Part shown: in pieces, positions 1-19,979 of the stretch | Numbering within the stretch: position 1 is the first letter of the stretch | How the letters are laid out: every line of letters begins with the position of its first letter | Source: a virus | DNA length: 19,979 nucleotides | Virus genome (UHGV): UHGV-0128318 | Direction: 5' to 3' (one strand) | Made by a program: the position numbers and the translations under genes | The notes under the pieces: generated by a model | Database searches by the model: none | Told to the model about the DNA's origin: nothing | Seen by the model: the letters and a program-made list of their open reading frames with translations, nothing else

Positions 1-1
1 T

Positions 2-1732
2 ACAGCCAACACATTCAATGCCTATATGAGCAGGGCCAGAAAACGGTTTGATGATAAACTTCATCATAGCTTTGAAAAAAATATACATCGCCTATCTGAA
101 AAGTATCCTTTATATAATGAGGAGCTATTGTCATGGCTTTCTCTACCTGCTGCCGATATTCGCCAGAGAATGTCAGCTTTACAGGCAAAATTAAAATTAA
201 TTCTCCCTCTATCAGAAGATTTATCTAATATCAGAATTGGCGATAACAAAAGTCATAACAAGTTATTGAAATTATCAAATAAATATAAAGAGTGGCAATT
301 CGCCATTTCTGATTTAACTAGCGATAACTGGAAAGATAAGCGCGATTATTTATATAAATTACTACAGCAAGGATCTGCCTTACTTGAGGAGTTGAATCAG
401 CTAAAAGTTAACCATGAGATTCTCTATCATCTTCAACTAAGCCCTGCCGAACGTGCATCTATCCAGCAACGATGGGCGGACGTTCTGCACAATAAAAAAC
501 GTAACGTGGTGGTCATTGATTACCCTAAATATATGCAAGCTATTTACGATATTATAAATAGCCCTGCTACATTAAATAATCTAAACACTCGTTCAGGTAT
601 GGCTCCTTTGGCATTTGCACTTGCTGCATTGTCAGGAAGACGAATGATTGAGATTATGTATCAAGGTACATTTACTGTTTCTGGTAAGTATACCGTTGAT
701 TTTTTAGGCCAAGCTAAAAAAAGAACTTCTGATGATATAACCAGAAAAATATATACATTATGCGAAGCAAAAACATTTGTTTATTTAATAAATGTACTTC
801 GCTCATGCCCAGCAGCATCTGATTTTGATGATGTCGTTAAAGGTTATGGAGATAACGACACACGCTCTGAAAACGGACGTATTAATGCCATATTAGCAAA
901 GGCTTTTAACCCGTGGGTTAAATCATTTTTCAAAGATGACCGCCGTGTTTATAAAGATAGTCGTGCTATTTATGCCCGTATTGCGTATGAAATGTTTTTC
1001 CGCGTAGATCCTCGTTGGAAAAACGTAGATGAAGATGTTTTCTTTATGGAAATTTTAGGCCATGACGATGAAAACACTCAATTACACTATAAGCAATTCA
1101 AGCTGGCCAACTTCTCAAAGACATGGAGGCCAAATACTGGAAACGAAAATACCAGGCTGGAAGCATTGCAGCAGCTTGATGACGAAATGCCTGGATTCGC
1201 CAGAGGAGATGCCGGGATTCGTCTGCATAACACAGTTAAGCAGCTGGTAGAGCAGGACCCCTCTATAAAAATCACGAACAGCACTCTAAGAGCGTTCAAA
1301 TTTAGCCCAACAATGATTAGTCGATACCTGGAATTTGCTGCTGATGCTCTGGGGCAATTTGTTGGCGAAAACGGACAATGGCAACTGAAAATAGATACTC
1401 CAGAAATCGTTATGCCTGACGAAGAAGAACTGGAAGCAATACCTGAACTGGCGGATGAATTATCAGAGGATGACGATCTGGATGACGACGAAATTGAGAT
1501 AGAGGAAGAGGAGGAGGAAGAGGAAGAGGAAGAGGAAGAGAGCGTAGAAGAACAGCAACCGCCTGCACCTTCTTCGCCTGTATCTAAGCCGGTATTTAAG
1601 CCGGTGAGAAATATTGGTGATGGCTCATACGTTGTTGAGTTTCATTATAATGGCCAGAATTATGCGTGGTCCGGCAGTGCAAACAGCCCCATGTCAGCAA
1701 TGCAGTTAGCATGGCTGACATATTTCGGTTAA
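2..1732 (+). CDS. telN: Protelomerase (telomere resolvase) TelN-like, 5'-truncated by the window edge. The frame is open from position 2 (TANTFNAYMSRARKRFDDKL...) and carries the tyrosine-recombinase-like catalytic region (...DSRAIYARIAYEMFF...) plus an acidic poly-Glu C-terminal tract.
   Basis: Translation matches my recollection of N15 TelN / phiKO2 TelK over most of its length. The ORF-track start at 26 is an internal Met; there is no stop upstream in frame. Position matches N15 synteny (telN ... repA-cB-cro). Confidence 0.9.
   Translation, partial: TANTFNAYMSRARKRFDDKLHHSFEKNIHRLSEKYPLYNEELLSWLSLPAADIRQRMSALQAKLKLILPLSEDLSNIRIGDNKSHNKLLKLSNKYKEWQFAISDLTSDNWKDKRDYLYKLLQQGSALLEELNQLKVNHEILYHLQLSPAERASIQQRWADVLHNKKRNVVVIDYPKYMQAIYDIINSPATLNNLNTRSGMAPLAFALAALSGRRMIEIMYQGTFTVSGKYTVDFLGQAKKRTSDDITRKIYTLCEAKTFVYLINVLRSCPAASDFDDVVKGYGDNDTRSENGRINAILAKAFNPWVKSFFKDDRRVYKDSRAIYARIAYEMFFRVDPRWKNVDEDVFFMEILGHDDENTQLHYKQFKLANFSKTWRPNTGNENTRLEALQQLDDEMPGFARGDAGIRLHNTVKQLVEQDPSIKITNSTLRAFKFSPTMISRYLEFAADALGQFVGENGQWQLKIDTPEIVMPDEEELEAIPELADELSEDDDLDDDEIEIEEEEEEEEEEEEESVEEQQPPAPSSPVSKPVFKPVRNIGDGSYVVEFHYNGQNYAWSGSANSPMSAMQLAWLTYFG
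1502..1550 (+). repeat. Uninterrupted GAG/GAA codon run encoding about 13 consecutive Glu inside telN
   Basis: Direct reading: gaggaagaggaggaggaagaggaagaggaagaggaagag. Confidence 0.9.
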
Positions 1733-1743
1733 AGCATACAGTA

Positions 1744-1767
1744 AAGGCACCGAATTAACGGTGCCTT
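1744..1767. terminator. 9-bp stem hairpin (aaggcaccg-aattaa-cggtgcctt) between convergent telN and the antirepressor operon; possible terminator but with a weak U-tract
   Basis: Perfect inverted repeat seen in sequence, followed by gttgtgtg on the + strand; further short hairpins at about 1788-1807 and 1874-1890. Confidence 0.3.
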
Positions 1768-1903
1768 GTTGTGTGACCTACCTCGCCTGCCCCCTGCAAA
1801 GGGCAGAAGTAACGGAGGAAACGCGGCTGCAACCACAGACATCACCGCCCCGACTGCGAGGCTTCCCTTCTCTAAGAAGGGCATAAATTCGGGCTGGTCA
1901 ACC

Positions 1904-2677
1904 CTATTTATTGGTGATTTCTGCTGGCTTTAGCTGCGCGGATAACTGCTCAAGTTTTTGAACTGCCAGTTCAAAATGCGCGGGTAACGCCTTTTCCAGA
2001 TCAGAGTTAATATCGGTGATGGGTAAATCACCACACGACATACTCCGCCTACCCCCACGAACAACATCACGCAACAACTCTCGTTCATACGTGCGCATGT
2101 TCCCCAATGCCGACTCAGCAGCCGTCAAAATCCGGCGCAGTTCTGCCGTAATTGCTGGCAAATCATCAACCGTTATGGGGTTCGGGGATGGATTACGACA
2201 CGCCCGACGCAAAGCTAACCATACACCGCTAATCCAGGCATTTCGGTACTGAAAACTTTGTGCTATATCGTTAATCAGCCCTCGCAGATACTCTTTCTGC
2301 CTCCAGTTCAACGGCTCCGCTGCTCGCATTGGCTCAGGCTCGATGTAAACGTACTCTCCATTTTTACGAATAGAGGGCAAGACTTCGTTCGTTACCCATT
2401 TGCGAAACCGCCAAGCTGTTGTGCCTTGCTTCACCGCGTCACGGCAGCGGAGAATGAGCGTGTAAAGACCTGATTCACTGATGATATTGGCTTGACCTTG
2501 ACGGCCTATGTTAAACATAGATCGCTCATCTTCATCTAATCGAGCGATAGCTTGTGTGACATTCTGGATGCTTAAAGCATTGCAAATATCATTCGCCACA
2601 AACCACGGATCGCCGTTAATCATCACTACACGTACCTGATGCTCTTCCTGAAAGGAAAAGACTGCTAACGCGCTCAT
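1904..2677 (-). CDS. Bro-N domain antirepressor (AntB-like), 257 aa
   Basis: N-terminus FSFQEEHQVRVVMINGDPWFVANDICNALSIQN...ISESGLYTLILRCRD...WVTNEVLPSIRKNGEYV is a typical Bro-N signature. Its ATG overlaps the stop of the upstream ORF (ATGA coupling). Confidence 0.75.
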   Translation of the reverse strand: MSALAVFSFQEEHQVRVVMINGDPWFVANDICNALSIQNVTQAIARLDEDERSMFNIGRQGQANIISESGLYTLILRCRDAVKQGTTAWRFRKWVTNEVLPSIRKNGEYVYIEPEPMRAAEPLNWRQKEYLRGLINDIAQSFQYRNAWISGVWLALRRACRNPSPNPITVDDLPAITAELRRILTAAESALGNMRTYERELLRDVVRGGRRSMSCGDLPITDINSDLEKALPAHFELAVQKLEQLSAQLKPAEITNK

Positions 2678-2907
2678 TCAGCCTCCTTACCGTGCAGCAA
2701 TTGCGACGAGAGCGATGCTGAATATCCCTGTGCTTCGTGTGTTAACTCACACGCAATTTGAAGGAGTTTCCCTGCTTCTGAGAGATAAATCGACGCCTCA
2801 CAGCTGGAGACTGTCCGATGGGCTGATGATACGAGCGCATAGACCTGAGCCAGACGTTCATCCAACGATTCCAGCAGGCCAACAGTGTTCATTTTTACCT
2901 GATTCAT
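2674..2907 (-). CDS. Small protein (77 aa) in the antA position of a P1/N15-type icd-ant operon
   Basis: ORF translationally coupled on both sides (ATGA overlaps with icd-like stop and with the Bro-N gene start); no recognisable domain. Confidence 0.45.
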   Translation of the reverse strand: MNQVKMNTVGLLESLDERLAQVYALVSSAHRTVSSCEASIYLSEAGKLLQIACELTHEAQGYSASLSSQLLHGKEAE

Positions 2908-3068
2908 GCAGCCACCTCGCGCACCGGAATACGGGCAGACAATACCAGGACAAACCGGCTGGCGAACTGGCGACGAGCTTCCCGTTCAGATGACGCGATG
3001 GTGGAAAGATGATGGATGTGTGACTTTTTGTCTGTGCGAACGACTGCCGCAAATTTGAATTTGAACAT
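2904..3068 (-). CDS. icd: Icd/Ash-like small protein (54 aa: MFKFKFAAVVRTDKKSHIHHLSTIASSEREARRQFASRFVLVLSARIPVREVAA). It is absent from the ORF track (shorter than the track's apparent cutoff) and conflicts with the spurious track ORF 2858..3052.
   Basis: ATG at 3068-3066 preceded by GGAG at about 8 nt; stop overlaps the next gene's ATG. The FKFAA...RRTD...EARRQ...ARIPV pattern resembles Icd/Ash-family proteins of P1/P4-type immunity operons (from memory, unverified). Confidence 0.5.
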   Translation of the reverse strand: MFKFKFAAVVRTDKKSHIHHLSTIASSEREARRQFASRFVLVLSARIPVREVAA

Positions 3069-3106
3069 GGTATGCACTCCGTTTAATTGGTCGTGCTACC
3101 ACCAGA

Positions 3107-3151
3107 GTTCTCACGCTCTTGAATGGTGGTAGCCCAAGCGGGGGTGAGAAT
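3107..3151 (-). promoter_or_regulatory. Leader target elements upstream of the icd-like RBS: a second copy of the 10-mer gttctcacgc (3107-3116, identical to the RNA loop at 3277-3286) and its partial complement gtgagaa (3144-3150)
   Basis: Exact 10-nt direct repeat 170 bp apart plus a 7-nt inverted copy. This allows either an intramolecular hairpin in the mRNA leader or pairing of the upstream small-RNA loop with the leader. Confidence 0.45.
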
Positions 3152-3234
3152 ACCGGCAAACGAAGAAACCGGCCTGACCGAAGTCAGCCCCGCCTGAGCC
3201 ACCATAAATCGGATATGCGCAGGTATATACACAC

Positions 3235-3256
3235 AAAAAAACACGCTGGCGCGTGT
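3235..3256 (-). terminator. Intrinsic terminator on the minus strand (acacgc-gcca-gcgtgt followed by T7), inside the leader of the antirepressor operon
   Basis: 6-bp GC-rich stem, 4-nt loop, immediate run of 7 T on the minus strand. Confidence 0.6.
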
Positions 3257-3309
3257 TGTGCGCTTCGTTTATCCGGGTTCTCACGCCCGGCTGCGGAATT
3301 TGCCGCAGC
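3235..3309 (-). ncRNA. Candidate c4/CA-type small regulatory RNA of about 75 nt: two stem-loops (3291-3308 ctgcgg/ccgcag; 3273-3290 ccggg/cccgg with loop cgugagaa) followed by the terminator
   Basis: Promoter-like TTGACG-18-TAAAGT on the minus strand (3345-3316) placed about 7 nt before the first stem-loop; loop sequence repeated and complemented in the downstream leader. Matches the known architecture of P1 c4 / P4 CI / N15 CA immunity RNAs. Confidence 0.45.
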
Positions 3310-3315
3310 GGAGTA

Positions 3316-3345
3316 ACTTTACCGTTAAAACGACGCACACGTCAA
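3316..3345 (-). promoter_or_regulatory. Putative sigma70 promoter of the anti-immunity operon (TTGACG-18-TAAAGT)
   Basis: Hexamer match and spacing read from the sequence; no other support. Confidence 0.3.
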
Positions 3346-3365
3346 TAATTTGCAAAGACATTTTA

Positions 3366-3385
3366 CCCCGTGACCAGTCACGGGG
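3366..3385. repeat. 20-bp palindrome ccccgtgaccagtcacgggg (family 2: CGTGAC-YR-GTCACG), about 20 bp upstream of the putative operon promoter
   Basis: Inverted repeat with 9-bp arms; near-identical core at 8049-8062 and 14369-14382. Confidence 0.6.
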
Positions 3386-3446
3386 ACAGGTGTTTTTATA
3401 GTTTGCTTGAACGAGTGATCAGAAGTTGATCGTTAATCAAAGGCCA

Positions 3447-3734
3447 TTACGGATTAAGAGAGTGGAAATACCTAACTAACTTACCGGCATCATCACATTT
3501 TTCTTTATCTTCTTCCTTAACATAGCCGCGACAGAAGGCTGAATAAAATTTCGCATTTTCAGAAGCAAAAGCAGCCGTCGAAAGGAGCAGTTCTTTGCAT
3601 GATTCTTTTGATGCAGCATCGGGATTATTTTTACATGCAAGCTCCGCTGATGAGTTAATAACAGAAATGCTATCTTCCTGGGCATAAACCGCAGCAGAAA
3701 AGGCAAAACATAAAACCAAAATAAAACTCTTCAC
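3447..3734 (-). CDS. Small secreted protein, about 95 aa, with a signal peptide (KSFILVLCFAFSAAVYA|QE) and four Cys in the mature part; function unknown
   Basis: GTG start at 3734-3732 with AGGAG at 5-nt spacing (the track's longer start at 3758 lacks an RBS); classic n-h-c signal peptide with AxA site; locally AT-rich. Confidence 0.5.
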   Translation of the reverse strand: MKSFILVLCFAFSAAVYAQEDSISVINSSAELACKNNPDAASKESCKELLLSTAAFASENAKFYSAFCRGYVKEEDKEKCDDAGKLVRYFHSLNP

Positions 3735-3761
3735 TTTATCTCCTGTAACAGTTATCACAAC

Positions 3762-4157
3762 TCAATCAACTTTTTTAGCATCAGCCATACGCTTCAACCA
3801 GTAATCAACAATCGGCTGCTCATCCACAGAATGTTTACCAGGTATAACTCGCCAGCTATCTTGCGAAAATCTGCCGTACTTACGCGGGAATAGGCCTTTC
3901 TTTATCTCCCGCCATGTACTAGGAAAACCATCCACAAAAGTACCAATTAACAGGAGAGGGACAAAAATCAGAGCTACAAACCATCGTGCAAGAAAGTGTT
4001 CAACAACAACATTTTCACCGTTGTAGTAATACGCATACGCATCCAATATGCGAATTTTCCTTACCTTAAAAATAGCCTTATGCTGAGAACGACTTAACTT
4101 GATACGAATGTATCCCTTATCCAAAGGGGATTCGTATTTGTATGATTGAACAGCCAT
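3762..4157 (-). CDS. Single-pass membrane protein, about 131 aa (TM segment FVALIFVPLLLIGTFV); function unknown
   Basis: ATG at 4157-4155 with GGGG at 6-nt spacing; hydrophobic helix in the middle; AT-rich like its downstream neighbour. Confidence 0.5.
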   Translation of the reverse strand: MAVQSYKYESPLDKGYIRIKLSRSQHKAIFKVRKIRILDAYAYYYNGENVVVEHFLARWFVALIFVPLLLIGTFVDGFPSTWREIKKGLFPRKYGRFSQDSWRVIPGKHSVDEQPIVDYWLKRMADAKKVD

Positions 4158-4159
4158 TT

Positions 4160-4486
4160 TTAACCCCACTCACCATCAGCAAACAAAGCGTTATACTCTG
4201 ACAATGGTAGATGGTTGCCCTCGATGTAGAGATTCAGTTCATACTTCGTCTCCGGGTTTTCCTTGTCGGCTCGTTCCCAACGCTCAGCAGCCTCACGCGC
4301 CAATAACTCCACTGCTTTCAGATAATCCTCCGTACGGAACCAGCCAAAGATAAGGCCACGATCTGTTACAGCCCAGGCAACCTTTTTTTCTTCCTCCTGG
4401 ATAGCCTTAATGCGTCGATCGCATTCATCCCGGCAAAACTGCAGCTGACGGTAATCAAGTTTGTCCAAAAATGCAGTAGTAGACAT
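4160..4486 (-). CDS. Hypothetical cytoplasmic protein, 108 aa (MSTTAFLDKLDYRQLQFCRDECDRR...)
   Basis: ATG at 4486 preceded by GGGGAG; the track start at 4564 is an upstream extension without an RBS. Confidence 0.5.
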   Translation of the reverse strand: MSTTAFLDKLDYRQLQFCRDECDRRIKAIQEEEKKVAWAVTDRGLIFGWFRTEDYLKAVELLAREAAERWERADKENPETKYELNLYIEGNHLPLSEYNALFADGEWG

Positions 4487-4490
4487 ATTT

Positions 4491-4589
4491 TTACTCCCCG
4501 TTAACCGAAAAATCACGATAGAAACGTTTCCACATACGATAAGTCTGCGCGAGTTGTTCACCACGAAACATCGCCTTCCTGGCCTTCAT
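4491..4589 (-). CDS. Possible 32-aa micro-ORF (MKARKAMFRGEQLAQTYRMWKRFYRDFSVNGE) between repA and the next gene
   Basis: AAGGAAAA then ATG; its stop overlaps the RBS of the downstream gene. Too short to judge further. Confidence 0.25.
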   Translation of the reverse strand: MKARKAMFRGEQLAQTYRMWKRFYRDFSVNGE

Positions 4590-4674
4590 GTTTTCCTTGT
4601 GAGACTTTCGATCTATGAACCAAAACCATTGCTGGAACACACAAAGCAAGAGACACAAAGATAATATCCACTGA

Positions 4675-7600
4675 TTACCCATAGAAAGCGCCCTGCTCTT
4701 CGTAGCTGCATGGGCTATTCCCGGTAATGTATTCACGTAACCGCCGCAGTTCATTGCTGGATAAGTGATCCATGAACTCTGTGAGGTACAGAGAGGCAAA
4801 CGTCATAGCTATGCTGGCTGATGACCATGATGACATAGTGGCCAGCTCCTCACCGGAAAGCGCACTCATCGCCCAGGACTCAGGTACAACCACTGGCAAC
4901 ACAGCCAAAGCCTCAGAAATTACTGAATGAGGGGCGTTTTGAACCTGCTCGTTTGTGGATCGCGTTTTATCATCCATATATATATTGAGATCCAAATCGC
5001 GATCCATTTCGATGGCGGTCTTCTCGGCTTTACGCGTTTTCAGGGTTAGGCCATCTTTCTGACGCTGAGCAAGAATATCCAGCATAAATGCCGCTGATTC
5101 AGGCTCAACAAAACGCAAGGTTGGACGCTTATCGCCGTCTCTGCCGCGACGTTTACCTGTTTTAAGGCCAAGAGAGTCGCAAATGTTTTTAAACAACGCT
5201 TCCGGCACTTTAGGCTTCCCTTTTGGCGTCATAAAACCACCAATGTGCAGAACGTTATTCAACAGGTCACGGCGTTCGGCTGTCATGAGGTTATCTCGAG
5301 CGAATTTGAGACGCTCCTGAGTCGCCTCGCCGGTCATAGTCTCAGGGTTGATACCGCAGTCGATAAAGTACTGCCGGAGAGTTGCTGATTTAAGCGCATA
5401 GAAACCGCGCGCCCCGACTTCAACAGTAGGAGTAGCTTTTACCTTGTGATCGATTATTCCAGGGAATTTAGTTTTAAAGACATCATCAGCCTGCTCGCGA
5501 GTCATCGCGGTCACTACAAAATATTGCCACTGTCCCGCCTGACGGTATGCGTAGGTAAAATTGATGGCTGCTTCTTCCCGGTCGTAACGACGAGCTGTTA
5601 CCTCATCTAAAAGCATTGTTTCATAGCGGCGAACTTTGTCTCGAGCACCATCGAAATAGAATTTCAGCGTGCCTTCTTCAACCGGTAGTTTCAGTTCGTT
5701 TTCAATATCCCAGCGGACAAGTTTTGCCTGTTCTTCAAGCGTCAGCGCGCGTTTTTTTAGCAGTTCTTCACGCTCTGATTCTTGTGGAGTTTCTGTATTG
5801 AGGTGCAGATCCAGTGTCTGTTCCCACACAATATCCCGCGCTTCTTTACGCAGATCTTTACCGATATCATTCGCAGCATAATCGGTGGCCAGCGGTGATA
5901 CCTTATAACCGTCGCTGTGCATGATGCAGATCATGTTGCTGGCGTAGTCGTTACGCGCAGTCGCTTCAATTGCGGCTGCTTTAATTTTCATCCTGGTAAA
6001 GTCGGTATTGGCCACCCCCATTGATATACGGTCGCCATCGAAAACGACATCCGTAAGTTCACCGTTCATACCTGCGGTAGCAAGCAATGCCTGGGCGAAT
6101 GCTCGTTCTATTTTTTGCGGGTCAGTTTCACGTTTTGCACGAGCTTTATCAAAGCCGATAATAAATTCTTTTGCTGTACGGTCGCGGCGTAGCATTTGCA
6201 CTGCGTCGCTGGGTACAACTTCACCACAGAACATGCCGAAATGACGGTCAAAATGTTTTTGCTCAATCGACACGCCGGATGAAATAGACGGGCTATAAAT
6301 CAGGCCGTCGTATTTTTTGACCATCTTTTTCGGTTGATTGGTAAATGCTTCAACTTCTGGCTCTGGTTTGTTTTTCTGGTTTACACACAGAAATTTCTTA
6401 CCAGGAAAATGCATTCTCAGGGTGGCTGTCACATCTTCTGCAAAGGTGGAGCTGTCGGTGGCCAACATGATTTTTTCGCCATCCGATACAGCTTTCACCA
6501 CCTCGGTCATGATGCGATCTTTTTCTGTATAAAAAACCCGGATTGGCTCACCTGTTTCGCGGTTGCGAACATCAACAGGTAATTCAATTACGTGGATCTG
6601 CAGCCATGCCGGTAAACCTAGTTCTTCACGGCGTTTCATAGCCAGTTCAGCCAGGTCAACCAGTAGATCGTTCGCATCAGCATCCACCATGATTGGGTGT
6701 TGTTCCGTTCTGGCCAGCGCGTCAATTAGCGTATTGAATACAGCAACCGGGTTTTCCATAGCCCGACCGGAAAGAACGGCACGTAGCCCTTGCGTGGCCT
6801 CGTCAAAGCCAAAATAGTCGTGCTGGCGCATCAACGGTTGCCAGCAGTTTTTAACAATCGAGTTTATGCAGATGGTCAGTTTACTGGCGTATGGAGCCAT
6901 TTCCTGATAGCCAGGGTCCTGATAGTGCAGGATATCGGCTTTTACACCTTTTCCTTCTGTCATCATTTCCCACAGGCCACCAATAAGGGAGACACGGTGA
7001 GCAACAGAGATACCACGTTCTGAGCTATGCATTAACGGTCGTAACAATCCAGTAGATTTGCCGGAACCCATACCAGCACGGACGATGACTATCCCCTGTA
7101 GTGATTGCACGTACTTCAGGACATCATCGGTCATTACCGAAGTTTCAAAACGCTTATAGGTGATATGTTGAGGGCGTTTATTGGGATCAGTTATGCGTTC
7201 GCTGAAAGAGCGCGGAGCCTGGGCAATACGGCACTTTTTATTCAGGCGACGGGCAATGTGGTCTTTTACCGTAGCGCGATAGATATTTTCCAGTCCCATT
7301 TCACGCAGAACGATGCAGAACATGTTAAATAAATCTGACGGACTGTTAGGAACCGGGCAGGTTAGCATGCCAATATCCACCGCTCTCAGCAGCTCTTTGG
7401 CAAAAGTACGACGGTTATCCCGCTTAATTGTCTTCAGGCGGTTGAGCGTCAGAGATAGCAAATCAGTGCCAGTTTTCAGGCGGTTTGCAGTTGCAAACAG
7501 TTGACGTGCTGTTTCACGAAGTCCACGTAGTTTGTGCAGGTCGTTGAAGTCACTGCACTCCATTTGCGGATCGTCTTCAAAAGTTGGATAGACGCAGCGG

Positions 7601-8664
7601 ACATCGTTGAATTTCGATAAGATTTCATAGCCAGTCCGCAGGCCGGTATTCCCTTTTCCTTCTGTAGCTGATTTCCGGTCATTATCCAGTGCGCAGGTGA
7701 TTTTTGCCGCCGGGTACATGTTTACCAGTTGTTCCACAACATGAACCATGTTGTTAGCGGATACAGCGACAACCACAGCGTCAAAGCGTTTATCTTTTTT
7801 CGTGGCAAGCCAGATGGATGCACCAGTAGCAAAACCTTCTGTAACAGCGATGTTTTGCGCCCCTTTCAGCTCACCGATAACAAAGCAGGCACCGACGAAA
7901 TCGCCGCTGGTTACGGCGCTGGTCTGGTATTTTCCACCTTGTTTGTCGATTCGCTGCCAACCAACAATACGACCATCGTAACGACCGTCCAGGTGAGCCA
8001 GAGGGATAGCCATATACGTGGTTGGCCCCCTGCTCCATTTTGCGCTGTCGTGACTGGTCACGCGACGCACATCACACGAATTAAAAACGTCACGAATACC
8101 TTTTTTAATCGCATATGGCCATGAGCCGTCTTCTGCAGGAGCATGTTCCCAAGCACTGTGGAATGCCAGCCATCCCAGCAAACGTTCATGGTCCATTTGG
8201 TTGTTTTTCAGGTCATTAATTCGTTTTTGTTCTTCACGGCGACGACGTGCTTCACGTTCTATTCTTGCCCGTTCTTCTTCCGGTTGTGCGACCACGGTCG
8301 CATTATTCCGTTGTTGCTCACGGCGATATTCAGAAAACAGGAAGGAGAAACCGCTCCATGAGCCAGCATCGCTGCCTTTATGGACGAAGTTAATGAACGG
8401 GTAATCAATCCCTTTGCTGTGTTCCAGTCGGGAGTAAATTTCTACGCGTCCTTTGAGGCTCTTCTCGAGAGCTTCTGGAGATGTTTTATTGTATGAAGAG
8501 TAACGCTCAACACCCCCGCGAGGGTTGAGTTGGATGTTGTCGGAACAGGCAGACCAGTTGATACCAGCCATCTGTGCCAGCTCGGTTAGTTCATCCCGTG
8601 CTGCTTCAATTAGCGAGAACGGATCGCTGCCAAAGCGATCCGCATAGAAATCGTTTAATGTCAT
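4675..8664 (-). CDS. repA: RepA-type multidomain replication protein (primase-helicase), 1329 aa, with a Walker A motif (GMGSGKST)
   Basis: Size and position (next to cB, transcribed away from cro) match N15 repA, which is about 1.3 kaa; NTP-binding motif seen. All + strand track ORFs between 5616 and 8404 are antisense artefacts of this gene. Confidence 0.9.
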   Translation of the reverse strand: MTLNDFYADRFGSDPFSLIEAARDELTELAQMAGINWSACSDNIQLNPRGGVERYSSYNKTSPEALEKSLKGRVEIYSRLEHSKGIDYPFINFVHKGSDAGSWSGFSFLFSEYRREQQRNNATVVAQPEEERARIEREARRRREEQKRINDLKNNQMDHERLLGWLAFHSAWEHAPAEDGSWPYAIKKGIRDVFNSCDVRRVTSHDSAKWSRGPTTYMAIPLAHLDGRYDGRIVGWQRIDKQGGKYQTSAVTSGDFVGACFVIGELKGAQNIAVTEGFATGASIWLATKKDKRFDAVVVAVSANNMVHVVEQLVNMYPAAKITCALDNDRKSATEGKGNTGLRTGYEILSKFNDVRCVYPTFEDDPQMECSDFNDLHKLRGLRETARQLFATANRLKTGTDLLSLTLNRLKTIKRDNRRTFAKELLRAVDIGMLTCPVPNSPSDLFNMFCIVLREMGLENIYRATVKDHIARRLNKKCRIAQAPRSFSERITDPNKRPQHITYKRFETSVMTDDVLKYVQSLQGIVIVRAGMGSGKSTGLLRPLMHSSERGISVAHRVSLIGGLWEMMTEGKGVKADILHYQDPGYQEMAPYASKLTICINSIVKNCWQPLMRQHDYFGFDEATQGLRAVLSGRAMENPVAVFNTLIDALARTEQHPIMVDADANDLLVDLAELAMKRREELGLPAWLQIHVIELPVDVRNRETGEPIRVFYTEKDRIMTEVVKAVSDGEKIMLATDSSTFAEDVTATLRMHFPGKKFLCVNQKNKPEPEVEAFTNQPKKMVKKYDGLIYSPSISSGVSIEQKHFDRHFGMFCGEVVPSDAVQMLRRDRTAKEFIIGFDKARAKRETDPQKIERAFAQALLATAGMNGELTDVVFDGDRISMGVANTDFTRMKIKAAAIEATARNDYASNMICIMHSDGYKVSPLATDYAANDIGKDLRKEARDIVWEQTLDLHLNTETPQESEREELLKKRALTLEEQAKLVRWDIENELKLPVEEGTLKFYFDGARDKVRRYETMLLDEVTARRYDREEAAINFTYAYRQAGQWQYFVVTAMTREQADDVFKTKFPGIIDHKVKATPTVEVGARGFYALKSATLRQYFIDCGINPETMTGEATQERLKFARDNLMTAERRDLLNNVLHIGGFMTPKGKPKVPEALFKNICDSLGLKTGKRRGRDGDKRPTLRFVEPESAAFMLDILAQRQKDGLTLKTRKAEKTAIEMDRDLDLNIYMDDKTRSTNEQVQNAPHSVISEALAVLPVVVPESWAMSALSGEELATMSSWSSASIAMTFASLYLTEFMDHLSSNELRRLREYITGNSPCSYEEQGAFYG
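4950..5010. other. Candidate internal replication origin element: AT-rich stretch (catatatatatt) with three GATC sites within about 50 bp, inside the 3' end of repA
   Basis: Seen in sequence; N15 ori is known to lie within the 3' part of repA. Confidence 0.3.
8049..8062. repeat. Family-2 palindrome cgtgactggtcacg inside the repA 5' coding region
   Basis: Perfect 6-bp arms around a 2-bp centre; same core as 3366-3385 and 14369-14382. Confidence 0.6.
8287..8302. repeat. SopB-type centromere-like palindrome tgcgacc-ac-ggtcgca (family 1), inside repA coding sequence
   Basis: 7-bp perfect arms; core GACCACGGTC resembles the F sopC binding site TGGGACCACGGTCCCA; four more copies in the window. 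Confidence 0.5.
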
Positions 8665-8718
8665 TTTTTAGCCATTCCATGCGAATTATGTTTTTTCGGG
8701 TTGAAAAAATCCGCAGGA

Positions 8719-8774
8719 GCAGCCACAATAAACGCATCTTGAATTGACGGAATCCGTCGCGTTGTTGTGGCTGC
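8719..8774. promoter_or_regulatory. Long imperfect inverted repeat (gcagccacaataaacgc ... gcgttgttgtggctgc) enclosing a small hairpin (gacgg-aat-ccgtc), in the repA 5' leader
   Basis: About 14 of 17 arm positions complementary; lies between the repA ATG (8664) and the cB stop (8910). Confidence 0.4.
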
Positions 8775-8787
8775 TTCCTGAAAAGGA

Positions 8788-8815
8788 CCCGAGTTTGCCG
8801 ACTCGGGTTTTTTTT
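8788..8815 (+). terminator. Strong intrinsic terminator on the + strand (cccgagt-ttgccg-actcggg then T8); in the minus orientation the same hairpin is followed by only ccuuuu
   Basis: 7-bp stem and 8 T read directly; there is no + strand gene upstream, so it may end an antisense or leader transcript, or act weakly and bidirectionally after cB. Confidence 0.5.
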
Positions 8816-8909
8816 CGTCTTTTTTCTGCTGCTGTAACCTGAGTCAACCCACAGAACATATGCCCTGCATTAAACCAGATTTACAGTAAACAATAAACCC
8901 CATATTAAG

Positions 8910-9506
8910 TCATCTACCCTCAACCATGAATGATTTGATCGTTCCGACTATTTGGTGAACAAATTCAAGATCGCTTTTCCTGAAGATGGCGCGTTGTGAG
9001 TTTGTTCCATCCAGATAGTAATTTTCATCATCAAAACGGGCCAGGCGCTGGATAGTGATATTTCCTGCAGTATCACGAACCAGAACATCCTCGCCGGGGA
9101 CCAGTTCCAGCGCAGAATCGACCAGGAGAAAATCGCCTGGCTGATAGTTTCCCTGCGTAAGATTGCTGATAGTTAACGCATACACAGTATTGCGCTGGCT
9201 GATGAATGGCAGGAATCGCTCAGTATTTGGAACCTGTCCCGGCTTCCACTCTTCATCCGGCCCACTTTCAGTTGTGCCAATAACAGGAATGCGATCAGGG
9301 TCATATTCTGTCCCATATAGCACCCAATGCACTGGCTTGCGTAAGCACTTAGCCAGGGCAATACCTATCTCCAGTGACGGCATTACGTCGCCACGTTCTA
9401 AGTTTTGGACGCCTGCTATAGAGATATCGACAGCCTCAGCAACTTCTCGCAACGTCAGCTTCATCTCTAAACGGCGTGCTTTCAGTCGTTCGCCTCGTGT
9501 TTTCAT
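8910..9506 (-). CDS. cB: Prophage repressor CB (lambda CI-like: N-terminal HTH, C-terminal S24/LexA-like domain), 198 aa
   Basis: HTH region LTLREVAEAVDISIAGVQNLERG at the N-terminus and a C-terminal domain of repressor size; divergent from cro across an operator region. Confidence 0.85.
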   Translation of the reverse strand: MKTRGERLKARRLEMKLTLREVAEAVDISIAGVQNLERGDVMPSLEIGIALAKCLRKPVHWVLYGTEYDPDRIPVIGTTESGPDEEWKPGQVPNTERFLPFISQRNTVYALTISNLTQGNYQPGDFLLVDSALELVPGEDVLVRDTAGNITIQRLARFDDENYYLDGTNSQRAIFRKSDLEFVHQIVGTIKSFMVEGR

Positions 9507-9528
9507 AGCTTAATCATAAATGATCTTC

Positions 9529-9544
9529 TTATAGCTGGCTATAA
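9529..9544. promoter_or_regulatory. Operator palindrome ttatagc-tg-gctataa (candidate CB/Cro operator 1)
   Basis: 16-bp inverted repeat in the cB-cro intergenic region; second copy 26 bp away. Confidence 0.6.
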
Positions 9545-9554
9545 AATTTATTTA

Positions 9555-9570
9555 TTATAGCTGGCTTTAA
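9555..9570. promoter_or_regulatory. Operator palindrome ttatagctggctttaa (candidate operator 2, one mismatch to operator 1)
   Basis: Near-identical direct copy of the 16-mer at 9529-9544. Confidence 0.6.
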
Positions 9571-9597
9571 TTGTTGTTTATTGTTTATAATAACAAC

Positions 9598-9819
9598 ATG
9601 AAACCAGAAGAACTTATTCGCCATTTTGGCAGTGTAGAAAAAGCAGCGGCAGGGGTAGGTGTAACACCCGGAGCTGTTTACCAATGGTTAACCGCTGGAG
9701 AGATTCCTTCATTGCGGCAAAGCGATATTGAAGTTCGTACTGCTTATAAGCTGAAGAGTGACTTTACAACTCGGCGGGTAAAGCAGTCGATTAAGGAGAG
9801 TCGTAAGCGTGGAGCTTGA
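9598..9819 (+). CDS. cro: Cro-like small HTH regulator, 73 aa (MKPEELIRHFGSVEKAAAGVGVTPGAVYQWL...)
   Basis: Divergent from cB; HTH motif; ATG at 9598 preferred over the track's TTG at 9571. A TATAAT hexamer sits at 9586-9591 only 6 nt upstream, so the mRNA may be leaderless. Confidence 0.7.
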   Translation: MKPEELIRHFGSVEKAAAGVGVTPGAVYQWLTAGEIPSLRQSDIEVRTAYKLKSDFTTRRVKQSIKESRKRGA

Positions 9820-10519
9820 GTATATACGCAGCTGCGTCTCTACGGCATTGGCTGATGTTCATTATCTCCAGCGTGGCATTCTGGAGGTCCAGCTTGAGCA
9901 GATGCGTCTCGGTAGATCAGGACGGTTTAACAATAAACCAGTCCGGTCAATCAGTGTGGGGGATGATAACTCATACGAAGTGTCCGTTTCTGCTGAGCCG
10001 GTTAGATTCCATCAGGGGAAAACATTTAAACAATCATCAATGTTGCTCACTGATATTGATTTTCAGAGCGCCAGCTGGCGCAGGGCTATTGGTCAGTTGA
10101 ATAACGAGGAATCAGCCTGGCTTTATTATTGCTACGGATGCAAGCCTGATTACAACAATGATGTGATTGTTTGTCAGTGGTTATGGCTTGATTTTCTGGT
10201 TGCTCATTCGGGGGGCGGCTTTAAAAAAATGAAGGCCTCCACGAAAAAAGCTATGCGAAAATTGATTTATTACGCGGCACAACAGGTTAAATCAGAACTT
10301 ACGTGTGCTGAGGCAGTTGATGAGAGAGAACAGGACAGGCATCTGAGTTTTCTACTGAATATATCTATTGATAGCTGGAGACAAGATTATAAAGAACGCT
10401 GGCTTTTAATTAAGTCGCGATGTCTGAGCTTAAATCGAACTGCATTATTAAATGCGGCGGAGAAGCGCAGTGAAATCATCAAACGCCATCGGGCAGGAAG
10501 TGCCATTCTGCCTTTGTAA
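9809..10519 (+). CDS. Putative late-gene antiterminator (Q-like by position), 236 aa with CxxC (CYGC)
   Basis: Immediately downstream of and overlapping cro, as Q is in N15/lambdoid phages; the family assignment is positional only. Confidence 0.45.
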   Translation: MELEYIRSCVSTALADVHYLQRGILEVQLEQMRLGRSGRFNNKPVRSISVGDDNSYEVSVSAEPVRFHQGKTFKQSSMLLTDIDFQSASWRRAIGQLNNEESAWLYYCYGCKPDYNNDVIVCQWLWLDFLVAHSGGGFKKMKASTKKAMRKLIYYAAQQVKSELTCAEAVDEREQDRHLSFLLNISIDSWRQDYKERWLLIKSRCLSLNRTALLNAAEKRSEIIKRHRAGSAILPL

Positions 10520-10772
10520 ACAAGTTATGTTCAGGAAACCGTCGAAGCCAGAATTAAGGTATTCGGGGGTAAGAAATGAATATGTTATCTGGTGTCCAAC
10601 TTGTGGTTATAGGACACGACCAGATAGTAATAAGCAGTCTGTAATTGCCGATTGGTATTTATCAAATCAGCCAGGTAATAAGCATATAGAAAATCTTTGG
10701 ATTAAGCGTTACTTGGAAATCAGAGAGGGTGCGACCGTGGTCGCACAAGAAAATGAAAATAACGCCATTTAA
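10470..10772 (+). CDS. Zinc-ribbon small protein, possibly Lar-family (restriction alleviation-like): PFCLC ... WCPTCGY ... SVIADWY
   Basis: GTG at 10470 with GGAG at 7-nt spacing, overlapping the Q-like 3' end by 50 nt; an alternative ATG at 10527 loses the first Cys pair. Confidence 0.35.
   Translation: MKSSNAIGQEVPFCLCKQVMFRKPSKPELRYSGVRNEYVIWCPTCGYRTRPDSNKQSVIADWYLSNQPGNKHIENLWIKRYLEIREGATVVAQENENNAI
10729..10746. repeat. SopB-type centromere-like palindrome gtgcgacc-gt-ggtcgcac (family 1), within coding sequence
   Basis: 8-bp perfect arms. Confidence 0.5.
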
Positions 10773-10782
10773 GCAGGGGCCG

Positions 10783-10956
10783 ATGACGCATGATGAAGCA
10801 GAGCGTCTTTCAGATACTTATCGGCGGCGTGGTAAGAAAGTTCTGGTTGTTCGTTCTGATTTTTTAGGTGATGGATATTGTGTTTATGTTCATTTACCTG
10901 AATCAGAAAGAACGCCAAAACCATCCAGAACATATCAACAGAAAATTTGGGTATAG
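10783..10956 (+). CDS. Hypothetical small protein, about 57 aa (MTHDEAERLSDTYRRRGKKVLVVRSDFLGDGYCVYVHLPE...)
   Basis: ATG preceded by AGGGG; the track ORF 10729..10956 extends upstream across the palindrome and the preceding gene. Confidence 0.3.
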   Translation: MTHDEAERLSDTYRRRGKKVLVVRSDFLGDGYCVYVHLPESERTPKPSRTYQQKIWV

Positions 10957-10979
10957 ATAAACGTTGAGGAGAATTATTC

Positions 10980-11579
10980 GTGACTAATCAGATTATTTAC
11001 GACAGGAAACGGTCTGATGTAATGATTGACCTTGAAACAATGGGTACTAACACATGTGCTCCAATTGTTTCTATCGGGGCAGTGTTTTTTTCTCCAGAAA
11101 GTGAGGAATTAGGTCCTACTTTTTATGTGCCAGTGAATCTCAGAAGCTCGATGTTGAATGGTGGTATCGCCGATGGTGATACCATTTTATGGTGGTTGAA
11201 ACAGAGCAAGGAAGCCAGAGCCGCTATTTGTACTAATGATGCCCTTGATATTAATGATGCACTTTTTGAATTATCACACTTTATTACTTGCCATGCATGT
11301 AATTTAAAAAAGTTGAAAGTATGGGGAAATGGAGCAACGTTCGATAATGTAATTTTACGCGGTGCTTATGAGCGCGTTGGCTTAGCCTGTCCGTGGGAAT
11401 ATTTTAATGATCAGGATGTTCGAACAATCGTTAATCTTGGTCAGTTTATTGGTTTTAATCCTAAAAAAGATATGCCATTTGATGGCGAACGACACAATGC
11501 CTTGGCTGATGCTATTCATCAGGCTAAATATGTATCCGCAATTTTCTCCCGTCTTGTAAAAGGGCAAGGAGAATCGTAA
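10980..11579 (+). CDS. DEDDh-type 3'-5' exonuclease (DnaQ/RNase T-like fold), 199 aa
   Basis: Motifs MIDLETMG (Exo I, D-x-E) and HNALADA (Exo III, H-x4-D); GTG start with GAGGAG at 8 nt. Confidence 0.7.
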   Translation: MTNQIIYDRKRSDVMIDLETMGTNTCAPIVSIGAVFFSPESEELGPTFYVPVNLRSSMLNGGIADGDTILWWLKQSKEARAAICTNDALDINDALFELSHFITCHACNLKKLKVWGNGATFDNVILRGAYERVGLACPWEYFNDQDVRTIVNLGQFIGFNPKKDMPFDGERHNALADAIHQAKYVSAIFSRLVKGQGES

Positions 11580-11998
11580 TGGCAAAGGCTTTTACACCAG
11601 AACAGAGGGAAGAACTGAATAAACAAATTGTGGAACTCGTGCGCCTGAATGGACGAGGAACGGTTAGGCAACTTGCGGATGAAACTGGTATTAGCCGGTG
11701 TGCTGTTAGTCGTTTATCAAGAGAGCTTGCTGCCAGTGGTGATTTGTATATCTCTGGCTCCGGGATATTTCTGTCTGCACAAGCACGCAAGGACTGGCAA
11801 AACGCCCGTAAAAAACTATCAAGAGTAAAGCCGAAGAAATCGGTAGTGGTTGATCCAGACCTTATCTGGTCATTACCTGACGGAGAAATACGTCGTTACG
11901 ACAGGCGCTTGAACATGATTTGTCACGATTGCCGGAAAAGTGAAGTTATGCAGCGTGTGCTGGCTTTTTATCAGGGAAATTTACAGGAGGTGGCGTAG
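11579..11998 (+). CDS. Putative HTH DNA-binding protein, 139 aa
   Basis: Helix-turn-helix-like segment TVRQLADETGISRCAVSRLSREL; start overlaps the upstream stop. Confidence 0.5.
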   Translation: MAKAFTPEQREELNKQIVELVRLNGRGTVRQLADETGISRCAVSRLSRELAASGDLYISGSGIFLSAQARKDWQNARKKLSRVKPKKSVVVDPDLIWSLPDGEIRRYDRRLNMICHDCRKSEVMQRVLAFYQGNLQEVA

Positions 11999-12288
11999 TG
12001 AATATCGACACCACGATAACGATCGATACGGCCCTAAATATCGGTCTGGCACTTCTCGGTTGGTTTTACATCATGTTCAGTGCGGGGAAGTGGGCGGCCT
12101 CTGTTTTTCTAAAGCAGTGGGGAAAGCACCGCAAACAGGAAAGACGCCAGAAAGTGTTAGAGGCGTTCTATGACGCATTTGAACTTAGCCGCATTGAGCC
12201 AGGCACAACAGCCAAGATAGCGACAAAAGGCGACCTGATGATAGTGATGTTCCGACAGGAGAGAGCAGAGAAAGGGGAATCAGCATGA
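11998..12288 (+). CDS. Small membrane protein, 96 aa (hydrophobic segment ALNIGLALLGWFYIMF)
   Basis: GTG start after GGAGGTGG; one predicted TM segment. Confidence 0.4.
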   Translation: MNIDTTITIDTALNIGLALLGWFYIMFSAGKWAASVFLKQWGKHRKQERRQKVLEAFYDAFELSRIEPGTTAKIATKGDLMIVMFRQERAEKGESA

Positions 12289-12974
12289 AATTTTCCAAAT
12301 TTTCTGAGTTGGTGAATCGTATTTTGTCCAACAACCACAGCCATCGTCGCGATATGGATGTAACAATCGTTATTCATTCGCCTGGCAGCATTGGTTCAAC
12401 ACCCTCAGTTGAGGTTCAGTCAATTCACGCTGGTTTTGATTGGGATTCCGGGAAAGTGCTGATTTTCCCAGCACAGCCACTGACCACGCTAACACCAGAA
12501 CAGATTACTGATATTACTGATAGTGTGCGCAAAGGTCAGTCCTGGCACGCATATCAGGAATACAAGAAGCATAAAGAGCAGTTGGAAAAATTATCGATTG
12601 AACTTGATACCGCAAAACAGCGCATTGCAGAGCTGGAGAGCAATCGCGCGGCGCTGGCGGCGGAGCCTGTAGCGTGGCGATATCGCTACGTGAAAAAAGG
12701 CGTTACGGACTCTCAGGGGGAGCCGTGGGTTGGTGACTGGAAATATGTACCGACAACAGAGGATTGCAACGACAGGCCGAGCTATGAGATTCAGGCCTTA
12801 TTCACTGCCCCGCCAGTCCCGGTGACATCAGAAGGACTGGTTAAAGCCGTGCGTTTCTATGAACAAGTTAAGCGTGAAAATCCGCCAGTCGAAACCGGAG
12901 CATGGAAAGACGCGATTGACTGGGTGCTCAAAGAGGCCTGCCAGGTTGTAAACACTGGCATCAAAGGAGAATGA
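12285..12974 (+). CDS. Hypothetical protein, 229 aa, with a central coiled-coil (KEQLEKLSIELDTAKQRIAELESNRAALAA)
   Basis: ORF with overlapping start/stop junctions in the operon; no recognisable domain. Confidence 0.5.
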   Translation: MKFSKFSELVNRILSNNHSHRRDMDVTIVIHSPGSIGSTPSVEVQSIHAGFDWDSGKVLIFPAQPLTTLTPEQITDITDSVRKGQSWHAYQEYKKHKEQLEKLSIELDTAKQRIAELESNRAALAAEPVAWRYRYVKKGVTDSQGEPWVGDWKYVPTTEDCNDRPSYEIQALFTAPPVPVTSEGLVKAVRFYEQVKRENPPVETGAWKDAIDWVLKEACQVVNTGIKGE

Positions 12975-12975
12975 T

Positions 12976-13185
12976 ATGGCTATTGCCGCAAGTTACACCA
13001 TGCATCTCTATTGTGACTGCCGTCAGTGCACGGAAGGTGTATATCCAGTGCCAGACTTCGGTGAGTATATAGGTACGTCATGGGCTGGCTGTGCAAAAGA
13101 GGCGCGCAAGGATGGCTGGCGAATAAGCAAAGACAAAACGCGTGCTTTTGCGCCAGGGCATAAAGTTTTGAGGATTAACAAATGA
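12976..13185 (+). CDS. Hypothetical small Cys-containing protein, 69 aa
   Basis: Tightly packed within the operon; contains CDCRQC. Confidence 0.4.
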   Translation: MAIAASYTMHLYCDCRQCTEGVYPVPDFGEYIGTSWAGCAKEARKDGWRISKDKTRAFAPGHKVLRINK

Positions 13186-13577
13186 CCACTATTACCAAAG
13201 AGCGACTGCTGACAATCAAGCAGTGGCGCGAAACATACGGACCGGGTAGCAACGTTGTACTGCCAGCAGAAGAAGCGGAAGAACTGGCACGAATTGCGCT
13301 GGCATCGCTGGAAGCAGATCCAGTTAAACGAGTTAACTCAGATCAGATGCGCCGAGTCTGCTTAGAAGCTAATCGCCATTTAGATAAATATGACGCGATG
13401 GCGAAAGAGGTAAATAAGTTGCTTGGACGCATCGCCCCGCCAGCGCCGGTAGTGCCGGAAGAAATCAGTACGACCCACACAATGCTGCCCGCCATGAGTG
13501 ATCAGTTGATGGCGTTCGGTTATGTGAAGGGGTGGAATGCCTGCCGTGCCGCTATGCTTCAGGGAAAAGGAGAGTGA
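13182..13577 (+). CDS. Hypothetical protein, 131 aa (MTTITKERLL...)
   Basis: ATGA overlap with the upstream gene; shares its first five residues with the next gene. Confidence 0.5.
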   Translation: MTTITKERLLTIKQWRETYGPGSNVVLPAEEAEELARIALASLEADPVKRVNSDQMRRVCLEANRHLDKYDAMAKEVNKLLGRIAPPAPVVPEEISTTHTMLPAMSDQLMAFGYVKGWNACRAAMLQGKGE

Positions 13578-13578
13578 T

Positions 13579-14031
13579 ATGACCACTATAACCGATAAGA
13601 AACAGTATCCAGGCGAGCAATATCTTAATGAGCTGATCACCAACATAGAGTTTGCTGCAAGGGCACCAGTTGAAGTCGTGAGAGCGATGGCAGCAGAGCT
13701 ACAGAAGCGGCGCGAAGCTGATAGTGCAGAACCTGTAAGCCAAACTTACAAGTTAACTTTTGAGCAATGGCTGGAACAGCAGCACGGCAAAATTGATGTT
13801 GATTGCGGCTGTGTGAGCACTGAAATGCTTCTGCACTGGATGCGTGTGGCGTATGAGGCTGGCAACTCTCCGGTAACTCCGGATGGTCATGTTCAGTTTT
13901 CTGTTTCACTTCCTGCAGCGTTTGGTGGAGATAAATATTTTATTGATGGTGTATTTCAACCTTTGAGATATGAGCGTGACTGTGAAAGGGCGGTTGTGGC
14001 CGCTGGCGGTGTAGTTAATTGGGTTAAGTAA
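13579..14031 (+). CDS. Hypothetical protein, 150 aa (MTTITDKKQY...)
   Basis: ATG one nt after the upstream stop, RBS GGAGAG; the track start at 13537 is an extension. Confidence 0.5.
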   Translation: MTTITDKKQYPGEQYLNELITNIEFAARAPVEVVRAMAAELQKRREADSAEPVSQTYKLTFEQWLEQQHGKIDVDCGCVSTEMLLHWMRVAYEAGNSPVTPDGHVQFSVSLPAAFGGDKYFIDGVFQPLRYERDCERAVVAAGGVVNWVK

Positions 14032-14046
14032 TTTTCAGGAGGATTT

Positions 14047-14373
14047 ATGGCGCTGACACCGGCAGAACGGCAAAGGAGACGCAGGGAACGGTTGAAGAAG
14101 GAAGGCACATCAAGACGGGACTGGATTCTAGAACCTGACGAGTTACGTATGTTGGGGGAAATTTGTGTATTGCGTAGACCAGGGCGAGTTCCATATTCGG
14201 AGAACGAAGTCATTGGTTTGCTGATCAGGAAAAACTATAAGGAGCTGCAGAAGCAGCTATCTACTACTTGCCCGCGATGTGGTCAAAAAATGCCTGTTTC
14301 AGAATGCATTTTTGATGGCGAAGGGTCATGCCACCTTACAACCACGAGGCTGAAACTTGCGCTCAAAGCGTGA
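14047..14373 (+). CDS. Small basic DNA-binding-like protein with a C-terminal Cys cluster (TPAERQRRRRERLKKEG ... CPRCG ... C), 108 aa
   Basis: ORF with RBS AGGAGG; N-terminal Arg-rich stretch resembles a ribbon-helix-helix or basic DNA-binding region. Confidence 0.45.
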   Translation: MALTPAERQRRRRERLKKEGTSRRDWILEPDELRMLGEICVLRRPGRVPYSENEVIGLLIRKNYKELQKQLSTTCPRCGQKMPVSECIFDGEGSCHLTTTRLKLALKA

Positions 14374-14382
14374 CTGGTCACG
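14369..14382. repeat. Family-2 palindrome cgtgactggtcacg spanning the stop codon of the upstream gene and immediately before the next RBS
   Basis: Perfect 6-bp arms around a 2-bp centre. Confidence 0.6.
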
Positions 14383-14391
14383 GAGGGATAA

Positions 14392-14634
14392 ATGGATAAA
14401 AAGGCATTGCTTTTTGAAATGATACGAAAACGGAGCGAAAAGAGCTTTTCTGATGGTGGTGATGGGTTTGTTTTCGCTTCGATGCTTGCTTTTGATGTTG
14501 GGTTAAATAGCAGAATTGTTAAAAGGATGCTTGATTCTGCTGTCCGTACTGGACTTCTTGAGAAAGTTGATCGTGGCATAGGGAGAGAGCATAAGTATCG
14601 GGCCACACAGCAGTTTACGCAGTTAATTCATTGA
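14392..14634 (+). CDS. Hypothetical small protein, 80 aa
   Basis: ATG with GGAGGG RBS. Confidence 0.45.
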   Translation: MDKKALLFEMIRKRSEKSFSDGGDGFVFASMLAFDVGLNSRIVKRMLDSAVRTGLLEKVDRGIGREHKYRATQQFTQLIH

Positions 14635-14662
14635 AAATTGACCGTAAAGTTTGAGTTTTACC

Positions 14663-14678
14663 CTGTAATTTTATACAG
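14663..14678. promoter_or_regulatory. LexA (SOS) box CTGT-aattttat-ACAG overlapping a candidate promoter (TTGAGT-17-TACAGT)
   Basis: Matches the CTGT-N8-ACAG consensus with an AT-rich spacer; the only such site found in the window. Confidence 0.55.
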
Positions 14679-14716
14679 TACAAACAACCTTTTTTAGTTA
14701 AATGGTATGAGATTTA

Positions 14717-14920
14717 ATGTCTGAAGCAGCCGTATCAACTCTTGAACAACTCGATTCAAATTTAAGAGATATTGACGCCATTCTGGATCTGGTTAGCGTC
14801 ACCCTGGCTTCTCCAGAAGCCAGCCTACATATTGGTGAGGTTTCACGACTCATCAACATGTCGCGAGAGATTGCCCAGCATTGTCAGAAAACTATCGCTG
14901 TTGAGCGTTCACATCATTGA
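14717..14920 (+). CDS. Small SOS-controlled protein, 67 aa; candidate LexA-regulated antirepressor (AntC/Tum-like by regulation and position)
   Basis: First ORF downstream of the LexA box; N15 is known to have a LexA-controlled small antirepressor. No sequence-level identification was possible. Confidence 0.4.
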   Translation: MSEAAVSTLEQLDSNLRDIDAILDLVSVTLASPEASLHIGEVSRLINMSREIAQHCQKTIAVERSHH

Positions 14921-14962
14921 TGCACACCCCGCCCTTCTGGACGGGGTAGTAAAAGAGTCTAA

Positions 14963-15250
14963 TTAATAAACAGCGCGAATATCGATGGCTGCGCCGCAGG
15001 CATGAGCATATTTAGCCAAAGTTTTCATACTTGCCCCTAAAGGATTGCTTTCCAGGCGGCTGATGGCTGACGGTCGTAACCCCATTCGTTCAGCCAGAGC
15101 TGATTTCGTTAAACCTGCTCTTTCCCTCATTTCGTATAACATTTCGACCATCTCCAGCTCTTTGTCGGCCTCTTCATATCCTTTGACGGCTTCTGGAGTG
15201 TTGAGGAGTTTTTCTTTTACTTCGTTAAACGGGATGCCTTTCGCTTTCAT
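14963..15250 (-). CDS. HTH (XRE-family) antitoxin, HigA-like, 95 aa
   Basis: HTH segment LTKSALAERMGLRPSAISRLES; translationally coupled (ATGA) to the upstream toxin gene. Confidence 0.75.
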   Translation of the reverse strand: MKAKGIPFNEVKEKLLNTPEAVKGYEEADKELEMVEMLYEMRERAGLTKSALAERMGLRPSAISRLESNPLGASMKTLAKYAHACGAAIDIRAVY

Positions 15251-15561
15251 CAGTTCATCTCCTTCAGGCGAGTTCTGGCGATTTCGATAGCCTTCACCGG
15301 TGTTTTCTGTGTCTTTTTTACAAATGCATGCAATAGATAAATTTCGTTACCAGTCGCGTAGGCGTACAGCGTTCTTGCGATGTTTTTATCCCCTACTCGT
15401 AGTTCAAAAAGCCCTCCACCTATTACACGGCTATGGGGCATCTTCAGTTTGTTGCCTTCTTTCTCCAGTCGCTCAATTAATCTGGCCATGCGACCTCGCA
15501 AATCATCTGGTAGTTCAAGCAGTTCATCCAGTGCTGCAGGGTGGGTTATCACGTTAAACAT
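15250..15561 (-). CDS. Gp49-like (RelE/HigB-fold) toxin, about 103 aa (MFNVITHPAALDEL...LLHAFVKKTQKTP...)
   Basis: Hallmark LLHAFVKKTQKTP motif of the Gp49-like family; ATG at 15561 with GGAGG at about 8 nt; the track's longer start lacks an RBS. Confidence 0.8.
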   Translation of the reverse strand: MFNVITHPAALDELLELPDDLRGRMARLIERLEKEGNKLKMPHSRVIGGGLFELRVGDKNIARTLYAYATGNEIYLLHAFVKKTQKTPVKAIEIARTRLKEMN

Positions 15562-15726
15562 ATTATAGCCTCCACATCCATAAAATACACCAAAACAAGA
15601 AAACAACGCAAATTAAAAATTTCATTAAAAAGCGAAAAATAACACTGGATGTGTTCGTTTGGCAGAGTTACAGTTCGTGTCATTGAGGGGCAATAACCCA
15701 CTAACTATATGAATTTGGAGGATATT

Positions 15727-15948
15727 ATGAATTATCAAGGTAACGAAAAAATGCGCGGCGACGTTGCGGAGATAGCTAACGAACTGTATGAGTTGTGGCA
15801 GAAGGTTGAACGTTTCGAAAAGGAATATGGTTTCAACAGTACCAACCTAACAGACCGACTGGCTGGTCGCTTAGTTGGGACTATGGGGCCAAAACTGGCT
15901 GAGTTGAACAGCTTTATGGCTGATGTTGATTTCCAGTTTCAAGATTGA
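15727..15948 (+). CDS. Hypothetical small protein, 73 aa
   Basis: ATG at 15727 with GGAGG at 8 nt. Confidence 0.45.
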   Translation: MNYQGNEKMRGDVAEIANELYELWQKVERFEKEYGFNSTNLTDRLAGRLVGTMGPKLAELNSFMADVDFQFQD

Positions 15949-15961
15949 TTAGAGAGGCGTT

Positions 15962-16189
15962 ATGAATATTAATGAAATTCGTGGAAATATGACTGAAGCG
16001 GCCCTGAGTGTGGAATGTGTTATGCGTGGATACCCACACATTTCCCTGAAAGAGTTAAGCGAAGCCTGTTTTTTGAGTCAAGCTGCCGTTGAATTTATCA
16101 TCGAACAGATGATCTGTTTTGGGGTTGCAAAGCGTAGCGGATCTGGTCGATATTCTTTGACCGATGAATATAAGCAGGCAACTTTCTAA
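15962..16189 (+). CDS. Hypothetical small protein, 75 aa, possibly winged-helix
   Basis: ORF with RBS GAGAGG. Confidence 0.45.
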   Translation: MNINEIRGNMTEAALSVECVMRGYPHISLKELSEACFLSQAAVEFIIEQMICFGVAKRSGSGRYSLTDEYKQATF

Positions 16190-16193
16190 AAGC

Positions 16194-16213
16194 TGTGCGA
16201 CCACGGTCGCACA
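16194..16213. repeat. SopB-type centromere-like palindrome tgtgcgacc-ac-ggtcgcaca (family 1), intergenic
   Basis: 9-bp perfect arms, 5 nt after the stop of the preceding gene. Confidence 0.5.
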
Positions 16214-16298
16214 GCACAAAAACGAAAAAGCTTGGCAAAATGACGGTTTTTAGTTATTGTTTTGTTAAGTTGGGTTTTTTGTACCCAACAGCCAACAA

Positions 16299-16321
16299 GC
16301 CGCCTTTATGGCGGTTTTTTT
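16299..16321 (+). terminator. Intrinsic terminator (gccgcc-tttat-ggcgg then T7)
   Basis: GC stem with a U-tract; preceded by a second hairpin gttgggt-ttttttgt-acccaac. Confidence 0.7.
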
Positions 16322-16338
16322 GTGCCTGAAAAGTGGGC

Positions 16339-16364
16339 GCAGGACAAGTTGCAGCTTGTCCTGC
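16339..16364. promoter_or_regulatory. Perfect 10-bp inverted repeat gcaggacaag-ttgcag-cttgtcctgc upstream of the methyltransferase gene
   Basis: Seen directly; no U-tract follows, so more likely an operator or RNA structure than a terminator. Confidence 0.4.
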
Positions 16365-16408
16365 GGTCAACCCATGCCAGAGCTATAGGCTGAACCTAAA
16401 GCCCACCC

Positions 16409-16422
16409 GCGATGCGCATCGC
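16409..16422. promoter_or_regulatory. Perfect 14-bp palindrome gcgatgcgcatcgc overlapping the first in-frame ATG of the methyltransferase ORF
   Basis: Seen directly. Confidence 0.4.
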
Positions 16423-17533
16423 CGGGTTAGCTTACCCAGGCAAAAAAATAATAGCTATGTTCAAAACCACTAATATTCATGGCGCACAACTCGTTTGCGC
16501 AGATTCTCTGCAATTTATCAAAACCATCCCTGATAACTCGGTCAATTTGATTGCAACAGACCCACCATACTTCGGCGTAAAGGCTAACGCATGGGATAAC
16601 CAGTGGGATAGCGATGCTGACTTTTTGGGGTGGATTGACGAATTTTTGGCAGAATTTTGGCGGATATTGGCCCCTAATGGCAGCCTGTATATGTTTACCG
16701 GCTCTCGCCTTGCGTCAAAAATTGAATTATTAACTCGCGACCGTTTCAATGTTCTGAACCATATCATTTGGGCTAAACCCAGTGGTATGTGGCGCGGTTG
16801 TCATAAAGAAAGTTTAAGGGCTTATTTTCCTGCTACTGAAAGAATATTATTTGCAGAGCATTACGGCGCGTCAGGTTATGCTAAAGGTCAGTCAGGTTAT
16901 GCTTCAAAATGTGCAGATTTAAGAAAAAATATTTTTTCTCCACTAATTGATGCTTTTTCGCTGGCTCGCCGTCAGTTAGATATATCAGCCGCAGACATTA
17001 ATTCAGCGACAGGAAAGCAGATGTGTTCACACTGGTTTTCTTATTCGCAGTGGCGGCTTCCATCATTAATTGATTTTAATAAACTATGCGAATTATTTCG
17101 CAGGAAGGCAGATTCACTCGGTGTCCCGTGTCCATATCCTTTTAATGTTGATTATTCAGAACATGAAAAGCGTTATAGCGATCTGAAATTGCATTATGAG
17201 GAAGTAAAGAAGCAGTATGATGATTTGAAGGCTCAGTATGAAAATTTACGCCGTCCATTTCATGTTACTGCTGATGTACCTTATACCGATGTATGGGAGT
17301 TTCCTCCTGTGCAATATTATCCTGGCAAGCACCCATGTGAAAAACCTGCAGCGATGATGGAACATATTATAAAGAGTAGTTCACGCCCCGGAGATATCGT
17401 TGCCGATTTCTTTATGGGATCAGGCTCAACTATTAAAGCTGCGCTGAAGTTAGGACGTCAGGCAATAGGTATTGAGATTGAGGGCGAACGTTATCTTCAG
17501 ACAGTTGATGAAGTGAAAAAGTTATTTGAGTAA
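16412..17533 (+). CDS. Orphan DNA methyltransferase of the N6-adenine/N4-cytosine amino-MTase family (beta-class: DPPY motif N-terminal, FxGxG motif C-terminal)
   Basis: Motifs IATDPPYF and DFFMGSGST; no adjacent restriction endonuclease gene. The true start may be the ATG at 16457 (MFKTTNIHG...). Confidence 0.85.
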   Translation: MRIAGLAYPGKKIIAMFKTTNIHGAQLVCADSLQFIKTIPDNSVNLIATDPPYFGVKANAWDNQWDSDADFLGWIDEFLAEFWRILAPNGSLYMFTGSRLASKIELLTRDRFNVLNHIIWAKPSGMWRGCHKESLRAYFPATERILFAEHYGASGYAKGQSGYASKCADLRKNIFSPLIDAFSLARRQLDISAADINSATGKQMCSHWFSYSQWRLPSLIDFNKLCELFRRKADSLGVPCPYPFNVDYSEHEKRYSDLKLHYEEVKKQYDDLKAQYENLRRPFHVTADVPYTDVWEFPPVQYYPGKHPCEKPAAMMEHIIKSSSRPGDIVADFFMGSGSTIKAALKLGRQAIGIEIEGERYLQTVDEVKKLFE

Positions 17534-17628
17534 CTGGAGAATATATTCCCCTGCCGTTTTTGGTAGGGGTTATTTTCGCCATATAGTTTCCAAGCCGAAA
17601 CCTCAGCAACTATTGCGAGGTAAGAGAT

Positions 17629-17901
17629 ATGAAGATGGATGAACGATACAGCAGTGCATCTTATGGTAGCGCCGGTCTTGCTGCGTTCTTTGCCAGCCTG
17701 TCATTGCAGGATTGGGGCTTCATTATCGGTGTCGCGTTCAGCATTATCCTCGGTGTGCTTACATACCGGCTCAATAAACGCGAGCAGATGAAGCGCACGA
17801 AGATATTGCAGGAGATATTGGATAAAACTAATACCAATAATCTTTCTGCTACAGCGATGGTTATTGGAGAGCTGGGGAAGAGAGCACCGAAGGAAATATG
17901 A
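17629..17901 (+). CDS. Class II holin (pinholin-like, two TM segments), 90 aa
   Basis: Two hydrophobic helices followed by a charged C-terminus; immediately upstream of and overlapping the endolysin start. Confidence 0.7.
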
Positions 17902-18398
17902 TGCAGTCATCATTACGCAAAGCTGTTACAGCTGCTATTGGTGGCGGGGCTATTGCCATAGCGTCTATGCTCATCACTGGCCCAAGTGGTAACGATGGTC
18001 TGGAAGGTGTCAGTTACATACCATACAAAGATATTGTTGGCGTATGGACTGTATGTTACGGACACACTGGAAAAGACATCATGCTAGGTAAAACGTATAC
18101 CGAAGCAGAATGCAAAGCTCTCCTGAATAAAGACCTTGCCACTGTCGCCAGACAAATTAACCCGTACATCAAAGTCGATATACCGGAAACAACGCGCGGC
18201 GCTCTTTACTCGTTCGTTTACAACGTGGGCGCTGGTAATTTCAGAACATCGACGCTTCTTCGCAAAATAAACCAGGGCGATATCAAAGGCGCATGTGATC
18301 AGCTACGTCGCTGGATATCTGCTGGCGGTAAGCAATGGAAAGGCCTGATGACTCGTCGTGAGATTGAGCGTGAAGTCTGTTTGTGGGGTCAACAATGA
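17898..18398 (+). CDS. SAR endolysin (phage lysozyme, T4-lysozyme/GH24-like, with N-terminal signal-anchor-release domain)
   Basis: Gly/Ala-rich N-terminal TM ([20 protein letters not shown]) and catalytic region [14 protein letters not shown]; ATGA overlap with the holin. Confidence 0.85.
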
Positions 18399-18862
18399 GC
18401 AGAGTAACCGCAATTATCTCCGCACTGGTTATCTGCATCATCGTCTGCCTGTCGTGGGCTGTTAATCATTACCGTGATAACGCCATCGCCTACAAAGAAC
18501 AGCGTGATAAAAAAGTCAGTGAGCTGAAGCAGGCGACCGCCACCATCGCTGACATGCAGCAGCGTCAGCGTGATGTTGCTGCGCTCGATGCAAAATACAC
18601 GAAGGAGTTGGCTGATGCGAAAGCTGAAAATGATGCTCTTCGGCGCAAGCTTGATAATGGTGGTCGGGTGCTCGTCAAAGGAAAATGCTCTGTGCCATCC
18701 TCAGCCGAAACCTCCAGCGCCTCCGGCATGGGCAATGATGCCACCGTCGAACTCTCTCCAGTTGCTGGACGAAACGTTCTCGGTATCCGGGACGGAATCA
18801 TCAGAGACCAGACAGCACTGAGAACGCTTCAGGAATACATCAAGACGCAATGCCCGAATTAA
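18395..18862 (+). CDS. Rz-like i-spanin (N-terminal TM, coiled-coil periplasmic domain)
   Basis: ATG overlaps the endolysin stop (ATGA); TM segment [14 protein letters not shown]; contains the embedded Rz1 frame. Confidence 0.75.
18615..18821 (+). CDS. Rz1-like o-spanin lipoprotein embedded in the +1 frame of Rz (lipobox ...IMVVGC, Pro-rich mature part)
   Basis: ATG at 18615 with GAAGGAG at 7 nt; signal peptide with lipobox Cys; [10 protein letters not shown] typical of Rz1. Confidence 0.7.
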
Positions 18863-18903
18863 TCCCTCTGTATCAAAAACGAACTCAATTTGTTGGATAG
18901 TGA

Positions 18904-19215
18904 ATGAAAATTTATATTGCCGGGCCAATGACTGGATATGAGAACTTTAATCGTGACGCCTTTAATAAAGAGGCAGATCGTTTGTCACGACATGGTCACT
19001 CTGTCTTGAATCCAGCCACTTTGCCTAATGGTCTGACACAACGTGAATACATGGATATTTGCTTTGCAATGCTTCGTTGTGCTGATGCTATTTTGATGCT
19101 TCCTGGCTGGAAAGCGTCTGCTGGAGCAACTGCTGAGTATCATTACGCATACAAGATGGAGATGCCGGTATTCACTACGCTGAATTACCCGCCAGCTTGT
19201 TCCTCTGTAGCATAA
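18904..19215 (+). CDS. DUF4406-like protein (nucleoside 2-deoxyribosyltransferase-like fold), 103 aa
   Basis: MKIYIAGPMTG ... NPA ... CDAILMLPGWKASAGA pattern recalled for this family. Confidence 0.55.
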   Translation: MKIYIAGPMTGYENFNRDAFNKEADRLSRHGHSVLNPATLPNGLTQREYMDICFAMLRCADAILMLPGWKASAGATAEYHYAYKMEMPVFTTLNYPPACSSVA

Positions 19216-19233
19216 AAATCTCTTTGTTTCTCG

Positions 19234-19253
19234 TGTGCGACCGTGGTCGCACA
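19234..19253. repeat. SopB-type centromere-like palindrome tgtgcgacc-gt-ggtcgcaca (family 1)
   Basis: 9-bp perfect arms. Confidence 0.5.
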
Positions 19254-19453
19254 TTAAATACCGCGCTGCATCGTCGCCGTATTTCCGCATTAACCATGAC
19301 CGTAGCCCGACGGGGAACTCCTCTGCGCGAGTGTGCGGAAATAATCAAAAACGATGCACACCGGGTTTTTACCGCGCTAATGATTCGCGGGTTTGTCCCT
19401 CATGCTCGCCAGTCCTGTGCGAGGGTGGAAGAAACAGGGCATGTATTCAGGAG

Positions 19454-19473
19454 CGTGCGACCGTGGTCGCACG
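19454..19473. repeat. SopB-type centromere-like palindrome cgtgcgacc-gt-ggtcgcacg (family 1)
   Basis: 9-bp perfect arms; 200 bp downstream of the previous copy. Confidence 0.5.
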
Positions 19474-19495
19474 GTATCTTTGTCAGGAGGTTTTG

Positions 19496-19810
19496 ATGAA
19501 AGAGTTGCAAAAAATTAATTCAATAATGGAAAGATTAAGTGCTCTTGAGCGTAAGCTGGACGATTGTGGAAAGCTGTGTGTTGAAAAGCAAAATGAGCTT
19601 TACCGGGAATTTTTTACAATCGTAAGTGAGCTGATGCCAATTGTTAATAACTGCCTGATGACATCCAGATTTTTTAATGTCGATGCTACTACATCCAGAA
19701 AATTTTCTGTGAAAATTCAAGAAAGAGTTTCTGGTAGTGTGACAAGAGAGATGGCTGAACAGTTGGTGGCAATGAGCAATAAAACAAAAAGAAAAAAGCA
19801 TTGCTTGTAA
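19496..19810 (+). CDS. AT-rich moron-like gene, 104 aa, unknown function (N-terminal coiled-coil, basic C-terminus)
   Basis: ATG with AGGAGG at 6 nt; by eye about 35% GC against a roughly 50% GC background; located between the lysis cassette and cos. Confidence 0.5.
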   Translation: MKELQKINSIMERLSALERKLDDCGKLCVEKQNELYREFFTIVSELMPIVNNCLMTSRFFNVDATTSRKFSVKIQERVSGSVTREMAEQLVAMSNKTKRKKHCL

Positions 19811-19843
19811 CAGCAAATCAGCTTTCAGGGCGCGTTGACTTTC

Positions 19844-19979
19844 AGGTGTTGTGATATGCAGATGATAATTATTATCATTTGCGGGTCCTTTCCAGTGATC
19901 CGACAGGTTACGGGGCGTCAGGCGCGCGGGTTTTCGCTATTTATGAAAATTTTCCGGTTTAAGGCGTTTCCGTTCTTCT
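19844..19979 (+). other. Lambda-like cos region: cosQ-like segment, cosN-equivalent 12-mer at 19913-19924 (gggcgtcaggcg), and the start of cosB; the window ends inside cosB
   Basis: Near-identity to the phage lambda genome ends as I recall them: ...gatgataattattatcatttgcgggtcctttcc.gtgatccgacaggttacg upstream and cgcgggttttcgctatttatgaaaattttccggtttaaggcgtttccgttcttct downstream; the 12-mer differs from lambda GGGCGGCGACCT at about 5 positions. Confidence 0.8.

What the first reader, a model, noticed from the sequence alone, without database searches (positions are those of the whole stretch)
1..19979. Window is the telN-to-cos arm of an N15-like linear phage-plasmid
Gene order (5'-truncated protelomerase, anti-immunity operon, repA, cB, cro, Q-like, accessory operon, Gp49-like toxin-antitoxin, methyltransferase, lysis cassette, cos) reproduces the right arm of N15-type linear plasmid prophages. 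The sequence is clearly diverged from N15 itself in the accessory regions and the TelN C-terminus. The telomere resolution site telRL and the sop partition genes must lie outside the window.
Basis: partly seen in the sequence, partly recalled or inferred. Interest (0 to 1): 0.6.

Follow-up and report, generated by a model that had tools for sequence, protein, structure and literature searches.

The report
N15-like linear phage-plasmid arm, known
The window is the telomerase-to-cos half of an N15-type "telomere phage" that lives in E. coli as a linear plasmid; it is real and correctly identified, but near-identical copies are already in the public databases, so it is ordinary.

Summary
The window carries, in N15 order: a 5'-cut protelomerase gene, a P1/N15-type anti-immunity operon, repA, cB/cro/Q with their operators, an accessory operon, a LexA-controlled antC-like gene, a Gp49/HigB-type toxin-antitoxin pair, the late promoter and methyltransferase, a lysis cassette, and a joined lambda-type cos site (cosN 19913-19924).

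Core proteins are 67-91% identical to N15. The window is 97-98% identical to phages PhiR46_1 and YDC107_1. It is 100% identical over 17.9 kb to E. coli plasmid pF16EC0617-5, whose record is an inverted duplication centred on the N15 telO palindrome.

telRL and sopAB are outside the window, as predicted. Five SopB centromere palindromes (GTGCGACCNNGGTCGCAC) are inside it; N15 and phiKO2 have four.

The differences from N15 are ordinary mosaicism:
- a lambdoid lysis and cos module;
- a different exonuclease and ea22-like modules shared with Stx phages;
- a variable repA-to-immA locus;
- a diverged TelN C-terminus.

Novelty: already known. Interest: low.

The parts
2..1732 (+). telN, 5'-truncated by the window edge (C-terminal 576 of ~633 codons). 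Protelomerase with muzzle, catalytic and stirrup domains, an acidic poly-Glu linker and a diverged C-terminal domain.
   Evidence: Pfam PF20849, PF16684 and PF20818. It is 77% identical to N15 TelN, 74% to TelK and 98% to PhiR46_1. The HYKQFKL block is identical in N15 and phiKO2 and conservatively changed in PY54 (AYKQFKL); from memory it holds the catalytic Tyr. The C-terminus is 51-58% identical to N15.
1904..2677 (-). antB-like gene (Bro-N domain), last gene of the anti-immunity (immA) operon.
   Evidence: PF02498 E 9e-21. 73% identical to N15 gp30. In PhiR46_1 only a short remnant is present here.
2674..2907 (-). antA-like antirepressor gene.
   Evidence: phrog_10889 'anti-repressor' and phrog_6301. 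62% identical to N15 gp31.
2904..3068 (-). icd-like cell-division inhibitor gene.
   Evidence: NCBIfam phage_ICD_like, 67 bits against a cut-off of 25. 94% identical to the N15 region.
3122..3209 (-). C4-type antisense RNA, the counterpart of N15 CA RNA and P1 C4. It represses the downstream icd-ant genes.
   Evidence: Rfam RF01695, 82.2 bits against a gathering score of 45, full-length match. The 40-aa 'ash' ORF annotated in relatives overlaps it.
3236..3345 (-). immA leader: promoter-like site (3345-3316), a1/b1 target sequences for the C4 RNA (3322-3270), and an intrinsic terminator (3257-3240).
   Evidence: Rfam c4-a1b1, 48.8 bits against 46.7, and isrK, 68 bits against 50. Promoter-like and terminator-like sites come from the consensus scan.
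3447..4682 (-). Variable locus downstream of repA with four small ORFs: 3447-3734 (Sec signal peptide), 3762-4157 (one TM), 4160-4486 (N15 gp35-like) and 4491-4682 (one TM). It is syntenic with the telocin:immunity locus of Klebsiella telomere phages, but no telocin is present.
   Evidence: Only PHROG families of unknown function match; PADLOC gives nothing. N15 homology exists only for 4160-4486. NAR688 comparison is, and the locus is described in PMC12042878.
4675..8664 (-). repA, the multidomain primase/helicase-type replication initiator. By analogy with N15 it also contains the internal ori, and it contains centromere site IR1.
   Evidence: NCBIfam CyRepA1, 259 bits against a cut-off of 200. 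Weak Toprim_3 and Herpes_ori_bp hits. 75% identical to N15 RepA over 99% of its length. The N15 ori and centromere lie within repA (PMC2847241).
8286..8303 (.). SopB centromere palindrome IR1 (1 mismatch), inside repA.
   Evidence: It sits at the same position as the N15 and phiKO2 sites. The N15 IR1-4 sequences are in PMC7205306 Table 4.
8781..8896 (.). repA-cB intergenic control region: bidirectional terminator 8781-8815 and the OL-equivalent operator region 8858-8896 over the repA promoter.
   Evidence: The terminator is 33/35 identical to the one annotated in N15; the operator region is 28/39 identical.
8910..9506 (-). cB prophage repressor gene.
   Evidence: HTH_3 plus a weak Peptidase_S24 match. 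78% identical to N15 CB.
9529..9593 (.). OR operators between cB and cro (repeats of the TTATAGCTGGCTATAA type).
   Evidence: 54/65 identical to the annotated N15 CB-binding region. A 26-nt tandem repeat was found.
9598..9819 (+). cro gene.
   Evidence: PF14549 P22_Cro E 2.5e-22. 80% identical to N15 Cro. The start is placed at the ATG after the operators.
9809..10519 (+). Q-type late antiterminator gene.
   Evidence: PF06323 E 1e-83. 67% identical to N15 gp40.
10729..10746 (.). SopB centromere palindrome IR2, downstream of Q.
10783..14634 (+). Accessory operon: a small ORF, a DEDDh Rv2179c-like exonuclease (10980-11579), DUF977, DUF4752, four ea22-like mosaic ORFs (12285-14031), a gp46-like regulator and a gp47-like ORF.
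   Evidence: Pfam and PHROG. Positions 10980-14031 have no N15 homolog, and the exonuclease is 61% identical to PY54's. Positions 12642-13729 are absent from PhiR46_1 and YDC107_1; parts of 12600-13760 are 90-93% identical to Stx and lambdoid phages.
14663..14920 (+). LexA box CTGTAATTTTATACAG (14663-14678) followed by the antC-like SOS antirepressor gene (14717-14920).
   Evidence: It is the only perfect CTGT-N8-ACAG in the window. N15 has CTGTGTTTATATACAG at the syntenic place. The protein is 54% identical to the unannotated N15 ORF there and matches anti-repressor PHROGs. N15 AntC is LexA-controlled (PMC3121763, PMC4488713).
14963..15561 (-). Toxin-antitoxin pair: Gp49/HigB-type toxin (15250-15561) upstream of, and overlapping, the HTH antitoxin (14963-15250).
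   Evidence: PF05973 E 3e-29 and HTH_3 E 8e-12. 91% and 85% identical to N15 gp49 and gp48.
15727..16189 (+). gp50- and gp51-like small ORFs.
   Evidence: 82% and 73% identical to N15. PHROG families of unknown function.
16195..16321 (+). SopB centromere palindrome IR3 (16195-16212) immediately upstream of the late promoter (-35 at 16232-16237, -10 at 16255-16260) and its leader terminator (16297-16321), the presumed target of Q.
   Evidence: Alignment to the annotated N15 and phiKO2 late promoter and terminator. Consensus scan. IR site.
16412..17533 (+). DNA N6/N4 methyltransferase (DPPY motif), first late gene, followed by a terminator at 17548-17569.
   Evidence: PF01555 E 1e-46. 84% identical to the N15 ORF. 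Terminator.
17629..18862 (+). Lysis cassette: holin 17629-17901, endolysin 17898-18398, Rz i-spanin 18383-18862, and embedded Rz1 o-spanin 18615-18821 (lipobox VVGC).
   Evidence: Pfam and PHROG. Rz1 ORF. The R-Rz part is 91-95% identical to lambdoid phages. There is no N15 homolog for the holin or Rz, and the endolysin is only 34% identical.
18904..19215 (+). DUF4406 / nucleoside 2-deoxyribosyltransferase-like gene (N15 gp57 homolog).
   Evidence: PF14359 E 4e-34. 84% identical to N15 gp57.
19235..19472 (.). Two perfect SopB centromere palindromes (19235-19252 and 19455-19472). They bracket a segment (19263-19433) that in close relatives is also present just upstream of cos.
   Evidence: N15 and phiKO2 have a single site in this region. 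The second copy of the segment in PhiR46_1 and YDC107_1 is shown.
19496..19810 (+). Remnant of a 286-codon ORF that is intact in PhiR46_1. It carries a 1-nt frameshift, and about 1.38 kb is missing downstream (junction 19848-19855).
   Evidence: phrog_2571 matched over positions 1-102 of 291.
19880..19979 (+). Joined cos site: conserved upstream flank, cosN 12-nt cohesive-end segment GGGCGTCAGGCG (19913-19924), and the start of cosB. The window ends about 200 nt before Nu1.
   Evidence: Sequence. Comparison with N15, PhiR46_1 and YDC107_1. Nu1 follows in the relatives.

Best explanation
The window is about 20 kb of an N15-type temperate 'telomere phage' of E. coli. [quoted passage not shown] The window runs from inside telN, about 375-385 bp from the telL hairpin, to the joined cos site.

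Inferred mechanism, by homology with N15:
- After infection the genome circularises at cos.
- TelN cuts and reseals the telRL palindrome, which lies just outside the window, to give hairpin telomeres.
- RepA starts bidirectional replication from an ori inside its own gene.
- SopAB, encoded at the other end of the replicon, partitions the plasmid by binding the dispersed GTGCGACCNNGGTCGCAC palindromes. Five of these are in the window.
- The Gp49/HigB-type toxin-antitoxin pair adds post-segregational stabilisation.
- CB maintains lysogeny at the OR and OL operators, and also limits repA.
- Lysogeny is lifted in two ways: by the SOS-controlled AntC-like antirepressor, and by the AntA operon, which a C4-type antisense RNA keeps off.
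- Cro and Q then switch on the late promoter upstream of the methyltransferase gene. Transcription reads through the lysis genes and across cos into the lambda-like head and tail genes.

Shown here: sequence homology, synteny, the cis-sites, and the telomere palindrome in near-identical relatives. Inferred: all the activities, and the physical linearity of this particular replicon.
For: - Near-identity to deposited N15-like phages and plasmids. YDC107_1 is classified as Ravinvirus.
- Gene-by-gene homology to N15 and phiKO2, 62-94% for the core genes.
- Domain hits for TelN, RepA, CB, Cro, Q, Icd, Gp49, methyltransferase and the lysis proteins.
- C4 RNA and its a1/b1 targets.
- Operators, late promoter and terminators aligned to the N15 annotation.
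- LexA box at the syntenic antC position.
- Five copies of the palindrome against 0.03 expected by chance. Its core is identical in N15 IR2-IR4 as deposited and in all four IR oligonucleotides of PMC7205306 (the deposited N15 IR1 has one mismatch), and the sites sit at syntenic positions.
- telO palindrome identical to N15's at the centre of the inverted duplication in the 100%-identical plasmid record. telL, telR and ParAB are annotated in PhiR46_1.
- Joined lambda-type cos followed by Nu1 in relatives.
- Experimental roles of the N15 parts come from the literature: PMC2847241, PMC4488713, PMC3121763, PMC7205306 and PMC12624138.
Against: - The window itself holds neither the telomere site, the first ~57 telN codons, sopAB, nor any structural gene. 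Linearity and phage competence of this particular copy are therefore extrapolated from relatives.
- There are signs of local decay next to cos: a frameshifted ORF and a ~1.38 kb deletion.
- Blastn identity to N15 is only ~73% over about two thirds of the window. The lysis and cos module is lambdoid rather than N15-like.
Confidence: 0.95

Rival explanations
1. The window is a defective, plasmid-only derivative of an N15-like element. It still replicates and partitions as a linear plasmid but no longer produces phage.
For: A frameshifted ORF remnant and a ~1.38 kb deletion sit directly upstream of cos. The structural genes are not in the window, so their integrity is unknown.
Against: - All regulatory, replication and lysis genes in the window are intact ORFs.
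- cosN and both of its flanks are intact and conserved.
- The deleted material is accessory: its homolog's length also differs between PhiR46_1 (861 nt) and YDC107_1 (597 nt).
- PhiR46_1, 98% identical, is deposited as a complete phage genome with a named host strain.
Confidence: 0.1
2. The window is part of an integrated, chromosomal lambdoid prophage, or of a circular plasmid, that merely acquired N15-like genes by recombination.
For: Segments of the window are shared at 90-95% with integrated lambdoid and Stx prophages: R, Rz, the cos region and the ea22-like modules. Partial matches occur on nearly all E. coli chromosomes.
Against: - Only 15 of the 5,898 matching E. coli records have a place covering at least 80% of the window. 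Those listed are 36-75 kb; the closest non-E. coli-collection records are plasmids or phages.
- No integrase was found in the window.
- telN, repA, the centromere sites and the immA, immB and antC circuits are all present and syntenic with N15.
- Records labelled circular or larger than 46 kb that were inspected are inverted-duplication assembly artefacts centred on the tel palindrome.
Confidence: 0.03

Closest known systems
Escherichia phages PhiR46_1 (PV340565.1) and YDC107_1 (CP025712.1, Ravinvirus), and E. coli plasmid pF16EC0617-5 (CP088379.1)
   Same: - 97-98% nucleotide identity over ~90% of the window, and 100% over positions 1-17931 for the plasmid.
- Same gene order, the same centromere sites (five in the two phages; the plasmid record ends before the two near cos), the same cos flanks, and a tel palindrome with the N15 telO core.
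   Different: - The window has a full-length Bro-N antB. PhiR46_1 has only a remnant.
- It has a 1.09 kb extra block of ea22-like ORFs (12642-13729).
- It has a ~1.38 kb deletion and a frameshift before cos.
- The 12-nt cohesive end differs: GGGCGTCAGGCG against GGGCGGAAGGCG.
Escherichia phage N15 (NC_001901), prototype linear phage-plasmid
   Same: - Order telN - immA (C4 RNA, icd, antA, antB) - variable ORFs - repA - cB - cro - Q - accessory operon - antC - gp48/49 TA - gp50/51 - late promoter - methyltransferase - lysis - cos.
- Core proteins are 62-94% identical.
- The operators, LexA box, late promoter and IR centromere sites are at the same places.
   Different: - ~73% nucleotide identity over about two thirds of the window.
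- N15 genes 33-34, 36, 41-45, 53, 55, 56, 58 and 59 have no counterpart here.
- The holin, Rz and cos flanks are lambdoid.
- The exonuclease is the Rv2179c/DEDDh type, as in PY54.
- There are five rather than four IR sites.
- The TelN C-terminal ~110 residues are only 51-58% identical.
Klebsiella telomere phages phiKO2 and NAR688
   Same: The same backbone: TelK 74%, RepA 76-85%, CB 77-78%. The partition sites annotated in phiKO2 sit at the same four relative positions.
   Different: NAR688 carries a telocin:immunity cassette between repA and telN (PMC12042878). At that locus the window has small unrelated ORFs (3447-4157) and no bacteriocin-sized gene.
P1 immI / P4-type antisense-RNA-controlled antirepressor operon (C4 RNA - icd - ant)
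   Same: A C4 RNA, its a1/b1 targets, icd and then antirepressor genes, in that order on one strand.
   Different: The antirepressor proteins (AntA/AntB type, with Bro-N) are those of N15, not P1 Ant. The regulation was not tested here.
Phage lambda cos and lysis module
   Same: The sequences flanking cosN are identical to lambda's as I recall them (from memory, not checked against a lambda record here). The lysis genes are of the class II holin / R / Rz-Rz1 type. Nu1-A-W-B head genes follow in relatives.
   Different: The 12-nt cohesive end differs from lambda's GGGCGGCGACCT (from memory) at six positions. The module sits on a linear plasmid prophage rather than an integrated one.

Membership tests
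N15-like telomere phage / linear phage-plasmid | Protelomerase (TelN/TelK family) with an intact catalytic domain | tested here: met
   Pfam muzzle, catalytic and stirrup domains are all above their cut-offs. 77% identical to TelN. The HYKQFKL block and the SGRRMIEI and GQAKKR motifs are identical to N15. The first ~57 codons lie outside the window.
N15-like telomere phage / linear phage-plasmid | telRL palindrome next to telN | not testable with these tools
   It lies outside the window. In the 100%-identical relative and in PhiR46_1 the palindrome, with the N15 telO core CCATTATACGCGCGTATAATGG, lies ~190-200 nt upstream of the telN start.
N15-like telomere phage / linear phage-plasmid | Covalently closed hairpin ends on a linear replicon | not testable with these tools
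   The evidence is only indirect. Relatives are assembled as head-to-head inverted duplications centred on the tel palindrome.
N15-like telomere phage / linear phage-plasmid | Large multidomain RepA replication protein | tested here: met
   1329 aa. NCBIfam CyRepA1, 259 bits against a cut-off of 200. 75% identical to N15 RepA. The internal ori is inferred, not mapped.
N15-like telomere phage / linear phage-plasmid | immB: divergent cB and cro with operators, followed by Q | tested here: met
N15-like telomere phage / linear phage-plasmid | SopAB partition system with dispersed inverted-repeat centromeres | tested here: inconclusive
   The cis-sites are met: five palindromes matching the N15 IR core. 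The sopAB genes are outside the window; they are present next to telR in PhiR46_1.
N15-like telomere phage / linear phage-plasmid | cos site and lambda-like late genes | tested here: met
   cosN and its flanks are at 19880-19979. The structural genes are outside the window (for relatives).
C4-RNA-controlled antirepressor operon (P1 immI / N15 immA) | C4-type RNA with upstream a1/b1 target sequences, followed by icd and ant genes | tested here: met
   RF01695, 82.2 bits against 45, and RF03163, 48.8 bits against 46.7. icd family, 67 bits against 25. Anti-repressor PHROG and Bro-N.
LexA-controlled antirepressor (N15 AntC type) | Small antirepressor gene preceded by an SOS box | tested here: met
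   A perfect CTGT-N8-ACAG lies 39 nt before the start codon. The homologous N15 ORF has its own box at the same place. LexA binding was not tested.
Gp49/HigB-HigA type II toxin-antitoxin | Gp49-family toxin gene directly upstream of an HTH antitoxin gene | tested here: met
   PF05973, 101 bits against 23.9, and HTH_3. The two ORFs overlap by one base (15250). Toxicity was not tested.

The most novel reading that the evidence does not exclude
The small cassette at 3447-4157 encodes a Sec-signal, Cys-containing 95-aa protein and a 131-aa single-pass membrane protein. It lies downstream of repA on the same strand, so it is probably expressed in the lysogen. It occupies the locus where Klebsiella telomere phages carry telocin:immunity pairs. 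It could be an uncharacterised lysogenic-conversion module of E. coli/Shigella telomere phages, for example a periplasmic superinfection-exclusion factor (it is labelled 'Spackle' in PhiR46_1 without support I could verify) or a small toxin/immunity pair.
Probability: 0.15. Interest if true: 0.4.

Novelty: already known. Interest (0 to 1): 0.12.

Why it matters
It matters little for discovery. N15-like telomere phages of E. coli and Shigella are described in the literature (PMC7969092; bioRxiv 10.1101/2025.09.12.675607; PMC12042878). Genomes 97-100% identical to this window are already deposited. Every small ORF I looked up occurs on tens to more than a thousand public contigs.

The practical value is in annotation:
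- The window gives a clean map of the cis-elements that automatic pipelines miss or mislabel: the C4 RNA, the SOS box, five SopB sites, the operators, the late promoter and cosN.
- It shows that several public 'circular' or oversized records of this family are hairpin read-through artefacts.

Tried and rejected
- PADLOC scan of ten accessory proteins: no defence-system hit. The only match was a sub-threshold CasR HTH hit.
- tRNA/tmRNA scan: none.
- Test of the 'Spackle' label on ORF 3447-3734: a PDB sequence search found nothing relevant. The single-sequence AlphaFold2 model had mean pLDDT 55, too poor for a fold search, so none was run. The label remains unverified.
- PDB search for ORF 3762-4157: nothing.
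- Exact-sequence cluster look-up of seven accessory ORFs: all 'hypothetical protein'.
- Literature search for PhiR46_1: no paper held. Mardanov & Ravin 2007 (PMC1951935) is not held, so AntC is cited through secondary papers.
- The generic promoter scan is not enriched over shuffles (26 found against 31 expected). I used it only where it coincides with sites annotated in N15.
- An integrated prophage or circular plasmid was considered and rejected (see rivals).

Full report
**What is there**

The 19,979-bp window is densely coding. Megablast finds it 97.9% identical over 90% of its length to Escherichia phage PhiR46_1, and 96.8% over 89% to phage YDC107_1, which is classified as Ravinvirus. 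Against plasmids, 23 records cover at least 80% of it. One of them, E. coli pF16EC0617-5 (CP088379.1), is 100.0% identical over window positions 1-17931. Among complete E. coli genomes, only 15 records have a place covering at least 80% of the window; those listed are 36-75 kb and match at 96-98% identity. The thousands of chromosomal hits are partial matches.

**Gene content**

I defined 34 ORFs from the ORF list and from the annotation of the identical relative. I compared them by tblastn with N15, phiKO2 and PY54, and with Pfam, PHROG, NCBIfam and PADLOC.

- telN' (2-1732): TelK muzzle, catalytic and stirrup domains; 77% identical to N15 TelN.
- Anti-immunity operon on the minus strand: Bro-N antB (1904-2677), antA (2674-2907), icd (2904-3068).
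- Four small ORFs (3447-4682).
- repA (4675-8664): CyRepA1 family; 75% identical to N15.
- cB (8910-9506), cro (9598-9819), Q (9809-10519).
- Accessory operon (10783-14634).
- antC-like gene (14717-14920).
- Gp49/HigB-type toxin and HTH antitoxin (15561-14963, minus strand): 91% and 85% identical to N15 gp49 and gp48.
- gp50/gp51 homologs.
- N6/N4 methyltransferase (16412-17533).
- Holin, endolysin and Rz, with an embedded Rz1 lipoprotein ORF (17629-18862).
- A DUF4406 gene.
- An ORF remnant.
- cos.

- *C4 RNA.* Rfam finds a full-length C4 antisense RNA at 3122-3209 (-), 82 bits against a gathering score of 45. Its a1/b1 target motif and an isrK-like leader with a terminator lie upstream, at 3236-3322. 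This is the P1 immI / N15 immA design, in which a small processed RNA keeps icd-ant off. The paper describing it for N15 is cited in PMC12042878.
- *LexA box.* The only perfect LexA box in the window, CTGTAATTTTATACAG (14663-14678), lies 39 nt before the antC-like gene. N15 has CTGTGTTTATATACAG at the syntenic position. N15 AntC is the LexA-controlled antirepressor that triggers induction (PMC3121763 and PMC4488713).
- *Operators and promoters.* Four regions align with the features annotated in N15:
  - the cB-cro intergenic operators (9529-9593), 54/65 identical;
  - the OL region over the repA promoter (8858-8896), 28/39 identical;
  - the repA-cB terminator, 33/35 identical;
  - the late promoter, whose -35 hexamer is 6/6 identical, and its terminator (16232-16321).
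- *Centromere sites.* The palindrome GTGCGACCNNGGTCGCAC occurs five times, against 0.03 expected. This is the core of the N15 SopB-binding centromere sites IR1-IR4 as given in PMC7205306 Table 4.
  - Sites 1-3 lie in repA, after Q, and 19 nt before the late -35. These positions match N15 and the 'putative plasmid partitioning sites' annotated in phiKO2.
  - The last two (19235 and 19455) form a pair. N15 and phiKO2 have a single site there.

**Telomere and cos**

The window starts about 182 nt into telN, so telRL cannot be in it.

- In PhiR46_1 the record begins with an annotated telL half-site, telN starts at 203, and window position 1 corresponds to position 385. The record ends ...ParB-ParA-telR.
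- The 100%-identical plasmid record is a 'circular' 36.6-kb head-to-head duplication of this arm. Its centre reads ATCAGCACATAATCCCCCATTATACGCGCGTATAATGGGGGATTATGTGCTGAT. The 22-bp core is identical to N15 telO.
- YDC107_1 shows the same kind of inverted duplication.
- I read these duplications as hairpin read-through assembly artefacts. That makes them indirect evidence for hairpin telomeres in this lineage.

At the other end, cosN is GGGCGTCAGGCG (19913-19924). It sits between flanks identical to those I recall for lambda, and the same flanks occur in PhiR46_1 and YDC107_1. In the relatives Nu1 starts about 200 nt further on. cos is in its joined form and the window runs 55 nt beyond cosN. 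The source is therefore the prophage/plasmid (or circularised) form, not a virion end.

**Divergence from N15**

Blastn identity to N15 is about 73% over about 13.4 kb of the window.

- No N15 homolog exists for 3447-4157, 4491-4682, 10980-14031, the holin, Rz and 19496-19810. The endolysin is only 34% identical.
- The R-Rz genes and the cos region are 91-95% identical to integrated lambdoid phages.
- Parts of the 12600-13760 region, which spans the block at 12642-13729 missing from PhiR46_1 and YDC107_1, are 90-93% identical to Stx-phage 'ea22-like' modules.
- The exonuclease is an Rv2179c-type DEDDh enzyme, 61% identical to PY54's. DEDDh proteins were reported in all N15-like elements in a recent survey (bioRxiv 10.1101/2025.09.12.675607).
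- TelN identity to N15 is 70-100% through the catalytic and stirrup regions, but 51-58% in the acidic linker and last domain. These C-terminal domains are variable and dispensable for telomere protection (PMC12624138).

What it describes is ordinary phage mosaicism.

**Mechanism**

The mechanism follows N15, as given under the best explanation. Homology, synteny and the cis-sites are shown here. The activities, and the linearity of this particular copy, are inferred.

**Rivals**

- *Plasmid-only derivative.* This cannot be excluded from the window. The signs in its favour are a frameshifted ORF and a ~1.38 kb deletion next to cos. Against it, all core genes and cosN are intact.
- *Integrated prophage or circular plasmid.* This is contradicted by telN, repA, the sop sites, the absence of any integrase, and the contexts of every near-full-length relative.

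**Variable locus**

In Klebsiella telomere phages the locus between repA and telN carries telocin:immunity cassettes that are expressed in the lysogen (PMC12042878). In NAR688 the homologs of ORFs 4491-4682 and 4160-4486 are followed by an unrelated 181-aa membrane protein. In the window, the same place holds a 131-aa single-pass membrane protein and a 95-aa Sec-signal protein. There are no PADLOC, Pfam or PDB hits for them. A single-sequence AF2 model was too poor to use, with pLDDT 55. This locus is the only place where something new might hide, and it is widely present in sequenced E. coli and Shigella.

**Verdict**

The element is a member of a known and already-sequenced lineage of N15-like phage-plasmids. 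Novelty: already known. Interest: low.

Noticed in passing
window 8286-8303, 10729-10746, 16195-16212, 19235-19252, 19455-19472: There are five SopB centromere palindromes (GTGCGACCNNGGTCGCAC); N15 and phiKO2 have four. The extra one forms a pair 220 bp apart near cos. The pair brackets a ~170-bp segment (19263-19433) that has a second copy just upstream of cos in PhiR46_1 and YDC107_1. One site lies 19 nt upstream of the late promoter -35.
   Followed up: yes
window 3083-3209 (-): The 40-aa 'ash family protein' ORF annotated in near-identical public records, which hits Pfam Phage_ASH, lies almost entirely inside the C4 antisense RNA gene found by Rfam. It is probably an RNA gene mis-called as protein.
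   Followed up: partly
window 19913-19924: The 12-nt cohesive-end segment differs between close relatives, while both flanks are conserved: window GGGCGTCAGGCG; PhiR46_1 and YDC107_1 GGGCGGAAGGCG; N15 GGGCGGCGTCCG.
   Followed up: partly
window 19496-19855: ORF 19496-19810 is a remnant of a 286-codon gene that is intact in PhiR46_1. It has a 1-nt deletion after an A6 run, and about 1.38 kb is missing at 19848-19855.
   Followed up: yes
L004 (CP088379.1) whole record; L001 (CP025712.1) 1-8700: The public record pF16EC0617-5, labelled circular and 36.6 kb long, is a head-to-head inverted duplication of this arm centred on the tel palindrome. YDC107_1 contains a similar inverted duplication with fragmented telN copies. 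Both look like hairpin read-through assembly artefacts. Several 60-90 kb 'plasmids' of this family may be the same.
   Followed up: partly
window 3447-4157 (-): Two small ORFs occupy the locus that holds telocin:immunity cassettes in Klebsiella telomere phages. One is a 95-aa protein with a Sec signal peptide and four Cys in the mature part; the other is a 131-aa protein with one TM segment. The first is labelled 'Spackle' in PhiR46_1, but I could not verify that label.
   Followed up: partly
L003 (N15 NC_001901) 19343-20476: The annotated start of N15 RefSeq gene 52 (DNA methyltransferase) is 93 codons downstream of the start conserved with the window's gene. The omitted, in-frame part contains the DPPY catalytic motif.
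   Followed up: yes
window 16262-16420 (+): The late-transcript leader folds into three hairpins (z = -4.85 against shuffles). The third (16338-16365) has no T-tract, and it is retained in N15 with substitutions on both arms.
   Followed up: partly
window 1501-1540: A (GAG/GAA)n tract encodes the poly-Glu linker of TelN. It is four codons longer than in PhiR46_1, so it looks like a length-polymorphic low-complexity tract.
   Followed up: partly
window 12642-13729: A 1.09-kb block is absent from PhiR46_1 and YDC107_1. It covers the end of ORF 12285-12974, ORFs 12976-13185 and 13182-13577, and the start of 13579-14031. It is made of ea22-like modules also found in Stx phages. ORFs 13182 and 13579 share the N-terminus MTTIT, which suggests module shuffling.
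   Followed up: partly

Follow-up and report, generated by a model that had tools for sequence, protein, structure and literature searches.

The immA locus of phage N15 reportedly has the layout given by Ravin, Svarchevsky & Deho in 1999, namely Pa, CA RNA, icd, antA and antB. In N15, CA RNA reportedly acts to some extent through termination rather than translation. Structurally similar systems, with an IsrK-like and a C4-like element, are found in P4, P1, P7 and N15 (PMC3632133). In P1 and P7, c4 RNA acts around the ribosome-binding site of the ant operon, where it blocks translation (PMC12197685), and C4 precursors are among the substrates of RNase P (PMC2190699). For Gifsy-1, compensatory mutations proved the pairing of the IsrK hairpin-2 region with the C4-like RNA (PMC4825925).

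Identity and layout of the locus

The window, that is, the whole 19,979-nt stretch of viral genome UHGV-0128318 that was analysed, is part of an N15-like linear telomere phage-plasmid, and Escherichia coli plasmid record CP088379.1 is 100% identical to it. Orthologues of icd, antA and antB stand in the N15 order, with the repA-side genes on one side and telN on the other. The region corresponds by orthology to N15 immA (icd-antA-antB), an RNA-controlled anti-immunity operon, and represents an ordinary additional case of a well-known system, with no new principle. What looks like a 'second copy' in CP088379.1 and YDC107_1 is a mirror-image duplication of one arm rather than a paralogue of the locus. 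The main elements, from the promoter onwards, are as follows.

3316–3345, minus strand: promoter Pa, with −35 TTGACG (3340–3345), an 18-nt spacer and −10 TAAAGT (3316–3321), from a promoter scan
3236–3309, minus strand: IsrK/P4 seqA-type leader RNA, with hairpin 1 (3290–3309), hairpin 2 (3274–3289) and the terminator hairpin
3233–3257, minus strand: intrinsic terminator Ta, a 7-bp stem (3240–3257) and then U7 (3233–3239), from a terminator scan and fold
3122–3209, minus strand: C4/CI/CA-type antisense RNA, with a 17-bp closing stem, two hairpins and a 3' ...ACCACCA tail
2904–3068, minus strand: icd, a 54-aa cell-division inhibitor homologue (NCBIfam phage_ICD_like, 1e-18)
2674–2907, minus strand: antA, a 77-aa antirepressor homologue whose start overlaps the icd stop (ATGA) (PHROG 10889 'anti-repressor', 2e-18)
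1904–2677, minus strand: antB, a 257-aa Bro-N protein whose start overlaps the antA stop (ATGA)
1744–1767, no strand assigned: GC-rich 9-bp hairpin between the convergent antB and protelomerase genes

The icd product shares 94% identity with the last 54 aa of N15 gp32, the antA product is 62% identical to gp31, and the antB product, which also matches Pfam Bro-N (9e-21) and PHROG 130 'anti-repressor Ant' (4e-45), is 73% identical to gp30. By homology, AntA is a putative inactivator of the CB prophage repressor and Icd a putative blocker of cell division. The hairpin at 1744–1767 has a fold z of −4.7 on the plus strand and, as modelled, is a possible bidirectional terminator; it was not called by the terminator scan because it has no T-run.

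Across an alignment of 43 related loci, the TTGAC of the −35 hexamer and the TA...T of the −10 hexamer show little or no variation, and the predicted transcription start from Pa is the first base of the Rfam isrK match. The leader matches two Rfam families on the minus strand: RF01394 (IsrK/seqA-type; 68.1 bits against a threshold of 50, 3236–3309) and RF03163 (c4-a1b1 targets; 48.8 bits against a threshold of 46.7, 3270–3322). Its minimum free energy (MFE) fold consists of the two hairpins and the terminator (−28.7 kcal/mol). Among the related loci, hairpin 1 is 99% paired, with six of its seven pairs covarying, and the Ta stem is 98% paired. Ta is homologous to the 'putative rho-indep. transcription terminator' annotated in N15, and is annotated in phiKO2 too. 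The order promoter, isrK-type leader, C4 RNA recurs as the same tandem in all 15 of the 15 leader-bearing phage and plasmid relatives examined. By analogy with IsrK, a minus-strand RNA of ~75 nt, putatively Hfq-binding, may well occur as the terminated leader, serving as a target carrier or decoy rather than as a c4 homologue.

Much of this layout had been recognized in a preliminary description made from the letters of the sequence. All the sequence features that it named are there, at the coordinates that it gave. The promoter-like TTGACG-18-TAAAGT was recovered at 3345–3316 on the minus strand by the promoter scan, the two stem-loops and intrinsic terminator were returned by the MFE fold of the leader and the terminator scan, and the three coupled genes, described as icd-like, antA-like and Bro-N, are confirmed, with ATGA stop/start overlaps at both junctions.

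The C4-type RNA and its targets

Rfam RF01695 (C4 antisense RNA) matches 3122–3209 on the minus strand over its full length (1–87), with 82.2 bits against a threshold of 45 (E 4e-15). The MFE fold of this RNA is the consensus fold (−47.9 kcal/mol, z −6.6). Its closing stem is 100% paired in relatives, with nine covarying pairs, and four of the five pairs of hairpin 1 covary. Sequence signs related to RNase P, a tRNA-like stem and the 3' ACCACCA tail, are also present. Since the three Rfam matches all lie above the curated thresholds, the leader hairpins and terminator are not the c4/CA homologue; the C4-type regulator lies downstream of the terminator, and the leader carries one set of its targets. 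Regulator and targets comprise six short elements; the letters a and b follow position here and may be the reverse of those in the P1 papers.

3157–3165, minus strand: determinant a', CUUCGUUUG, located in the hairpin-2 loop of the C4 RNA and complementary to both a1 and a2
3144–3150, minus strand: determinant b', UUCUCAC, single-stranded stretch after C4 hairpin 2
3277–3286, minus strand: upstream target b1, the 10-mer GCGUGAGAAC, borne by the hairpin-2 loop of the leader, with pairing core GUGAGAA at 3278–3284
3263–3271, minus strand: upstream target a1, UAAACGAAG, lying after hairpin 2 and before the terminator
3104–3119, minus strand: small hairpin presenting downstream target b2, with the 10-mer at 3107–3116 and its core at 3108–3114
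3077–3085, minus strand: downstream target a2, UAAACGGAG, including the icd Shine–Dalgarno GGAG (3077–3080), 8 nt before the ATG (3066–3068)

Computed duplexes and three-way covariation show that the two exposed determinants are complementary to upstream and downstream sites on the same transcript. The C4 hairpin-2 loop forms 9-bp duplexes with a1 (−9.0 kcal/mol) and a2 (−8.6 kcal/mol), and the b1:b' duplex has an energy of −9.2 kcal/mol. In nearly all 43 loci the a2 duplex ends no more than about a dozen nucleotides from the start codon, and overlies or adjoins the Shine–Dalgarno sequence, usually covering it. The 43 loci contain eight sequence types of b and 18 of a, in 27 combinations, each a' type fits the targets of its own locus, and both determinants co-vary with both targets, a covariation that does not separate cis from trans pairing. 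For b, pairing with b1 is retained at 91.5% and pairing with b2 at 99.7%; five of the seven pairs are changed on both sides in each case, those with b2 in ~20 sequences each. The a pairs are 66–68% paired in column-wise counts, because indels misalign the loops, and support for a therefore rests on duplex energies. Cognate duplexes are better than non-cognate ones by 3.4–4.6 kcal/mol for all four interactions; for a1:a' the values over the 43 loci are −11.5 and −8.1 kcal/mol, respectively. A pattern scan of viral contigs yielded 37 loci. NAR688 has the a/b type of the window, and a natural phiKO2-type allele of b2 reads GUAGGAA in place of GUGAGAA, for which UUCCUAC is the matching b'.

The preliminary description had noted that the 10-mer at 3277–3286 recurs at 3107–3116 and that its complement core lies at 3144–3150. 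Both observations are correct: GCGTGAGAAC is found exactly twice in the 20-kb window, at these two places, and the complement core is determinant b', inside the real regulator. The duplicated 10-mer marks two copies of the target of the C4-type RNA. When the 291-nt region is shuffled with its dinucleotides kept, 3.3% of the shuffles contain an exact direct repeat of 10 nt or more, and 0.18% a repeat with its 7-nt complement between the copies. With one mismatch allowed, the 10-mer is found twice in the whole window against 1.04 expected, which is uninformative; the bipartite motif GTGAGAA-N5-35-AAACGRAG is found three times against 0.01 expected, exactly at the three predicted places. Conservation with covariation in the relatives takes the pattern far beyond chance.

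The second determinant, a' (3157–3165), and its target at the icd ribosome-binding site (3077–3085) were absent from the preliminary account.

Two further pairings were considered and rejected. The GCGUG of the b1 loop could in principle act as an antiterminator against the right arm of the terminator; this pairing is not conserved, and was discarded because N15-type b1 (CCUCUCAAC) lacks GCGUG though the terminator is unchanged. The loop of leader hairpin 1 (GCAAA) is complementary to UUUGC in the C4-type RNA, yet covariation is absent: the hairpin-1 loop hardly changes, whereas the C4 loop is variable.

Proposed regulation and alternative readings

It is very probable that this immA operon is governed by partial termination of the Pa transcript, with read-through giving a C4-type RNA that blocks icd translation and leaves antA and antB silent. 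Family membership, the folds, complementarity, three-way covariation and protein orthology, on which this model is based, are directly shown. The constitutive-looking sigma-70 promoter at 3345–3316 would start a transcript whose first 74 nt form the two hairpins and the intrinsic terminator. Many transcripts would stop at Ta, generating a short IsrK/seqA-like RNA, while those that read through would carry the C4-type RNA, which is probably cut out by RNase P and other nucleases, as for P1 c4 and P4 CI. The C4-type RNA is predicted to expose a' in a hairpin loop and b' in a single strand. These would pair with the bipartite site of the leader, in which b1 occupies a hairpin loop and a1 directly precedes the terminator, and with a bipartite site just 3' of the RNA, in which b2 occupies a hairpin loop and a2 lies over the icd Shine–Dalgarno sequence. 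Binding at a2/b2 would block translation of icd, and antA and antB would be silenced with it because both start at ATGA overlaps. The predicted outcome is that antirepressor is produced neither in the lysogen nor from a superinfecting phage that shares its specificity, the a' and b' sequences setting that specificity and thus the immunity type. At a1/b1, binding probably either strengthens termination at Ta or allows the leader to sense or titrate the RNA; as the short leader RNA of Gifsy-1 is an activator and not a repressor (PMC4825925), it is uncertain which sign the a1/b1 effect has. Within this model, RNA processing, repression and the role of a1/b1 are the parts that we infer.

Control could instead be mainly transcriptional, as in P4 and the N15 model as generally understood, with the C4-type RNA binding nascent a1/b1 to enforce termination at Ta and a2/b2 being secondary. 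This has a real, though lesser, likelihood: a1 lies directly against the hairpin of the terminator, both upstream targets covary with the RNA, the conserved terminator is annotated in both N15 and phiKO2, and in P4 the pairing of CI RNA with seqA and seqC leads to premature termination (PMC4825925). However, the terminator is already present in the MFE fold of the free leader, leaving no antiterminator to remove, and the single antiterminator idea examined is not conserved. In addition, complementarity is stricter for b2 than for b1 (99.7% against 91.5%) and a2 lies on the Shine–Dalgarno sequence, which argues for translation as the primary target. The leader may also have a cis-acting function, which centres on one further segment.

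3093–3103, minus strand: switch segment, GGUGGUAGCAC, partner of either the C4 3' arm (3125–3133) or the icd start region (3067–3077)

Pairing with both partners is conserved and covarying, and pairing with one excludes the other. The alternative helix, formed by 3095–3103 and the C4 3' arm (3125–3133), is 97.6% paired with four of nine pairs covarying, and the start-codon helix, formed by 3093–3102 and the icd start region (3067–3077), is 89% paired with seven of ten covarying. The two global folds are within ~1 kcal/mol of each other in the window and differ by −3.0 ± 4.5 kcal/mol over 42 loci, so that the alternative fold is competitive in these relatives. As modelled, the conserved alternative helix suggests a bistable leader. 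Under such a scheme the leader would be a cis-acting switch or decoy. In the 263-nt read-through RNA, a1/b1 would pair in cis with a'/b' and keep the C4 fold from forming, leaving the C4 3' arm to pair with GGUGGUAGC and the icd start accessible (ON); pre-existing C4 RNA would take a1/b1 first and so lead to the fold that buries the start codon (OFF). Gifsy-1 IsrK offers a parallel, as two conformers with the same leader:C4 pairing were seen on native gels, and these conformers and this pairing are thus already published for that system. The cis-paired conformer of Gifsy-1 is, however, the translationally inactive one, which is the opposite polarity; co-transcriptional folding should favour the C4 fold, and the switch is a thermodynamic prediction in which the energy differences are within model error. 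A switch or decoy of this kind is rather unlikely. The broader proposal, of a bistable read-through leader whose upstream target is a sensor of pre-existing C4 RNA, together with a and b determinants that reassort as independent modules, as their 27 combinations suggest, in a combinatorial immunity code among N15-like phage-plasmids, is offered tentatively and is similarly doubtful.

The remaining alternatives concern the identity of the RNA itself. The preliminary description assigned the locus to the P1 c4/P4 CI/N15 CA class and regarded its 10-mer as meaningful, which stands, but the roles were misassigned. It took the ~75-nt leader (3235–3309 as first delimited, 3236–3309 here) to be a c4/CA-like repressor that pairs with the downstream 10-mer and with the core at 3144–3150, thereby blocking read-through or translation. 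A stable short RNA is plausible, given that the leader folds well and has a terminator at its end; the leader is also complementary to 3144–3150, and its Gifsy-1 homologue IsrK is a real trans-acting small RNA (PMC4825925). Nevertheless, the leader 10-mer is identical, not complementary, to 3107–3116 next to the icd ribosome-binding site, so the two copies are unable to pair; the C4 covariance model matches 3122–3209 and not the leader, which matches IsrK/seqA and the target family c4-a1b1; and IsrK is an activator, not a repressor. A repressor role for the leader is thus very improbable. Still harder to credit is that 3083–3205 encodes an Ash-family protein rather than an RNA, as in the PGAP annotation of the public record. 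A 40-aa ORF there matches Pfam PF10554 Phage_ASH (3.6e-9), the PGAP call is 'ash family protein', and translation of the equivalent orf45 in Gifsy-1 affects downstream expression. Among the 43 loci, however, neither the length nor the frame expected of a conserved coding or coupling ORF is conserved: the ORF that opens at the conserved AUG closes after 8 to 40 codons or stays open, and relative to icd it is found in each of the three frames. Moreover, the substitutions are compensatory for RNA helices, and the Ash region matches the RNA covariance model with 82 bits. The 'ash family protein' gene call of the public record sits on an RNA gene.

Comparison with known systems

A clinical E. coli phage-plasmid carries the immA antisense-RNA switch of N15 in intact form. 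The main value of the comparison is in annotation, as it provides precise coordinates for the regulator and its four target elements. The comparative set also forms a series of natural compensatory variants, usable for the study of antisense specificity and superinfection immunity among telomere phages.

P1 and P7 immI resemble the locus in that the antisense RNA is co-transcribed with its target, has two exposed determinants and is directed at a target around the icd ribosome-binding site; ant is coupled to icd, differences in specificity lead to heteroimmunity, and processing is by RNase P (PMC12197685, PMC8201110, PMC2190699). The P1 antirepressor is unrelated in size, and P1 Icd was not detected by tblastn with the Icd of the window.

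P4 shares the isrK-type leader and C4-type RNA, an identical b determinant and 10-mer targets (UAUUCUCACCCCC and GCGUGAGAAC), and an Icd-like ORF downstream (50% identity). It differs in its a' (CCUGUGAA) and in the gap between terminator and RNA, which is 107 nt in P4 and 26 in the window. Replication genes rather than antA and antB lie downstream in P4, and its control is described as premature termination.

In Salmonella Gifsy-1 (IsrK, orf45/STnc1160, anrP) and its homologues in Stx phages, the same two Rfam families occur in tandem upstream of an antirepressor, and pairing of leader hairpin 2 with the C4 RNA and two alternative conformers have been shown experimentally for Gifsy-1. However, Gifsy-1 has no icd, and its C4-like RNA is immediately followed by the antirepressor gene; the short leader RNA is a trans activator and the output is an antiterminator cascade.

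N15 shares the genome type (protelomerase, RepA), the position next to telN and the gene order. Similarity extends to the proteins (Icd 94%, AntA 62% and AntB 73% identical), to the DNA from the leader through icd (~80% identical), and to the promoter, terminator, C4-type RNA and bipartite targets. In the N15 record the RNA region is given as the protein 'cA' (gp32), which shares the frame of icd and is fused to it, whereas the frames in the window differ. The determinants also differ, b' being UUGAGAA and a' CUUCUUGU in N15, compared with UUCUCAC and CUUCGUUU in the window. As these differences are accompanied by matching changes in all four targets, the two phage-plasmids are predicted to be hetero-immune at immA.

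Identity and layout of the operon

The operon belongs to a telomere phage of the N15 kind and is its immA locus. The window genes include one for a RepA-like protein of 1329 aa and one for a protelomerase with TelK/ResT domains (Pfam), and the window is 100% identical to the E. coli plasmid record CP088379.1. In N15, a segment with genes 30–32 and an annotated rho-independent terminator is ~80% identical in DNA to the region, gene order and the neighbouring telN are the same, and Icd (the C-terminal part of gp32), gp31 (AntA) and gp30 (AntB) are 94, 62 and 73% identical to the window icd, antA and antB products, respectively. The three operon proteins match NCBIfam phage_ICD_like, PHROG anti-repressor families and Pfam Bro-N; in the literature, icd, antA and antB together make up the immA operon (PMC4488713).

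Operon region and promoter
1904-3385, minus strand: RNA-controlled operon region
3345..3316, minus strand: promoter-like TTGACG-18-TAAAGT (Pa), from a promoter scan

Downstream of the promoter, terminator scanning and folding reveal a 74 nt leader: two hairpins, then a terminator hairpin with a 7-bp stem (Ta) and seven U's. Three closely packed ORFs follow, with an ATGA stop/start overlap at both junctions. Within the 20 kb of the window there are just two exact copies of the 10-mer GCGUGAGAAC (3277-3286 and 3107-3116), and UUCUCAC, the core of its complement, lies at 3144-3150 on the minus strand. All of these elements are at the positions assigned to them in a preliminary description. Chance is a weak explanation of the repeats. 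When the 291-nt region was dinucleotide-shuffled, 3.3% of the shuffles contained a direct repeat of 10 nt or longer, and 0.18% a repeat with its complement between both copies; the bipartite motif GTGAGAA-N5-35-AAACGRAG is present three times in the window vs 0.01 expected.

An 8-bp GC-rich hairpin without a T-run (CCCCGUGA-CUGG-UCACGGGG, 3366-3385, minus strand), 20 nt upstream of the Pa -35 box, could shield Pa from the repA-side operon upstream. Another hairpin, of 9 bp and also without a T-run, lies between the convergent antB and telN (1744-1767; z -4.7 on the plus strand). The 103-aa ORF directly upstream of Pa (3447-3758, minus strand) has an N-terminal hydrophobic, signal-like segment and no match in Pfam or NCBIfam; its PHROG match is family 26765, of unknown function, and in PhiR46_1 the homologue carries the annotation 'Spackle exclusion protein'. 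The protelomerase ORF (26-1732, plus strand), which is cut by the window start, contains a long acidic low-complexity run (DDDLDDDEIEIEEEEEEEEEEEEEESVEE) in its C-terminal part, at about 1400-1560.

CP088379.1 (L004) was deposited as a 36.6-kb 'circular' plasmid in which one arm is duplicated as a mirror image, with two telomere resolvase genes head-to-head (16200-18107 and 18490-20397); phage YDC107_1 (L003/L007, CP025712.1) shows the same pattern. The arrangement appears to have arisen by misassembly of a linear replicon with hairpin ends, and it accounts for the seeming 'second copy' of the locus. Amongst relatives antB is variable, icd and the RNA elements forming the conserved core: antB is shrunk to a 54-aa ORF in PhiR46_1 and pB16EC0268-3 (records L005, 2176-2340, and L015, 1872-2036), PY54 lacks it, and in pAR-0403 and phiARM81ld an IS605/TnpB element follows a small antA-like ORF (L017, 1802-2650, and L013, 1656-2576).

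The regulatory RNA and its two determinants

In an Rfam scan, three families scored above their curated thresholds in the window.

Rfam matches in the window
3122-3209, minus strand: C4 antisense RNA, 82.2 bits (threshold 45)
3236-3309, minus strand: IsrK, 68.1 bits (threshold 50)
3270-3322, minus strand: c4-a1b1, 'a1, b1 targets of C4 antisense RNA', 48.8 bits (threshold 46.7)

For the C4 segment, folding recovers the consensus structure, a 17-bp closing stem around two hairpins (-47.9 kcal/mol, z -6.6). The c4/CI/CA-type regulator therefore sits downstream of the terminator, and the hairpins-plus-terminator leader is an IsrK/P4-seqA-type element bearing the upstream target copy. The preliminary description had rightly recognized a c4/CA-type immunity system, and the c4 family model does match, but at 3122-3209 and not in the leader, which had been taken for the regulator. 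Pairing of a leader small RNA with the downstream 10-mer, also suggested there, has to be abandoned: the two 10-mers are identical and so cannot pair with each other, and both are complementary to UUCUCAC within the C4-type RNA.

A second determinant, directed at the icd ribosome-binding site, had been missed. Here a' denotes the loop element, with a1 as its upstream and a2 as its downstream target, and b' the single-stranded element UUCUCAC, targeting b1 upstream and b2 downstream; the letters go by position and are possibly swapped with respect to the original P1 papers. In the loop of C4 hairpin 2, a' (CUUCGUUUG, 3157-3165) can form 9 bp with a1 (UAAACGAAG, 3263-3271), situated between leader hairpin 2 and the terminator, and, G.U pairs included, 9 bp with a2 (UAAACGGAG, 3077-3085). 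The latter includes the icd Shine–Dalgarno sequence GGAG, 8 nt before the ATG (3066-3068).

Pairing amongst relatives

Sixteen relatives (phage and plasmid records) and 37 stretches (viral contigs) yielded, after removal of duplicates, 43 distinct loci, which were aligned. An isrK-type leader precedes a C4-type RNA in all 15 relatives that have a leader, and a' and b' each vary jointly with both their own targets (eight b' types, 18 a' types, 27 combinations). In this alignment b':b2 is 99.7% paired, with five of seven pairs altered on both sides in ~20 sequences each, and b1:b' is 91.5% paired, again with 5/7 pairs altered on both sides; shuffling and sliding controls fall far below both. The a pairs, only 66-68% paired in alignment columns, are poorly aligned because loop lengths vary, and were resolved by cognate vs non-cognate duplex energies: -11.5 vs -8.1 kcal/mol upstream and -10.1 vs -6.7 kcal/mol downstream for a', with -9.4 vs -4.8 and -9.25 vs -5.4 kcal/mol, respectively, for b'. 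Across almost all 43 loci, no more than about a dozen nt separate the end of the a2 duplex from the start codon, and the duplex usually takes in the Shine–Dalgarno sequence.

The window specificity type is common to Klebsiella phage NAR688 and a few viral contigs. N15 differs in both a and b; in satellite phage P4, a differs, whereas the b determinant (UAUUCUCACCCCC) and the 10-mer targets are identical to those of the window (3144-3156; 3107-3116/3277-3286). Partial cross-talk between P4 CI RNA and the window phage-plasmid is conceivable. In one contig (L056, IMGVR_UViG_3300007747_000119, 2637-2949), promoter, leader and terminator are kept and the C4-type RNA is broken off after its first hairpin, unrelated sequence replacing the rest; in this natural variant, either the locus is defective or its anti-immunity is deregulated.

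The C4 part of the query has matches in about 1400 conjugative plasmids, including IncI-type ones. In p96 (L019, NZ_CP023370.1, IncI-gamma/K1), a C4-type RNA (77.5 bits, 1501-1588) lies directly upstream of traA (at 1641); a matching bipartite target covers the traA ribosome-binding site, and upstream there is a b1-like hairpin. In pECL189-3 (L018), such an RNA at 1280-1365 is followed by genes for a LuxR-type regulator and a NusG-family protein. These positions suggest that the same antisense module may control transfer-gene regulators.

Putative mechanism and related systems

Transcripts from Pa would partially terminate at Ta, and we infer that those reading through are processed to the C4-type RNA; RNase P substrates include C4 precursors (PMC2190699). 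This RNA would pair with b2, in a hairpin loop, and with a2, over the Shine–Dalgarno sequence, and so block translation of icd, and of antA and antB together with it through the ATGA overlaps. In P1 and P7, translation is blocked by c4 RNA, which binds around the ribosome-binding site in the leader of the ant operon (PMC12197685), and P1 ant expression requires icd expression (PMC8201110). Control may instead be purely transcriptional, by termination; P4 CI RNA pairs with seqA and seqC, giving premature termination (discussed in PMC4825925). Pairing with a1/b1 could either strengthen termination or make the leader a sensor or decoy.

That 3083-3205 codes for protein instead of RNA is unlikely. 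PGAP calls an 'ash family protein' here, with a Pfam PF10554 (Phage_ASH) match at 3.6e-9; however, amongst the 43 relatives the ORF from the conserved AUG ranges from 8 to >40 codons and occurs in all three frames relative to icd, and substitutions keep the RNA helices intact. The ORF overlies the C4-type RNA both in the window (minus strand) and in N15 (gene 32/'cA', L002, 2745-3035), and translated copies of an RNA gene seem to be the basis of at least part of the Phage_ASH family.

Returning to the RNA, GGUGGUAGCAC (3093-3103) is a perfect complement of the C4 3' arm (3125-3133), this helix being 97.6% paired in relatives, with 4/9 pairs covarying. The segment has an alternative partner in the icd start region (3067-3077; 89% paired, 7/10 pairs covarying). 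Thermodynamic prediction gives the 263-nt read-through RNA two global folds ~1 kcal/mol apart: one with the C4 RNA formed and the icd AUG buried, the other with a1/b1 paired in cis with a'/b', the alternative helix formed and the icd start open. Predicted energies make the second fold a competitive one across 42 relatives as well (mean difference -3.0 ± 4.5 kcal/mol). The two predicted folds resemble the two demonstrated conformers of Gifsy-1 IsrK, so such a switch would at best vary a theme that is already in print. Compensatory mutations proved for Gifsy-1 that IsrK hairpin 2 pairs with a C4-like RNA (PMC4825925), and N15, P1, P4 and P7 have structurally similar systems (PMC3632133). The locus is a further member, of different specificity, of this well-characterised kind of system.

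Follow-up and report, generated by a model that had tools for sequence, protein, structure and literature searches.

A GTGAC-N2-GTCAC palindrome co-inherited with gene 46 in N15-type phage-plasmids and its probable binding protein

The window, a stretch of 19,979 nucleotides from the virus genome UHGV-0128318, contains three palindromes that are real DNA sites under strong selection at the DNA level. They are probably operators of gp46 (14047..14373, + strand), a 108-residue homolog of the N15 gene 46 product (phrog_536), and this protein with its sites is apparently an undescribed regulator–operator set of a familiar kind. The three sites lie in the same places and nowhere else in N15, phiKO2 and about 50 other N15-type replicons (about 70-85% identity). 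The conservation of position in related phage-plasmids that an earlier note on this DNA had proposed to look for is borne out in N15, phiKO2, MStein, Pseudocitrobacter and about 45 viral contigs.

Occurrence and placement of the palindromes

The exact 14-mer CGTGACCAGTCACG (reverse complement CGTGACTGGTCACG) occurs at 3369-3382, 8049-8062 and 14369-14382. In the window, the pattern CGTGAC-YR-GTCACG is observed three times against a mean of 0.00 in 200 dinucleotide-preserving shuffles, and the GTGACNNGTCAC core is present exactly three times in the whole N15 genome (0.04 expected) and in three copies in the PhiR46_1 genome. The copies listed by the earlier note are real, being exact matches far above the shuffle expectation, and the genome-wide count that it had suggested gives the same answer in N15. 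Its central YR is not borne out as a requirement, since homologous sites elsewhere are centred on TG, CA, GG, CC, AT, CT, GT, AG, CG or AC; the conserved core is the 12-bp GTGAC-N2-GTCAC, with a spacer of 2 bp in all of more than 150 copies and never 3 bp. A literature search found no description of the GTGAC-NN-GTCAC motif.

The set is distinct from the sopC-like palindromes, as claimed earlier. That other family (family 1, TGCGACC-RY-GGTCGCA), with five copies in the window, is the known SopB centromere, and the published N15 IR1-IR4 SopB centromere oligonucleotides match family 1 only and not the present family 2 (PMC7205306). A centromere of the N15/F sopC type, TG(C/G)GACC-NN-GGTC(G/C)CA, was considered for family 2 and rejected, its arms being CGTGAC rather than TGCGACC. 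Like IR1-IR4, the palindromes of family 2 are short, have a 2-bp centre and are dispersed over the same genome arm, with one in repA; however, family 1 differs in its arms and has a known ParB-type binder, SopB. In PY54, family 1 is changed to the F-type TGGGACC and family 2 is simply absent.

Site 1 (CGTGACCAGTCACG, 3369..3382) is intergenic, on the 3′ side of the last gene of the repA operon, and is kept in N15, phiKO2, MStein and about 40 viral contigs. The extension to 20 bp described in the earlier note (3366-3385, CCCCGTGACCAGTCACGGGG) is present here, but it is specific to the window and is not kept in N15 or phiKO2. The site was correctly placed just upstream of the anti-immunity promoter: its centre is about 66 bp on the 5′ side of the transcription start of the anti-repressor promoter Pa, where the isrK-like/C4 leader begins. 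Pa (3316..3345, − strand) is a sigma-70-like promoter, TTGACG-18-TAAAGT, whose hexamers are conserved in N15, phiKO2 and MStein, and transcription from it is predicted to start at 3309, where the isrK-like RNA has its 5′ end. The anti-immunity leader (3122..3322) is made up of Rfam matches that all score above gathering, namely the c4-a1b1 targets (3322-3270), the isrK-like RNA with its terminator (3309-3236) and the C4 antisense RNA (3209-3122). It is followed by icd (3077-2904), an antA-like gene (2907-2674) and a Bro-N antB-like gene (2677-1904), all on the − strand.

Site 2 (CGTGACTGGTCACG, 8049..8062) is located within repA (4675..8664, − strand), which encodes a primase/helicase-type replication protein and also hosts one SopB centromere site (8287-8302). 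The earlier placement, in the repA coding region about 240 bp from a family-1 site, agrees with the measured values of 612 nt for the depth within the ORF and 238 bp for the distance to the centromere site. The palindrome spans the codons for R-V-T-S-H, and the six repA codons that form it (CGT CGC GTG ACC AGT CAC) show no variation among 29 distinct sequences, in which nearly all other degenerate codons within ±30 of the site vary. In the gp46-less PY54-like repA, the peptide N-V-R-R-V-T is kept via GTT/GTA and other codons, and there is no palindrome. An auxiliary half-site, GTCACG (8089..8094; CGTGAC on the repA sense strand), lies 32 bp from the corresponding arm of site 2, and its codons ATT CGT GAC are invariant in 29/29 sequences. 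At this position, the repA of locus L139 has another complete palindrome, spaced 32 bp from that of site 2, and both palindromes are kept despite amino-acid changes. The codon invariance, the recoding in PY54-like repA and the L139 palindromes argue that selection at site 2 acts on DNA rather than on protein. Since N15 mini-replicons without the gp46 region still replicate (PMC2847241), site 2 would be regulatory and not essential.

Site 3 (CGTGACTGGTCACG, 14369..14382) straddles the stop codon of one gene and the ribosome-binding site of the next, as first described: the TGA stop of gp46 lies within the left arm, and the GGAGGG Shine–Dalgarno sequence of the following ORF (14392..14634, + strand) abuts the palindrome. 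This arrangement is common to all 52 close loci and to most distant members of the gp46 family, and the left arm includes the UGA stop in four of the five lineage types. The following ORF encodes a gp47-like protein of 80 residues with weak wHTH signals, which is likely a target gene and not the binder. Beyond gp47 lies an SOS-controlled antA paralog, also downstream of site 3. RHH repressors do not typically have an operator on the 3′ side of their own gene and across its stop codon, and this placement could point to an RNA-level or cis-acting role.

Co-inheritance of gp46 and the palindrome

The gp46 gene and the motif occur together in about 150 loci. In 52/52 close loci, the core begins at the last base of the last gp46 codon or at most 3 nt away (L060). 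At 37-45% gp46 identity, 26 of the 28 loci carry an exact GTGAC-NN-GTCAC at or just past the gene end and one further locus carries a copy with one mismatch, and the branches at about 30% identity (L153-155, L171, L184-192) also carry the core at the gene end. Members that are 30-45% identical occur in epsilon15-like, P2-like, Mu-like and lambdoid phages, mostly with the palindrome at the 3′ end of the gene. The link is looser in the P0080-like branch, where several loci have degenerate or split copies or a copy 0.8-1.3 kb off, and some have no copy within the 3-6 kb of sequence examined. No site is present in the 8-46 kb of nine PY54-like loci and VP882, all of which lack gp46 (for the short L143, 4 kb), and most of these nine loci retain gp47. 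In Kpn_R1 and L091, gp46 is kept, site 3 is the only site, and it is unchanged although the N-terminus of RepA has diverged. The neighbour on the 3′ side of the palindrome varies with the distant lineage (xis, terS, holin, gemA or none), and gp46 is constant. The family is found mostly in integrative phages without a plasmid replicon, with hosts so far in Escherichia, Klebsiella, Salmonella, Enterobacter, Pantoea, Vibrio and Aeromonas. Secondary copies lie inside ORFs (repA in the window and the Q-like antiterminator gene of Pantoea phage AH07), and further copies are located at convergent 3′–3′ junctions or at operon ends by terminators (Tyrion 20377, L071 6542). The distance from site to promoter is not constant, being −66 in the window and about −50 in type C.

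The earlier suggestion that a DNA-binding protein other than that of family 1 recognizes the sites is supported. Among the candidates then named, encoded at 11579, 14047 and 14392, gp46 (14047) is strongly favoured as the putative binder by this co-occurrence and by its RHH fold, and the other two are disfavoured: the DUF977 protein at 11579 is missing from N15, phiKO2 and MStein, which retain all three sites, and homologs of the wHTH-like gp47 (14392) are present in PY54-like replicons without the site.

In gp46, a basic helix at the N-terminus precedes a ribbon-helix-helix (RHH) core, and a Cys4 zinc ribbon forms the C-terminal part. In the AF2 model (pLDDT 91.2), the β-strand, helix, helix core resembles solved RHH proteins, and the modelled fold is RHH-like. 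Among 51 family members, Arg8 is invariant and Arg13 nearly so; the constancy of these residues and of the palindrome arms is correlative, and the β-strand motif tracks the palindrome centre by lineage, a co-variation that is confounded by phylogeny. The gp46 of the window matches no Pfam or NCBIfam family. The gathering thresholds of RepB-RCR_reg (PF10723) and RHH_1 (PF01402) are not reached in the family, with matches below threshold in 2/51 members (E = 0.028) and 1/51 members (E = 0.071), respectively, and none in the window protein. The C-terminal half shows weak similarity to the TraR/YbiI RNAP-binding zinc fingers (E = 0.02-0.03); the DksA/TraR C4 zinc finger is defined here by CxxC-N17-CxxC together with a sequence match. 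Nine phage proteins were detected in NAR688 lysogens, and gp46 was not one of them.

A proposed role for gp46 and alternative readings

We propose that a gp46 dimer would sit on the dyad, with the RHH β-sheet above the central base pairs, which vary, and that the helix with Arg8 and Arg13 would read the GTGAC arms, which do not. Operator 1, with its centre near −66, would lie where the repA operon ends, ahead of the promoter that serves the icd-antA-antB anti-repressor genes; operator 2 would lie within repA, with the auxiliary half-site three helical turns off; and operator 3 would lie across the gp46 stop, directly before gp47 and the SOS-controlled antA paralog. Bound gp46 may act as a repressor or as a transcriptional roadblock, a negative output being most likely, and would damp repA expression and limit how much transcription of the repA and early-right operons runs on into either anti-repressor module. 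A negative or roadblock output is favoured over activation because the copies inside ORFs, at convergent junctions and at operon ends have no promoter to activate, and the replication of N15 mini-replicons without the gp46 region counts for the same view. Taken as a whole, a gp46 operator set with a negative or roadblock output is rather likely, whereas the repressor or roadblock detail of gp46 action is tentative. In a wider and more doubtful extension, gp46 and GTGAC-N2-GTCAC would be a widespread uncharacterized phage roadblock/insulator or MatP-like bridging module, which marks operon boundaries and key lytic genes (repA, Q), times or compartmentalizes transcription and may be linked evolutionarily to MatP/matS. 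The phage groups named for this extension are the N15-like, epsilon15-like, P2-like, Mu-like and lambdoid phages.

N15, on which the pJAZZ cloning vectors are based, serves as the model for linear phage-plasmids, and Klebsiella commonly carries N15-like telomere phages. The known N15 control circuits are CB/Cro/Q, a C4-type RNA with AntA/B, LexA with AntC, and SopAB. If the operator reading is true, gp46 would be a third regulator that acts in trans, and its operators would lie at the anti-repressor operon, in repA and before the SOS-controlled antirepressor paralog; this would add a layer that couples copy number to the lysis–lysogeny decision and would account for the deep conservation of the constraint within repA. 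Many unrelated temperate phages carry this cassette of gene plus site, which suggests a general device that has gone unstudied.

gp46 could instead bind the palindromes as an activator, or as a Q-like late/middle-gene switch, for a promoter or terminator just downstream. Its gene is typically the last in the early operon and is followed by later-acting functions (terS/terL, the lysis cassette, gemA-mor, xis or a LexA-controlled small gene), the palindrome of epsilon15-like phages overlaps a −35-like GTGACA with a terminator 24 nt on, before terS, and the promoter distances of site 1 and the type C site, as well as the zinc-finger similarity, are in line with activation. However, there is no promoter to activate at the in-ORF copies or the convergent junctions, site 3 is only about 10 nt from the gp47 start codon, the promoter distance is not phased, and Pa works on clones without gp46, which makes an activator unlikely. 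Slightly less probable still is an RNA element, a GUGA/UCAC hairpin with a 4-nt loop at the 3′ end of gp46 and in the repA message, bound by the arginine-rich N-terminal helix of gp46 or sensed by the terminating ribosome; such an element would control translation of the next gene, mRNA stability or termination in a Mu Com- or lambda N-like manner. The UGA in the left arm with the next Shine–Dalgarno sequence directly after it fits this idea, as do the arginines of the helix, the many copies that lie 3-25 nt on the 5′ side of a second hairpin or terminator on the transcribed strand, and two arm variants (L089 and the PhiR46_1-type site 3) that would be G-U wobbles in sense RNA. On the other hand, the stem is invariant and does not covary while the loop varies, site 1 is upstream of the Pa start and outside its transcript, the RHH core of gp46 is a dsDNA-binding fold, and the auxiliary half-site with its 32-bp spacing in repA fits DNA helical phasing. 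The hairpins are weak, with 5-bp stems and z values of −1.0 (site 2) and −0.5 (site 3), no intrinsic terminator was called at any of the three sites and no Rfam family overlaps them; an intrinsic terminator or structured RNA, which would call for a hairpin more stable than in shuffles with a U-run after it or for an Rfam match, was rejected on these grounds.

gp47 lies directly 3′ of site 3 and has weak wHTH similarity, and gp47b, gp48 and gp50 share the N15-type phyletic pattern in a seven-genome matrix, which would suit another phage binder (gp47, gp50/gp51, RepA or SopB) with gp46 as a mere neighbour. This is highly improbable, as gp47 homologs persist in site-less PY54-like loci, the downstream gene differs in every distant lineage while gp46 is constant, site 3 is unchanged in Kpn_R1 and L091 despite the diverged RepA, and SopB has its own distinct sites. 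We give almost no credence to chance repeats, or to a conserved linker at which phage modules are joined by recombination and to which no factor binds. A sharp mosaic breakpoint does fall at site 3 in L093, L094, L096, L097 and L136, where gp46 is 97-100% identical and gp47 41-53%; however, the 200 shuffles gave 0 matches, a linker cannot account for the synonymous-site invariance in repA, and the arms are kept across gene families that are 30% identical.

Comparison with MatP/matS and other known systems

In E. coli, matS is the site of MatP, which organizes the Ter macrodomain. The matS site has the 13-bp consensus GTGAC-[AG]N[TC]-GTCAC with a 3-bp spacer (PMC3603311, PMC8669397, PMC7394560). 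Its arms are identical to those of family 2 and MatP itself is an RHH protein, so the sites might be matS-like targets of host MatP that link the linear plasmid to the terminus/divisome machinery. The hosts listed above belong to a group that carries MatP, which also counts for this view. Nevertheless, it is very unlikely: the spacer is 2 bp in all copies, on which matS was rejected, and GTGAC-N3-GTCAC is absent from N15, PhiR46_1, phiKO2, PY54, Kpn_R1, MStein and VP882. A host factor also leaves the strict adjacency to the gp46 gene unexplained, and prophages are reported to avoid matS (PMC3603311). The sites vanish without gp46, although PY54-like phages infect MatP-bearing Yersinia; binding by host MatP is indirectly disfavoured because the sites disappear with gp46 and not with the host.

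As for the proteins, the gp46 profile has no MatP match in the PDB at E ≤ 10, none of the 51 gp46 members matches Pfam MatP (PF06303) or MatP_C (PF17414), and hhalign of gp46 with MatP gives E = 0.17 over 13 columns. MatP has a four-helix bundle and a coiled coil, whereas gp46 has a zinc ribbon instead, and unlike MatP/matS the gp46 system is phage-encoded with a site beside its own gene. The half-site identity with matS raises the question of cross-talk or common ancestry with the host chromosome organizer.

In P22, the small phage RHH proteins Arc and Mnt control the antirepressor gene of the secondary immunity region (immI). The setting here is similar in that each of the two antirepressor modules has one of the three sites on its upstream side. 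gp46 also resembles the plasmid copy-control RHH repressors of the CopG, RepB-RCR_reg and CopB types: it is small, has an RHH core and a basic N-terminus, and goes with a short palindrome that is tied to a plasmid replication gene. Unlike CopG-type copy control, however, the site lies within the repA ORF and not at its promoter, the Pfam matches are far below threshold, and the family occurs mostly in phages that integrate. The gp46 homolog of Pantoea phage AH07 is annotated as a 'RepB-like replication regulatory protein'.

Two palindrome families in an N15-like region

The window spans the part of an N15-like linear phage-plasmid (Ravinvirus) that serves plasmid maintenance and early functions. 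Escherichia phages PhiR46_1 and YDC107_1 share 97–98% identity with it; for N15, phiKO2 and Klebsiella telomere phages the figure is about 75%. The left part of the window carries, from left to right, the protelomerase, the anti-repressor operon (Bro-N antB-like, antA-like and icd), small genes and repA (4675–8664, minus strand). To the right of repA lie, in order, cB, cro, Q, a variable early-right block, gp46, gp47 and an antA paralog, followed by a Gp49/HTH toxin–antitoxin pair, gp50, gp51, a methylase and the lysis genes. The toxin–antitoxin-like pair (14963–15606, minus strand) is kept in N15 and phiKO2; it comprises a Gp49-like toxin (DUF891, RelE/ParE-type; 15250–15606, minus), which is missing in the relative MStein, and an HTH_3 antitoxin (14963–15250, minus).

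A systematic listing of the palindromes in the window yielded two clean families. Family 1, TGCGACC-RY-GGTCGCA, has five copies and corresponds to the SopB-bound centromere sites IR1–IR4 of N15, as given by the IR oligonucleotides printed in PMC7205306. Therefore, family 2 is a separate thing, and the distinction from a sopC-like family drawn in the earlier note holds. The family-2 14-mer CGTGACCAGTCACG or its reverse complement matches exactly at 3369–3382 (site 1), 8049–8062 (site 2) and 14369–14382 (site 3), and none of 200 shuffles contained a single match. When up to two mismatches are allowed, the window contains six matches, the three exact ones included, versus 0.49 expected; the two-mismatch relatives lie at 11914, 14134 and 15345 (CATGATTTGTCACG, CCTGACGAGTTACG and CGTTACCAGTCGCG). 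In the 46 kb of N15, the core GTGAC-N2-GTCAC occurs exactly three times versus 0.04 expected: upstream of genes 30–32, within gene 37 (repA) and where genes 46 and 47 meet, in positions and orientations that match the window. The same three-place pattern recurs in phiKO2, Enterobacter phage MStein-2023a, a Pseudocitrobacter contig and about 45 viral contigs. The earlier proposal of a second family is thus borne out both by counts and by placement in related phage-plasmids. The palindrome centre varies (TG, CA, GG, CC, AT, CT, GT, AG, CG and AC), and the arms and 2-bp spacing are constant. A literature search on the motif strings returned unrelated mammalian primer matches only.

The family-1 copies of the window (8287–8302, 10729–10746, 16192–16215, 19234–19253 and 19454–19473) compare with four in N15 and phiKO2; the extra pair at 19.2–19.5 kb, 220 bp apart, flanks the ORF at 19235–19810. 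Kpn_R1 has seven copies, and PY54 has eight of the F-type TGGGACC version. L004 (CP025712, YDC107_1) and several IMG/VR contigs (e.g. 3300045988_113976 and 2791355284_000001) contain, around the protelomerase/telomere end, a large duplication in inverted orientation. Genes and palindromes appear twice in these records, in opposite orientation, and motif counts are inflated (five family-2 copies in YDC107_1). The duplication looks like assembly through a hairpin telomere or a head-to-head replication intermediate.

Surroundings of the three sites and constraint on the DNA

Site 1 is flanked on one side by the final gene of the repA operon and on the other by Pa, the minus-strand promoter of the icd-antA-antB anti-repressor operon. 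The conserved promoter TTGACG-18-TAAAGT (3345–3316) has a predicted start at about 3309, so site 1 is centred about 66 bp upstream of the start. Site 2 is intragenic, in repA. On the 3′ side of site 3 are gp47, a promoter-like region with a LexA box (CTGTAATTTTATACAG, 14663–14678, the only perfect one in the window) and the antA paralog (14717–14920, 67 aa, phrog_6301/10889); the last two occupy 14639–14920. The paralog is unannotated in the N15 GenBank record, where tblastn finds a match at 39619; we take it to be probably the SOS-controlled antirepressor called AntC in N15. Two of the sites are thus placed where transcription of an upstream operon would enter an anti-repressor module, and the third is in a replication gene.

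Around site 1, Rfam models reveal a complete P1-type anti-immunity RNA module upstream of icd/antA/antB (3122–3322, minus strand), composed of c4-a1b1 targets (3322–3270), an isrK-like RNA with a terminator (3309–3236) and a C4 antisense RNA (3209–3122), all on the minus strand. The model of isrK, an RNA of the Hfq-binding type, has its 5′ end precisely at the start predicted for Pa transcription. Just upstream of site 1, a conserved intergenic block (3390–3433) consists of GTTTTTATAGTTTGCTT and a GATC-containing repeat, which reads CTGATCAGAACCTGATCAG in N15 and phiKO2, forming a 31-bp perfect palindrome in phiKO2, and is degenerate in the window (GTGATCAGAAGTTGATCG). Placed where the repA operon ends, this block might be a terminator-like element or one sensitive to Dam/SeqA.

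Alignments of the three regions among genomes about 70–75% identical place each family-2 14-mer within a fully identical island. Site 2 is read in the repA frame as CGC GTG ACC AGT CAC (R-V-T-S-H). Across 29 distinct N15-type sequences, repA codons −2 to +3 at this site are invariant, and nearly all other degenerate codons within 30 codons of it show two to five synonymous forms. The PY54-like repA genes encode an identical N-V-R-R-V-T peptide using GTT/GTA, ACG/ACA/ACT and other codons, and the palindrome is absent. In the divergent locus L139 the protein is changed at this spot, yet two palindromes are present 32 bp apart (CGTGACGTGTCACG and GTGACCCGTCAC); where the second one lies, the N15 type has an invariant CGTGAC half-site (8089–8094 in the window). 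The family-2 element is genuine and under functional constraint. Mini-replicons of N15 that lack the gp46 region are able to replicate (PMC2847241), and site 2 is therefore outside the essential origin.

Co-inheritance with gp46

The earlier note had proposed a different DNA-binding protein for family 2 and named the products at 11579, 14047 and 14392 as candidates. A separate binder is supported, and one candidate remains: gp46 (14047–14373, 108 aa), the homolog of N15 gene 46. In a presence/absence matrix, gp46 is 77–81% identical in every site-bearing genome and absent from the site-less PY54 and VP882. N15 and phiKO2, and also MStein, lack the DUF977 protein at 11579, which is thereby excluded. 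gp47 (14392–14634) is removed as a likely binder, since PY54-like loci anchored on RepA lack both gp46 and the site in all nine cases and keep a gp47 homolog in eight. A RepA search of genome contigs gave only two loci.

We compared a wider sample of loci, fetched with the gp46 alignment, sub-alignments and single proteins. Each of the 52 close loci has its GTGAC core starting at the last base of the final gp46 codon or, in L060, no more than 3 nt away, so that the left arm includes the TGA stop of gp46. Where the product is 37–45% identical, an exact GTGAC-NN-GTCAC is found at or just past the gene end in 26 of 28 loci, with a single mismatch in one. The palindrome also marks the gene end in Vibrio and other phages of branches with about 30% identity, where an arm often includes the stop codon. 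The P0080-like branch (P2-type phages, Aeromonas and others) is looser: its copies are degenerate or split, lie about 1 kb off, or are missing from the sequence covered. Kpn_R1 and L091 have gp46 with site 3 only.

In five P2-like loci (L162, L169, L175, L179 and L182), inverted half-degenerate pairs (GTGTCCGGTCAC ... GTGACCGGACAC, about 10 bp apart) lie about 20–60 nt past the gp46-family gene and before the portal gene, the place of cos in P2-like phages. In L156, a 28-bp insert separates the two arms. Several otherwise near-identical contigs (L093, L094, L096, L097 and L136) have gp46 97–100% identical versus 41–53% for the downstream gp47, with the mosaic breakpoint exactly at site 3 (14382/14392 junction). 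The conserved site-3 palindrome may also be a recombination joint.

gp46 belongs to no Pfam or NCBIfam family, and a single-sequence PDB search gave nothing usable. PHROGs assigns it to phrog_536, 'transcriptional regulator', and an exhaustive profile search gave 104 clusters at 50% identity. In a 51-sequence alignment, the N-terminal helix is basic (A-E-R-K-x-x-Q-R-x-R, with Arg8 invariant and Arg13 nearly so) and is followed by a strand-like segment, two helices and a C-terminal C-x2-C ... C ... C. The AlphaFold (AF2) pLDDT is 91.2 with this alignment versus 55 with 17 close homologs, and Foldseek found no significant match in the PDB. The C-terminal half has weak profile matches to TraR/YbiI zinc fingers, and two family members have weak ones to RepB-RCR_reg. 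The putative β-strand motif pairs with the palindrome centre by lineage (RRDWILEP with TG, K-x-ELxLD with AT, RVEVxLS with CG), a pairing that is confounded by phylogeny and fits a ribbon–helix–helix (RHH) sheet lying on the dyad. In the NAR688 lysogen proteome, 'gp46' denotes the CB repressor, following the numbering of that phage; nine phage proteins were seen in those lysogens, and the RHH protein was not one of them.

Possible roles and context in other phages

Family 2 is best classed as a set of putative operators, familiar in kind and unusual in placement, for an uncharacterised RHH/zinc-ribbon regulator of phages. The host protein MatP would be a rival binder, since the arms are those of matS, the consensus of which we confirmed from three papers; however, the family-2 spacer is one base shorter than that of matS in every copy, and site presence follows gp46 rather than the host. 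No gp46–MatP sequence relationship was found, although hhalign against a single MatP sequence is insensitive, and the matches listed in the MatP family search were almost only E. coli sequences of 98–100% identity. The hosts identified so far are enterics, Vibrio and Aeromonas. To our knowledge, all of them belong to MatP-bearing groups, so host range is uninformative against MatP. Action at the RNA level is also possible, and the stop codon within the arm and the frequent neighbouring hairpin would suit it; but sites 2 and 3 are unremarkable as RNA (z of −1.0 and −0.5), and the stem never covaries. Antisense pairing of the site-1 RNA with the repA or gp47 messages was rejected, as the central dinucleotide needed for complementarity is not conserved. 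For an operator set bound by gp46, we prefer a negative or roadblock action, because an upstream activating site could not lie within an ORF or at a convergent junction, where some copies are found.

The gp46-family gene in other phages usually closes an early operon. The palindrome is followed by a terminator and terS/terL in epsilon15-like phages such as Enterobacter phage Tyrion, by xis-int in Pantoea phage AH07, and elsewhere by a LexA-box promoter, a lysis cassette, gemA-mor or the cos/portal junction (P2-like phages). In AH07, the gp46-family gene is annotated 'RepB-like replication regulatory protein' and a second copy lies within a Q-like antiterminator gene. Each of the three copies in Tyrion, which has no others, lies at the 3′ end of a transcription unit; two adjoin intrinsic terminators, and one falls at a convergent junction. 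The Tyrion record starts within a palindrome; a physical genome end was considered there and rejected as an arbitrary cut past the last gene.

Most epsilon15-like copies (L151, Tyrion, at 2702, 20377 and 41755; L071 at 4336 and 6542) lie 3–24 nt upstream of a GC-rich hairpin or intrinsic terminator on the transcribed strand, and the hairpin at Tyrion 2702 is no more than weak. Past the gp46 homolog, the copy shares bases with a −35-like GTGACA; then come a plausible −10, a terminator and terS, an arrangement that resembles the Q/PR′-tR′ layout.

Follow-up and report, generated by a model that had tools for sequence, protein, structure and literature searches.

The interval examined here has already been described as a cargo hotspot: in the Klebsiella telomere phages it forms the telocin:immunity locus (Dunstan et al. 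2025, PMC12042878). In phage NAR688 the stretch from the gp35 homologue to the a1b1/isrK/C4 RNA holds ImmA (Colicin_im, PF03857) and TelA (colicin pore domain, PF01024). TelA and ImmA were detected in the proteome of the NAR688 lysogen, together with a protein listed as gp35 (PMC12042878). Among phage exclusion proteins, HK97 gp15 is a superinfection-exclusion moron (Cumby et al. 2012, reviewed in PMC3594210), and Cor also protects from colicin M (PMC3594210). Lipoproteins of the Cor/Llp type (phi80/N15 Cor, T5 Llp) are envelope proteins of phages and prophages, encoded near tail genes, that block receptors. T4 Spackle (gp61.3; PDB 6x6o, 7cn6; PMC7677548) is a small, acidic, all-helical periplasmic protein with a cleavable signal peptide and a disulfide bond.

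The DNA analysed (the window) is the 19,979-nucleotide stretch of virus genome UHGV-0128318. The setting is that of an N15-like linear plasmid-prophage (phage-plasmid), and the genes under study lie at the end of its replication operon, on the minus strand like all features of the operon and of the locus behind it. The first gene of the operon is repA (4675..8664), a 1329-aa ORF for a CyRepA1-type primase/replication protein, annotated in matching records as plasmid replication protein/primase. It is followed by p63 (4491..4682), a 63-aa ORF with a hydrophobic N-terminus whose ATG overlaps the repA stop and which is a CDS in PhiR46_1, by the gp35 homologue (4160..4486; 108 aa), by p131 (3762..4157; 131 aa) and by p95 (3447..3734; 95 aa). 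Both of the last two ORFs are present and are annotated as CDSs in near-identical records (PhiR46_1; RefSeq plasmids). The preliminary description of this DNA took the two ORFs upstream of them for possible backbone. This holds for 4160-4486, which is 62.6% identical to N15 gene 35 and 60-72% identical to the corresponding genes of Klebsiella/Enterobacter telomere phages (tblastn). The "32-aa micro-ORF" at 4491-4589 is the 3' half of p63. The complete p63 is 100% conserved in sister plasmids, has homologues of 37-47% identity in about 54 Klebsiella/Citrobacter N15-like plasmids, and matches no Pfam family.

The p95 stop is followed after 62 nt by a GC-rich hairpin (3366..3385; 8-bp stem, 4-nt loop; RNA fold -15.5 kcal/mol, z = -2.8) with a weak U-tract. 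It lies inside conserved backbone, the segment 3292-3431 being shared by N15, YDC107_1 and MStein-2023a, and is the probable end of the repA operon, with a putative terminator function. Behind it comes a sigma-70-like promoter (3316..3345; TTGACG-18-TAAAGT), the only promoter-like match on the minus strand between 3000 and 4900, located just upstream of the a1/b1 targets. Three RNA elements scored above their Rfam gathering scores, namely the a1/b1 targets (3270-3322; RF03163, 48.8 bits), an isrK-like element (3236-3309; RF01394, 68.1 bits) and C4 antisense RNA (3122-3209; RF01695, 82.2 bits). Together (3122..3322) they are the start of a P1-type anti-immunity locus and the downstream boundary of the cargo slot. 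An icd-like gene (2904..3077), a gp31-like gene (2674-2907) and a Bro-N antirepressor gene (1904-2677) follow in this order, all with PHROG and Pfam matches; RefSeq names in a sister plasmid include "host cell division inhibitor Icd-like" and "Bro-N domain-containing".

Intergenic gaps do not exceed 27 nt along repA-p63-gp35-p131-p95, and there is a single hairpin at the end, so p95 and p131 would share the repA transcript in the lysogen. A scan of 3447-4700 gave no promoter-like site on the minus strand ahead of p95 or p131. As for the own promoter and terminator of a moron in the Juhala/Hendrix sense, the window shows the downstream hairpin with its weak U-tract, and service by the repA transcript is the more likely arrangement. 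Judged from the operon layout and from the other phage, NAR688, the two genes probably ride on that transcript and so are expressed in the lysogen. Expression of p95 from the repressed prophage is suggested by its linkage to repA and by the NAR688 lysogen proteome, which concerns the same slot.

Both genes differ from their surroundings in base composition. The G+C content is 0.389 for p95 (GC3 0.30) and 0.407 for p131 (GC3 0.37), as compared with 0.483 for the gp35-like gene, 0.486 for both repA and ant, and 0.529 for the icd-like gene; GC3 of the flanking genes is about 0.48-0.50. The 711-bp block of p95 plus p131 falls at the 5th percentile of GC among windows of the same size, and equally low values occur in the window only at the 5' half of telN and at 10568-11654. 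The contrast typical of morons extends to homologues elsewhere, with 0.357-0.411 in the genes against about 0.49-0.54 around them. Several statements of the preliminary description were borne out: that two co-directional genes are AT-richer than their surroundings (GC of 0.39/0.41 versus 0.48-0.53), that they sit between repA (4675-8664) and the anti-immunity operon (a1/b1-isrK-C4 RNA at 3322-3122), and that the block is variable and accessory, since other N15-like elements carry other occupants in the slot.

In blastn comparisons with the Escherichia albertii plasmids pEA8_3 and p2011C-4180-1, homology stops at window position 3424 and resumes at 3747. These breakpoints delimit a cassette (3425..3746) made up of the p95 ORF and its Shine-Dalgarno sequence. 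Homology to N15 ends at 3435 (blastn). In sister plasmids p95 is replaced by a gene for a 270-aa lipoprotein or for a 74-aa protein; in pEA8_3, p131 is paired with the lipoprotein gene. In the interval from the gp35 homologue to the C4 RNA, N15 carries gp34 and gp33, and MStein-2023a only a p131 homologue; in pEC12401-3 the stretch from repA to the anti-immunity locus has just one gene, for a 74-aa protein. The alternative cargo (the 270-aa and 257-aa proteins and a 137-aa lipoprotein) belongs to no Pfam family, and the 270-aa and 257-aa proteins had no match in PADLOC. The repA lineage was found in 17 of 5426 complete E. coli genomes; p131 is present in 17/17 of them and p95 in 14/17, and at least two of the three genomes lacking p95 have a replacement of the lipoprotein type. 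The low GC3 of both genes, together with the gene-sized swap boundaries of p95 and its patchy presence within the repA lineage, indicates that p95 and p131 are acquired cargo. That they are two independent, horizontally acquired cargo genes in a variable slot that closes the repA operon at its 3' end is well supported, and this cargo and moron layer of the explanation is considered highly probable.

The p95 gene starts with GTG at 3734, and an AGGAG at 3744-3740 lies five bases upstream. Residues 1-18 (3681-3734) read as a signal peptide, MKSFILVLCFAFSAAVYA|QE, in which an n-region precedes a 14-residue hydrophobic core and the residues at -3 and -1 are V and A. This call is a rule-based reading; the A at -1 is retained in at least 90% of homologues, and no lipobox is present. 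By sequence rules, the 95-aa precursor is cut by signal peptidase I to yield a predicted soluble periplasmic protein. The mature part has 77 aa and a pI of 5.05, and the family is mostly acidic. Four cysteines (C34, C46, C68 and C80) are invariant or nearly so in homologues down to 30% identity. A single-sequence AlphaFold run was too poor (pLDDT 55), and a run with 23 sequences was used instead; it gave helices at 22-34, 40-71 and 74-93 with a pLDDT of about 76-87 over the mature part. The cysteine pairs flank both turns of this model, and it is probable that disulfides C34-C46 and C68-C80 hold these turns together, as far as a model of medium confidence can tell. The dN/dS ratio is 0.21 (only 9 differences).

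The p131 protein combines a basic domain at its N-terminus and a tail that is likewise basic with a single hydrophobic segment and a G-F-P-x-T motif that is conserved. The hydrophobic stretch covers residues 60-78 (Kyte-Doolittle 19-residue mean 2.27) and is kept in homologues. As the domains on either side are both basic (pI 9.8 and 9.9), the orientation is ambiguous; more positive charge lies in the 15 residues that follow the segment. The preliminary description had proposed a secreted protein with four cysteines and a protein with a membrane segment, neither assignable to a family, and on all these points the present analysis agrees with it. Neither p95 nor p131 has a match in Pfam, NCBIfam, PADLOC or PDB, and PADLOC-DB v2 at E ≤1 yielded no family for p95, p131 or p108. 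Their PHROGs, phrog_26765 for p95 and phrog_15458 for p131, are of unknown function. Sequence and profile searches of PDB with p131 returned noise only (PsaE, polyhedrin, E >0.1). A diverged N15 gp33 was considered for p131 and rejected (BLASTP E = 9.9, hhalign probability 0.2%). Homologues of p131 occur also in phages other than telomere phages, between terminase and portal genes or behind a DNA polymerase gene; a tie to replication modules was ruled out by the copy of Salmonella phage CF-SP1, located between terminase and portal genes.

A first search for p95 homologues returned mainly frameshifted copies of p95 itself, which mimic divergent homologues. True relatives were taken from an exhaustive HMMER search and a profile search. 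The family is small, with 12 representatives at E ≤0.001 among 1.84 billion sequences, so selection for a broadly useful defence is not evident. The plant invertase/pectin-methylesterase inhibitor fold (PDB 2cj4, 1rj1) and DUF2385/TIGR02301 fell below significance and the curated cut-offs and ranked among dozens of generic helical matches; they are a resemblance only. DUF1311 was likewise sub-threshold and generic. In Citrobacter and Klebsiella prophages, p95 homologues stand alone in moron slots of tail operons, with the tail-tube/YdaY genes on one side and the tape-measure gene on the other; one of them, from Klebsiella, lies between two terminator-like sites and has a GC of 0.357 against about 0.50. 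In lambda-like prophages a p95 homologue is found between tail genes I and J, beside a gene for a 137-aa lipoprotein. The alternative occupant of the p95 slot in the phage-plasmids is an envelope lipoprotein as well.

The best explanation joins the cargo status of the two genes with a role of p95 as a periplasmic binder, and is given an overall probability of about 0.4. According to it, p95 would be exported by Sec with removal of the 18-residue signal peptide, and the mature acidic 77-residue protein would fold in the periplasm into three helices. There, acting stoichiometrically, it may bind or inhibit a protein that arrives to attack the envelope, most likely one that superinfecting phages use at the tail tip or to penetrate the cell wall. 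It would then be a functional analogue of T4 Spackle and not a homologue. Exclusion as the function of p95 is a reasonable guess, held tentatively and at rather less than even odds. Neither experiment nor homology (PADLOC, Pfam and NCBIfam being without a match) links p95 or p131 to phage exclusion, and literature searches on PhiR46_1, on the ECOR13 prophages and on N15-like phages together with superinfection exclusion yielded no functional data for them. The exclusion reading is weaker for p131, which is a mobile protein in its own right, predicted to be anchored in a membrane; it may act at the inner membrane while DNA enters, and it does not need p95. It is somewhat unlikely that p95 founds a so far unrecognised family of periplasmic superinfection-exclusion proteins of temperate enterobacterial phages, independent of T4 Spackle in origin, in which disulfide-stapled three-helix binders neutralise a component that incoming phages bring with them (tail tip, lysin or tape measure) and are carried as single-gene morons in at least four different prophage slots.

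The moron position fits any lysogenic-conversion function. Instead of an exclusion or immunity protein, p95 could be another envelope factor of lysogenic conversion or of the phage life cycle, serving stress or serum resistance, modulating a periplasmic enzyme of the host, or regulating the phage's own GH24 endolysin. Moron slots also hold lom and bor, with non-defence roles (PMC3594210), the window itself encodes a Phage_lysozyme endolysin (17898-18398), and positive evidence for a phage target of p95 is nil. However, homologues in tail operons beside lipoproteins and the swap with a lipoprotein gene are more typical of entry-blocking morons, and p95 resembles neither known stress chaperones nor lysozyme inhibitors. 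This alternative is unlikely.

Immunity offers a different reading of the slot, which in the Klebsiella telomere phages holds colicin-like telocins and their immunity genes, both of them expressed in lysogens. Periplasmic immunity proteins are typically small, secreted and disulfide-bonded. On this reading p95 could be an orphan immunity protein against a periplasm-acting bacteriocin or a peptidoglycan-targeting effector of type VI/CDI systems produced by competitors, and the cargo would defend against other bacteria and not against phages, with p131 perhaps a second, membrane-level immunity factor; the double role of Cor against phages and colicin M, noted in the review of the HK97 moron, points the same way. 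Yet there is no toxin gene beside p95 or its homologues in the four contexts examined, and no match to Colicin_im or to any immunity family. Moreover, p131 has one hydrophobic segment, whereas immunity proteins against pore formers have several helices (four predicted hydrophobic ones in ImmA). Such a function for p95 is accordingly regarded as quite unlikely.

The preliminary description saw in p131 and p95 a pair, and as such they would make up one two-component exclusion module of membrane and periplasm, comparable to Imm and Sp of T4. In its favour, the genes are neighbours in one orientation, each of low GC and with a product directed to the envelope, and they co-occur in 14/17 E. coli plasmids of the lineage. 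Against this stands the recombination breakpoint between them, as well as the pairing of p131 with a lipoprotein gene in pEA8_3. In one plasmid p131 is 89% identical to the copy in the window while p95 next door is 100% identical; alleles of p131 recombine independently of p95. Co-occurrence was also examined by a tblastn cross-check over 15 loci and in the ORF listings of further loci. No p131 homologue was found near p95 homologues (5-6 kb around loci L007-L012 by tblastn; ORF listings of L020-L037), and no p95 homologue near p131 homologues (L002, L004, L006, L013, L014 and L015). The families do not co-occur across the loci compared. The idea of a module is not supported, and a joint function of this kind is very improbable.

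A true homologue of T4 Spackle that inhibits a gp5-type tail lysozyme is suggested by record PV340565.1 (PhiR46_1), which labels a 98.9%-identical gene "Spackle exclusion protein", and by shared traits, namely mature lengths of 77 versus 75 residues, Sec export, an acidic pI, an all-helical structure and disulfide bonding. However, phmmer and profile searches of PDB miss 6x6o and 7cn6 at E ≤10, hhalign of the p95 family profile aligns the signal peptide only (16% probability), and BLASTP gave E = 31, that is, nothing. Foldseek against PDB, which contains Spackle, returned no Spackle at E ≤10; against BFVD it gave no significant match and no named Spackle among the 50 matches listed. The cysteine patterns differ (4 versus 2), and the PHROG matches are families of unknown function. 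Homology to Spackle, tested by sequence, by profile and with three fold libraries, is rejected as highly improbable, and the GenBank label could spread through annotation pipelines without support. That the two ORFs are remnants or annotation noise in an AT-rich spacer is suggested by the rarity of the p95 family and by many frameshifted database copies, but is highly improbable, as those copies are mostly in records with other genes split too (e.g. repA in the CP088xxx series), the matches to p95 in complete RefSeq E. coli genomes cover 98% or more of the gene in 14/14 cases (judged by length), the signal peptide and cysteines are conserved at 30% identity, dN/dS is below 1, and a Shine-Dalgarno sequence stands at the right distance.

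The finding is of an ordinary kind, with proteins outside the described families, and the reading of p95 as a periplasmic binder can be placed among the described systems as follows. Within N15 itself, gp33 and gp34 occupy the same positions in the repA operon as p131 and p95, and in gp33, too, a hydrophobic segment lies close to the C-terminus; p95 has no match in N15. With the Cor/Llp-type lipoproteins p95 shares its neighbourhood, its slot being alternatively filled by a lipoprotein gene and its homologues lying beside one between tail genes I and J, but it lacks a lipobox and has a predicted signal peptidase I cut. HK97 gp15 occupies the slot from the tail-tube/chaperone genes to the tape-measure gene that is also used by p95 homologues, which are of low GC with terminators alongside, and p95 would be, like gp15, a small envelope protein made by a prophage; gp15 is, in contrast, a YebO-like inner-membrane protein, whereas p95 is predicted to be soluble and periplasmic and has no sequence relation to it.

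As a functional analogue, T4 Spackle is plausible. Both are small, acidic and, in the case of p95 by prediction, exported proteins (77 aa and pI 5.05 for mature p95, 75 aa and pI 4.63 for Spackle). They differ in fold, Spackle being a flat multi-helix bundle (helices up to alpha5) with the single disulfide Cys29-Cys81 and p95 a modelled three-helix protein, and in context, since Spackle is an early gene of a virulent phage and p95 belongs to a temperate phage-plasmid, in an operon that is presumably expressed in the lysogen. If the exclusion reading is true, p95 would add only a second case to T4 Spackle among the known exclusion mechanisms that use a soluble periplasmic protein, and the first to come from temperate phages; its mature form would be a compact 77-residue scaffold for inhibitor studies.

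The telocin:immunity locus lies in the same slot as p95 and p131, past repA and the gp35 homologue and before the a1b1/isrK/C4 RNA, and is also low in GC (ImmA 0.30 and TelA 0.43, versus 0.56 for repA). Its cassette combines a colicin toxin with a multi-pass Colicin_im protein; in the window its place is taken by two genes whose products have no Pfam match, and in the terms of the Klebsiella telomere phage paper (PMC12042878) the element would be a "Tel0" phage. The surer outcome of the comparison is that the "telocin locus" known from Klebsiella telomere phages serves N15-like phage-plasmids in general as a slot for cargo. Its occupants in E. coli are envelope proteins and not bacteriocins, which helps to interpret the accessory genes that these clinically common elements carry.

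The window covers part of a linear plasmid-prophage of E. coli of the N15-like (Ravinvirus) type. Its 5' edge cuts into the protelomerase gene, which ends at 1732. That gene is followed, on the minus strand, by genes for a Bro-N antirepressor (1904-2677), a gp31-like protein (2674-2907) and an icd-like protein (2904-3077). The gene for RepA (1329 aa) occupies 4675-8664, and the CB repressor, Q antiterminator, DNA methylase and GH24 endolysin are encoded farther along the window. Over 3300-4800 the window matches E. coli plasmid CP088379.1 at 100% identity, and phage PhiR46_1 (PV340565.1) and several 46-kb plasmids at 98.5%. The a1/b1 targets, an isrK-like element and the C4 antisense RNA were located at 3322-3122 on the minus strand, all above Rfam gathering scores; the low-GC block described below therefore sits exactly between repA and a P1-type anti-immunity locus.

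The stretch 3122-3322 (minus strand) forms a complete P1/P7-type anti-immunity leader with a sigma-70-like promoter ahead of it (3345-3316), and Klebsiella phage NAR688 has the same RNA trio (locus L018, 8397-8595). The Bro-N antirepressor of the window is full length (257 aa), whereas about 800 bp corresponding to window 1794-2594 are absent from PhiR46_1 and pCAVP367-48, where a 54-aa remnant is left; this lineage is thus polymorphic for the anti-immunity effector. A second stretch with GC as low as that of the block (10568-11654) takes in a Lar-like restriction-alleviation ORF (10452-10772) and an Rv2179c-like 3'-5' exoribonuclease (10980-11579); lying downstream of Q, it may be a further site of cargo. 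In CP088379.1, NZ_CP019258.1, CP025712.1 and other records the region is present twice in opposite orientation, or the record measures 60-90 kb, which for hairpin-ended linear plasmids looks like assembly read-through of the telomere and not real dimers.

Both genes of the block exist as first described: p95 (95 aa, 3447-3734, minus strand), starting at GTG 3734 with AGGAG five bases before, and p131 (131 aa, 3762-4157, minus strand). Their GC contents are 0.389 and 0.407 (GC3 0.30 and 0.37), those of the gp35-like gene, repA and the icd-like gene 0.483, 0.486 and 0.529. The block lies in the 5th percentile among same-size windows of the 20-kb window, in line with the reported AT-richness. By sequence rules the N-terminus of p95 is a textbook Sec signal, consisting of MK, a hydrophobic core of 14 residues and V-Y-A|Q, and lacks a lipobox; the predicted mature part contains four cysteines; p131 has a single strongly hydrophobic stretch (residues 60-78). 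The preliminary description had also regarded two upstream ORFs as possible backbone. This holds for 4160-4486 (minus strand), a 108-aa homologue of N15 gp35. The supposed 32-aa micro-ORF is only the 3' half of p63, a conserved ORF of 63 aa (4491-4682, minus strand) that begins with an ATG overlapping the stop codon of repA. The N-terminus of p63 is hydrophobic (WILSLCLLLCVFQQWFWFI), and homologues with 37-47% identity occur on about 54 Klebsiella/Citrobacter N15-like plasmids, though in many plasmids RefSeq leaves the ORF unannotated. It holds the position of N15 gp36 but is a different protein.

Neither p95 nor p131 fits a described family, as had been proposed: no significant match was obtained in Pfam, NCBIfam or PADLOC, PHROGs placed both in families of unknown function, and sequence and profile searches of the PDB gave no match. 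When 1.84 billion representatives were searched exhaustively with HMMER, only 12 relatives of p95 emerged; a profile search extended the family to about 20 full-length members (91-109 residues, mostly 91-102) from Citrobacter, Klebsiella, Salmonella and related genera. At 30-47% identity, all keep the signal peptide and the cysteines at precursor positions 34, 46, 68 and 80; Cys 80 is missing only in protein record P0002, a copy with a deletion. Many seemingly divergent database matches are frameshifted copies of p95 itself; records P0003, P0004, P0006, P0008 and P0010 are chimeric, joining the p95 frame to an overlapping 76-aa frame (3476-3706, minus strand). The frameshifted copies are probably assembly errors, because repA is likewise split in those records; coming mainly from such assemblies, they are likelier to reflect sequencing error than pseudogenisation. 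Between the window and pCAVP367-48, dN/dS is 0.21 for p95, 0.41 for p131 and 0.08 for repA, all from small counts. An AlphaFold2 model (23-sequence alignment; mature-part pLDDT 76-87) has three helices (22-34, 40-71 and 74-93), with C34/C46 and C68/C80 flanking the two turns, a placement that suggests two stapling disulfides.

Judged from its sequence, p131 is probably anchored in the membrane, and the domain on either side of its hydrophobic segment is basic. Relatives were found in Yersinia telomere phage P840 (44% identity) and Ravinvirus MStein-2023a (32%, immediately 3' of its gp35 homologue), and also in Salmonella phage CF-SP1 and Proteus Gorganvirus phages. In the p131 family R23, H26, R33, Y43, W59 and L63 are invariant, and a G-F-P-x-T motif stands right behind the hydrophobic segment. 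The gene follows gp35 in telomere phages, lies in the terminase-portal interval in CF-SP1 and follows a DNA polymerase gene in Gorganvirus.

The proposal that the two genes form one module is not supported. The E. albertii plasmids pEA8_3 and p2011C-4180-1 lose homology to the window at position 3424 and regain it at 3747, which sets p95 and its ribosome-binding site apart as a unit. In pEA8_3 p95 is replaced by a 270-aa lipoprotein (start MRNKKTTALLLSILLLSGC), in YDC107_1 by a 74-aa protein. The repA lineage occurs in 17 of 5426 complete E. coli genomes, plasmid-borne in all, with p131 in 17/17 and p95 in 14/17; one plasmid carries a 100% identical p95 beside a p131 of 89% identity. At the loci examined, the diverged p95 homologues have no p131 homologue in the surrounding 5-6 kb, and no p95 homologue stands near a p131 homologue. 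The E. albertii lipoproteins (L002 2648-3460, 270 aa; L004 778-1551, 257 aa; GC 0.353) have no Pfam or PADLOC match, and in p2011C-4180-1 an IS2 is inserted beside the lipoprotein gene.

Elsewhere, p95 homologues reside among tail genes. In Citrobacter/Klebsiella siphovirus prophages the homologue lies between the tail-tube/YdaY genes and the tape-measure gene, the site of the HK97 gp15 superinfection-exclusion moron (PMC3594210); a Klebsiella example is flanked by two terminator-like hairpins and has a GC of 0.357 against about 0.50. Cargo nearby at these loci includes genes for an FtsK-gamma protein and for a HipA_2 pair, and a TIR gene in one instance. In the Klebsiella tail operons (L010 4112-5624; L012 10797-11675) the cargo beside the p95 homologue includes the HipA_2-domain protein (weak PADLOC match, PDC-M66A) with a 293-aa partner; the TIR-domain gene stands among the distal tail genes of one Klebsiella genome. 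In Citrobacter prophages (L007 5708-6004) the gene for a 98-aa FtsK-gamma protein, a KOPS-binding winged helix, shares 4 nt with the start of the p95 homologue, an overlap suggestive of translational coupling; it is odd to find a lone FtsK-gamma domain within a tail operon. In lambda-like prophages the homologue lies between tail genes I and J and is always followed by a conserved 137-aa lipoprotein gene (VKKILGLLAGSILLSGC...; L021 5317-5730, L033 5373-5786, L020 5317-5730, L022 513-926) with no Pfam family; the two may form an envelope moron.

The repA transcript is one that a plasmid-prophage must express. Spacing along repA, p63, gp35-like, p131 and p95 is an overlap, 4, 2 and 27 nt, no minus-strand promoter-like site was found within the block, and a hairpin 3' of p95 (3366-3385, -15.5 kcal/mol) lies in conserved backbone; p95, p131 and their neighbours would be carried on the repA transcript. 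The p95 product would be exported, cleaved by signal peptidase action at its signal peptide, oxidized by DsbA and soluble in the periplasm. A defence function is plausible for p95. The preferred reading, with a probability of about one in three, is that p95 neutralises, by binding it, an envelope-attacking protein that arrives from outside, with a superinfecting phage as the most likely source. A conversion role outside defence is less likely but plausible.

The gene order downstream of repA in N15 is gp36-gp35-gp34-gp33, and p131 and p95 occupy the positions of gp34 and gp33; neither is related to gp33. NAR688 carries ImmA (Colicin_im) and TelA (colicin pore domain) between its gp35 homologue and the a1b1/isrK/C4 RNAs, and among only nine phage proteins detectable in its lysogen were ImmA, TelA and one listed as gp35 (Dunstan et al., PMC12042878). 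In other N15-like plasmids the interval between repA and the anti-immunity locus holds a single 74-aa gene (pEC12401-3) or two small genes (pS142-3). The block is variable and accessory, as anticipated, and occupies what in telomere phages is the telocin:immunity slot, here as a telocin-less version. The telocin/immunity genes in the same Klebsiella slot favour the main rival, rated less likely than the preferred reading, that p95 is an orphan immunity protein against a periplasm-acting bacteriocin or effector. The block is new cargo of unknown family; the slot itself is an already known hotspot.

The PhiR46_1 gene that is 98.9% identical to p95 is annotated as 'Spackle exclusion protein'. Membership in the Spackle family was rejected: with a T4 Spackle reference sequence checked against 6x6o, BLASTP gave no match to p95, and hhalign of the p95 family profile aligned the signal peptides alone (16% probability). 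Spackle has one disulfide (C29-C81) in a flat bundle of several short helices, with a gp5 interface made up of alpha1, alpha4 and alpha5 (PMC7677548). The GenBank name is unsupported as a family assignment and expresses a functional analogy at best: Spackle resembles p95 in size, compartment, helical content, disulfide bonding (predicted in p95) and acidity (pI 4.63, against 5.05 for p95).

Follow-up and report, generated by a model that had tools for sequence, protein, structure and literature searches.

The stretch of DNA analyzed here (the window; 19,979 nucleotides) belongs to an N15-like telomere phage-plasmid of Escherichia coli. Its repA region is closest to that of the Escherichia phage PhiR46_1 (98.5% identity), followed by YDC107_1 (94%); the E. 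coli plasmid CP088379 matches positions 4400-5700 at 100% identity, and a distant blastn search returned 213 plasmid records carrying the 3' region of repA. The principal landmarks are as follows.

26-1732: telN
4675-8664, minus strand: repA (3990 bp; 1329 amino acids), encoding a multidomain primase-helicase initiator and the sole long open reading frame at the patch described below
8285-8302: partition site TGTGCGACCACGGTCGCA, identical to the site annotated in phiKO2 and lying apart from the patch
8910-9506: gene for a cB-type repressor

The window further encodes a Bro-N antirepressor, Q, an N6/N4 DNA methylase and a lysozyme, and co-oriented small genes come after repA. The neighborhood of telN, antirepressor, repA, cB, cro and Q is shared with N15, and the presence of telN, repA and the cB/cro module matches the setting in which the intragenic origin of N15/PY54-type plasmids is found. 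RepA contains a Toprim domain (Toprim_3) and a Herpes_ori_bp helicase domain with a UL9-like helicase signature, and matches the NCBIfam family CyRepA1 (259 bits); a comparison with PDB sequences gave no match. At the amino acid level it is 75% identical to N15 gp37, 75% to phiKO2 gp35 and 49% to PY54 RepA, and approximately 30% identical to the RepA proteins of VP882 and phiHAP-1. Nucleotide identity across repA is approximately 70% with N15 and 54% with PY54, so that the window represents a lineage different from that of N15. Small plus-strand open reading frames of 35-52 amino acids overlap the patch, with no evidence of being genes.

The original prediction pointed to three GATC sites and an alternating AT run, within about 50 bp of one another, in the 3' portion of repA, and all of these were found at the coordinates given. 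The GATC sites (4958-4961, 4989-4992 and 5001-5004) lie inside repA, and the AT run, CATATATATATT at 4975-4986, alternates perfectly. The patch corresponds to repA codons 1219-1239 of 1329, 276-336 nt ahead of the stop, and its sense strand reads GTGGATCGCGATT-TGGATCT-CAATATATATATGGATGAT-AAAACGCGATCCAC. The parts distinguished in the course of the analysis are listed here.

4921-5015: nucleotide-constrained element, proposed core region of the origin; synonymous identity is about 1.0 almost throughout the codons between 5013 and 4923
4921-4940: flanking conserved block, AATTACTGAATGAGGGGCGT on the plus strand; synonymous identity is about 1.0 at codons 4923-4938
4950-4960, minus strand: repeat R1, the inverted copy, ATCCACAAACG on that strand; aligns with the N15 repeat_region 1421-1431(-) of record U63085 and overlaps the GATC at 4958-4961
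4956-4968: left arm of an inverted repeat, TGGATCGCGTTTT; 13 nt, 92% complementary to 4994-5006
4965-4988: AT-rich spacer and proposed DNA-unwinding element, TTTTATCATCCATATATATATTGA; contains the least stable 20-40-bp duplexes of repA
4989-4999, plus strand: repeat R2, GATCCAAATCG; identical to the U63085 repeat_region 1460-1470(+) and includes the GATC at 4989-4992
4994-5006: right arm of the inverted repeat, AAATCGCGATCCA; pairs with the left arm, with 25 nt between the arms
5001-5011, plus strand: repeat R3, GATCCATTTCG; aligns with the U63085 repeat_region 1472-1482(+) and includes the GATC at 5001-5004

R3 lies 12 bp from R2 and differs from it at two positions. The 11-bp repeat has no further copies in the window beyond chance expectation, and none nearby at up to two mismatches.

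Judged by composition alone, the clustering of GATC falls short of significance (P about 0.2-0.4). Its span of 43 nt makes it the tightest group of three in the window (the runner-up spans 121 nt), but a cluster this tight arose in 19% of random placements of the 48 sites and in 42% of Markov-1 sequences. GATC is depleted across the window as a whole, with these 48 sites against 73.6±8.4 expected. The AT run is the more unusual of the two features: the AT content of the spacer falls in the top 0.1% within repA, and whether duplexes of 20, 25, 30 or 40 bp are considered, the least stable one in the whole gene begins at 4965-4968. The duplex at 4967-4986, at -18.4 kcal/mol, compares with a repA-wide 20-mer mean of -26.8 (sd 2.3), and the least stable duplex region of the gene, 4965-4997, is flanked by the 13-nt inverted repeat. 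What raises the patch above chance is nonetheless comparative evidence and not composition.

The first line of such evidence comes from N15 itself. An early N15 repA record, U63085, annotates three 11-bp repeat_regions at 1421-1431(-), 1460-1470(+) and 1472-1482(+), consisting of ATCCAAAACAG (inverted), GATCCAAATCG and GATCCACTTCG, which flank ATGTATATCTATATTTA. In a DNA alignment, positions 4950-5011 of the window match this segment base for base, so that the annotated repeats map exactly to 4950-4960, 4989-4999 and 5001-5011, and in N15 as in the window the GATC sites are spaced 31 and 12 bp apart. The internal origin of N15 and phiKO2 would have its counterpart at the same place in the orthologous repA, with three GATCC-type repeats around ATATnTATAT in both; the window differs from N15 in the perfect alternation of its AT run and in its longer inverted-repeat arms (13 nt as against 7-8 nt). 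The flanking block at 4921-4940 is conserved in N15 and phiKO2 and may be an accessory part of the origin.

The more distant PY54 retains the core when aligned at the DNA level, keeping GATC, TATATCTATAT (a run of the ATATnTATAT type), GATCC and GATCC. It, too, presents an AT-rich spacer between inverted-repeat arms (25-nt spacer, 11-nt arms) approximately 230-280 nt before the repA stop, but with four GATC sites, different arms (GATCTAACTTG / CAAGTTGGATC) and another reading-frame context. The motif ATATAnATAT does not vary among N15-type clades, and PY54 retains it. Within the inverted repeat, only the TGGATC/GATCCA 6-mers are invariant across clades and no compensatory changes were observed; a pair of protein half-sites therefore fits the repeat better than a required hairpin does.

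The records of N15, phiKO2 and PY54 contain no rep_origin feature. The PY54 origin was reportedly assigned in 2005 by Ziegelin to a 212-bp fragment in the 3' portion of repA, and Mardanov and Ravin are said to have placed the origin in the 3' part of repA in 2006. That N15-type plasmids initiate within repA, as the original prediction assumed, accords with published accounts of N15, which starts bidirectional replication inside this gene (PMC2847241, PMC4165912); these accounts locate the start no more closely than the gene itself. From the alignments, we infer that the patch coincides with the experimentally mapped N15/PY54 origin.

The second line of evidence is constraint on synonymous positions. 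Forty unique N15/PY54-type repA genes were collected from phage records, plasmids and IMG/VR loci and codon-aligned (1377 codon columns), a scan of genome contigs adding three repA loci only; the constraint test used 16 representatives with less than 96% identity, reduced from these 40. Synonymous-codon identity is 0.58 gene-wide and reaches its 30-codon maximum, 0.89, at 4921-5010, a value attained in 0 of 2000 column permutations; the 20-codon maximum is 0.90, at 4927-4986. Amino acid identity over the constrained stretch is only 0.55-0.64, among the lowest in RepA. Codon by codon, synonymous identity stays near 1.0 from 5013 to 4923 with few exceptions, placing the extent of the element at approximately 4921-5015. 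The earlier estimate of 4950-5010 holds for the span of the N15 repeats, whereas the functional element is somewhat larger.

Sequence pairs with the same residue at a variable column are usually closely related, so strictly between-clade pairs were tested separately. Between the window group and the Klebsiella 85% group, synonymous identity was 0.92 vs 0.50 (P<0.0005), and raw third-position identity was also significant. The Klebsiella group against the N15 group gave 0.79 vs 0.53, which is higher than anywhere else in the gene (family-wise P=0.045). For the window group against the N15 group the values were 0.76 vs 0.45 (P=0.059), ranking second to a block at 8032-8109, and constraint against the N15 subgroup is borderline only, after family-wise correction. 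The constraint signal is real but weaker at this deepest comparison, in which sequence differences affect the AT run and one arm. When the alignment with PY54 was guided by the protein, no synonymous signal emerged, the DNA element being offset against the aligned residues. Searches of IMG/VR with a 19-mer core found 38 matches inside N15-like repA genes, all with the full element, and elsewhere only 12 chance matches, in AT-rich contigs without RepA. Taken across these genes, selection acts on the DNA of the patch independently of the encoded protein.

We consider it likely, with good though not complete confidence, that the patch forms the core of the origin from which an N15-type telomere phage-plasmid replicates, both as a plasmid and lytically, and that this core sits inside the 3' part of repA. 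This reading follows from the repeats aligned to N15, the synonymous constraint, the lowest duplex stability of the gene, the inverted repeat and the core kept in PY54; the U63085 repeats, the constraint maximum and the other features named also bear out the original choice of this patch as the most plausible ori core. The element is very probably the ortholog, and the expected counterpart, of the known N15-type element in a lineage not yet studied, rather than a new kind of origin. Cumulative GC skew, which had been suggested as a check, proved uninformative, its minimum at approximately 9400-9600 reflecting the divergent cB/cro switch in gene orientation, away from the patch.

In the proposed mechanism, RepA, in which primase, helicase and origin-binding protein are fused, would recognize the TGGATC-containing repeats, of which two stand in direct orientation at 4989 and 5001, 12 bp apart, and a third is inverted, at 4950-4961. 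The AT-rich spacer of 25-27 bp (4965-4988) would then melt, presumably as the starting point of unwinding, after which RepA would load its own helicase and prime synthesis, with replication proceeding bidirectionally and without DnaA. The three to five GATCs in and around the spacer would probably make initiation subject to Dam methylation and SeqA, much as at P1 oriR and oriC.

The main residual rival is a cis-regulatory site, acting in copy control, incompatibility, binding of SeqA or another host protein, or RepA autoregulation, with true initiation elsewhere in repA. Spaced 12 and 31 bp apart, the GATC sites would be well placed for SeqA, and the block at 8032-8109, comparably constrained and about equal to the patch in one clade comparison, offers a candidate for the other place of initiation. 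That block carries CGTGAC half-sites and is not AT-rich. In the patch, three classic marks of an origin occur together, namely repeats, an inverted repeat and the duplex of lowest stability in the gene. The N15 authors, moreover, annotated exactly these repeats, and the 212-bp PY54 origin is reportedly likewise in the 3' portion of repA. We regard a purely regulatory role as unlikely.

Less probable still is that the constraint reflects RNA or transcription, through a promoter (internal or antisense), through termination or attenuation, or through mRNA folding that influences expression of repA or the genes downstream. The single strand at 4940-5020 does fold better than shuffled sequences (-14.1 kcal/mol, z=-2.9), the AT-rich run resembles -10 elements and the small genes behind repA are co-oriented with it. 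Against this, no sigma-70-like promoter was detected on either strand between 4300 and 5600, and the consensus fold retains only six invariant pairs with zero covariation. No Rfam family was matched, the best hit, a miRNA model, scoring 19.9 bits where the gathering score is 95, and since N15 keeps arms of only 7-8 bp, the long hairpin is specific to the lineage of the window. As for the patch being a coding by-product of an Asp/Ile/Tyr-rich, loosely constrained RepA tail with no cis function, all three GATCs do arise where codons for D/R/L/S residues meet (GAT(Asp)-C and cGA-TCC) and neither the placement nor the Markov null makes the cluster significant, but synonymous positions are nearly frozen where amino acids vary and PY54 keeps the DNA motif despite differing encoded residues and protein alignment, which makes this explanation very improbable.

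Returning to the origin reading, the GATC sites around the spacer raise the matter of host control. In 39 of the 40 N15/PY54-type genes the three most closely spaced GATCs of repA are found 266-378 nt from the end of the gene, with three to five GATCs there; four or five occur in the Klebsiella clades, one N15 subgroup and PY54, at partly differing positions, and the extra sites are apparently independent gains. The E. albertii/YDC107 lineage has lost the middle GATC, and in VP882-type genes the analogous element is free of GATC, so that GATC is not indispensable. A comparison was also drawn with P1 oriR and, for likeness in TGGATCT and AT runs, with the 13-mers of E. coli oriC. P1 oriR contains TGGATCT units among short AT runs, GGGATCTATATGGATCTAATTGGGATCTGTATGG, with five annotated Dam sites beside the initiator sites, and the sense strand of the window, TTGGATCTCAATATATATATGGAT, resembles this Dam-site region, in resemblance only. 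In P1 oriR, which is located outside the rep gene, 19-bp RepA iterons and a DnaA box stand beside the GATC region, whereas the patch has neither iterons nor a DnaA box, is served by a primase-helicase initiator and is intragenic. Among the papers searched, none links N15 with Dam or SeqA. Because GATCs are kept, and repeatedly gained, around the spacer in a GATC-depleted genome, and because the TGGATCT-plus-AT motif mirrors the P1 oriR core, host Dam methylation and SeqA may gate initiation at this DnaA-independent, RepA-driven origin.

The layout extends beyond N15-type plasmids. VP882 has 12-nt arms (TGGGGACACTTC/GAAGTATCCCCA) and a 27-nt AT-rich spacer at the same relative place in repA, and among VP882/phiHAP-1 relatives the inverted-repeat element forms a conserved island within a poorly conserved stretch. 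The inverted-repeat arrangement is thus common to the window, PY54 and VP882, while the arm sequences differ. RepA types represented by N15, PY54 and VP882/phiHAP-1 may share one origin cassette in the 3' tail of repA, in which inverted arms of 11-13 nt would enclose a spacer of 25-27 nt and the sequence of the arms may set replicon specificity. The combined proposal, that Dam/SeqA gates this origin and that one cassette is common to all telomere-phage RepA lineages, is tentative, and we hold it with less than even confidence.

The analysis narrows the likely origin of widespread linear phage-plasmids of E. coli and Klebsiella to a 95-bp segment. This should be useful for annotating replicons, for predicting incompatibility and replicon specificity, and for trimming N15-based linear cloning vectors; free recoding of this region of repA is inadvisable. 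The possible link to Dam and SeqA and the layout common to distant RepA lineages are modest extensions of existing knowledge.

Other known types of origin were compared with the patch. An iteron-type theta origin, with at least three tandem direct repeats of approximately 17-22 bp, does not describe its two direct and one inverted 11-bp repeats. A DnaA-dependent origin was likewise rejected: the DnaA box TTATCCACA, at up to one mismatch, does not occur in or near repA, and the whole window has two matches only (3820 and 4117), outside repA and below chance expectation. No IHF consensus was found near the patch. The alpha protein of satellite phage P4 also combines primase, helicase and origin binding in one polypeptide that acts on short repeats, but in P4 these sites, ori and crr, are located away from the alpha gene itself, and the repeats are different. 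An intragenic origin in an initiator gene is also known from repABC plasmids, whose oriV lies inside repC at or near an A+T-rich stretch and whose initiator is reported to be cis-acting (PMC3155836); the protein family, host range and sequence are unrelated to those of the window.

The candidate origin core in the 3' part of repA is bracketed by a longer imperfect inverted repeat, the left arm of which is the conserved block AATTACTGAATGAGGGGCG, and an element of similar design is found in the repA gene of telomere phage VP882.

4921-4940 and 5086-5102: the bracketing imperfect inverted repeat; its 17-nt arms are 82% complementary, with 146 nt between them.
L057 (the VP882 locus) 4962-5012: inverted repeat with AT-rich spacer, ~190-240 nt before the repA stop codon.

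In VP882, 12-nt arms (TGGGGACACTTC and GAAGTATCCCCA) are separated by a 27-nt AT-rich spacer containing TTATATATACA, and the phiHAP-1-type loci (L058 and L062-L067) retain GGGACAC...GTATCCC amid poorly conserved surroundings. The VP882/phiHAP-1 element shares the inverted-repeat and spacer layout of its N15 and PY54 equivalents but differs from them in arm sequence and in carrying no GATC. Judged by this arrangement, it may represent the unmapped origin of hapunavirus-type telomere phages.

Cumulative GC skew, proposed in the original prediction as a check on origin position, proved uninformative as an origin marker: its minimum in the window falls at 9400-9600, the divergent cB/cro promoter region, and the skew tracks the direction of transcription, not replication.

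GATC is rarer than expected across the whole window, with 48 sites observed versus 73.6±8.4 in dinucleotide-preserving shuffles, all of which contained at least 48. The window also encodes a DNA methyltransferase.

16412-17533, + strand: N6/N4 DNA methyltransferase gene, 373 aa (PF01555, E=1e-46).

If this enzyme acts on GATC, the phage would encode its own modifier of the origin GATC sites.

Further sites lie toward the 5' end of repA. The sequence TGTGCGACCACGGTCGCA at 8285-8302 is identical to one annotated as a 'putative plasmid partitioning site' within phiKO2 gene 35, and the location of this putative site inside repA agrees with the report of an N15 centromere within repA (PMC2847241). 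The second-strongest peak of synonymous constraint in the repA codon alignment (0.78-0.82) occupies 8032-8109, where CGCGTGACCAGTCACGAC is invariant on the sense strand and includes a palindrome.

8049-8062, + strand: palindrome CGTGAC-CA-GTCACG.

A third CGTGAC half-site is located ~35 nt upstream of the palindrome (ATTCGTGACGT), and the block may constitute an additional protein-binding site inside repA. Synonymous identity is also elevated (0.82) over the first 20 codons of the gene (8605-8664), which include two GATC sites at 8622 and 8637; here, constraint may reflect requirements of translation initiation or of an operator.

Follow-up and report, generated by a model that had tools for sequence, protein, structure and literature searches.

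What is the function of five near-identical palindromes that are scattered over one arm of a phage-plasmid, in and between genes of unrelated function? The window analyzed here, a stretch of 19,979 nucleotides from virus genome UHGV-0128318, represents one arm (telN-repA-immunity-Q-late-lysis) of an N15-like telomere phage-plasmid with lambda-like head and tail genes. This arm is approximately 98% identical to PhiR46_1 (97.9%) and approximately 76% identical to N15 and to phiKO2. The best matches to the window among phages and complete E. coli genomes have 97-98.5% identity at 88-92% coverage, and N15-like phage-plasmids are present in 15 of 5,426 complete E. coli genomes. A sequence-only reading had likened the palindromes to the SopB binding site of the F plasmid and proposed that they are dispersed centromere sites in the manner of N15.

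All five sites possess the arms TGCGACC / GGTCGCA around a 2-bp free center. The pattern TGCGACCNNGGTCGCA has five exact matches in the window, at 8287-8302, 10730-10745, 16196-16211, 19236-19251, and 19456-19471, as the sequence-only reading had described, and none in 200 dinucleotide-preserving shuffles of the window (mean 0.00, maximum 0). Chance is thus excluded as their origin. Searching the window for the 14-bp core with up to 2 mismatches revealed no site beyond these five, and only one isolated half-site is present (15489), with approximately 1.9 expected by chance. From site 1 to site 5 the perfect palindromes are 16, 18, 24, 20, and 20 bp in length with central dinucleotides AC, GT, AC, GT, and GT, and successive sites are spaced 2443, 5466, 3040, and 220 bp apart, start to start. 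The coordinates given earlier hold for sites 1, 2, 4, and 5, whereas site 3 exceeds its stated length by 4 bp. An Rfam search assigned no family to any of the five sites.

Two of the palindromes were said to reside within coding sequence, and this is the case for sites 1 and 2. Site 1, TGCGACCACGGTCGCA (8287-8302), occupies codons 121-126 of the primase/replicase gene repA (4675-8664, minus strand; peptide NATVVAQ). Site 2, an 18-bp palindrome (10729-10746), lies 211 bp 3' of the stop codon of the Q antiterminator gene (9809-10519, plus strand; Pfam Phage_antiter_Q, E = 9.6e-84), in codons 93-98 of a 106-codon ORF (10452-10772, plus strand) that encodes a Lar-like zinc ribbon and is the equivalent of N15 'orf QD1'. 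The earlier description of this ORF as a Lar-like gene containing the site is upheld in part: the site is within the ORF, but the match to Pfam Lar_restr_allev is sub-threshold (21.1 bits, where the cut-off is 28.6), and the Lar-like domain comprises residues 18-68, leaving site 2 outside it in the C-terminal tail. Site 3, a 24-bp palindrome (16192-16215), ends 20 bp upstream of the -35 element of the late promoter. Sites 4 and 5, both 20-bp palindromes, form the left (19234-19253) and right (CGTGCGACCGTGGTCGCACG, 19454-19473) members of a doublet. Site 4 follows a DUF4406 gene (18904-19215), from which its core is 21 bp and its extended palindrome 18 bp distant, and site 5 precedes an ATG at 19496, 24 bp downstream of its core and 22 bp from the extended palindrome.

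The arrangement of these sites reflects that of the N15 centromere. In the N15 genome record, IR1-IR4 have 7-bp arms identical to those of the window and a 2-bp variable center, and the same arms are found in the IR1-4 oligonucleotides used for the functional N15 centromere (PMC7205306, Table 4). N15 SopB forms foci on the IR1-4 sites, whereas a hybrid with the F DNA-binding domain does not (PMC7205306). The first base of IR1 is A in the N15 record; site 1 of the window, in contrast, is a perfect palindrome. Four positions are common to N15 and the window, namely the 5' part of repA, the region following Q, the region upstream of late promoter p52, and the region past the lysis block, such that sites 1, 2, and 3 are the orthologs of IR1, IR2, and IR3, and the doublet occupies the position of IR4. 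The equivalents of IR2 and IR3 flank the interval from Q to the late promoter. Site 3 aligns with N15 IR3 (41125-41140) and with a phiKO2 site at 45384-45401, and the -35 element begins 21 bp past IR3 in N15. The Klebsiella phage phiKO2 likewise bears four identical palindromes, annotated 'putative plasmid partitioning sites', at the same four positions; the third is just upstream of its annotated late promoter and the fourth is 17 bp past the homolog of the DUF4406 gene. Each position holds a single copy in phiKO2, as opposed to the doublet in the window. The dispersed N15-style arrangement proposed at the outset is therefore borne out. The accompanying suggestion that five sites represent a high density is not, as N15 has four sites in 12.1 kb and the window, with its doubled IR4 position, five in 11.2 kb, while the N15-like relatives possess 4 to 6 and PY54 possesses eight. 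Five sites per replicon are ordinary for N15-like relatives, and in the whole PhiR46_1 replicon the five sites are the full set.

Conservation of the palindromes was assessed in 51 N15-like IMG/VR loci that were found through the Q protein, independently of the motif. The post-Q site (Q start +921/+930) is present in all 51, and the repA-position site (Q start -1522) in all 48 loci that cover that position, with a total of 4 to 6 sites per relative. Absence from related genomes had been set beforehand as evidence against a centromere role; the palindromes are present in every relative found in this manner. In alignments of these relatives, 13 of 16 columns are invariant at site 1 (45 of 120 in the flanks) and 14 of 16 at site 2 (62 of 120 in the flanks), and the variable columns upstream of site 2 recur at every third base, the pattern of a coding region. 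Among the 26 and 22 distinct sequences of these two sites inside ORFs the arms never change, while flanking codon third positions vary and the central dinucleotide (AC, GT, AT, TC, or GC) changes the encoded residue (T, V, M, S, or A). This combination argues, at the level of the alignments, that selection on the palindromes acts on the DNA and not on the protein. An exact-pattern scan of IMG/VR yielded 120 stretches, 84 of which are at least 43% alignable to N15, phiKO2, or PhiR46_1; all multi-site stretches are among these 84, and 25 stretches without similarity hold single matches only.

The resemblance to the F plasmid is close, as had been noted, and stops short of identity. F sopC, TGGGACCACGGTCCCA, is a 16-bp SopB-binding inverted repeat that has the GACC-NN-GGTC core in common with the window, and the homologous SopB proteins are approximately 50% identical. 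It is one base per half-site removed from the window's sites (PMC3597684; pO157 sopC), since arm position 3 is G in F (TGGGACC / GGTCCCA) and C in all five window sites; the same one-base difference has been described between the N15 and F sites (PMC2910045). Furthermore, F sopC consists of tandem 43-bp repeats next to sopB, a register also seen in pO157, whereas the sites of the window are dispersed. Identity with F plasmid sopC is ruled out by both the arms and the spacings, and F SopB is not functional with N15 sites (PMC7205306).

The sopAB genes were expected outside the window, and a tblastn search of the window indeed revealed no SopA or SopB coding sequence. The type of the cognate SopB, on which a possible preference for another motif had been made to depend, was consequently taken from relatives 97-98% identical to the window. 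The closest complete relatives, namely PhiR46_1, the E. coli plasmid pZ1323HEC0355-3, and IMG/VR contigs sharing Q, all encode SopAB with the N15-type DRNI helix. SopB proteins of phages with TGCGACC sites, including these two relatives, have the helix-turn-helix sequence AE(G/N)(I/V)DRNI, whereas PY54 SpyB and the pO157/F-type SopB have AENISRKI, paired with TGGGACC sites. The pO157 sopAB-sopC locus stood for the F-type system in this comparison. A SopB-based scan of IMG/VR, with peptide patterns that proved too specific, did not recover the SopB of an F-type telomere phage contig (L179), and PY54 was therefore used for the covariation test. PY54, a Yersinia telomere phage with the SpyAB system, has dispersed palindromes in homologous locations (within repA, at the 3' terminus of its Lar-like ORF44, ahead of the late methylase gene, and past DUF4406). 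Its eight copies, some of them in the structural-gene arm, bear F-type arms. Telomere phages and F-like plasmids together thus present a natural specificity switch, with C at arm position 3 accompanying DRN and G accompanying SRK. This covariation agrees with published work that traced specificity to residues 179-200 of N15 SopB and to residues next to Arg190 (PMC2910045). PhiR46_1 SopB is 74% identical to N15 SopB, and the ELSAR motif of F SopB Arg219 (cf. PMC3597684) is conserved. Within the 22-residue specificity segment, the SopB proteins of the closest relatives carry 5 differences from N15 SopB. That specificity is probably unchanged in spite of these differences is suggested by the unchanged sites, an argument that is partly circular.

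Arm identity, synteny, conservation at the DNA level, and covariation with the SopB helix together suggest, with a probability of roughly 0.9, that these palindromes make up all the parS-type centromere sites of an N15-like linear plasmid-prophage. A dimer of SopB, a type Ia ParB protein whose gene would lie with sopA at the other prophage end, is predicted to occupy each 16-bp palindrome, one helix-turn-helix contacting each TGCGACC arm. Bound SopB would nucleate a spreading partition complex, which in turn would stimulate the nucleoid-bound SopA ATPase and move sister prophages apart before division. N15 IR2 and IR3, with SopAB and Q, aid late transcription, and by analogy sites 2 and 3 may have this second role. 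For the phage of the window we infer from sequence and its relatives that SopB binds the sites, that they act in partition, and that sites 2 and 3 affect late expression. Specific binding by SopB, stabilization by single sites with SopAB, and incompatibility of cloned sites are known for N15 only (PMC7205306), and were reportedly described by Ravin and Lane in 1999 and Grigoriev and Lobocka in 2001. The dispersed arrangement is well studied in N15, and the known partition picture is unchanged; what is new here is an E. coli N15 relative with one extra copy compared with N15. The main value is for annotation, as E. coli N15-like phage-plasmids currently have no SopB centromere annotation and the 16-bp palindromes can be labelled as such. 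Among the telomere phages compared, site number ranges from 4 to 8 with four positions constant, and these comparative data should be useful for compatible linear vectors and ParB/parS labelling tools. Chromosomal parS and Spo0J-ParB offer a more distant parallel, with a 16-bp palindrome, an HTH ParB dimer, and several copies over a domain (PMC3597684), but the sequence is of another class (TGTTNCACGTGAAACA) and the protein is a chromosomal ParB as opposed to a type Ia plasmid SopB.

The extra copy raises the question of how centromere sites are gained. The 204-bp interval between sites 4 and 5 is mostly a lambdoid mosaic module (19258-19450) that is not part of the centromere and is 85-95% identical to a near-cos segment in 434, mEp460, 4C10, 2B8, and more than 250 other lambdoid records. 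Ten IMG/VR loci with a nearly identical Q share the 220-bp doublet, and the relative pZ1323HEC0355-3 retains site 4 as its single copy there. Three lineages carry three unrelated inserts at the IR4 position, each between two full sites (core intervals of 204, 165, and 139 bp), and the genes downstream of the IR4-position site differ between lineages. The gene downstream of site 5, compared with N15 gp59 and phiKO2 gp59 in order to identify the ancestral copy, shows no homology to either. Some Klebsiella relatives reach 5-6 sites by doubling, either of the third position as a 47-bp tandem or of the fourth (155 bp). Site 5 is a second copy at the IR4 position and not a new position, and mosaic recombination would have placed the lambdoid module between two copies, generating the fifth site. 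That the palindromes are also preferred mosaic junctions, and thereby the birthplace of new centromere copies, is a tentative idea that we consider unlikely, although the bracketed inserts, the lineage-specific cargo, and a stem-preserving variant in phage 2B8 fit it. If true, an IR4-class site would be a centromere, a terminator hairpin, and a recombination hotspot at once, and recombination of this kind could adjust the number of copies (4-8).

Conservation of stem pairing rather than of protein recognition would be expected if the palindromes were RNA or DNA hairpins, such as intrinsic terminators. Site 5 passes a plus-strand terminator scan (8-bp stem, 4-nt loop, tail GTATCTTTGT), and N15 IR4, which has the CG...CG extension of site 5, is annotated as a putative rho-independent terminator. 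The lambdoid non-plasmid phage 2B8 carries TGCAACCGTGGTTGCA at the homolog of site 5, at the end of the module, where a symmetric G>A/C>T change keeps the stem next to a T-rich tail. However, a GC-rich stem-loop followed directly by a T-run is found at site 5 only: sites 1-4 have no T-run on the plus strand, the scan reports no terminator at site 3, and sites 1 and 2 are inside ORFs. Hairpins would also permit compensatory changes in the arms, yet it is the loop-forming center that varies while the arms are invariant, and the base at arm position 3 changes together with the SopB helix. A hairpin function is thus a very improbable explanation for the set, but may contribute to the conservation of site 5.

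Operators of another dimeric phage regulator (CB, Cro, or a small HTH protein), forming a regulon unrelated to partition, would account for the proximity of sites 2 and 3 to Q and the late promoter, and several HTH genes are present in the window. In N15, however, the CB operators have their annotations at other places (34056-34094 and 34729-34793) and lack the palindrome, N15 sites are bound by SopB (PMC7205306), and in N15-like and PY54-like phages alike the sequence of the sites changes with the type of SopB helix, which leaves this explanation scarcely credible. CB/Cro operators, a replication-origin element, and telomerase sites were each rejected as candidates, the N15 operators and telRL having other locations and sequences. 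Recombination or insertion scars, or a restriction-modification or methylase-related motif, in either case without a segregation role, are the least probable: the bracketed inserts and variable downstream genes at the IR4 position, and two DNA methylase genes in genomes of the window's type, speak for them, but sites 1 and 2 are in conserved collinear genes that are not mosaic junctions, and every relative places them at a constant distance from Q. A restriction-modification target of 16 bp that occurs five times in 46 kb is, moreover, implausible.

The late promoter adjoining site 3, a homolog of N15 p52, was located by promoter scan at 16232-16260 on the plus strand (TTGGCA, 17-nt spacer, TATTGT), and its -35 element is invariant in N15 (annotated at 41162-41167) and phiKO2. 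The N15 and phiKO2 records each annotate one terminator downstream of the late promoter. In the window, a terminator scan places an intrinsic terminator past the promoter (16297-16327, plus strand), which is retained when the region is aligned with both phages and is presumably the target of Q antitermination.

Comparative analysis establishes the five palindromes of the window as putative N15-type SopB sites that are conserved as DNA and, in relatives, coupled to an N15-type SopB. An exact search with TGCGACCNNGGTCGCA gave exactly five matches in the window, starting at 8287, 10730, 16196, 19236 and 19456, and none in 200 dinucleotide-preserving shuffles of it, bearing out the five dispersed, near-identical palindromes claimed by the sequence-only reading. 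No extra sites with up to two mismatches in the 14-bp core were found in the window, and the single isolated half-site there is within chance. Numbered from left to right, sites 1-5 are perfect palindromes over 16, 18, 24, 20 and 20 bp. Site 1 (8287-8302) occupies codons 121-126 of repA (peptide NATVVAQ), and site 2 (10730-10745) occupies codons 93-98 (peptide GATVVAQ) of a 106-codon zinc-ribbon ORF that overlaps the end of the antiterminator gene Q and whose Lar domain match in Pfam, over amino acids 18-68, is sub-threshold (21.1 versus 28.6 bits). The reading frame falls on the palindrome in the same register at sites 1 and 2, so RepA and the Lar-like ORF have the peptide ATVVAQ in common; this register is probably simply the one in which the sequence is least disruptive. 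Site 3 (start 16196) ends 20 bp 5' of TTGGCA-17-TATTGT, a homolog of the N15 late promoter with conserved terminator hairpins downstream. Site 4 (start 19236) lies 21 bp past the DUF4406 gene, and site 5 (start 19456), which matches a terminator pattern, lies 24 bp 5' of the next ATG.

The window aligns over 90% of its length, at ~98% identity, with the linear phage-plasmid PhiR46_1, whose whole 46.3-kb replicon carries exactly the five sites of the window and no others. In N15 the same palindrome stands at 33480 within repA, at 35931 past Q, at 41125, 21 bp before the annotated -35 element of the late promoter, and at 45562 past gene 58, where it is annotated as a putative terminator. Four copies occupy the same places in phiKO2 and are annotated "putative plasmid partitioning site". 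Oligonucleotides of IR1-IR4, the SopB-binding centromere sites of N15, have the same arms as the window sites, and N15 SopB forms foci on an IR1-IR4 array, which a hybrid bearing the F DNA-binding domain fails to bind (PMC7205306). The F sopC site is TGGGACCACGGTCCCA (PMC3597684); each half-site differs in one nucleotide between the N15 and F centromeres, and specificity is carried by residues 179-200 of N15 SopB (PMC2910045).

Conservation was assessed without the motif by gathering relatives through the Q protein, which yielded 53 loci, 51 of them N15-like, and seeking the palindrome only afterwards. A site was present at -1522 +/- 8 from the Q start in all 48 loci covering the repA position, and at +921 or +930 in 51 of 51 N15-like loci. 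The third site falls at +4.4 to +7.4 kb. Most loci have a fourth, single or as a doublet, between about +6.9 and +10.6 kb; in several, no fourth site was seen within the stretch examined. At +8267 from the Q start, the IMG/VR sequence L130 (IMGVR_UViG_2571042870_000006) has a decayed fourth site, TGCGATCGTGGTCGCT, with two mismatches, indicating that the IR4-class copy can be lost. Thirteen of the 16 columns of site 1 are invariant, as against 45 of 120 flanking columns (26 distinct sequences), and for site 2 the figures are 14 of 16 and 62 of 120 (22 distinct sequences). The variable columns are the central dinucleotide and, in site 1, the outermost base; variation at the centre of site 2 alters the encoded residue (T, V, M, S or A), and the flanks vary at every third position. 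The constraint thus acts on the arms as DNA rather than on the peptide. When IMG/VR was scanned for the exact pattern, 120 stretches came up; 84 are N15/phiKO2-like, among them all those with multiple sites, and 25 unrelated ones had a single match each.

Comparison of site motif with partition protein among relatives, which the sequence-only reading had put forward as a test that could refute it, came out computationally in its favor, the arm type tracking the SopB helix. In all N15-like phages examined, the arm TGCGACC accompanies the SopB specificity segment AE(G/N)(I/V)DRNI, whereas the arm TGGGACC accompanies AENISRKI in SpyB of PY54 and in the F-type SopB of pO157. The SopB of PhiR46_1 shares 74% identity with that of N15 and ~50% with the F type. 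In pO157 the sites form a tandem array with 43-bp spacing, whereas the F-type palindromes of the Yersinia telomere phage PY54, TGGGACCNNGGTCCCA, with the arm TGGGACC, are dispersed and number eight (508, 6566, 26513, 31240, 34394, 39870, 40976 and 44409); its IMG/VR relative L179 has four (7524, 7780, 16239 and 17533). Several PY54-type sites lie at places homologous to those of N15-type sites, namely in repA, in the tail of ORF44, which is Lar-like, ahead of the late methylase and past DUF4406. Position has thus been kept while specificity changed together with the helix. Together with the N15 and phiKO2 identities and the conservation of the DNA, this covariation supports the proposal that the palindromes are predicted SopB centromere sites of the dispersed, N15-like kind. 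The SopB helix of the E. coli relative pZ1323HEC0355-3, AENIDRNI, is a third variant paired with the same site.

The density of sites had also been considered unusually high, but loci spanning all positions carry 4-6, and five is within the normal range of the family. Mosaic recombination at a site marking a module boundary best accounts for the fifth site. Sites 4 and 5 are separated by 204 bp, most of which belong to a mosaic module that lies near cos in over 250 records of lambdoid phages, and the 220-bp doublet recurs in E. coli-type relatives. The close relative pZ1323HEC0355-3 (NZ_CP148365.1) has four sites (11211, 13654, 18033 and 21073); it keeps site 4, has neither site 5 nor the genes that follow, and its lambdoid module continues toward the terminase genes. 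Other lineages have IR4-position doublets around two different unrelated inserts, with copies 181 and 155 bp apart, so that in three lineages an unrelated insert is bracketed by two complete putative SopB sites (window 19236-19471; compared sequences L154, L176, L121, L165, L168 and L035), at core-to-core intervals of 204, 165 and 139 bp. The 165-bp insert contains an inverted repeat, CATTGACATGAGCG. Past the IR4-class site, the genes of different lineages are unrelated to one another. In Klebsiella types (L162-L174), a 47-bp tandem doublet occupies the IR3 position, upstream of the late promoter.

In the integrating lambdoid phage 2B8 (LR595859), the position corresponding to site 5 holds TGCAACCGTGGTTGCA (2688-2703). 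Relative to the SopB site this sequence has a symmetric G>A/C>T pair of changes, which leaves the hairpin intact, and it is followed by a T-rich tail, suggesting a terminator role. No palindrome occurs at this position in the lambdoids 434, 4C10 and mEp460. This stem-preserving variant and the repeated occurrence of duplicate sites on either side of unrelated inserts make up the only mildly novel thread.

By analogy with N15 and other type Ia ParABS systems, SopB dimers would bind each palindrome, spread and form partition complexes, and nucleoid-bound SopA would move the copies apart. Ravin, Rech and Lane reportedly found in 2008 (J Bacteriol 190:3538) that late transcription in N15 is enhanced by the equivalents of sites 2 and 3 acting with SopAB and Q, and sites 2 and 3 may likewise raise it here. 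As anticipated, sopAB is absent from the window; in PhiR46_1 it adjoins telR, at the opposite end of the linear prophage.

The window runs from telN (truncated at its start) through an antirepressor region with a C4-type antisense RNA, repA, cB, cro and Q to the early genes, RelE/ParE, the late promoter, methylase, holin/lysozyme/Rz and DUF4406. Its repA-Q arm is ~76% identical to those of N15, phiKO2 and Klebsiella telomere phages, and a close relative occurs as a plasmid, mostly of ~46 kb, in 15 of 5,426 complete E. coli genomes. Rfam matches above gathering score to C4 antisense RNA (3122-3209, 82 bits), isrK (3236-3309) and the c4 a1/b1 targets (3270-3322), all on the minus strand, form a block (3122-3322) corresponding to P1/P7/N15-type antisense control of the antirepressor operon, 5' of icd/ant-like ORFs. 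Between sites 2 and 3, minus-strand ORFs of 95 and 118 amino acids (14963-15606) are counterparts of the HTH antitoxin/RelE-ParE toxin pair that is annotated in N15 (genes 48 and 49), phiKO2 and the E. coli relatives, and form a second plasmid-maintenance module. YDC107_1 is ~97% identical to the window, and in its record (CP025712.1) the telN-to-repA arm is duplicated in inverted orientation (34650-46299), with protelomerase, BRO and repA fragments each present twice in opposite orientation; the duplication probably arose when the assembly read through the hairpin telomere, and it gives rise to a spurious sixth palindrome at 45081.

Follow-up and report, generated by a model that had tools for sequence, protein, structure and literature searches.

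This locus raises the question of what is ended by a strong + strand terminator lying between cB and repA, and what the highly structured sequence around it does to repA, which is read from the minus strand. The interval under study occupies 245 nt (8665-8909) of the window, by which is meant the whole 19,979-nt stretch of the virus genome UHGV-0128318, and on either strand its fold is far better than that of dinucleotide shuffles (z = -5.3 for the + strand and -6.0 for the minus strand, with 0 of 200 shuffles as good). The window is an N15-like telomere phage-plasmid, matching Escherichia phage YDC107_1 at 99% and N15 at about 78%. Homologous elements are annotated in the N15 GenBank record U45242 (immB region; Lobocka et al., 1996, J Bacteriol 178:2902), where the labels read 'Pinc, promoter of putative antisense RNA', its terminator, a repA leader terminator, the CB operators OL1/OL2 and the repA promoter PL. 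By annotation and alignment, the order of elements between repA and cB is the same in the window as in N15, namely RBS, Pinc, terminator, OL/PL and cB.

For comparison, 36 loci were retrieved by protein or BLAST searches, giving 26 distinct sequences with the window and N15 included. A wider sample of 117 loci yielded 32 distinct versions of the variable body, falling into at least nine sequence types, and the repA control region was found in 214 plasmids of PLSDB. A single-protein search of genome contigs returned one locus, and Klebsiella phage Kpn_R1 (an unverified record) was left out because of a deletion junction inside the region.

The terminator itself is taken first.
8780-8815, both strands considered: terminator hairpin, with stem 8788-8794/8801-8807, T8 at 8808-8815 (+) and A4 at 8781-8784 upstream
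Its 7-bp stem pairs CCCGAGT with ACTCGGG around the loop TTGCCG, and the GC stem with T8 falls exactly where the original prediction placed it, at 8788-8815. On the minus strand the tail after the hairpin is UCCUUUUC, in agreement with the ccuuuu described at first. A terminator scan called the hairpin on the + strand and not on the minus strand. When an intrinsic terminator was defined in both directions by a GC stem, a loop of 3-8 nt and at least 5 U within 8 nt, the + strand had all of these and the minus strand did not. Stem, loop and T8 are base-identical to N15, and among the 26 relatives they are constant with one or two exceptions (one more T in L022, a shorter run in L032). The length of the A-run upstream of the stem, by contrast, ranges from 4 to 7. 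The corresponding minus-strand U-tail is U5-U7 in N15-type relatives, with U5 in N15 itself, and U4 in the window. N15 annotates terminators on both strands, and phiKO2 labels the element 'putative bidirectional'. In the repA/cB sense the hairpin would be a weak or partial terminator at most, as had been proposed, and this fits the N15 and phiKO2 annotation. On the + strand it is best read, again as proposed and again in line with both annotations, as the terminator of a predicted short RNA antisense to the repA leader.

Such an RNA requires a start, and a candidate promoter was found on the strand opposite to repA.
8701-8706, + strand: -35 hexamer TTGAAA of Pinc, from the promoter scan, the same hexamer as in N15 Pinc
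8724-8729, + strand: -10 hexamer CACAAT of Pinc, identical in N15 and situated within the long inverted repeat (left arm)
It had been stated that no + strand gene lies upstream of the terminator. This stands for protein-coding genes, but a promoter-like site, TTGAAA-17-CACAAT, is present at 8701-8729, with 79 nt between it and the last base of the T-run, and equals N15 Pinc (N15 positions 56-61 and 79-84 are identical). Since U45242 annotates this homologous Pinc, the + strand terminator can be assigned an upstream promoter. The match to a promoter is only 9/12, and matches of this quality are just as frequent in shuffled sequence; the -35 hexamer TTGAAA is invariant in 26/26 distinct sequences from the 36 loci.

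Conservation across the interval is distributed in blocks.
8690-8736, both strands: near-invariant block A, containing the U6/A6 element, Pinc and the 3' arm of the leader hairpin; pairwise identity 0.985
8737-8775, both strands: variable body, common to the antisense RNA and its target; identity 0.61, at least nine types
8776-8828, both strands: near-invariant block B, containing the terminator and CGTCTTTTTTC; identity 0.951, continuing into GCTGC to about 8833
The repA gene served as a yardstick, with a mean pairwise identity among the 26 distinct sequences of 0.937 at codon positions 1+2 and 0.63 at position 3. Identity in blocks A and B exceeds that of codon positions 1+2, and both blocks are conserved even at loop and spacer positions, beyond the needs of a promoter or terminator. 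The variable body was considered as a hypervariable segment, and this was rejected: it diverges to the same degree as third codon positions, and its rate is therefore about neutral and not demonstrably faster. Conservation stops at the predicted +1 of the antisense RNA. We infer from the sequence a start at A8736, which is the seventh base past the -10 hexamer and the exact point at which conservation among the relatives ends. A point against the promoter reading is that the invariance of block A might reflect a role in the leader RNA instead.

The RNA delimited in this way has a simple predicted architecture.
8736-8815, + strand: predicted 80-nt countertranscript, with a 13-nt single-stranded 5' tail, stem-loop I and stem-loop II with U8
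8749-8778, + strand: stem-loop I, with a GGAA...UUCC base, a U-rich loop and mostly G.U pairs
All 32 variants of the RNA fold alike, into a 5' tail of 11-13 nt, stem-loop I and the terminator. Stem-loop I has a mean energy of -10.6 kcal/mol (z = -2.0) on the + strand, versus -3.5 kcal/mol (z = -0.2) for the complement, with modest z-scores of -0.1 to -0.9 in some types. The cognate halves of stem-loop I were better than non-cognate halves in 19,756 of 20,000 permutations (244 as good), which is a modest signal. Column-wise covariation in stem-loop I did not rise above controls or shuffles in MAFFT or covariance-model alignments (62% of cells paired), and the sequence types seem to use different registers of this stem-loop. 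The predicted RNA sequence holds no AUG, and no conserved recognition-loop motif was identified in it. A search for a second target in the window gave complementary matches of at most 10 nt, which is chance level. Rfam, searched in evalue mode over 8400-9200, returned sub-threshold matches only, the best being NsiR1 with 26.4 bits (gathering score 39), for the terminator alone.

On the target strand, the same sequence forms part of a long hairpin in the repA leader.
8713-8780, minus strand: long leader hairpin, with a variable 5' arm (8780-8759), an apical region (8758-8737) and an invariant 3' arm (8735-8713)
The imperfect inverted repeat originally noted at 8719-8774, nested around a smaller hairpin, is present. 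Its arms at 8718-8731/8762-8775 are 93% complementary, and pairing in the RNA reaches 8713-8735/8759-8780, a span of 8713-8780, with the small hairpin GACGGAATCCGTC enclosed at 8746-8758. The long hairpin has an energy of -27 to -39 kcal/mol in 20/20 variants, with z = -3.5 to -7.8 versus shuffles of the variable part, and its variable arm changes freely in sequence with pairing retained. On the minus strand it is followed by CGGA and then by an invariant U6. Inverted repeats of this kind could also act as DNA and not as RNA, by forming a cruciform or by serving as single-strand initiation signal or binding site for a replication or partition protein, and the conservation of blocks A and B at loop and spacer positions would suit such a role. 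This explanation is hardly credible to us, given that much of the pairing is through G.U and strand-specific, that the sequence of the variable arm drifts freely while its pairing is kept, and that the N15 origin has been mapped inside repA and not to the cB–repA interval.

Distant relatives share the arrangement. In the Yersinia phages PY54 and P840, whose RepA is 49-50% identical, the same layout is found at the aligned position: a promoter TTGCGC-18-TACAAT whose -10 is again part of a long inverted repeat (left arm), a predicted RNA of 72-73 nt, and a terminator of unrelated stem sequence with a U-run on the + strand only. Between the N15-like and PY54-like forms, the long hairpin shows two compensatory changes (C-G to U-A and A-U to C-G). 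The original prediction had made conservation in relatives a point on which it could fail, and the structures are kept in more than 100 N15/phiKO2-like loci as well as in PY54 and P840.

The comparison with relatives bears on two other accounts of the hairpins. The terminator hairpin could be a partial terminator or insulator of the minus strand that limits cB and PL transcription into repA, with no functional + strand RNA and with T8 (+) as the mere complement of an A-tract. Its position about 100 nt after the cB stop and about 50-80 nt after the predicted PL start, the labels 'putative terminator of repA leader transcript' in N15 and 'putative bidirectional' in phiKO2, and a Pinc-like match that by itself is no better than chance are all consistent with this account. 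We consider it unlikely, because the minus-strand tail UCCUUUUC is poor and uncalled by the scan, the minus-strand U-run varies in length among relatives whereas the + strand T8 is almost fixed, and PY54 and P840 are without the minus-strand U-run while keeping that of the + strand. It also leaves unexplained the + strand-specific stem-loop and the end of conservation at +1. Alternatively, the RNA could be a positive regulator, if the long hairpin, followed by CGGAUUUUUU, formed an attenuator and sequestration of the 5' arm by the RNA kept transcription from terminating there, resulting in more repA. The succession of long hairpin, CGGA and invariant U6 points in this direction, as does the complementarity of the RNA to the 5' arm, by which it would disrupt the hairpin and not promote it. 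Four unpaired or weakly paired bases between stem and U-run are, however, atypical of an intrinsic terminator, and PY54 is without a U-run after the long hairpin on the minus strand. More plasmid would moreover give more RNA and more RepA, the opposite of what copy control needs, and a positive role is thus very improbable in our judgment.

The minus-strand unit begins at a promoter overlapped by repressor sites.
8869-8897, minus strand: PL by N15 homology, with -35 TTTATT (8897-8892), a 17-nt spacer and -10 TTTAAT (8874-8869)
8881-8896, both strands: OL2 homologue TTACAGTAAACAATAA, one mismatch to TTATAGN4CNATAA, aligned with N15 OL2
8858-8873, both strands: degenerate OL1 homologue ATATGCCCTGCATTAA, aligned with N15 OL1 GTATAGATCGGATTAA
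Both PL hexamers are conserved in the alignment and the same as annotated in N15, and the predicted start is near 8862. It had been claimed that no CB-type operator occurs here, and this does not hold, given the one-mismatch OL2 homologue and the degenerate OL1 homologue listed above. At most one mismatch to TTATAGN4CNATAA is found at three sites in the 20-kb window, which are OR3, OR2 and 8881-8896 (0.39 matches expected at random). The OL1 homologue went undetected at up to three mismatches to the operator pattern, and it retains T-A-N10-T-A, the motif common to all operators (PMC4997575). CB binds OL sites in N15 and phiKO2 (PMC4997575, PMC4488713), and the predicted OL1 and OL2 homologues overlap PL as they do in N15.

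PL and Pinc face each other across about 130 bp, and Pinc could act through this arrangement alone, by collision with or occlusion of polymerases coming from PL and cB, with no role for the RNA itself. Interference has no need of overlap with the RBS, and the RNA has none. Against it, interference requires neither a conserved fold nor a precise strong terminator, while every variant retains the fold, which is strand-specific. The name 'inc' in N15 suggests an effect in trans, although the record gives no experimental basis for the name. Taken together, these points make transcriptional interference quite unlikely as the function of Pinc.

The effect on repA has to be sought in its leader, where two elements lie close to the start codon.
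8708-8718, minus strand: candidate anti-Shine-Dalgarno sequence UCCUGCGGAUU, partly within the invariant 3' arm, from RNAalifold
8641-8687, minus strand: repA ribosome-binding region, with SD GGAAUGG, AUG at 8664-8662 and an enclosing local hairpin of CGCAUGGAA (8683-8675) and UUCUAUGCG (8649-8641)
The predicted antisense RNA is complementary to the untranslated repA leader only and ends 72 nt upstream of the AUG. Its description as antisense to the repA 5' region thus holds for the leader and not for the RBS. Simple occlusion of the RBS was rejected on this ground, and also because blocking the target leaves the P(unpaired) from SD to AUG unchanged when 24 coding nt are included. With those 24 nt, P(SD unpaired) is 0.01-0.43 in 15/15 variants. 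In the RNAalifold consensus of 16 leaders, UCCUGCGGAUU pairs over 11 bp with AAUUCGCAUGGA (8687-8676), and all pairs are invariant. In the window type, the probability of this helix rises from 0.46 to 0.87 upon blocking the antisense target. The response is confined to the window, phiKO2 and some other types, and to transcripts of nascent length; N15-type leaders do not respond. With 24 coding nt the switch is lost, because the local hairpin sequesters the SD in both states. Folding models leave the anti-SD switch (8708-8718 with 8676-8687) no more than a candidate element of the mechanism. Control through a leader peptide was also considered and rejected: a 57-aa ORF at 8859-8686 (minus), beside the predicted PL start, is confined to the clade of the window, and the other 18 distinct sequences hold no ATG-initiated leader ORF of at least 15 aa.

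On balance, we favor with somewhat better than even confidence the reading in which the interval is the repA control region of an N15-type linear phage-plasmid, with two convergent units, and a + strand countertranscript lowers RepA. What the sequences show are the features themselves, their pattern of conservation, the strand-specific fold and the homology to the N15 annotation; we infer from them the production of the antisense RNA, its start point, its negative action and its mechanism. On the minus strand, the CB-repressible PL (8897-8869) and read-through from cB would supply the repA leader, which would pass the weak hairpin terminator with its UCCUUUUC tail and then fold the long hairpin 8780-8713. 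On the + strand, Pinc, embedded in the invariant arm, would start a non-coding RNA at about A8736 that ends at the hairpin-U8 at 8815 after about 80 nt. It would be complementary over its full length to three parts of the leader, namely the terminator hairpin, the variable 5' arm and the apical region. As a constitutive countertranscript it would lower RepA synthesis, thereby setting copy number and exerting incompatibility.

Pairing probably nucleates where the 13-nt 5' tail AUCUUGAAUUGAC meets unpaired bases in the apical part of the leader hairpin, and from there it would extend along the 5' arm. Since the RNA is not complementary to the RBS further on, any effect on repA has to be indirect. 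Opening of the long hairpin would free the invariant 3' arm, so that UCCUGCGGAUU could bind AAUUCGCAUGGA of the SD region; instead of this or besides it, RNase III could cut the long RNA duplex and lead to decay of the message. It is possible, though doubtful, that these parts make up a new design of copy-control switch in which the RNA, without touching the RBS, unzips the hairpin, the 3' arm is at once Pinc and anti-SD, and the body is a specificity cassette. In this switch reading, the drifting body between invariant blocks would be an exchangeable cassette deciding which telomere phage-plasmids coexist.

Clinical Escherichia and Klebsiella commonly carry N15-type telomere phage-plasmids, and what is known of the copy control of these elements concerns mainly the CB repressor. 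If the RNA is made, it would be a second layer of repA control, independent of that repressor. A conserved antisense RNA would also be a likely determinant of whether co-infecting phage-plasmids are incompatible, and linear cloning vectors based on N15 could readily be tuned through it. Full-text searches, in which coverage of the N15 literature was incomplete, found no paper describing a repA antisense RNA. The finding overturns nothing established; RNAs of this kind are known, though the kind is experimentally thin.

Among known antisense RNAs, lambda OOP is similar in its length of about 77-80 nt, in having a promoter of its own and a strong terminator, and in its place in a lambdoid phage, with a gene of the immunity region on one side and the replication genes on the other. 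The target of OOP is cII mRNA, and its overlap is with the 3' end of cII coding sequence, whereas the predicted RNA here overlaps the untranslated repA leader only and has no sequence similarity to it. The attenuation systems of pT181 and pIP501 share an antisense RNA complementary to a structured rep leader, alternative pairings and a downstream U-run. In those plasmids antisense pairing promotes a terminator hairpin, whereas pairing here would disrupt the sole candidate hairpin through its 5' arm (8780-8759), so that the defining logic of attenuation is absent.

A further parallel is found in countertranscript control of plasmid replication, as by CopA/CopT of R1 (IncFII) and the Inc RNA of ColIb-P9/IncB. 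Three hallmarks of a countertranscript, namely a short untranslated RNA, a promoter in the rep leader and an intrinsic terminator, are found here in silico. Shared with CopA and Inc RNA are a predicted short, untranslated, terminator-ended RNA whose promoter lies within the rep leader and reads the other strand, full complementarity to the leader, a predicted stem-loop with a single-stranded segment, and a target upstream of the rep RBS, from which the action would be indirect. Unlike R1 tap and ColIb-P9 repY, no conserved leader peptide couples translation here. The Rep protein also differs, being a 1329-aa primase-helicase that is additionally under phage-repressor control, and there is no sequence or Rfam relationship to these RNAs and no conserved recognition-loop motif. 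The nearest relative remains the Pinc module of N15, which has the same place and order between cB and repA, the same -35 and -10, the same terminator stem, loop and T8, the same invariant arm of the inverted repeat and the same PL hexamers. The window differs from it in a body (8737-8775) that is about 50-60% identical and of another type with its own small hairpin GACGGAAUCCGUC, in a minus-strand U-tail of U4 versus U5, and in a degenerate OL1 and a substituted OL2. The N15 features are themselves labelled 'putative' in U45242, and the comparative data presented here sharpen that sequence-based guess of 1996 with exact predicted ends, a fold and sequence types.

As judged by sequence, the window is an N15-like telomere phage-plasmid, and the structured interval under study is exactly its repA-cB intergenic region. 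Over 1.2 kb around this region, Escherichia phage YDC107_1 shows 99.1% identity and PhiR46_1 97.9%, with N15, phiKO2 and related Klebsiella and Enterobacter phages at ~78%. Positions 8560-8990 are 100% identical to one E. coli plasmid and find a match in 214 PLSDB plasmids. The features of the locus are as follows.

4675-8664, minus strand: repA, an ORF of 1329 aa
8910-9506, minus strand: cB, an ORF of 198 aa
8701-8729, plus strand: TTGAAA-17-CACAAT, found by promoter scan and identical to N15 Pinc
8746-8758: small hairpin GACGGAATCCGTC, enclosed by the long inverted repeat
8788-8815, plus strand: terminator, CCCGAGT (8788-8794), loop TTGCCG, ACTCGGG (8801-8807) and T8 (8808-8815)
8683-8675/8649-8641 (repA codons 6-8), minus strand: local hairpin CGCAUGGAA/UUCUAUGCG, enclosing the repA SD and AUG
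8718-8708/8687-8676, minus strand: candidate 11-bp helix from RNAalifold, UCCUGCGGAUU (end of the invariant arm) with AAUUCGCAUGGA (SD region)
8881-8896: OL2 homologue TTACAGTAAACAATAA, aligning with N15 OL2 and overlapping the PL -35
8858-8873: OL1 homologue ATATGCCCTGCATTAA, degenerate in the window's clade; N15 has GTATAGATCGGATTAA

All features described in the original prediction are present in the window. The core arms of the long inverted repeat (8718-8731/8762-8775) are 93% complementary, and as RNA the pairing reaches 8713-8735/8759-8780. Both strands of the interval fold far better than shuffles (z = -5.3 and -6.0). On the minus strand the terminator hairpin is followed by UCCUUUUC, and a terminator scan called the 8788-8815 hairpin on the + strand only. 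The hairpin had been read as ending a short antisense transcript on the + strand and as terminating only weakly in the repA direction, and both readings are borne out. That the + strand terminator has no upstream source was wrong, as the predicted promoter TTGAAA-17-CACAAT lies upstream. Since A8736 is the seventh base 3' of its -10, the predicted RNA spans 8736-8815 and is 80 nt long. The match to the promoter pattern is 9/12, and shuffled sequence gives equally good matches as often; alone it is weak evidence, and the case for Pinc depends on relatives.

In GenBank U45242, the N15 immB region, features are annotated at positions homologous to those of the window. These comprise the repA ribosome-binding site, 'PL; putative promoter of repA gene', two CB operators, a 'putative terminator of repA leader transcript' on the repA strand and, on the opposite strand, 'Pinc; promoter of putative antisense RNA' (-35 and -10) and a 'putative terminator of RNA antisense to repA transcript'. 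The terminator hairpin is also listed as rho-independent in both the complete N15 genome and phiKO2 records, the latter calling it 'putative bidirectional'. A full-text search, with the N15 papers likeliest to treat it outside its reach, found no paper describing the antisense RNA. By sequence, the window element is homologous to one that was predicted in N15 in 1996; new here are the comparative support, the exact predicted ends, the strand-specific fold, the PY54/P840 counterpart and the candidate leader helices.

For the comparison, 36 loci were collected via the RepA N-terminus or BLAST, representing 26 distinct sequences. Among these, block 8690-8736 (U6/A6 element, Pinc and left arm) and block 8776-8828 (terminator and CGTCTTTTTTC) are nearly invariant, and 8737-8775 between them carries many substitutions and small indels; conservation stops at the predicted +1 of the antisense RNA. 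Across nine diverse genomes, mean pairwise identity is 0.985 in the first block, 0.951 in the second and 0.61 in the middle, against 0.937 at repA codon positions 1+2 and 0.63 at position 3. Constraint on the promoter and terminator blocks thus exceeds that on the protein. The predicted RNA body drifts roughly at the pace of synonymous sites and no faster, so the label 'hypervariable' would be overstated. With loci added from IMG/VR and metagenomes by scanning for the invariant 20- and 26-mers, the set grew to 117, whose 32 distinct RNA bodies fall into 9 sequence types.

Some copies of the module are irregular. Two whole-module copies occur in viral contigs IMGVR_UViG_2657245449_000003 (locus L046; at 3638 and 12045) and, in inverted orientation, IMGVR_UViG_3300045988_113976 (L009/L012); assembled dimers, or else fold-back artefacts from linear replicons with hairpin ends, may account for these. 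Klebsiella phage Kpn_R1 (L125, an unverified record) has a junction in mid-stem-loop I at ~1165-1205, followed by unrelated DNA, and in Kpn74 (L032), beyond 940, the annotation puts the repressor gene beside the module on the opposite strand; in both, the module seems to have been rearranged or misassembled.

All 32 RNA variants are predicted to adopt the same fold: a 5' tail of 11-13 unpaired nt, stem-loop I (8749-8778 in the window) and, immediately after, the terminator hairpin. Stem-loop I has a GGA...UCC base and a U-rich loop and relies on G.U pairs. On the + strand it averages -10.6 kcal/mol (mean z = -2.0, z range -0.1 to -3.5), compared with -3.5 kcal/mol (z = -0.2) for the complement, so the structure belongs to the predicted + strand RNA. 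Mixing 5' and 3' halves between types gives weaker hairpins than cognate pairs, a modest effect, with 244 of 20,000 permutations as good. The aligned-pair count on MAFFT and covariance-model alignments, with 62% of stem-loop I cells pairing, shows neither covariation nor an excess over shuffles; pairing registers appear to differ between sequence types.

Yersinia phages PY54 and P840, whose RepA is 49-50% identical, keep the layout of repressor gene, about 250 nt and repA. TTGCGC and TACAAT (18-bp spacer) align at the places of TTGAAA and CACAAT, the -10 again lying inside the left arm of a long inverted repeat, and two pairs of the long hairpin show compensatory changes (C-G to U-A and A-U to C-G). 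The predicted RNA of 72-73 nt has a 5' tail, a stem-loop and a terminator. This terminator, GCCCCGG...CCGGGGC then T5, sits between cI and repA (PY54 332-368) at the place of the N15-type terminator with an unrelated stem sequence, and neither record annotates a feature there. Its U-run is found only on the strand opposite repA, the minus-strand tail being UUCGUACUCGG, without a U-run. The conserved group-wide trait is therefore termination of a + strand transcript, and attenuation of the repA or cB transcript is, on these alignments, not conserved across the group. The strongest argument against an incidental + strand T-run is its retention in PY54 and P840 without a minus-strand U-run.

In N15 and phiKO2, CB binds two OL operators upstream of repA, reducing repA transcription and copy number (PMC4488713, PMC4997575). 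In the cB-cro region of the window, TTATAGCTGGCTATAA is identical to N15 OR3, and TTATAGCTGGCTTTAA and TTATTGTTTATAATAA are close to OR2 and OR1, so operator specificity would be that of N15. The whole window was searched for TTATAGN4CNATAA with <=1 mismatch, and only OR3, OR2 and 8881-8896 match (0.39 expected by chance). The original prediction saw no CB-type operator in the interval; this is incorrect, given the match at 8881-8896 and its alignment with N15 OL2. The degenerate OL1 homologue retains the T-A-N10-T-A positions (PMC4997575), and CB repression of PL may be weaker in the window's lineage than in N15.

On the minus strand, the variable segment and the invariant arm form a long hairpin in 20/20 variants tested (-27 to -39 kcal/mol), 3.5 to 7.8 standard deviations better than with the variable part shuffled. 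The predicted antisense RNA is complementary to the 5' arm and apical part of this hairpin and to the upstream terminator hairpin, and not to the invariant 3' arm, which is the predicted promoter of the RNA itself. The leader of the window has 10 unpaired apical bases, AAUUCAAGAU, opposite the unpaired RNA 5' tail, AUCUUGAAUU, a plausible nucleation site for pairing. The first 10 nt of the predicted RNA, AUCUUGAAUU, also occur in the cB mRNA at 8962-8971, making this stretch of the message complementary to the apical loop of the leader hairpin; matches of 10 nt are expected by chance (E about 1). GGGTTGA (8698-8704, overlapping the Pinc -35) is complementary to conserved TCAACCC (8844-8850) near the leader start, and in 7/9 variants the two pair, in the minimum-energy fold, as a long-range helix that encloses the entire leader domain; as the partner is invariant, the helix offers no covariation to judge. 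Within the first repA codons, at 8620-8642, CGGATCGCT and AGCGATCCG form a perfect 9-bp inverted repeat spaced by 5 nt.

The local hairpin is predicted in 15/15 variants tested, with P(SD unpaired) of 0.01-0.43, and repA translation may be intrinsically throttled by it. Direct occlusion of the repA ribosome-binding site is ruled out because the predicted RNA ends 72 nt upstream of the AUG. When whole leaders including 24 coding nt were folded with the antisense target single-stranded, SD-to-AUG accessibility was unchanged; the local hairpin hides the SD with or without the target blocked in all variants. RNAalifold on 16 leaders returned helices consisting solely of invariant sequence, including the 11-bp helix. 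For transcripts that stop at +3 or +12, the probability of this helix rose from 0.38-0.46 to 0.69-0.87 in the window type once the target was blocked, and similarly in phiKO2-like types; N15-type leaders gave no such rise. We infer, as the preferred mechanism, that antisense pairing would open the long leader hairpin and free the anti-SD segment, possibly assisted by RNase III cleavage of the duplex; the computational support is partial and inconsistent.

The 57-aa leader ORF (8686-8859, minus strand) starts ~3 nt from the predicted PL start, crosses the terminator and the long hairpin, and is present in 8/8 sequences of the window's clade and 0/18 others. The predicted antisense RNA belongs to a familiar class, the countertranscripts in replication control. 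Within it, pT181-type attenuation does not fit because pairing would break, not create, the sole candidate hairpin, and the leader peptide of tap/repY systems does not fit because the window's leader ORF is limited to its own clade.

Follow-up and report, generated by a model that had tools for sequence, protein, structure and literature searches.

Three putative operators and probably leaderless cro and cB mRNAs in the immB-like control region of an N15-like phage-plasmid of Escherichia coli

Introduction

The window analysed here, the whole stretch of 19,979 nucleotides of virus genome UHGV-0128318, contains two divergent genes, cB and cro, that are separated by a spacer of 91 nt. Which control elements does this spacer hold, and where do the mRNAs of the two genes begin? 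The initial annotation of the window proposed two palindromic 16-bp operators and a cro mRNA that would be leaderless or nearly so, and suggested a comparison with the published N15 CB operators.

Control regions of this type have been described in N15 and phiKO2. In the N15 immB record (GenBank U45242; Lobocka et al. [quoted passage not shown] As cited in PMC4488713 and PMC4997575, footprinting placed N15 CB on the OR operators, and the repressor also binds the two OL sites. For N15 Cro, an apparent KD of 90 nM was reported at OR3; OR1 and OR2 are left unbound, and the operators differ at contacted base pairs 4-6 (PMC6649833). Of the phiKO2 operators, CB binds OR1 most strongly, above OR2 and OR3; OL1 and OL2 are bound by it as well, and so, in EMSA, are the N15 operators, while phiKO2 Cro binds OR3 only (PMC4997575). 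The phiKO2 cB and cro promoters overlap operators; deletion of OR1 relieves CB repression of cro, and mutation of OR3 relieves Cro repression of cB (PMC4997575).

[quoted passage not shown]

Results

The window belongs to an N15-like phage-plasmid of E. coli

Sequence comparison indicates that the window is an E. coli N15-like phage-plasmid and not N15 itself. The cB/cro region is 99.5% identical to that of Escherichia phage YDC107_1 and 96.6% identical to that of PhiR46_1. Across 1.2 kb, the region is ~76% identical to N15 and ~78% identical to phiKO2, and identity to N15 rises to ~81% in the central 400 bp. The E. coli plasmid pF16EC0617-5 contains these 400 bp with 100% identity, and they were found in 18 of 5,426 complete E. 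coli genomes, plasmid-borne in every case.

The neighbouring genes, as annotated in CP088379 and YDC107_1, are a telomere resolvase gene, an icd-type operon, repA, cB, cro, and Q, which together have the organisation of an N15-like linear plasmid-prophage. Specifically, the gene order repA(−), cB(−), cro(+), Q(+) and the presence of both CB and Cro orthologues match the immB switch of the N15/phiKO2 type. Judged by its sequence, the region controls the choice between lysis and lysogeny in a linear plasmid-prophage of E. coli that resembles N15.

The prophage repressor gene cB occupies positions 8910-9506 of the minus strand, with its start codon at 9504-9506, and encodes a protein of 198 aa with the N-terminus MKTRGE. 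CB is 78% identical to N15 CB across 198 aa. Because several CB residues around the helix-turn-helix are unlike those of N15 CB, the affinities of the two repressors may differ. The cro gene occupies positions 9598-9819 of the plus strand and encodes 73 aa; its mRNA is predicted to be leaderless, with +1 at the A of 9598. The protein shares 87% identity with N15 Cro, has an unaltered recognition helix (TPGAVYQWL), and matches PDB 2HIN/6ON0 with an E value of 2e-32.

The cro mRNA most likely starts at its AUG

A perfect −10 element, TATAAT, is located at 9586-9591 on the plus strand, inside OR1 and 6 nt (AACAAC) before the cro ATG at 9598-9600. The initial annotation had pointed out both the hexamer and its distance, and both are read directly from the sequence. 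Because TATAAT ends at 9591, the usual +1, the seventh base downstream, coincides with the A of the cro ATG at 9598.

The distance between the hexamer and the start codon is conserved. Among 30 distinct relatives, TATAAT precedes the cro ATG with a gap of 6 nt in 15 and with a gap of 7 nt in 11. Three others, including PY54 (CATAAT), have a hexamer that matches at 4-5 of 6 positions with a gap of 6-7 nt, and the most distant relative has GATAAC (4/6) with a gap of 5 nt, so that the distance is 6-7 nt in 29 of the 30. TATAAT itself is invariant in the N15/phiKO2-type relatives (27/27) and is always 6-7 nt ahead of the cro ATG there. In the same 27 sequences, the bases of the short gap between OR1 and the cro ATG (4-5 nt) vary freely, while its length varies by at most 1 nt.

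No Shine-Dalgarno complementarity was detected before cro by anti-SD duplex energy. The value for cro, +1.5 kcal/mol, is the weakest among the 29 annotated genes of the region, most of which lie between −5 and −12 kcal/mol.

At the proximal cro promoter, the best −35 candidate matches at only 2/6 positions, which is very poor, and the −10 is not of the extended kind. This promoter was not reported by a consensus promoter scan because of the poor −35, and we take the missing call as a real weakness of the −35 and not as absence of a cro promoter.

In PY54, 5' RACE detected one mRNA species each for cro and cI, both starting at the AUG (PMC4488713). The literature searched yielded no 5'-end mapping for cro of the N15 type (N15, phiKO2), and a telomere-phage paper of 2025 in Sci Adv contained nothing on operators or transcription starts. 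The proposal of a leaderless cro mRNA thus gains support from the promoter geometry, from the lack of a Shine-Dalgarno sequence, from the distance kept in the 30 relatives, and from the PY54 5' RACE. Most likely, the cro mRNA of the window phage begins at the A of the AUG and is translated as a leaderless mRNA.

An alternative source of cro transcripts is suggested by the upstream part of the spacer. Two cro promoters, PR1 and PR2, are marked as putative in the N15 record, and the window has a −10-like TATTAT at 9553-9558 that is the counterpart of PR1. Moreover, three active cro promoters overlapping operators were seen in phiKO2 reporter fusions (PMC4997575), and the −35 of the proximal promoter is poor. 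Hence, cro could be expressed mainly from longer, leadered transcripts off upstream spacer promoters, with an internal start that lacks a Shine-Dalgarno sequence, and TATAAT would then be chiefly a part of OR1. We consider this unlikely, although it is the most serious of the alternatives. The sole 5'-end mapping in the group, that of PY54, revealed one species only, which starts at the AUG. The constant distance from the −10 element to the ATG, despite the variable bases in between, likewise argues against a leadered main transcript. In addition, the −35 of the candidate hexamer further upstream is poor too, and a leader, if made, would be devoid of a Shine-Dalgarno sequence. Because three cro promoters are active in phiKO2, leadered transcripts may nevertheless coexist with the favoured leaderless cro mRNA.

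As a separate point, conservation of TATAAT could stem from an operator role rather than from a promoter role.

The cB start mirrors the cro start

The layout of cB is the mirror image of that of cro, namely TATGAT, 6 nt, and ATG. The promoter scan reported a proximal cB promoter on the minus strand, composed of a −10-like TATGAT at 9513-9518, 6 nt before the cB ATG, and a −35-like TAGCCA at 9536-9541, inside OR3 and separated from the −10 by a 17-nt spacer. The same −35/−10 pair is annotated in the N15 record U45242 at 894-899 and 871-876. In every readable distinct relative (29/29), TATGAT or TATCAT ends 6-7 nt ahead of the cB ATG, and the six columns of the cB −10 are all invariant in the set of 27 relatives. 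The gene has no Shine-Dalgarno sequence, its anti-SD energy of −0.6 kcal/mol being the third weakest of the 29 genes. From this arrangement, the cB mRNA is probably leaderless too. The leaderless geometry of cB was absent from the initial annotation.

The N15 record starts cB four codons upstream, at an ATG within the TATGAT −10, and thereby reads MIKGMKTRGE. In the window, this upstream ATG is not in frame with cB, and its reading frame ends at a stop after MIKL; the conserved cB start is therefore MKTRGE.

Three operators in the cB-cro spacer

The first operator, OR3 (TTATAGCTGGCTATAA, 9529-9544), is a 7-2-7 dyad with half-sites TTATAGC and GCTATAA and is identical to N15 OR3 (U45242 887-902). 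The second, OR2 (TTATAGCTGGCTTTAA, 9555-9570), is the positional homologue of N15 OR2 (TTATACCTAGCTTTAA, U45242 913-928), from which it differs at 2 positions. The third, OR1 (TTATTGTTTATAATAA, 9578-9593), has 1 mismatch, at position 7, to N15 OR1 (TTATTGATTATAATAA, U45242 936-951) and overlaps the cro −10, TATAAT forming part of its right half. Because the window is a ~76-81%-identical relative and not N15, the published N15 CB operators apply by homology. The operator/spacer layout, 16-10-16-7-16, is the same in the window, in the annotated N15 operators, and in the phiKO2 operators that have been tested. The A/T-rich 10-bp spacer between OR3 and OR2 (AATTTATTTA, 9545-9554) has the same length as in N15 and phiKO2 and might conceivably act as a UP-like element.

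OR3 and OR2 differ by a single mismatch, at 9567. Specifically, the left half-site and the centre of OR2 are those of OR3, and one A-to-T change is left in the right half, where it affects base pair 4. Regarding the bases contacted by Cro, OR1 has the same differences from OR3 as N15 OR1 has, while in OR2 of the window this change in the right half-site is the only one kept.

The two 16-mers at 9529-9544 and 9555-9570, with their one mismatch, stand as originally described. When the whole window was searched with the OR3 16-mer at up to 3 mismatches, matches were found only at OR3 and OR2, each counted on both strands owing to the dyad symmetry of the site; 0.19 matches are expected by chance, and none of 200 shuffles reached 4, the observed count. 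The statement that the 16-mer occurs nowhere else in the window holds at that stringency, because this search finds only two places, but it does not extend to degenerate sites, which comprise OR1 and the homologues of OL1 and OL2.

A position weight matrix (PWM) was trained only on N15 and phiKO2 sites reported as bound. The three best matches in the whole 20-kb window are OR3 (21.6 bits), OR2 (19.9 bits), and OR1 (13.4 bits), and 0.24 matches per window are expected by chance at the score level of OR1. Conservation, assessed in 27 distinct N15-, phiKO2- and window-type sequences, follows the operators: the invariant columns number 15 of 16 in OR3, 14 of 16 in OR2, and 13 of 16 in OR1, that is, 42/48 in operators versus 7/22 in spacers. 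The motif T-A-(N)10-T-A, common to all operators (PMC4997575), is read in all five candidate sites (OR1-OR3, OL1, and OL2), and is weak evidence when taken alone because it is frequent by chance.

The initial annotation thus recognised two true homologues, those of N15 OR3 and OR2, and missed a third site, OR1. That the spacer holds two operators only, and that 9578-9593 is a promoter and nothing else, is very improbable. The sequence differs from OR3 at 6 of 16 positions, so that a 3-mismatch search misses it, but it is one base off N15 OR1, an annotated CB site, and is the third-best PWM match in the window. Among the phiKO2 operators, CB binds the counterpart of this site most strongly, and deletion of that counterpart relieves repression of cro (PMC4997575). 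Furthermore, the left half of OR1 (TTAT) is invariant although it is not part of the −10.

The inverted repeat around TATAAT and the cro start codon

The initial annotation also drew attention to an inverted repeat, ttgtt/aacaa, that flanks TATAAT. The repeat is present, and in its longest form (TGTTGTT at 9572-9578 and AACAACA at 9592-9598) is a perfect 7-bp repeat. However, it is confined to the clade of the window and is not conserved even in 97%-identical relatives; the repeat is probably incidental and has no functional part in the switch.

A perfect 7-bp repeat could form a functional hairpin that hides the cro AUG in leadered transcripts, or could be the DNA target of another protein. 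In PhiR46_1, these columns read ATGCG/CGCAT and the predicted fold has a z of −2.2; two pairs are partly compensated by changes on both sides, but one pair of this repeat is broken. The pairing is also broken in E. fergusonii and in IMG/VR intermediates, the fold of the window is no better than that of shuffles (z = −0.9), and nothing comparable occurs in the N15 and phiKO2 types. Because the hairpin would moreover be absent from a leaderless mRNA, there is little reason to credit a role of this kind.

The possibility that cro starts at TTG 9571 (82 aa), in which case TATAAT would be coding sequence and not a promoter, is hardly credible: although the frame is open from 9571 and this start is used in two GenBank records, YDC107_1 and PhiR46_1, a single additional base ahead of the ATG shifts the upstream frame in the N15-type relatives, the phiKO2-type relatives have a TAA stop with no in-frame start between the stop and the ATG, the extension MLFIVYNNN is not conserved, 9571 is not preceded by a Shine-Dalgarno sequence, the alignment to the N15 Cro crystal structure runs from residue 1, and the ATG is used by RefSeq PGAP, N15, and phiKO2. 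The TTG was rejected as the cro start on account of this non-conserved upstream frame, and the GenBank records of the closest relatives place the start 27 nt too early, within the operator/promoter.

Candidate OL operators downstream of cB

Two candidate sites are located downstream of cB. Candidate OL1 (ATATGCCCTGCATTAA, 8858-8873) is the positional homologue of N15 OL1 (U45242 214-229) and of phiKO2 OL1, and candidate OL2 (TTACAGTAAACAATAA, 8881-8896) is the positional homologue of N15 OL2 (U45242 237-252). Both are aligned to the relatives without gaps, and both keep TA-N10-TA. Candidate OL2 scores 12.0 bits (PWM rank 5). Candidate OL1 scores 7.1 bits (PWM rank 16), a level at which ~9 matches are expected by chance; it is therefore not significant alone and is too degenerate to call from its letters. 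Because positional homologues of OL1 and OL2 lie downstream of cB, the operators are probably not confined to the cB-cro spacer.

The only other notable PWM match, at 3396-3411, was rejected as a further operator. The window copy lacks T14 of TA-N10-TA, the NAR688 counterpart is degenerate, and the signal is probably the −10 of an immA-type promoter.

Discussion

The positions of the operators relative to the two predicted starts define a probable switch, the one published for N15 and phiKO2. With +1 at 9598, OR1 spans −20 to −5 and OR2 spans −43 to −28 of the cro promoter; if 9506 is taken as +1 of the cB promoter, OR3 lies at −38 to −23. CB bound to OR1 and OR2 would block RNA polymerase and turn off cro and Q, because the cro −10 is inside OR1 and OR2 lies over the −35 region. 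Cro bound to OR3 would turn off cB, as the cB −35 sits inside OR3, and Cro should prefer OR3 because its recognition helix and the OR3 16-mer are identical to those of N15. CB would probably also occupy the weaker sites at 8858-8873 and 8881-8896, and thereby limit repA transcription and plasmid copy number. The sequence, homology, spacing, and conservation of these elements, and the lack of Shine-Dalgarno sequences, are direct observations on the window phage. Binding by CB and Cro, promoter activity, and leaderless 5' ends (PY54) are carried over from the literature on relatives, and we infer from them where binding, transcription starts, and leaderless translation would occur in the window phage itself.

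N15 is similar to the window in gene order, in the 10-bp and 7-bp spacers, in the OR3 16-mer, in TATAAT within OR1, in TATGAT by the cB start, and in the OL positions. It differs in that DNA identity is ~76-81%, OL1 and OL2 are more degenerate in the window, OR2 is TTATACCTAGCTTTAA in N15 versus TTATAGCTGGCTTTAA in the window, and the gap from −10 to ATG is 7 nt in N15 versus 6 nt in the window for both genes. The Klebsiella phage phiKO2 (Hammerl et al. 2016, PMC4997575) shares the operator architecture, and its TATAAT likewise ends 6 nt before the cro ATG, whereas several positions differ in its OR1, OR2, and OL sequences. The Yersinia phage PY54 (Hammerl et al. 2015, PMC4488713) has a divergent repressor/cro pair, CATAAT followed by 6 nt and the cro ATG, an OR3-type 16-mer that differs only in the outermost bases, and cI and cro mRNAs that are leaderless by 5' RACE (PMC4488713). 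In contrast to the window, it has one recognisable operator and a 104-nt spacer, and its repressors share <40% identity with the N15 and phiKO2 repressors (PMC4997575).

The region works like the OR of lambda but is not a member of the lambda OR family. In both, three operators lie between divergent repressor and cro genes, the best site of the repressor is over the cro promoter, and the best site of Cro is over the repressor promoter. The lambda cI mRNA from PRM is leaderless, as is predicted for the repressor mRNA of the window. The lambda cro mRNA has a leader, whereas the cro mRNA of the window is probably leaderless. The region is set apart from the lambda family because the operators of the window are 16 bp and unrelated in sequence to the 17-bp operators that CI and Cro both bind, in opposite orders of affinity, in lambda, and because Cro is selective for OR3 in N15 and phiKO2. 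The fold of N15-type Cro is also unlike that of lambda Cro (PMC6649833). Because Cro binds only OR3 in the relatives, self-repression by Cro is not expected. Similarly, OR2 would be centred near −56 of the cB promoter and not at −42, so activation of the repressor promoter in the lambda style is not implied.

The only mildly novel point is that OR2 is nearly a copy of OR3 in the E. coli clade of the window. It is tempting, though speculative, to propose that Cro binds OR2 appreciably and that this clade combines lambda-like negative autoregulation of cro with leaderless mRNAs for both switch genes. Because OR2 covers the cro −35 region, Cro bound there would restore cro autoregulation. If so, autoregulation would have been regained in a phage group thought to be without it, and, with both genes leaderless, the whole decision would be independent of Shine-Dalgarno-directed initiation.

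The layout is already known from N15, phiKO2, and PY54, and no new mechanism is revealed. The value of the analysis is mainly in annotation, namely the correct starts of cro and cB. Beyond that, TATAAT-N6/7-ATG for cro and TATGAT-N6/7-ATG for cB are conserved across enterobacterial telomere phages, and the leaderless result for PY54 would extend to the N15 and phiKO2 types. N15-like phage-plasmids are common in clinical Klebsiella.

An operator-like site at the immA-type promoter

The window contains a secondary, immA-type immunity RNA system at 3122–3322 on the minus strand. Specifically, three minus-strand Rfam matches score above the gathering score: C4 antisense RNA (3122–3209), isrK (3236–3309), and the c4 a1/b1 target (3270–3322). 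The DNA of this RNA system is similar to that of phage P4.

The C4-type antisense RNA and the icd operon are preceded by a minus-strand promoter, and its −10-like hexamer, TATAAA, is overlapped by an operator-like 16-mer, TTATAGTTTGCTTGAA, at 3396–3411. In a scan with the operator matrix built from N15 and phiKO2 sites reported as bound, this 16-mer scores 12.2 bits and ranks fourth in the window. The homologous place in N15 and KpLi5 reads TTATAGTTTGCTTTAC, which is the best match to the matrix across 5.7 kb of N15. The site at 3396–3411 could be a sixth site for the prophage repressor CB at the immA promoter. Of the TA-N10-TA motif common to the operators, T14 is missing in the window, and in NAR688 the homologous position is degenerate. 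The 16-mer could alternatively be just a promoter that resembles half an operator. Directly upstream of the immA-type promoter, in the minus-strand sense, are tandem repeats containing TGATCA (3410–3435; GTGATCAGAAGTTGATCG), the N15 equivalent of which is CTGATCAGAACCTGATCAG. These repeats could serve as a −35 region or as a binding site of another regulator.

Start codons of cro and cB

The GenBank records of the closest relatives place the cro start 27 nt upstream, within OR1 (the cro-proximal operator) and the −10 element, giving a protein of 82 aa (YDC107_1, 2272–2520; PhiR46_1, 1272–1520). The RefSeq PGAP annotation starts cro at the conserved ATG, giving 73 aa. The start codon of cB as annotated in N15 (U45242; coding sequence 267–875) is contained in the TATGAT −10 hexamer (871–876). 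This ATG corresponds to 9515–9517 of the window and is out of frame in the window clade (MIKL*), so the start that is conserved is the one four codons downstream (MKTRGE). PY54 has the same pattern, ATG ATT TCG ACT ATG.

Variation around OR1

OR1 is flanked by a perfect 7-bp inverted repeat, TGTTGTT/AACAACA (9572–9598), which takes in the A of the cro ATG. In the same columns PhiR46_1 has ATGCG/CGCAT, with two pairs altered in both arms, and the pairing is broken in intermediate relatives. The fold z-scores of the repeat are −0.9 in the window and −2.2 in PhiR46_1. Compared with PhiR46_1 and the E. fergusonii relative, the window has a local substitution cluster around OR1, with 7 differences in 27 bp (9571–9597) between phages that are ~97% identical overall. 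The differences fall in the OR2-OR1 spacer, at position 7 of OR1, and in the last 4 nt before the ATG.

In the distant IMG/VR relatives L067–L069, whose Cro proteins are 52–62% identical, two dyads resembling OR3 and OR2 are kept (e.g., TTATAGACAGCTATAA and TTATAGTTTGCTATAA), as is the TATGAT/TATCAT-N6-ATG layout for cB. The OR1/−10 region 5’ of cro has diverged in these relatives, and cro of L069 may have a leader of ~20 nt.

Rearranged and duplicated records

In the Klebsiella phage Kpn74 (OQ790078, 292–1112), the cB segment and cro are on one strand. In every other relative the cB segment has the opposite orientation; the junction in Kpn74 coincides exactly with the start of cB. The arrangement may reflect either an assembly artefact or a genuine inversion. 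Several records contain two inverted copies of the region, with, for example, paired telomere resolvase genes head-to-head: CP088379 (L016, 1–3383) and the IMG/VR contigs behind L021/L022, L034/L041, and L053/L054. The doubled copies probably arose when assemblers continued the sequence across the linear plasmid's hairpin telomere.

Follow-up and report, generated by a model that had tools for sequence, protein, structure and literature searches.

The eight plus-strand genes at positions 11579-14634 of the window, by which we mean the whole 19,979-nt stretch of viral DNA that was analysed, most probably (probability about 0.8) belong to an N15-like (Ravinvirus) linear plasmid-prophage and make up the accessory portion of its early rightward region, with a recombination hot spot of Ea22/DUF551-type modular genes at the centre. 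The block is a case of ordinary phage mosaicism and is no new system. It was 100% identical to CP088379.1, an E. coli plasmid and N15-like (Ravinvirus) prophage, and identity to the Ravinvirus phages PhiR46_1 and YDC107_1 was 97-98%. At least 80% of the block was present in one place in exactly 1 of 72,556 plasmids and in none of 5,426 complete E. coli genomes. The outer genes (g1, g2, g7, and g8) are conserved among the N15-like elements of E. coli, and the central genes g3-g6 form a hypervariable cassette; the E. coli N15-like plasmids listed retained the flanks but not the centre.

Gene layout and the flanking genes

The eight co-directional and tightly packed ORFs proposed in the sequence-only reading were confirmed with the same start and end positions. 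Strong matches to PHROG families were obtained for every ORF (E values of 1e-24 to 1e-54), which indicates that all eight are real genes. Overlapping or abutting start and stop codons were found from the exonuclease/g1 junction (TAATG, 1-nt overlap) through g1/g2 (TAGTG, 1-nt overlap), g2/g3 (ATGA, 4-nt overlap), g3/g4 (1-nt spacer), and g4/g5 (ATGA overlap) to g5/g6 (1-nt spacer), but the g6/g7 and g7/g8 junctions, with spacers of 15 and 18 nt, are close rather than abutting. Since the upstream cro, Q, and exonuclease genes are packed equally tightly, the eight genes are an arbitrary cut of a longer unit. A sequence scan detected no plus-strand promoter-like or terminator-like site within the block and placed a promoter-like site and terminator pair at 16232-16317. 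The block would be bordered by the Q-like antiterminator and the 3'-5' exonuclease on one side and by the late promoter on the other. Its co-transcription with cro-Q is an assumption, because cro and q have been described as the only cistrons of the corresponding N15 operon (PMC4488713).

The sequence-only reading could not assign any of the proteins to a known family. All eight match catalogued families, and g1 and g2 can be placed at the level of Pfam. The g1 protein (11579-11998, 139 aa) matched DUF977 over its full length (3.9e-29), with weak HTH_24/AsnC/IclR matches at residues 12-54 in its N-terminal winged-HTH (wHTH), and it belongs to phrog_142, 'Ren-like exclusion protein' (9.7e-42), a family that includes lambda Ren. 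Both proteins carry the C-terminal motif N-[ML]-[IV]-x-x-x-C-R-x-S-x-x-M-x-R-V-L-A-x-Y. However, BLASTP aligned only residues 112-131 of g1 to residues 73-92 of Ren (E 9e-6), the shared similarity being limited to these 20 residues, and g1, at 139 against 96 aa, is the longer protein and has the wHTH; Ren has no Pfam match. The g1 gene is conserved among N15-like plasmids of E. coli; N15 itself does not have it. The small g2 protein (11998-12288, 96 aa) matched phrog_667 (4.7e-41) and DUF4752 (1.3e-38); its GTG start is supported because residues 7-89 match profile positions 1-83. The single hydrophobic stretch of g2, read from the sequence at about residues 11-37, is probably membrane-spanning.

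On the other side of the cassette, g7 (14047-14373, 108 aa) is a homologue of N15 gp46 with 80% identity over the full length. It has an Arg/Lys-rich N-terminus and a zinc-ribbon-like C-terminus (CPRCG...C...C), and matched phrog_536 (5.6e-32), which is labelled 'transcriptional regulator'; Pfam and PDB searches gave no match of note. The g8 protein (14392-14634, 80 aa) is a homologue of N15 gp47 (68% identity) and matched phrog_13995 (2.8e-47). It showed weak, sub-threshold similarity to wHTH proteins, and a winged-helix-like fold is possible. Together, g1 (DUF977, wHTH, Ren-like tail), g2 (DUF4752, membrane protein), g7 (gp46-like), and g8 (gp47-like) would make up a conserved frame, in which g1, g7, and g8 probably function as small DNA-binding regulators. 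Thus, not all eight are backbone genes with known roles: the frame genes are backbone genes to which no role has been assigned, and g3-g6 are variable. Genes 42-47 of N15 occupy the same slot, from the exonuclease to the RelE/ParE-antitoxin pair, and gp46 and gp47 are conserved there, but N15 lacks DUF977 and DUF4752, and sequence comparison detected no counterpart of g1-g6 among gp42-45.1 or elsewhere in N15.

The MTTIT starts and the gene boundary

Genes g5 (13182-13577, 131 aa) and g6 (13579-14031, 150 aa) both begin with MTTIT, and in the underlying DNA, ATGACCACTAT[T/A]ACC, they agree at 14 of 15 positions. Only two sites in the window match this pattern, the g5 and g6 starts, against a chance expectation of 0.06 matches; two matches were obtained in 0 of 200 shuffles. 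The similar upstream context reported for the two genes was not seen, as GGAAAAGGAGAGTGAT precedes g6 and TTTTGAGGATTAACAA precedes g5. From the shared pentapeptide and upstream context, the sequence-only reading had suggested duplication or module shuffling.

If duplication were the origin, g5 and g6 would be tandem paralogues that diverged past recognition save at the N-terminus. Their adjacency and nearly identical start are in keeping with this, both have helical N-modules of ~50 aa ending in A(D/E)PV, and phrog_60, a long mosaic profile, is matched by both from position 116. However, pairwise BLASTP of g5 and g6 gave E = 0.55, and when 39 distinct g5-type N-modules were combined into an HMM, it aligned MTTIT alone in g6. 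After removal of MTTIT, g6 scored 0.8 bits against this HMM, a value reached by 341 of 1000 shuffles. Similarity therefore ends after five residues, and nothing else in common was detectable except the A(D/E)PV module end. In addition, near-identical g5 modules occur elsewhere in DUF551 proteins, the g6 N-module occurs beside Ea22 in Stx2a phages, and 95 of the 120 best g5 homologues have an MxTxT-type start, which is found on at least eight different, unrelated N-modules. Divergence that spared exactly the first 15 nt would itself require the boundary to be a conserved unit. It is thus highly improbable that the two genes arose by local duplication.

The common MTTIT start belongs instead to a conserved gene-boundary sequence of ~29 nt with the consensus AAAGGAGAnTGAtATGACCACTwTwACC, which comprises a Shine-Dalgarno site, a stop, and a start, and the 3' half of which encodes MTTIT. 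At g5/g6 (13566-13593), the boundary reads AAAGGAGAG TGA T ATGACCACTATAACC; the Shine-Dalgarno site is formed by the last g5 codons (K-G-E), after which come the stop, a single nucleotide, and the g6 start with MTTIT. The g3/g4 junction (12963-12978) also carries the upstream half, and the g5 start (13182-13196) has the downstream half only. Both g5 and g6 begin with MTTIT because both sit 3' of such a joint. Stx2a phage F765 contains one copy of the full boundary, and an N15-like plasmid of E. albertii contains two. N15 has only parts of it, at separate junctions: gp43 ends with ...AELGRKP...TTKGE and stop, and gp45 starts with MITITKEWL. In N15, the Stx2a phage, E. albertii, and the window, AAAGGAGAnTGA was followed by a start codon within 1-2 nt in seven of eight cases.

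Modules of the central cassette

The suggestion of module shuffling gained support, since modules of g3-g6 were found recombined in Stx/lambdoid phages, ~90-kb contigs, and other N15-like elements. The g3 gene (12285-12974, 229 aa) encodes an Ea22-type modular protein in the order strand-rich N-domain (~1-85), coiled coil (~86-125), linker AAEPV, and a C-module ending with IKGE and stop, with matches to phrog_6026, phrog_368, and phrog_660. Proteins named ead/Ea22-like share 97-98% identity with the N-half of g3, and some of them pass Pfam PF13935; among the homologues, this N-half is joined to at least 20 different C-modules. Moderate confidence in the AF2 model of g3 was limited to the helix at 90-120. 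The next gene, g4 (12976-13185), encodes a small Cys-rich protein of 69 aa (C13, C15, C18, C39, H52) that corresponds to 933W L0068 and matched phrog_926 over the full length (7.8e-37). In tblastn, 427 phage records contained a g4 homologue, with 90% identity in Stx phages and 40-47% in 150-168-kb Salmonella/Klebsiella/Escherichia phages and a 38-kb Klebsiella phage.

The g5 protein consists of the modules MTTITKERLL...ALASLEADPV, KRVNSD...APPAPVVPEE, and ...GWNACRAAMLQ, followed by GKGE and stop. It corresponds to the N-terminal two-thirds of common DUF551 (PF04448) proteins of E. coli prophages, such as YfdS of CPS-53 and Ea22 variant V2, and aligns over 98% of its length, at 96% identity, with the N-part of the 224-aa DUF551 protein P0002, but it stops at GWNACRAAMLQGKGE and lacks the domain. 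The majority of the best of 4,864 homologues are 212-226 aa long with a C-terminal PF04448, and g5-like [K/Q/S]GE ends were found in 24 of the best 120; the g5 modules thus occur both with and without DUF551. The first 145 nt of g5 (13182-13326) showed 92-98% identity in many of 353 matching phage records, which include Stx phages, P7, and Gally 'EaA'.

The g6 protein is composed of MTTITDKKQY...ADSAEPV, SQTYKLTFEQW...GNSPVTPDG, and HVQFSVSLPAAFGGDKYFIDG...NWVK, with phrog_6847 matched at residues 1-58 and phrog_924 at 59-97. The 164-aa protein P0124 has an N-part identical to g6 residues 1-103, and in it DUF551 takes the place of the last g6 module; the linker NSPVTPDG located before DUF551 is common to both. 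The domain is absent from g6, which has an unrelated 45-aa end module instead; this module forms a conserved 3' anchor for the cassette, and the last 49 aa were found in only 10 phage records. PhiR46_1 Ea22 contains g6 residues 51-150, and P0235 is one protein with an in-frame ...REGEMTTITDKK fusion. Some pipelines (P0121) start g6 at an in-frame ATG further upstream, at 13537, but 13579 is preferred because the Shine-Dalgarno site and the homologues fit it. Structure models had pLDDT values of 52 and 47, too low for the fold to be judged from them.

PhiR46_1 (L001), the closest relative, has 5 nt where the window has 12638-13729, a segment of 1,092 nt that spans g4 and g5 together with the C-half of g3 and the N-module of g6, and 11401-12637 and 13730-14800 were colinear with it at 98-99% (blastn). 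Megablast gave the same two-piece match for YDC107_1. The closest relatives thus have a single ORF of 219 aa, made of g3 residues 1-118 and g6 residues 51-150. The breakpoints lie in the coiled-coil "AELE" and the "EPV" linkers, and the relatives' junction, AELEAKPVSQ, is no simple deletion product of the window sequence. Four cassette variants have the first ~118 aa and the last ~45 aa in common, with 1, 3, 3, or 4 ORFs separating DUF4752 from gp46.

The intact 219-aa gene could mean that a foreign 1.1-kb fragment split one Ea22-like gene into g3 and g6 and brought in g5 as a truncated DUF551 gene, leaving g3, g5, and g6 as non-functional debris. Most close g5 homologues are indeed ~90 aa longer and contain DUF551, and the corresponding last gene of plasmid pG749_3 is annotated as a pseudogene. 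However, all four ORFs are intact, each with a Shine-Dalgarno site, start, and stop at a canonical boundary, and short g5-like forms (125-143 aa, GKGE end) recur in many independent clusters. The g3 C-module and g6 N-module are conserved in other full-length proteins, and contigs elsewhere in the database (P0001, P0123, P0241) show an unchanged arrangement at 98-99% protein identity. It is therefore quite unlikely that the cassette is debris.

On the favoured reading, g3-g6 act as one expandable modular gene, with the g3 N-domain and coiled coil as a fixed 5' anchor and the last ~45 aa of g6 as a fixed 3' anchor. Modules and whole small genes between them are probably traded with an ead/Ea22-DUF551 pool of lambdoid and Stx elements and other plasmid-borne ones on ~90-kb contigs by exchange at short conserved joints. 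The joints would comprise the in-frame linkers AELE, EA(D/E)PV, PPxPVVP, GWNACRAAML, and NSPVTPDG, as well as one intergenic joint, AAAGGAGAnTGA-T-ATGACCACT. Since the latter would bring a Shine-Dalgarno site (C-terminal K-G-E), a stop, and the next start (M-T-T-I-T), swapped genes would remain translationally coupled.

Relation to Ea22 and candidate function

Ea22 is a pro-lysogenic protein in which an N-segment and a coiled coil precede a variable C-terminal domain (CTD); Stx phages carry it in mosaic form, and DUF551 is present in one variant (PMC10834534, PMC7093339). The cassette genes resemble lambda and Stx ea22 of the exo-xis region in being early genes adjoining a recombination/exonuclease gene, in having a variable C-terminal domain behind a short N-segment and a long coiled coil, in the mosaic exchange of C-domains, and in the C-terminal tripeptide K/R-G-E. 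Furthermore, lambda and Stx ea22 end at the DNA boundary GGCATTCGCATCAAAGGAGAGTGA, as here, and in Stx2a phage F765 a g6-type MTTITDKKQY gene directly follows the ea22 boundary. On the other hand, g3, g5, and g6 all fell below the Pfam thresholds of Ead_Ea22 (PF13935) and DUF551, and comparison of g3 with lambda Ea22 gave a BLASTP E of 0.003 and an hhalign probability of 36%. The g3 N-domain is distinct, strand-rich, and shared with ~72-kb Pseudomonas phages and Aeromonas phages. The element here is a linear plasmid-prophage in which three such genes lie in a row in a rightward operon after Q. Because of the sub-threshold Pfam scores, the link to Ea22 rests on shared architecture and the modules of intermediates rather than on direct homology to lambda Ea22. 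On this basis, g3, g5, and g6 appear to be members of an ead/Ea22-DUF551 mosaic network.

A possible though doubtful reading is that the cassette, perhaps with g1, is a counter-defence or exclusion locus, in which swappable C-modules bind or inhibit host defence or toxin systems in an arms race, with no part in lysis-lysogeny. The extreme module turnover upon a constant oligomerising scaffold, the early gene position, and the relation of g1 to Ren would suit such a role, as would the occurrence of g4 in the 150-168-kb Salmonella/Klebsiella phages and the 38-kb Klebsiella phage, and of the g3 N-domain in the ~72-kb Pseudomonas phages. However, a PADLOC search, the library of which covers defence systems rather than anti-defence proteins, gave no match, and the only tested relatives, lambda and Stx Ea22, showed a pro-lysogenic rather than an anti-defence phenotype. 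By analogy with these relatives, g3, g5, and g6 would act early as oligomeric, Ea22-like modulators that engage targets of the host or of competitors through their variable C-modules and bias the lysis-lysogeny or host-takeover outcome.

Gene layout and family membership

Eight co-directional ORFs were present on the plus strand of the block (11579-14634), exactly where the sequence-only reading had placed them: g1 at 11579-11998, g2 at 11998-12288, g3 at 12285-12974, g4 at 12976-13185, g5 at 13182-13577, g6 at 13579-14031, g7 at 14047-14373, and g8 at 14392-14634. All eight matched PHROG families (E 1e-24 to 1e-54) and are therefore genes, not chance ORFs. The upstream exonuclease gene overlaps g1 by 1 nt (TAATG), as g1 does g2 (TAGTG, with a GTG start of g2), and the g2/g3 (ATGA) and g4/g5 pairs overlap by 4 nt. 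The g3/g4 and g5/g6 pairs lie 1 nt apart, and the two longer spacers, g6/g7 (15 nt) and g7/g8 (18 nt), contain AGGAGG and GGAGGG. Since cro, the Q-like gene, two small ORFs, and the exonuclease gene upstream of g1 are already tightly packed, the eight genes are an arbitrary slice of a longer unit. The two small ORFs between Q and the exonuclease gene (10452-10956, plus strand) correspond to 'orf QD1' in the annotations of N15 and YDC107_1; the first (10452-10772) shares 68 nt with the end of Q and carries a CxxC...C motif. A ninth co-directional gene (14717-14920, plus strand, 67 aa), located 82 nt past g8, matched phrog_6301 and, more weakly, phrog_10889 'anti-repressor'. It is kept in PhiR46_1, YDC107_1, and other N15-like plasmids, so that the co-directional series extends beyond the end of the block at 14634.

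A consensus scan found no plus-strand promoter-like or terminator-like sites within 11579-14634, and its counts in the wider region were no higher than in shuffled sequence. Downstream of the block, 16232-16317 (plus strand) contains a promoter-like site (TTGGCA and TATTGT, 17 nt apart) and, after it, a strong terminator made up of an 8-bp stem with five GC pairs and a T-run. The position agrees with that of the late promoter and terminator annotated in N15 before the methylase and lysis genes, and the site is probably the target of the Q-like antiterminator. The block itself would be transcribed early on derepression, either from the cro promoter or from another promoter after Q; in N15, cro and q are described, in a paper on telomere phages, as the sole cistrons of their operon (PMC4488713).

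The sequence-only reading could place none of the proteins in a known family, which proved wrong, since all eight belong to PHROG families and two of them to Pfam families as well. The g1 protein matched DUF977 (PF06163) over its full length (residues 1-136 to profile positions 1-134 of 134; 101.9 bits against a gathering score of 22.1, E 3.9e-29), and g2 matched DUF4752 (PF15944; residues 7-89 to positions 1-83 of 84; 131.3 bits against a gathering score of 27, E 1.3e-38). g1 showed weak winged-helix (wHTH) signals at residues 12-54, and its family, phrog_142, is labelled 'Ren-like exclusion protein', but g1 has only a 20-residue C-terminal motif in common with lambda Ren (E 9e-6 in a single comparison). 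g2 has one hydrophobic stretch. The g4 protein (69 aa, Cys-rich) belongs to phrog_926 and occurs in 427 phage records, including Stx phages (933W L0068), 150-168-kb Salmonella, Klebsiella, and Escherichia phages, and a 38-kb Klebsiella phage. The g7 and g8 proteins are full-length homologues of N15 gp46 (phrog_536; 80% identity over 108 aa, E 3e-66) and gp47 (phrog_13995; 68% over 73 aa, E 5e-37). Their genes also hold the same genomic position as those of gp46 and gp47 in N15, directly upstream of a RelE/ParE-HTH pair. This convergent pair lies immediately past the block on the minus strand: the gene at 15250-15606 encodes a RelE/ParE-family toxin and that at 14963-15250 an HTH antitoxin, and they are the counterparts of N15 genes 49 and 48.

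None of the eight proteins gave a family-level match in NCBIfam, and PDB sequence searches with g1, g3, g5, g6, g7, and g8 yielded nothing significant (best, g1 to the MntR wHTH, E 0.028). In PADLOC-DB 2.0, none of the eight matched a defence-system model; g1 gave only weak HTH-type matches (E 0.003-0.014) and g2-g8 gave nothing. Our literature search found neither functional data on DUF977, DUF4752, or 'LygF' (the name of the g1 homologue in PhiR46_1) nor expression data for N15 genes 41-47. The families of the eight proteins are mostly of unknown function.

A variable cassette of shared modules between fixed genes

The block is 100% identical to part of pF16EC0617-5 (CP088379.1), a plasmid of an E. 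coli blood isolate, where the annotation gives DUF977, DUF4752, and six hypothetical proteins. CP088379.1 was deposited as a circular 36.6-kb plasmid. Linear phage-plasmids of 46 kb that have a protelomerase are close to it, and the deposited sequence may be that of a linear prophage, assembled incompletely or circularised artificially. The window was 97-98% identical to the Ravinvirus (N15-like) phages PhiR46_1 and YDC107_1 over ~90% of its length, and shares the replication gene, CB repressor, cro, and Q with N15 and phiKO2 at 74-77%. On the minus strand at 3122-3322, Rfam models detected a C4 antisense RNA (82 bits), an isrK-like RNA (68 bits), and c4 a1b1 target elements (49 bits), a locus that resembles the secondary immunity (antirepressor control) locus of the P1/P7/N15 type; there were no Rfam matches inside the block.

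The window is colinear with PhiR46_1 up to 12637 and again from 13730, with 1,092 nt between these points here and 5 nt there. In PhiR46_1 a single 219-aa 'Ea22' gene corresponds to residues 1-118 of g3 followed by the final 100 residues of g6. The sequence at this join is ...AKQRVAELE/AKPVSQTYKL..., and the corresponding points in the window are ...AKQRIAELE/SNRAALAAEPVAWRY... in g3 and ...AELQKRREADSAEPV/SQTYKL... in g6; both breakpoints therefore fall in the coiled-coil and 'EPV' linker region. The relatives did not arise from the window by a simple precise deletion: the junction codons GAA GCC AAA CCT cannot be obtained from it by one crossover. Two other fillings were found, one in the N15-like plasmid pG749_3 (a 249-aa DUF551 protein and ORFs of 73 and 176 aa) and one in an E. 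albertii N15-like plasmid, which encodes a 239-aa protein ending in LRKGE*, a 149-aa protein starting with MTTITRE whose C-half is that of g3, and a 137-aa protein starting with MTTFTDKE. All four variants begin with the same MKFSKFSE... N-domain and coiled coil and finish with the same ...QFSVSLPAAFGGDKYFIDGVFQPLRYERDCERAVVAAGGVVNWVK module. The flanking genes g1, g2, g7, and g8 are present in the N15-like plasmids listed, and the slot in N15 itself holds the unrelated genes gp42-45.1. These results show a cassette architecture with fixed anchors, the breakpoints lying at linker motifs in the comparisons available.

The Ea22-type architecture consists of an N-segment, a central coiled coil, a variable C-terminal domain, and a +GE (K/R-G-E) tripeptide at the end (PMC10834534). 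With a predicted long helix at residues 71-137 (pLDDT 74-84 at residues 90-120), followed by a variable C-module and the end IKGE, g3 has this architecture of the lambda and Stx proteins, and g5 and g6 share modules with such proteins. g5 ends in GKGE. In g6, helices at residues 13-47 precede variable modules, and the end is NWVK, not +GE. AlphaFold2 models made with alignments were too poor for fold testing (mean pLDDT 51.7 for g3 and 46.5 for g6). Each of the three proteins matched several overlapping PHROGs of mosaic proteins (phrog_60, 368, 660, 5117, 6026, and 6847). None matched Ead_Ea22 (PF13935; gathering score 27 bits) at E <= 0.1, and the match of g3 to lambda Ea22 was borderline; the controls lambda Ea22 (100.9 bits), Stx2a Ea22 (138 bits), and P0277 (32.5 bits), a protein with 97% identity to the N-half of g3 and a different C-part, all matched the profile. 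The ~68-aa DUF551 domain (PF04448; W-I-S-C-S-E-R-M-P ... H-W-M-P-L-P-E-P-P) was not detected in g3, g5, or g6, the last two of which lack the motifs WISCSxxMP and HWMPLPEPP, but it was found in a close relative of g5, P0002 (57.5 bits), and in one of g6, P0124 (39.7 bits). When g3, g5, and g6 were compared with one another, the sole aligned piece was the short AEL...AEPV linker of g3 and g6 (E 0.003).

The modules recur in other combinations elsewhere, and 'module shuffling', one of two origins that the sequence-only reading had offered for g5 and g6, was thus right. Among 353 phage records that match the first 145 nt of g5, many do so at 92-98% identity; Stx phages, P7, and a gene named EaA are examples. 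Among the best 120 of 4,864 g5 protein homologues, most are ~90 aa longer with a DUF551 domain at the end, and 24 share the [K/Q/S]GE* end. Residues 1-103 of g6 are fused to DUF551 in P0124; its N-module alone precedes other middles in P0205 and P0213 and adjoins the ea22 gene in Stx2a phage F765. More than 20 different C-modules follow the N-half of g3, mostly in proteins of ~90-kb contigs, and some of these proteins pass Pfam Ead_Ea22 and are named ead/Ea22-like. The g3 N-domain is old; Pseudomonas phages of ~72 kb and Aeromonas phages carry it at ~40% identity. Only one of 72,556 plasmids (the source itself) and none of 5,426 complete E. coli genomes contained 80% or more of the block at a single site. 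The exact four-gene filling is rare, yet its parts are common and were put together by a process known before from Ea22 genes.

In lambda and Stx phages, Ea22 proteins are early proteins that favour lysogeny, are tetrameric at full length, and are mosaic among Stx phages, one variant carrying DUF551 (PMC10834534, PMC7093339). By analogy, the cassette may have an Ea22-like, lysogeny-favouring function. An alternative is a counter-defence role of the variable cassette, as suggested by the turnover of modules, by the Ren-like tail of g1, and by finding both g4 and the N-domain of g3 in phages of widely differing kinds.

The MTTIT start and the boundary between adjacent genes

Both g5 (13182) and g6 (13579) start with MTTIT, and 14 of the 15 nucleotides that encode it agree between the two. 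The window has no other copy of the 15-mer, and two copies appeared in none of 200 shuffles. The similar upstream context reported with this observation was not borne out, as the 30 nt before the two starts are unlike. Nor was the proposed duplication: BLASTP of g5 against g6 gave E 0.55 with no similarity past the pentapeptide, and an HMM of 39 distinct N-modules from g5 homologues aligned only the MTTIT of g6 (7.4 bits). Without these residues g6 scored 0.8 bits, a value reached by 341 of 1000 shuffles, so that neither test revealed hidden homology. The earlier reading was largely right in its layout and its MTTIT pair, and failed on upstream context, duplication, and unplaceable families.

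The MTTIT-type start is instead a family trait: of the 120 best g5 homologues, 95 begin with M-x-T-x-T, which is carried by eight or more unrelated N-modules (among them KERLLTIKQW..., KERIELFIKN..., FTKEQLISHA..., TREWLQQAIN..., TREQALKIIE..., and FTDKELIKEI...). Its DNA makes up the downstream half of a conserved boundary, AAAGGAGAnTGA-T-ATGACCACTwTwACC. Besides g5/g6, the Stx2a phage (one copy) and the E. albertii plasmid (two copies) have this boundary, and g3/g4 has only its upstream half. In N15 the halves are apart, gp43 ending in ...TTKGE* and gp45 starting with MITITKE (MITITKEWL). Where AAAGGAGAn and a stop codon occur in frame, a start codon follows 1-2 nt on in seven of eight occurrences (five loci). 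The boundary therefore seems to supply three things, a Shine-Dalgarno site, a stop, and the next start, and the putative Shine-Dalgarno AAGGAG doubles as the final codons, K-G-E. The joint exists as a fusion too, since one database protein contains ...REGEMTTITDKK... in frame. An in-frame ATG at 13537, 42 nt upstream of 13579, would give g6 a 164-aa ORF overlapping the end of g5, a start adopted in one or more database entries (P0121). The MTTIT start at 13579 is favoured by the Shine-Dalgarno site, by the conserved boundary, and by the majority of homologues.

All Ea22 proteins were recorded in 2020 to end in +GE, a feature whose significance was given as unknown (PMC7093339). Because this end coincides codon for codon with AAAGGAG, the Shine-Dalgarno of the next, translationally coupled gene, we infer that the '+GE' C-terminus looks like an embedded ribosome-binding site. 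In a comparison with window 13566-13580 and Stx2a phage DNA (L004 3501-3516), the lambda ea22 end (NC_001416, L008 348-370, minus strand), GGCATTCGCATCAAAGGAGAGTGA, was identical to that of Stx2a ea22. The ATG of an MTTITDKK gene follows 1 nt on in the Stx phage, whereas in lambda nothing follows for ~190 nt. The lambda end fits a retained half-boundary, a leftover of such a joint.

Possible exchange at joints and its implications

The candidate exchange joints are AELE, EAxPV, NSPVTPDG, and AAAGGAGAnTGATATGACCACT. Recombination between co-resident phages and prophages could use such short conserved joints as patches of homology, and the intergenic joint would keep swapped genes translationally coupled. 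Taken further, the ead/Ea22-DUF551 genes might form a cassette-exchange system common to N15-like, lambdoid/Stx, and other plasmid-borne coliphage elements, and act as a counter-defence or host-manipulation locus, a tentative reading to which we give about one chance in four. A fixed ~29-nt joint (Shine-Dalgarno, stop, start) and a few in-frame linkers would then be recombination 'splice sites', allowing a phage to refit a constant oligomerising scaffold with new modules that bind targets, whether as fusions or as distinct genes under translational coupling. Such an array would evolve rapidly, by a logic analogous to that of polymorphic toxin loci, and the '+GE' C-terminus would be nothing beyond the joint's embedded ribosome-binding site.

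The block should not count as a new system. The six 'hypothetical proteins' of CP088379.1 can now be named as three modular Ea22/DUF551-type proteins, one small Cys-rich phrog_926 protein, a gp46-like protein, and a gp47-like protein. A possible explanation for the +GE end of Ea22 proteins emerged as a by-product. The block also illustrates cleanly how a single gene, such as the 219-aa 'Ea22' of PhiR46_1, may become four by exchange at defined joints. These points of annotation, gene expansion, and the +GE end do not reveal a function. The block further shows that N15-like plasmid-prophages use the same accessory gene pool as Stx phages.
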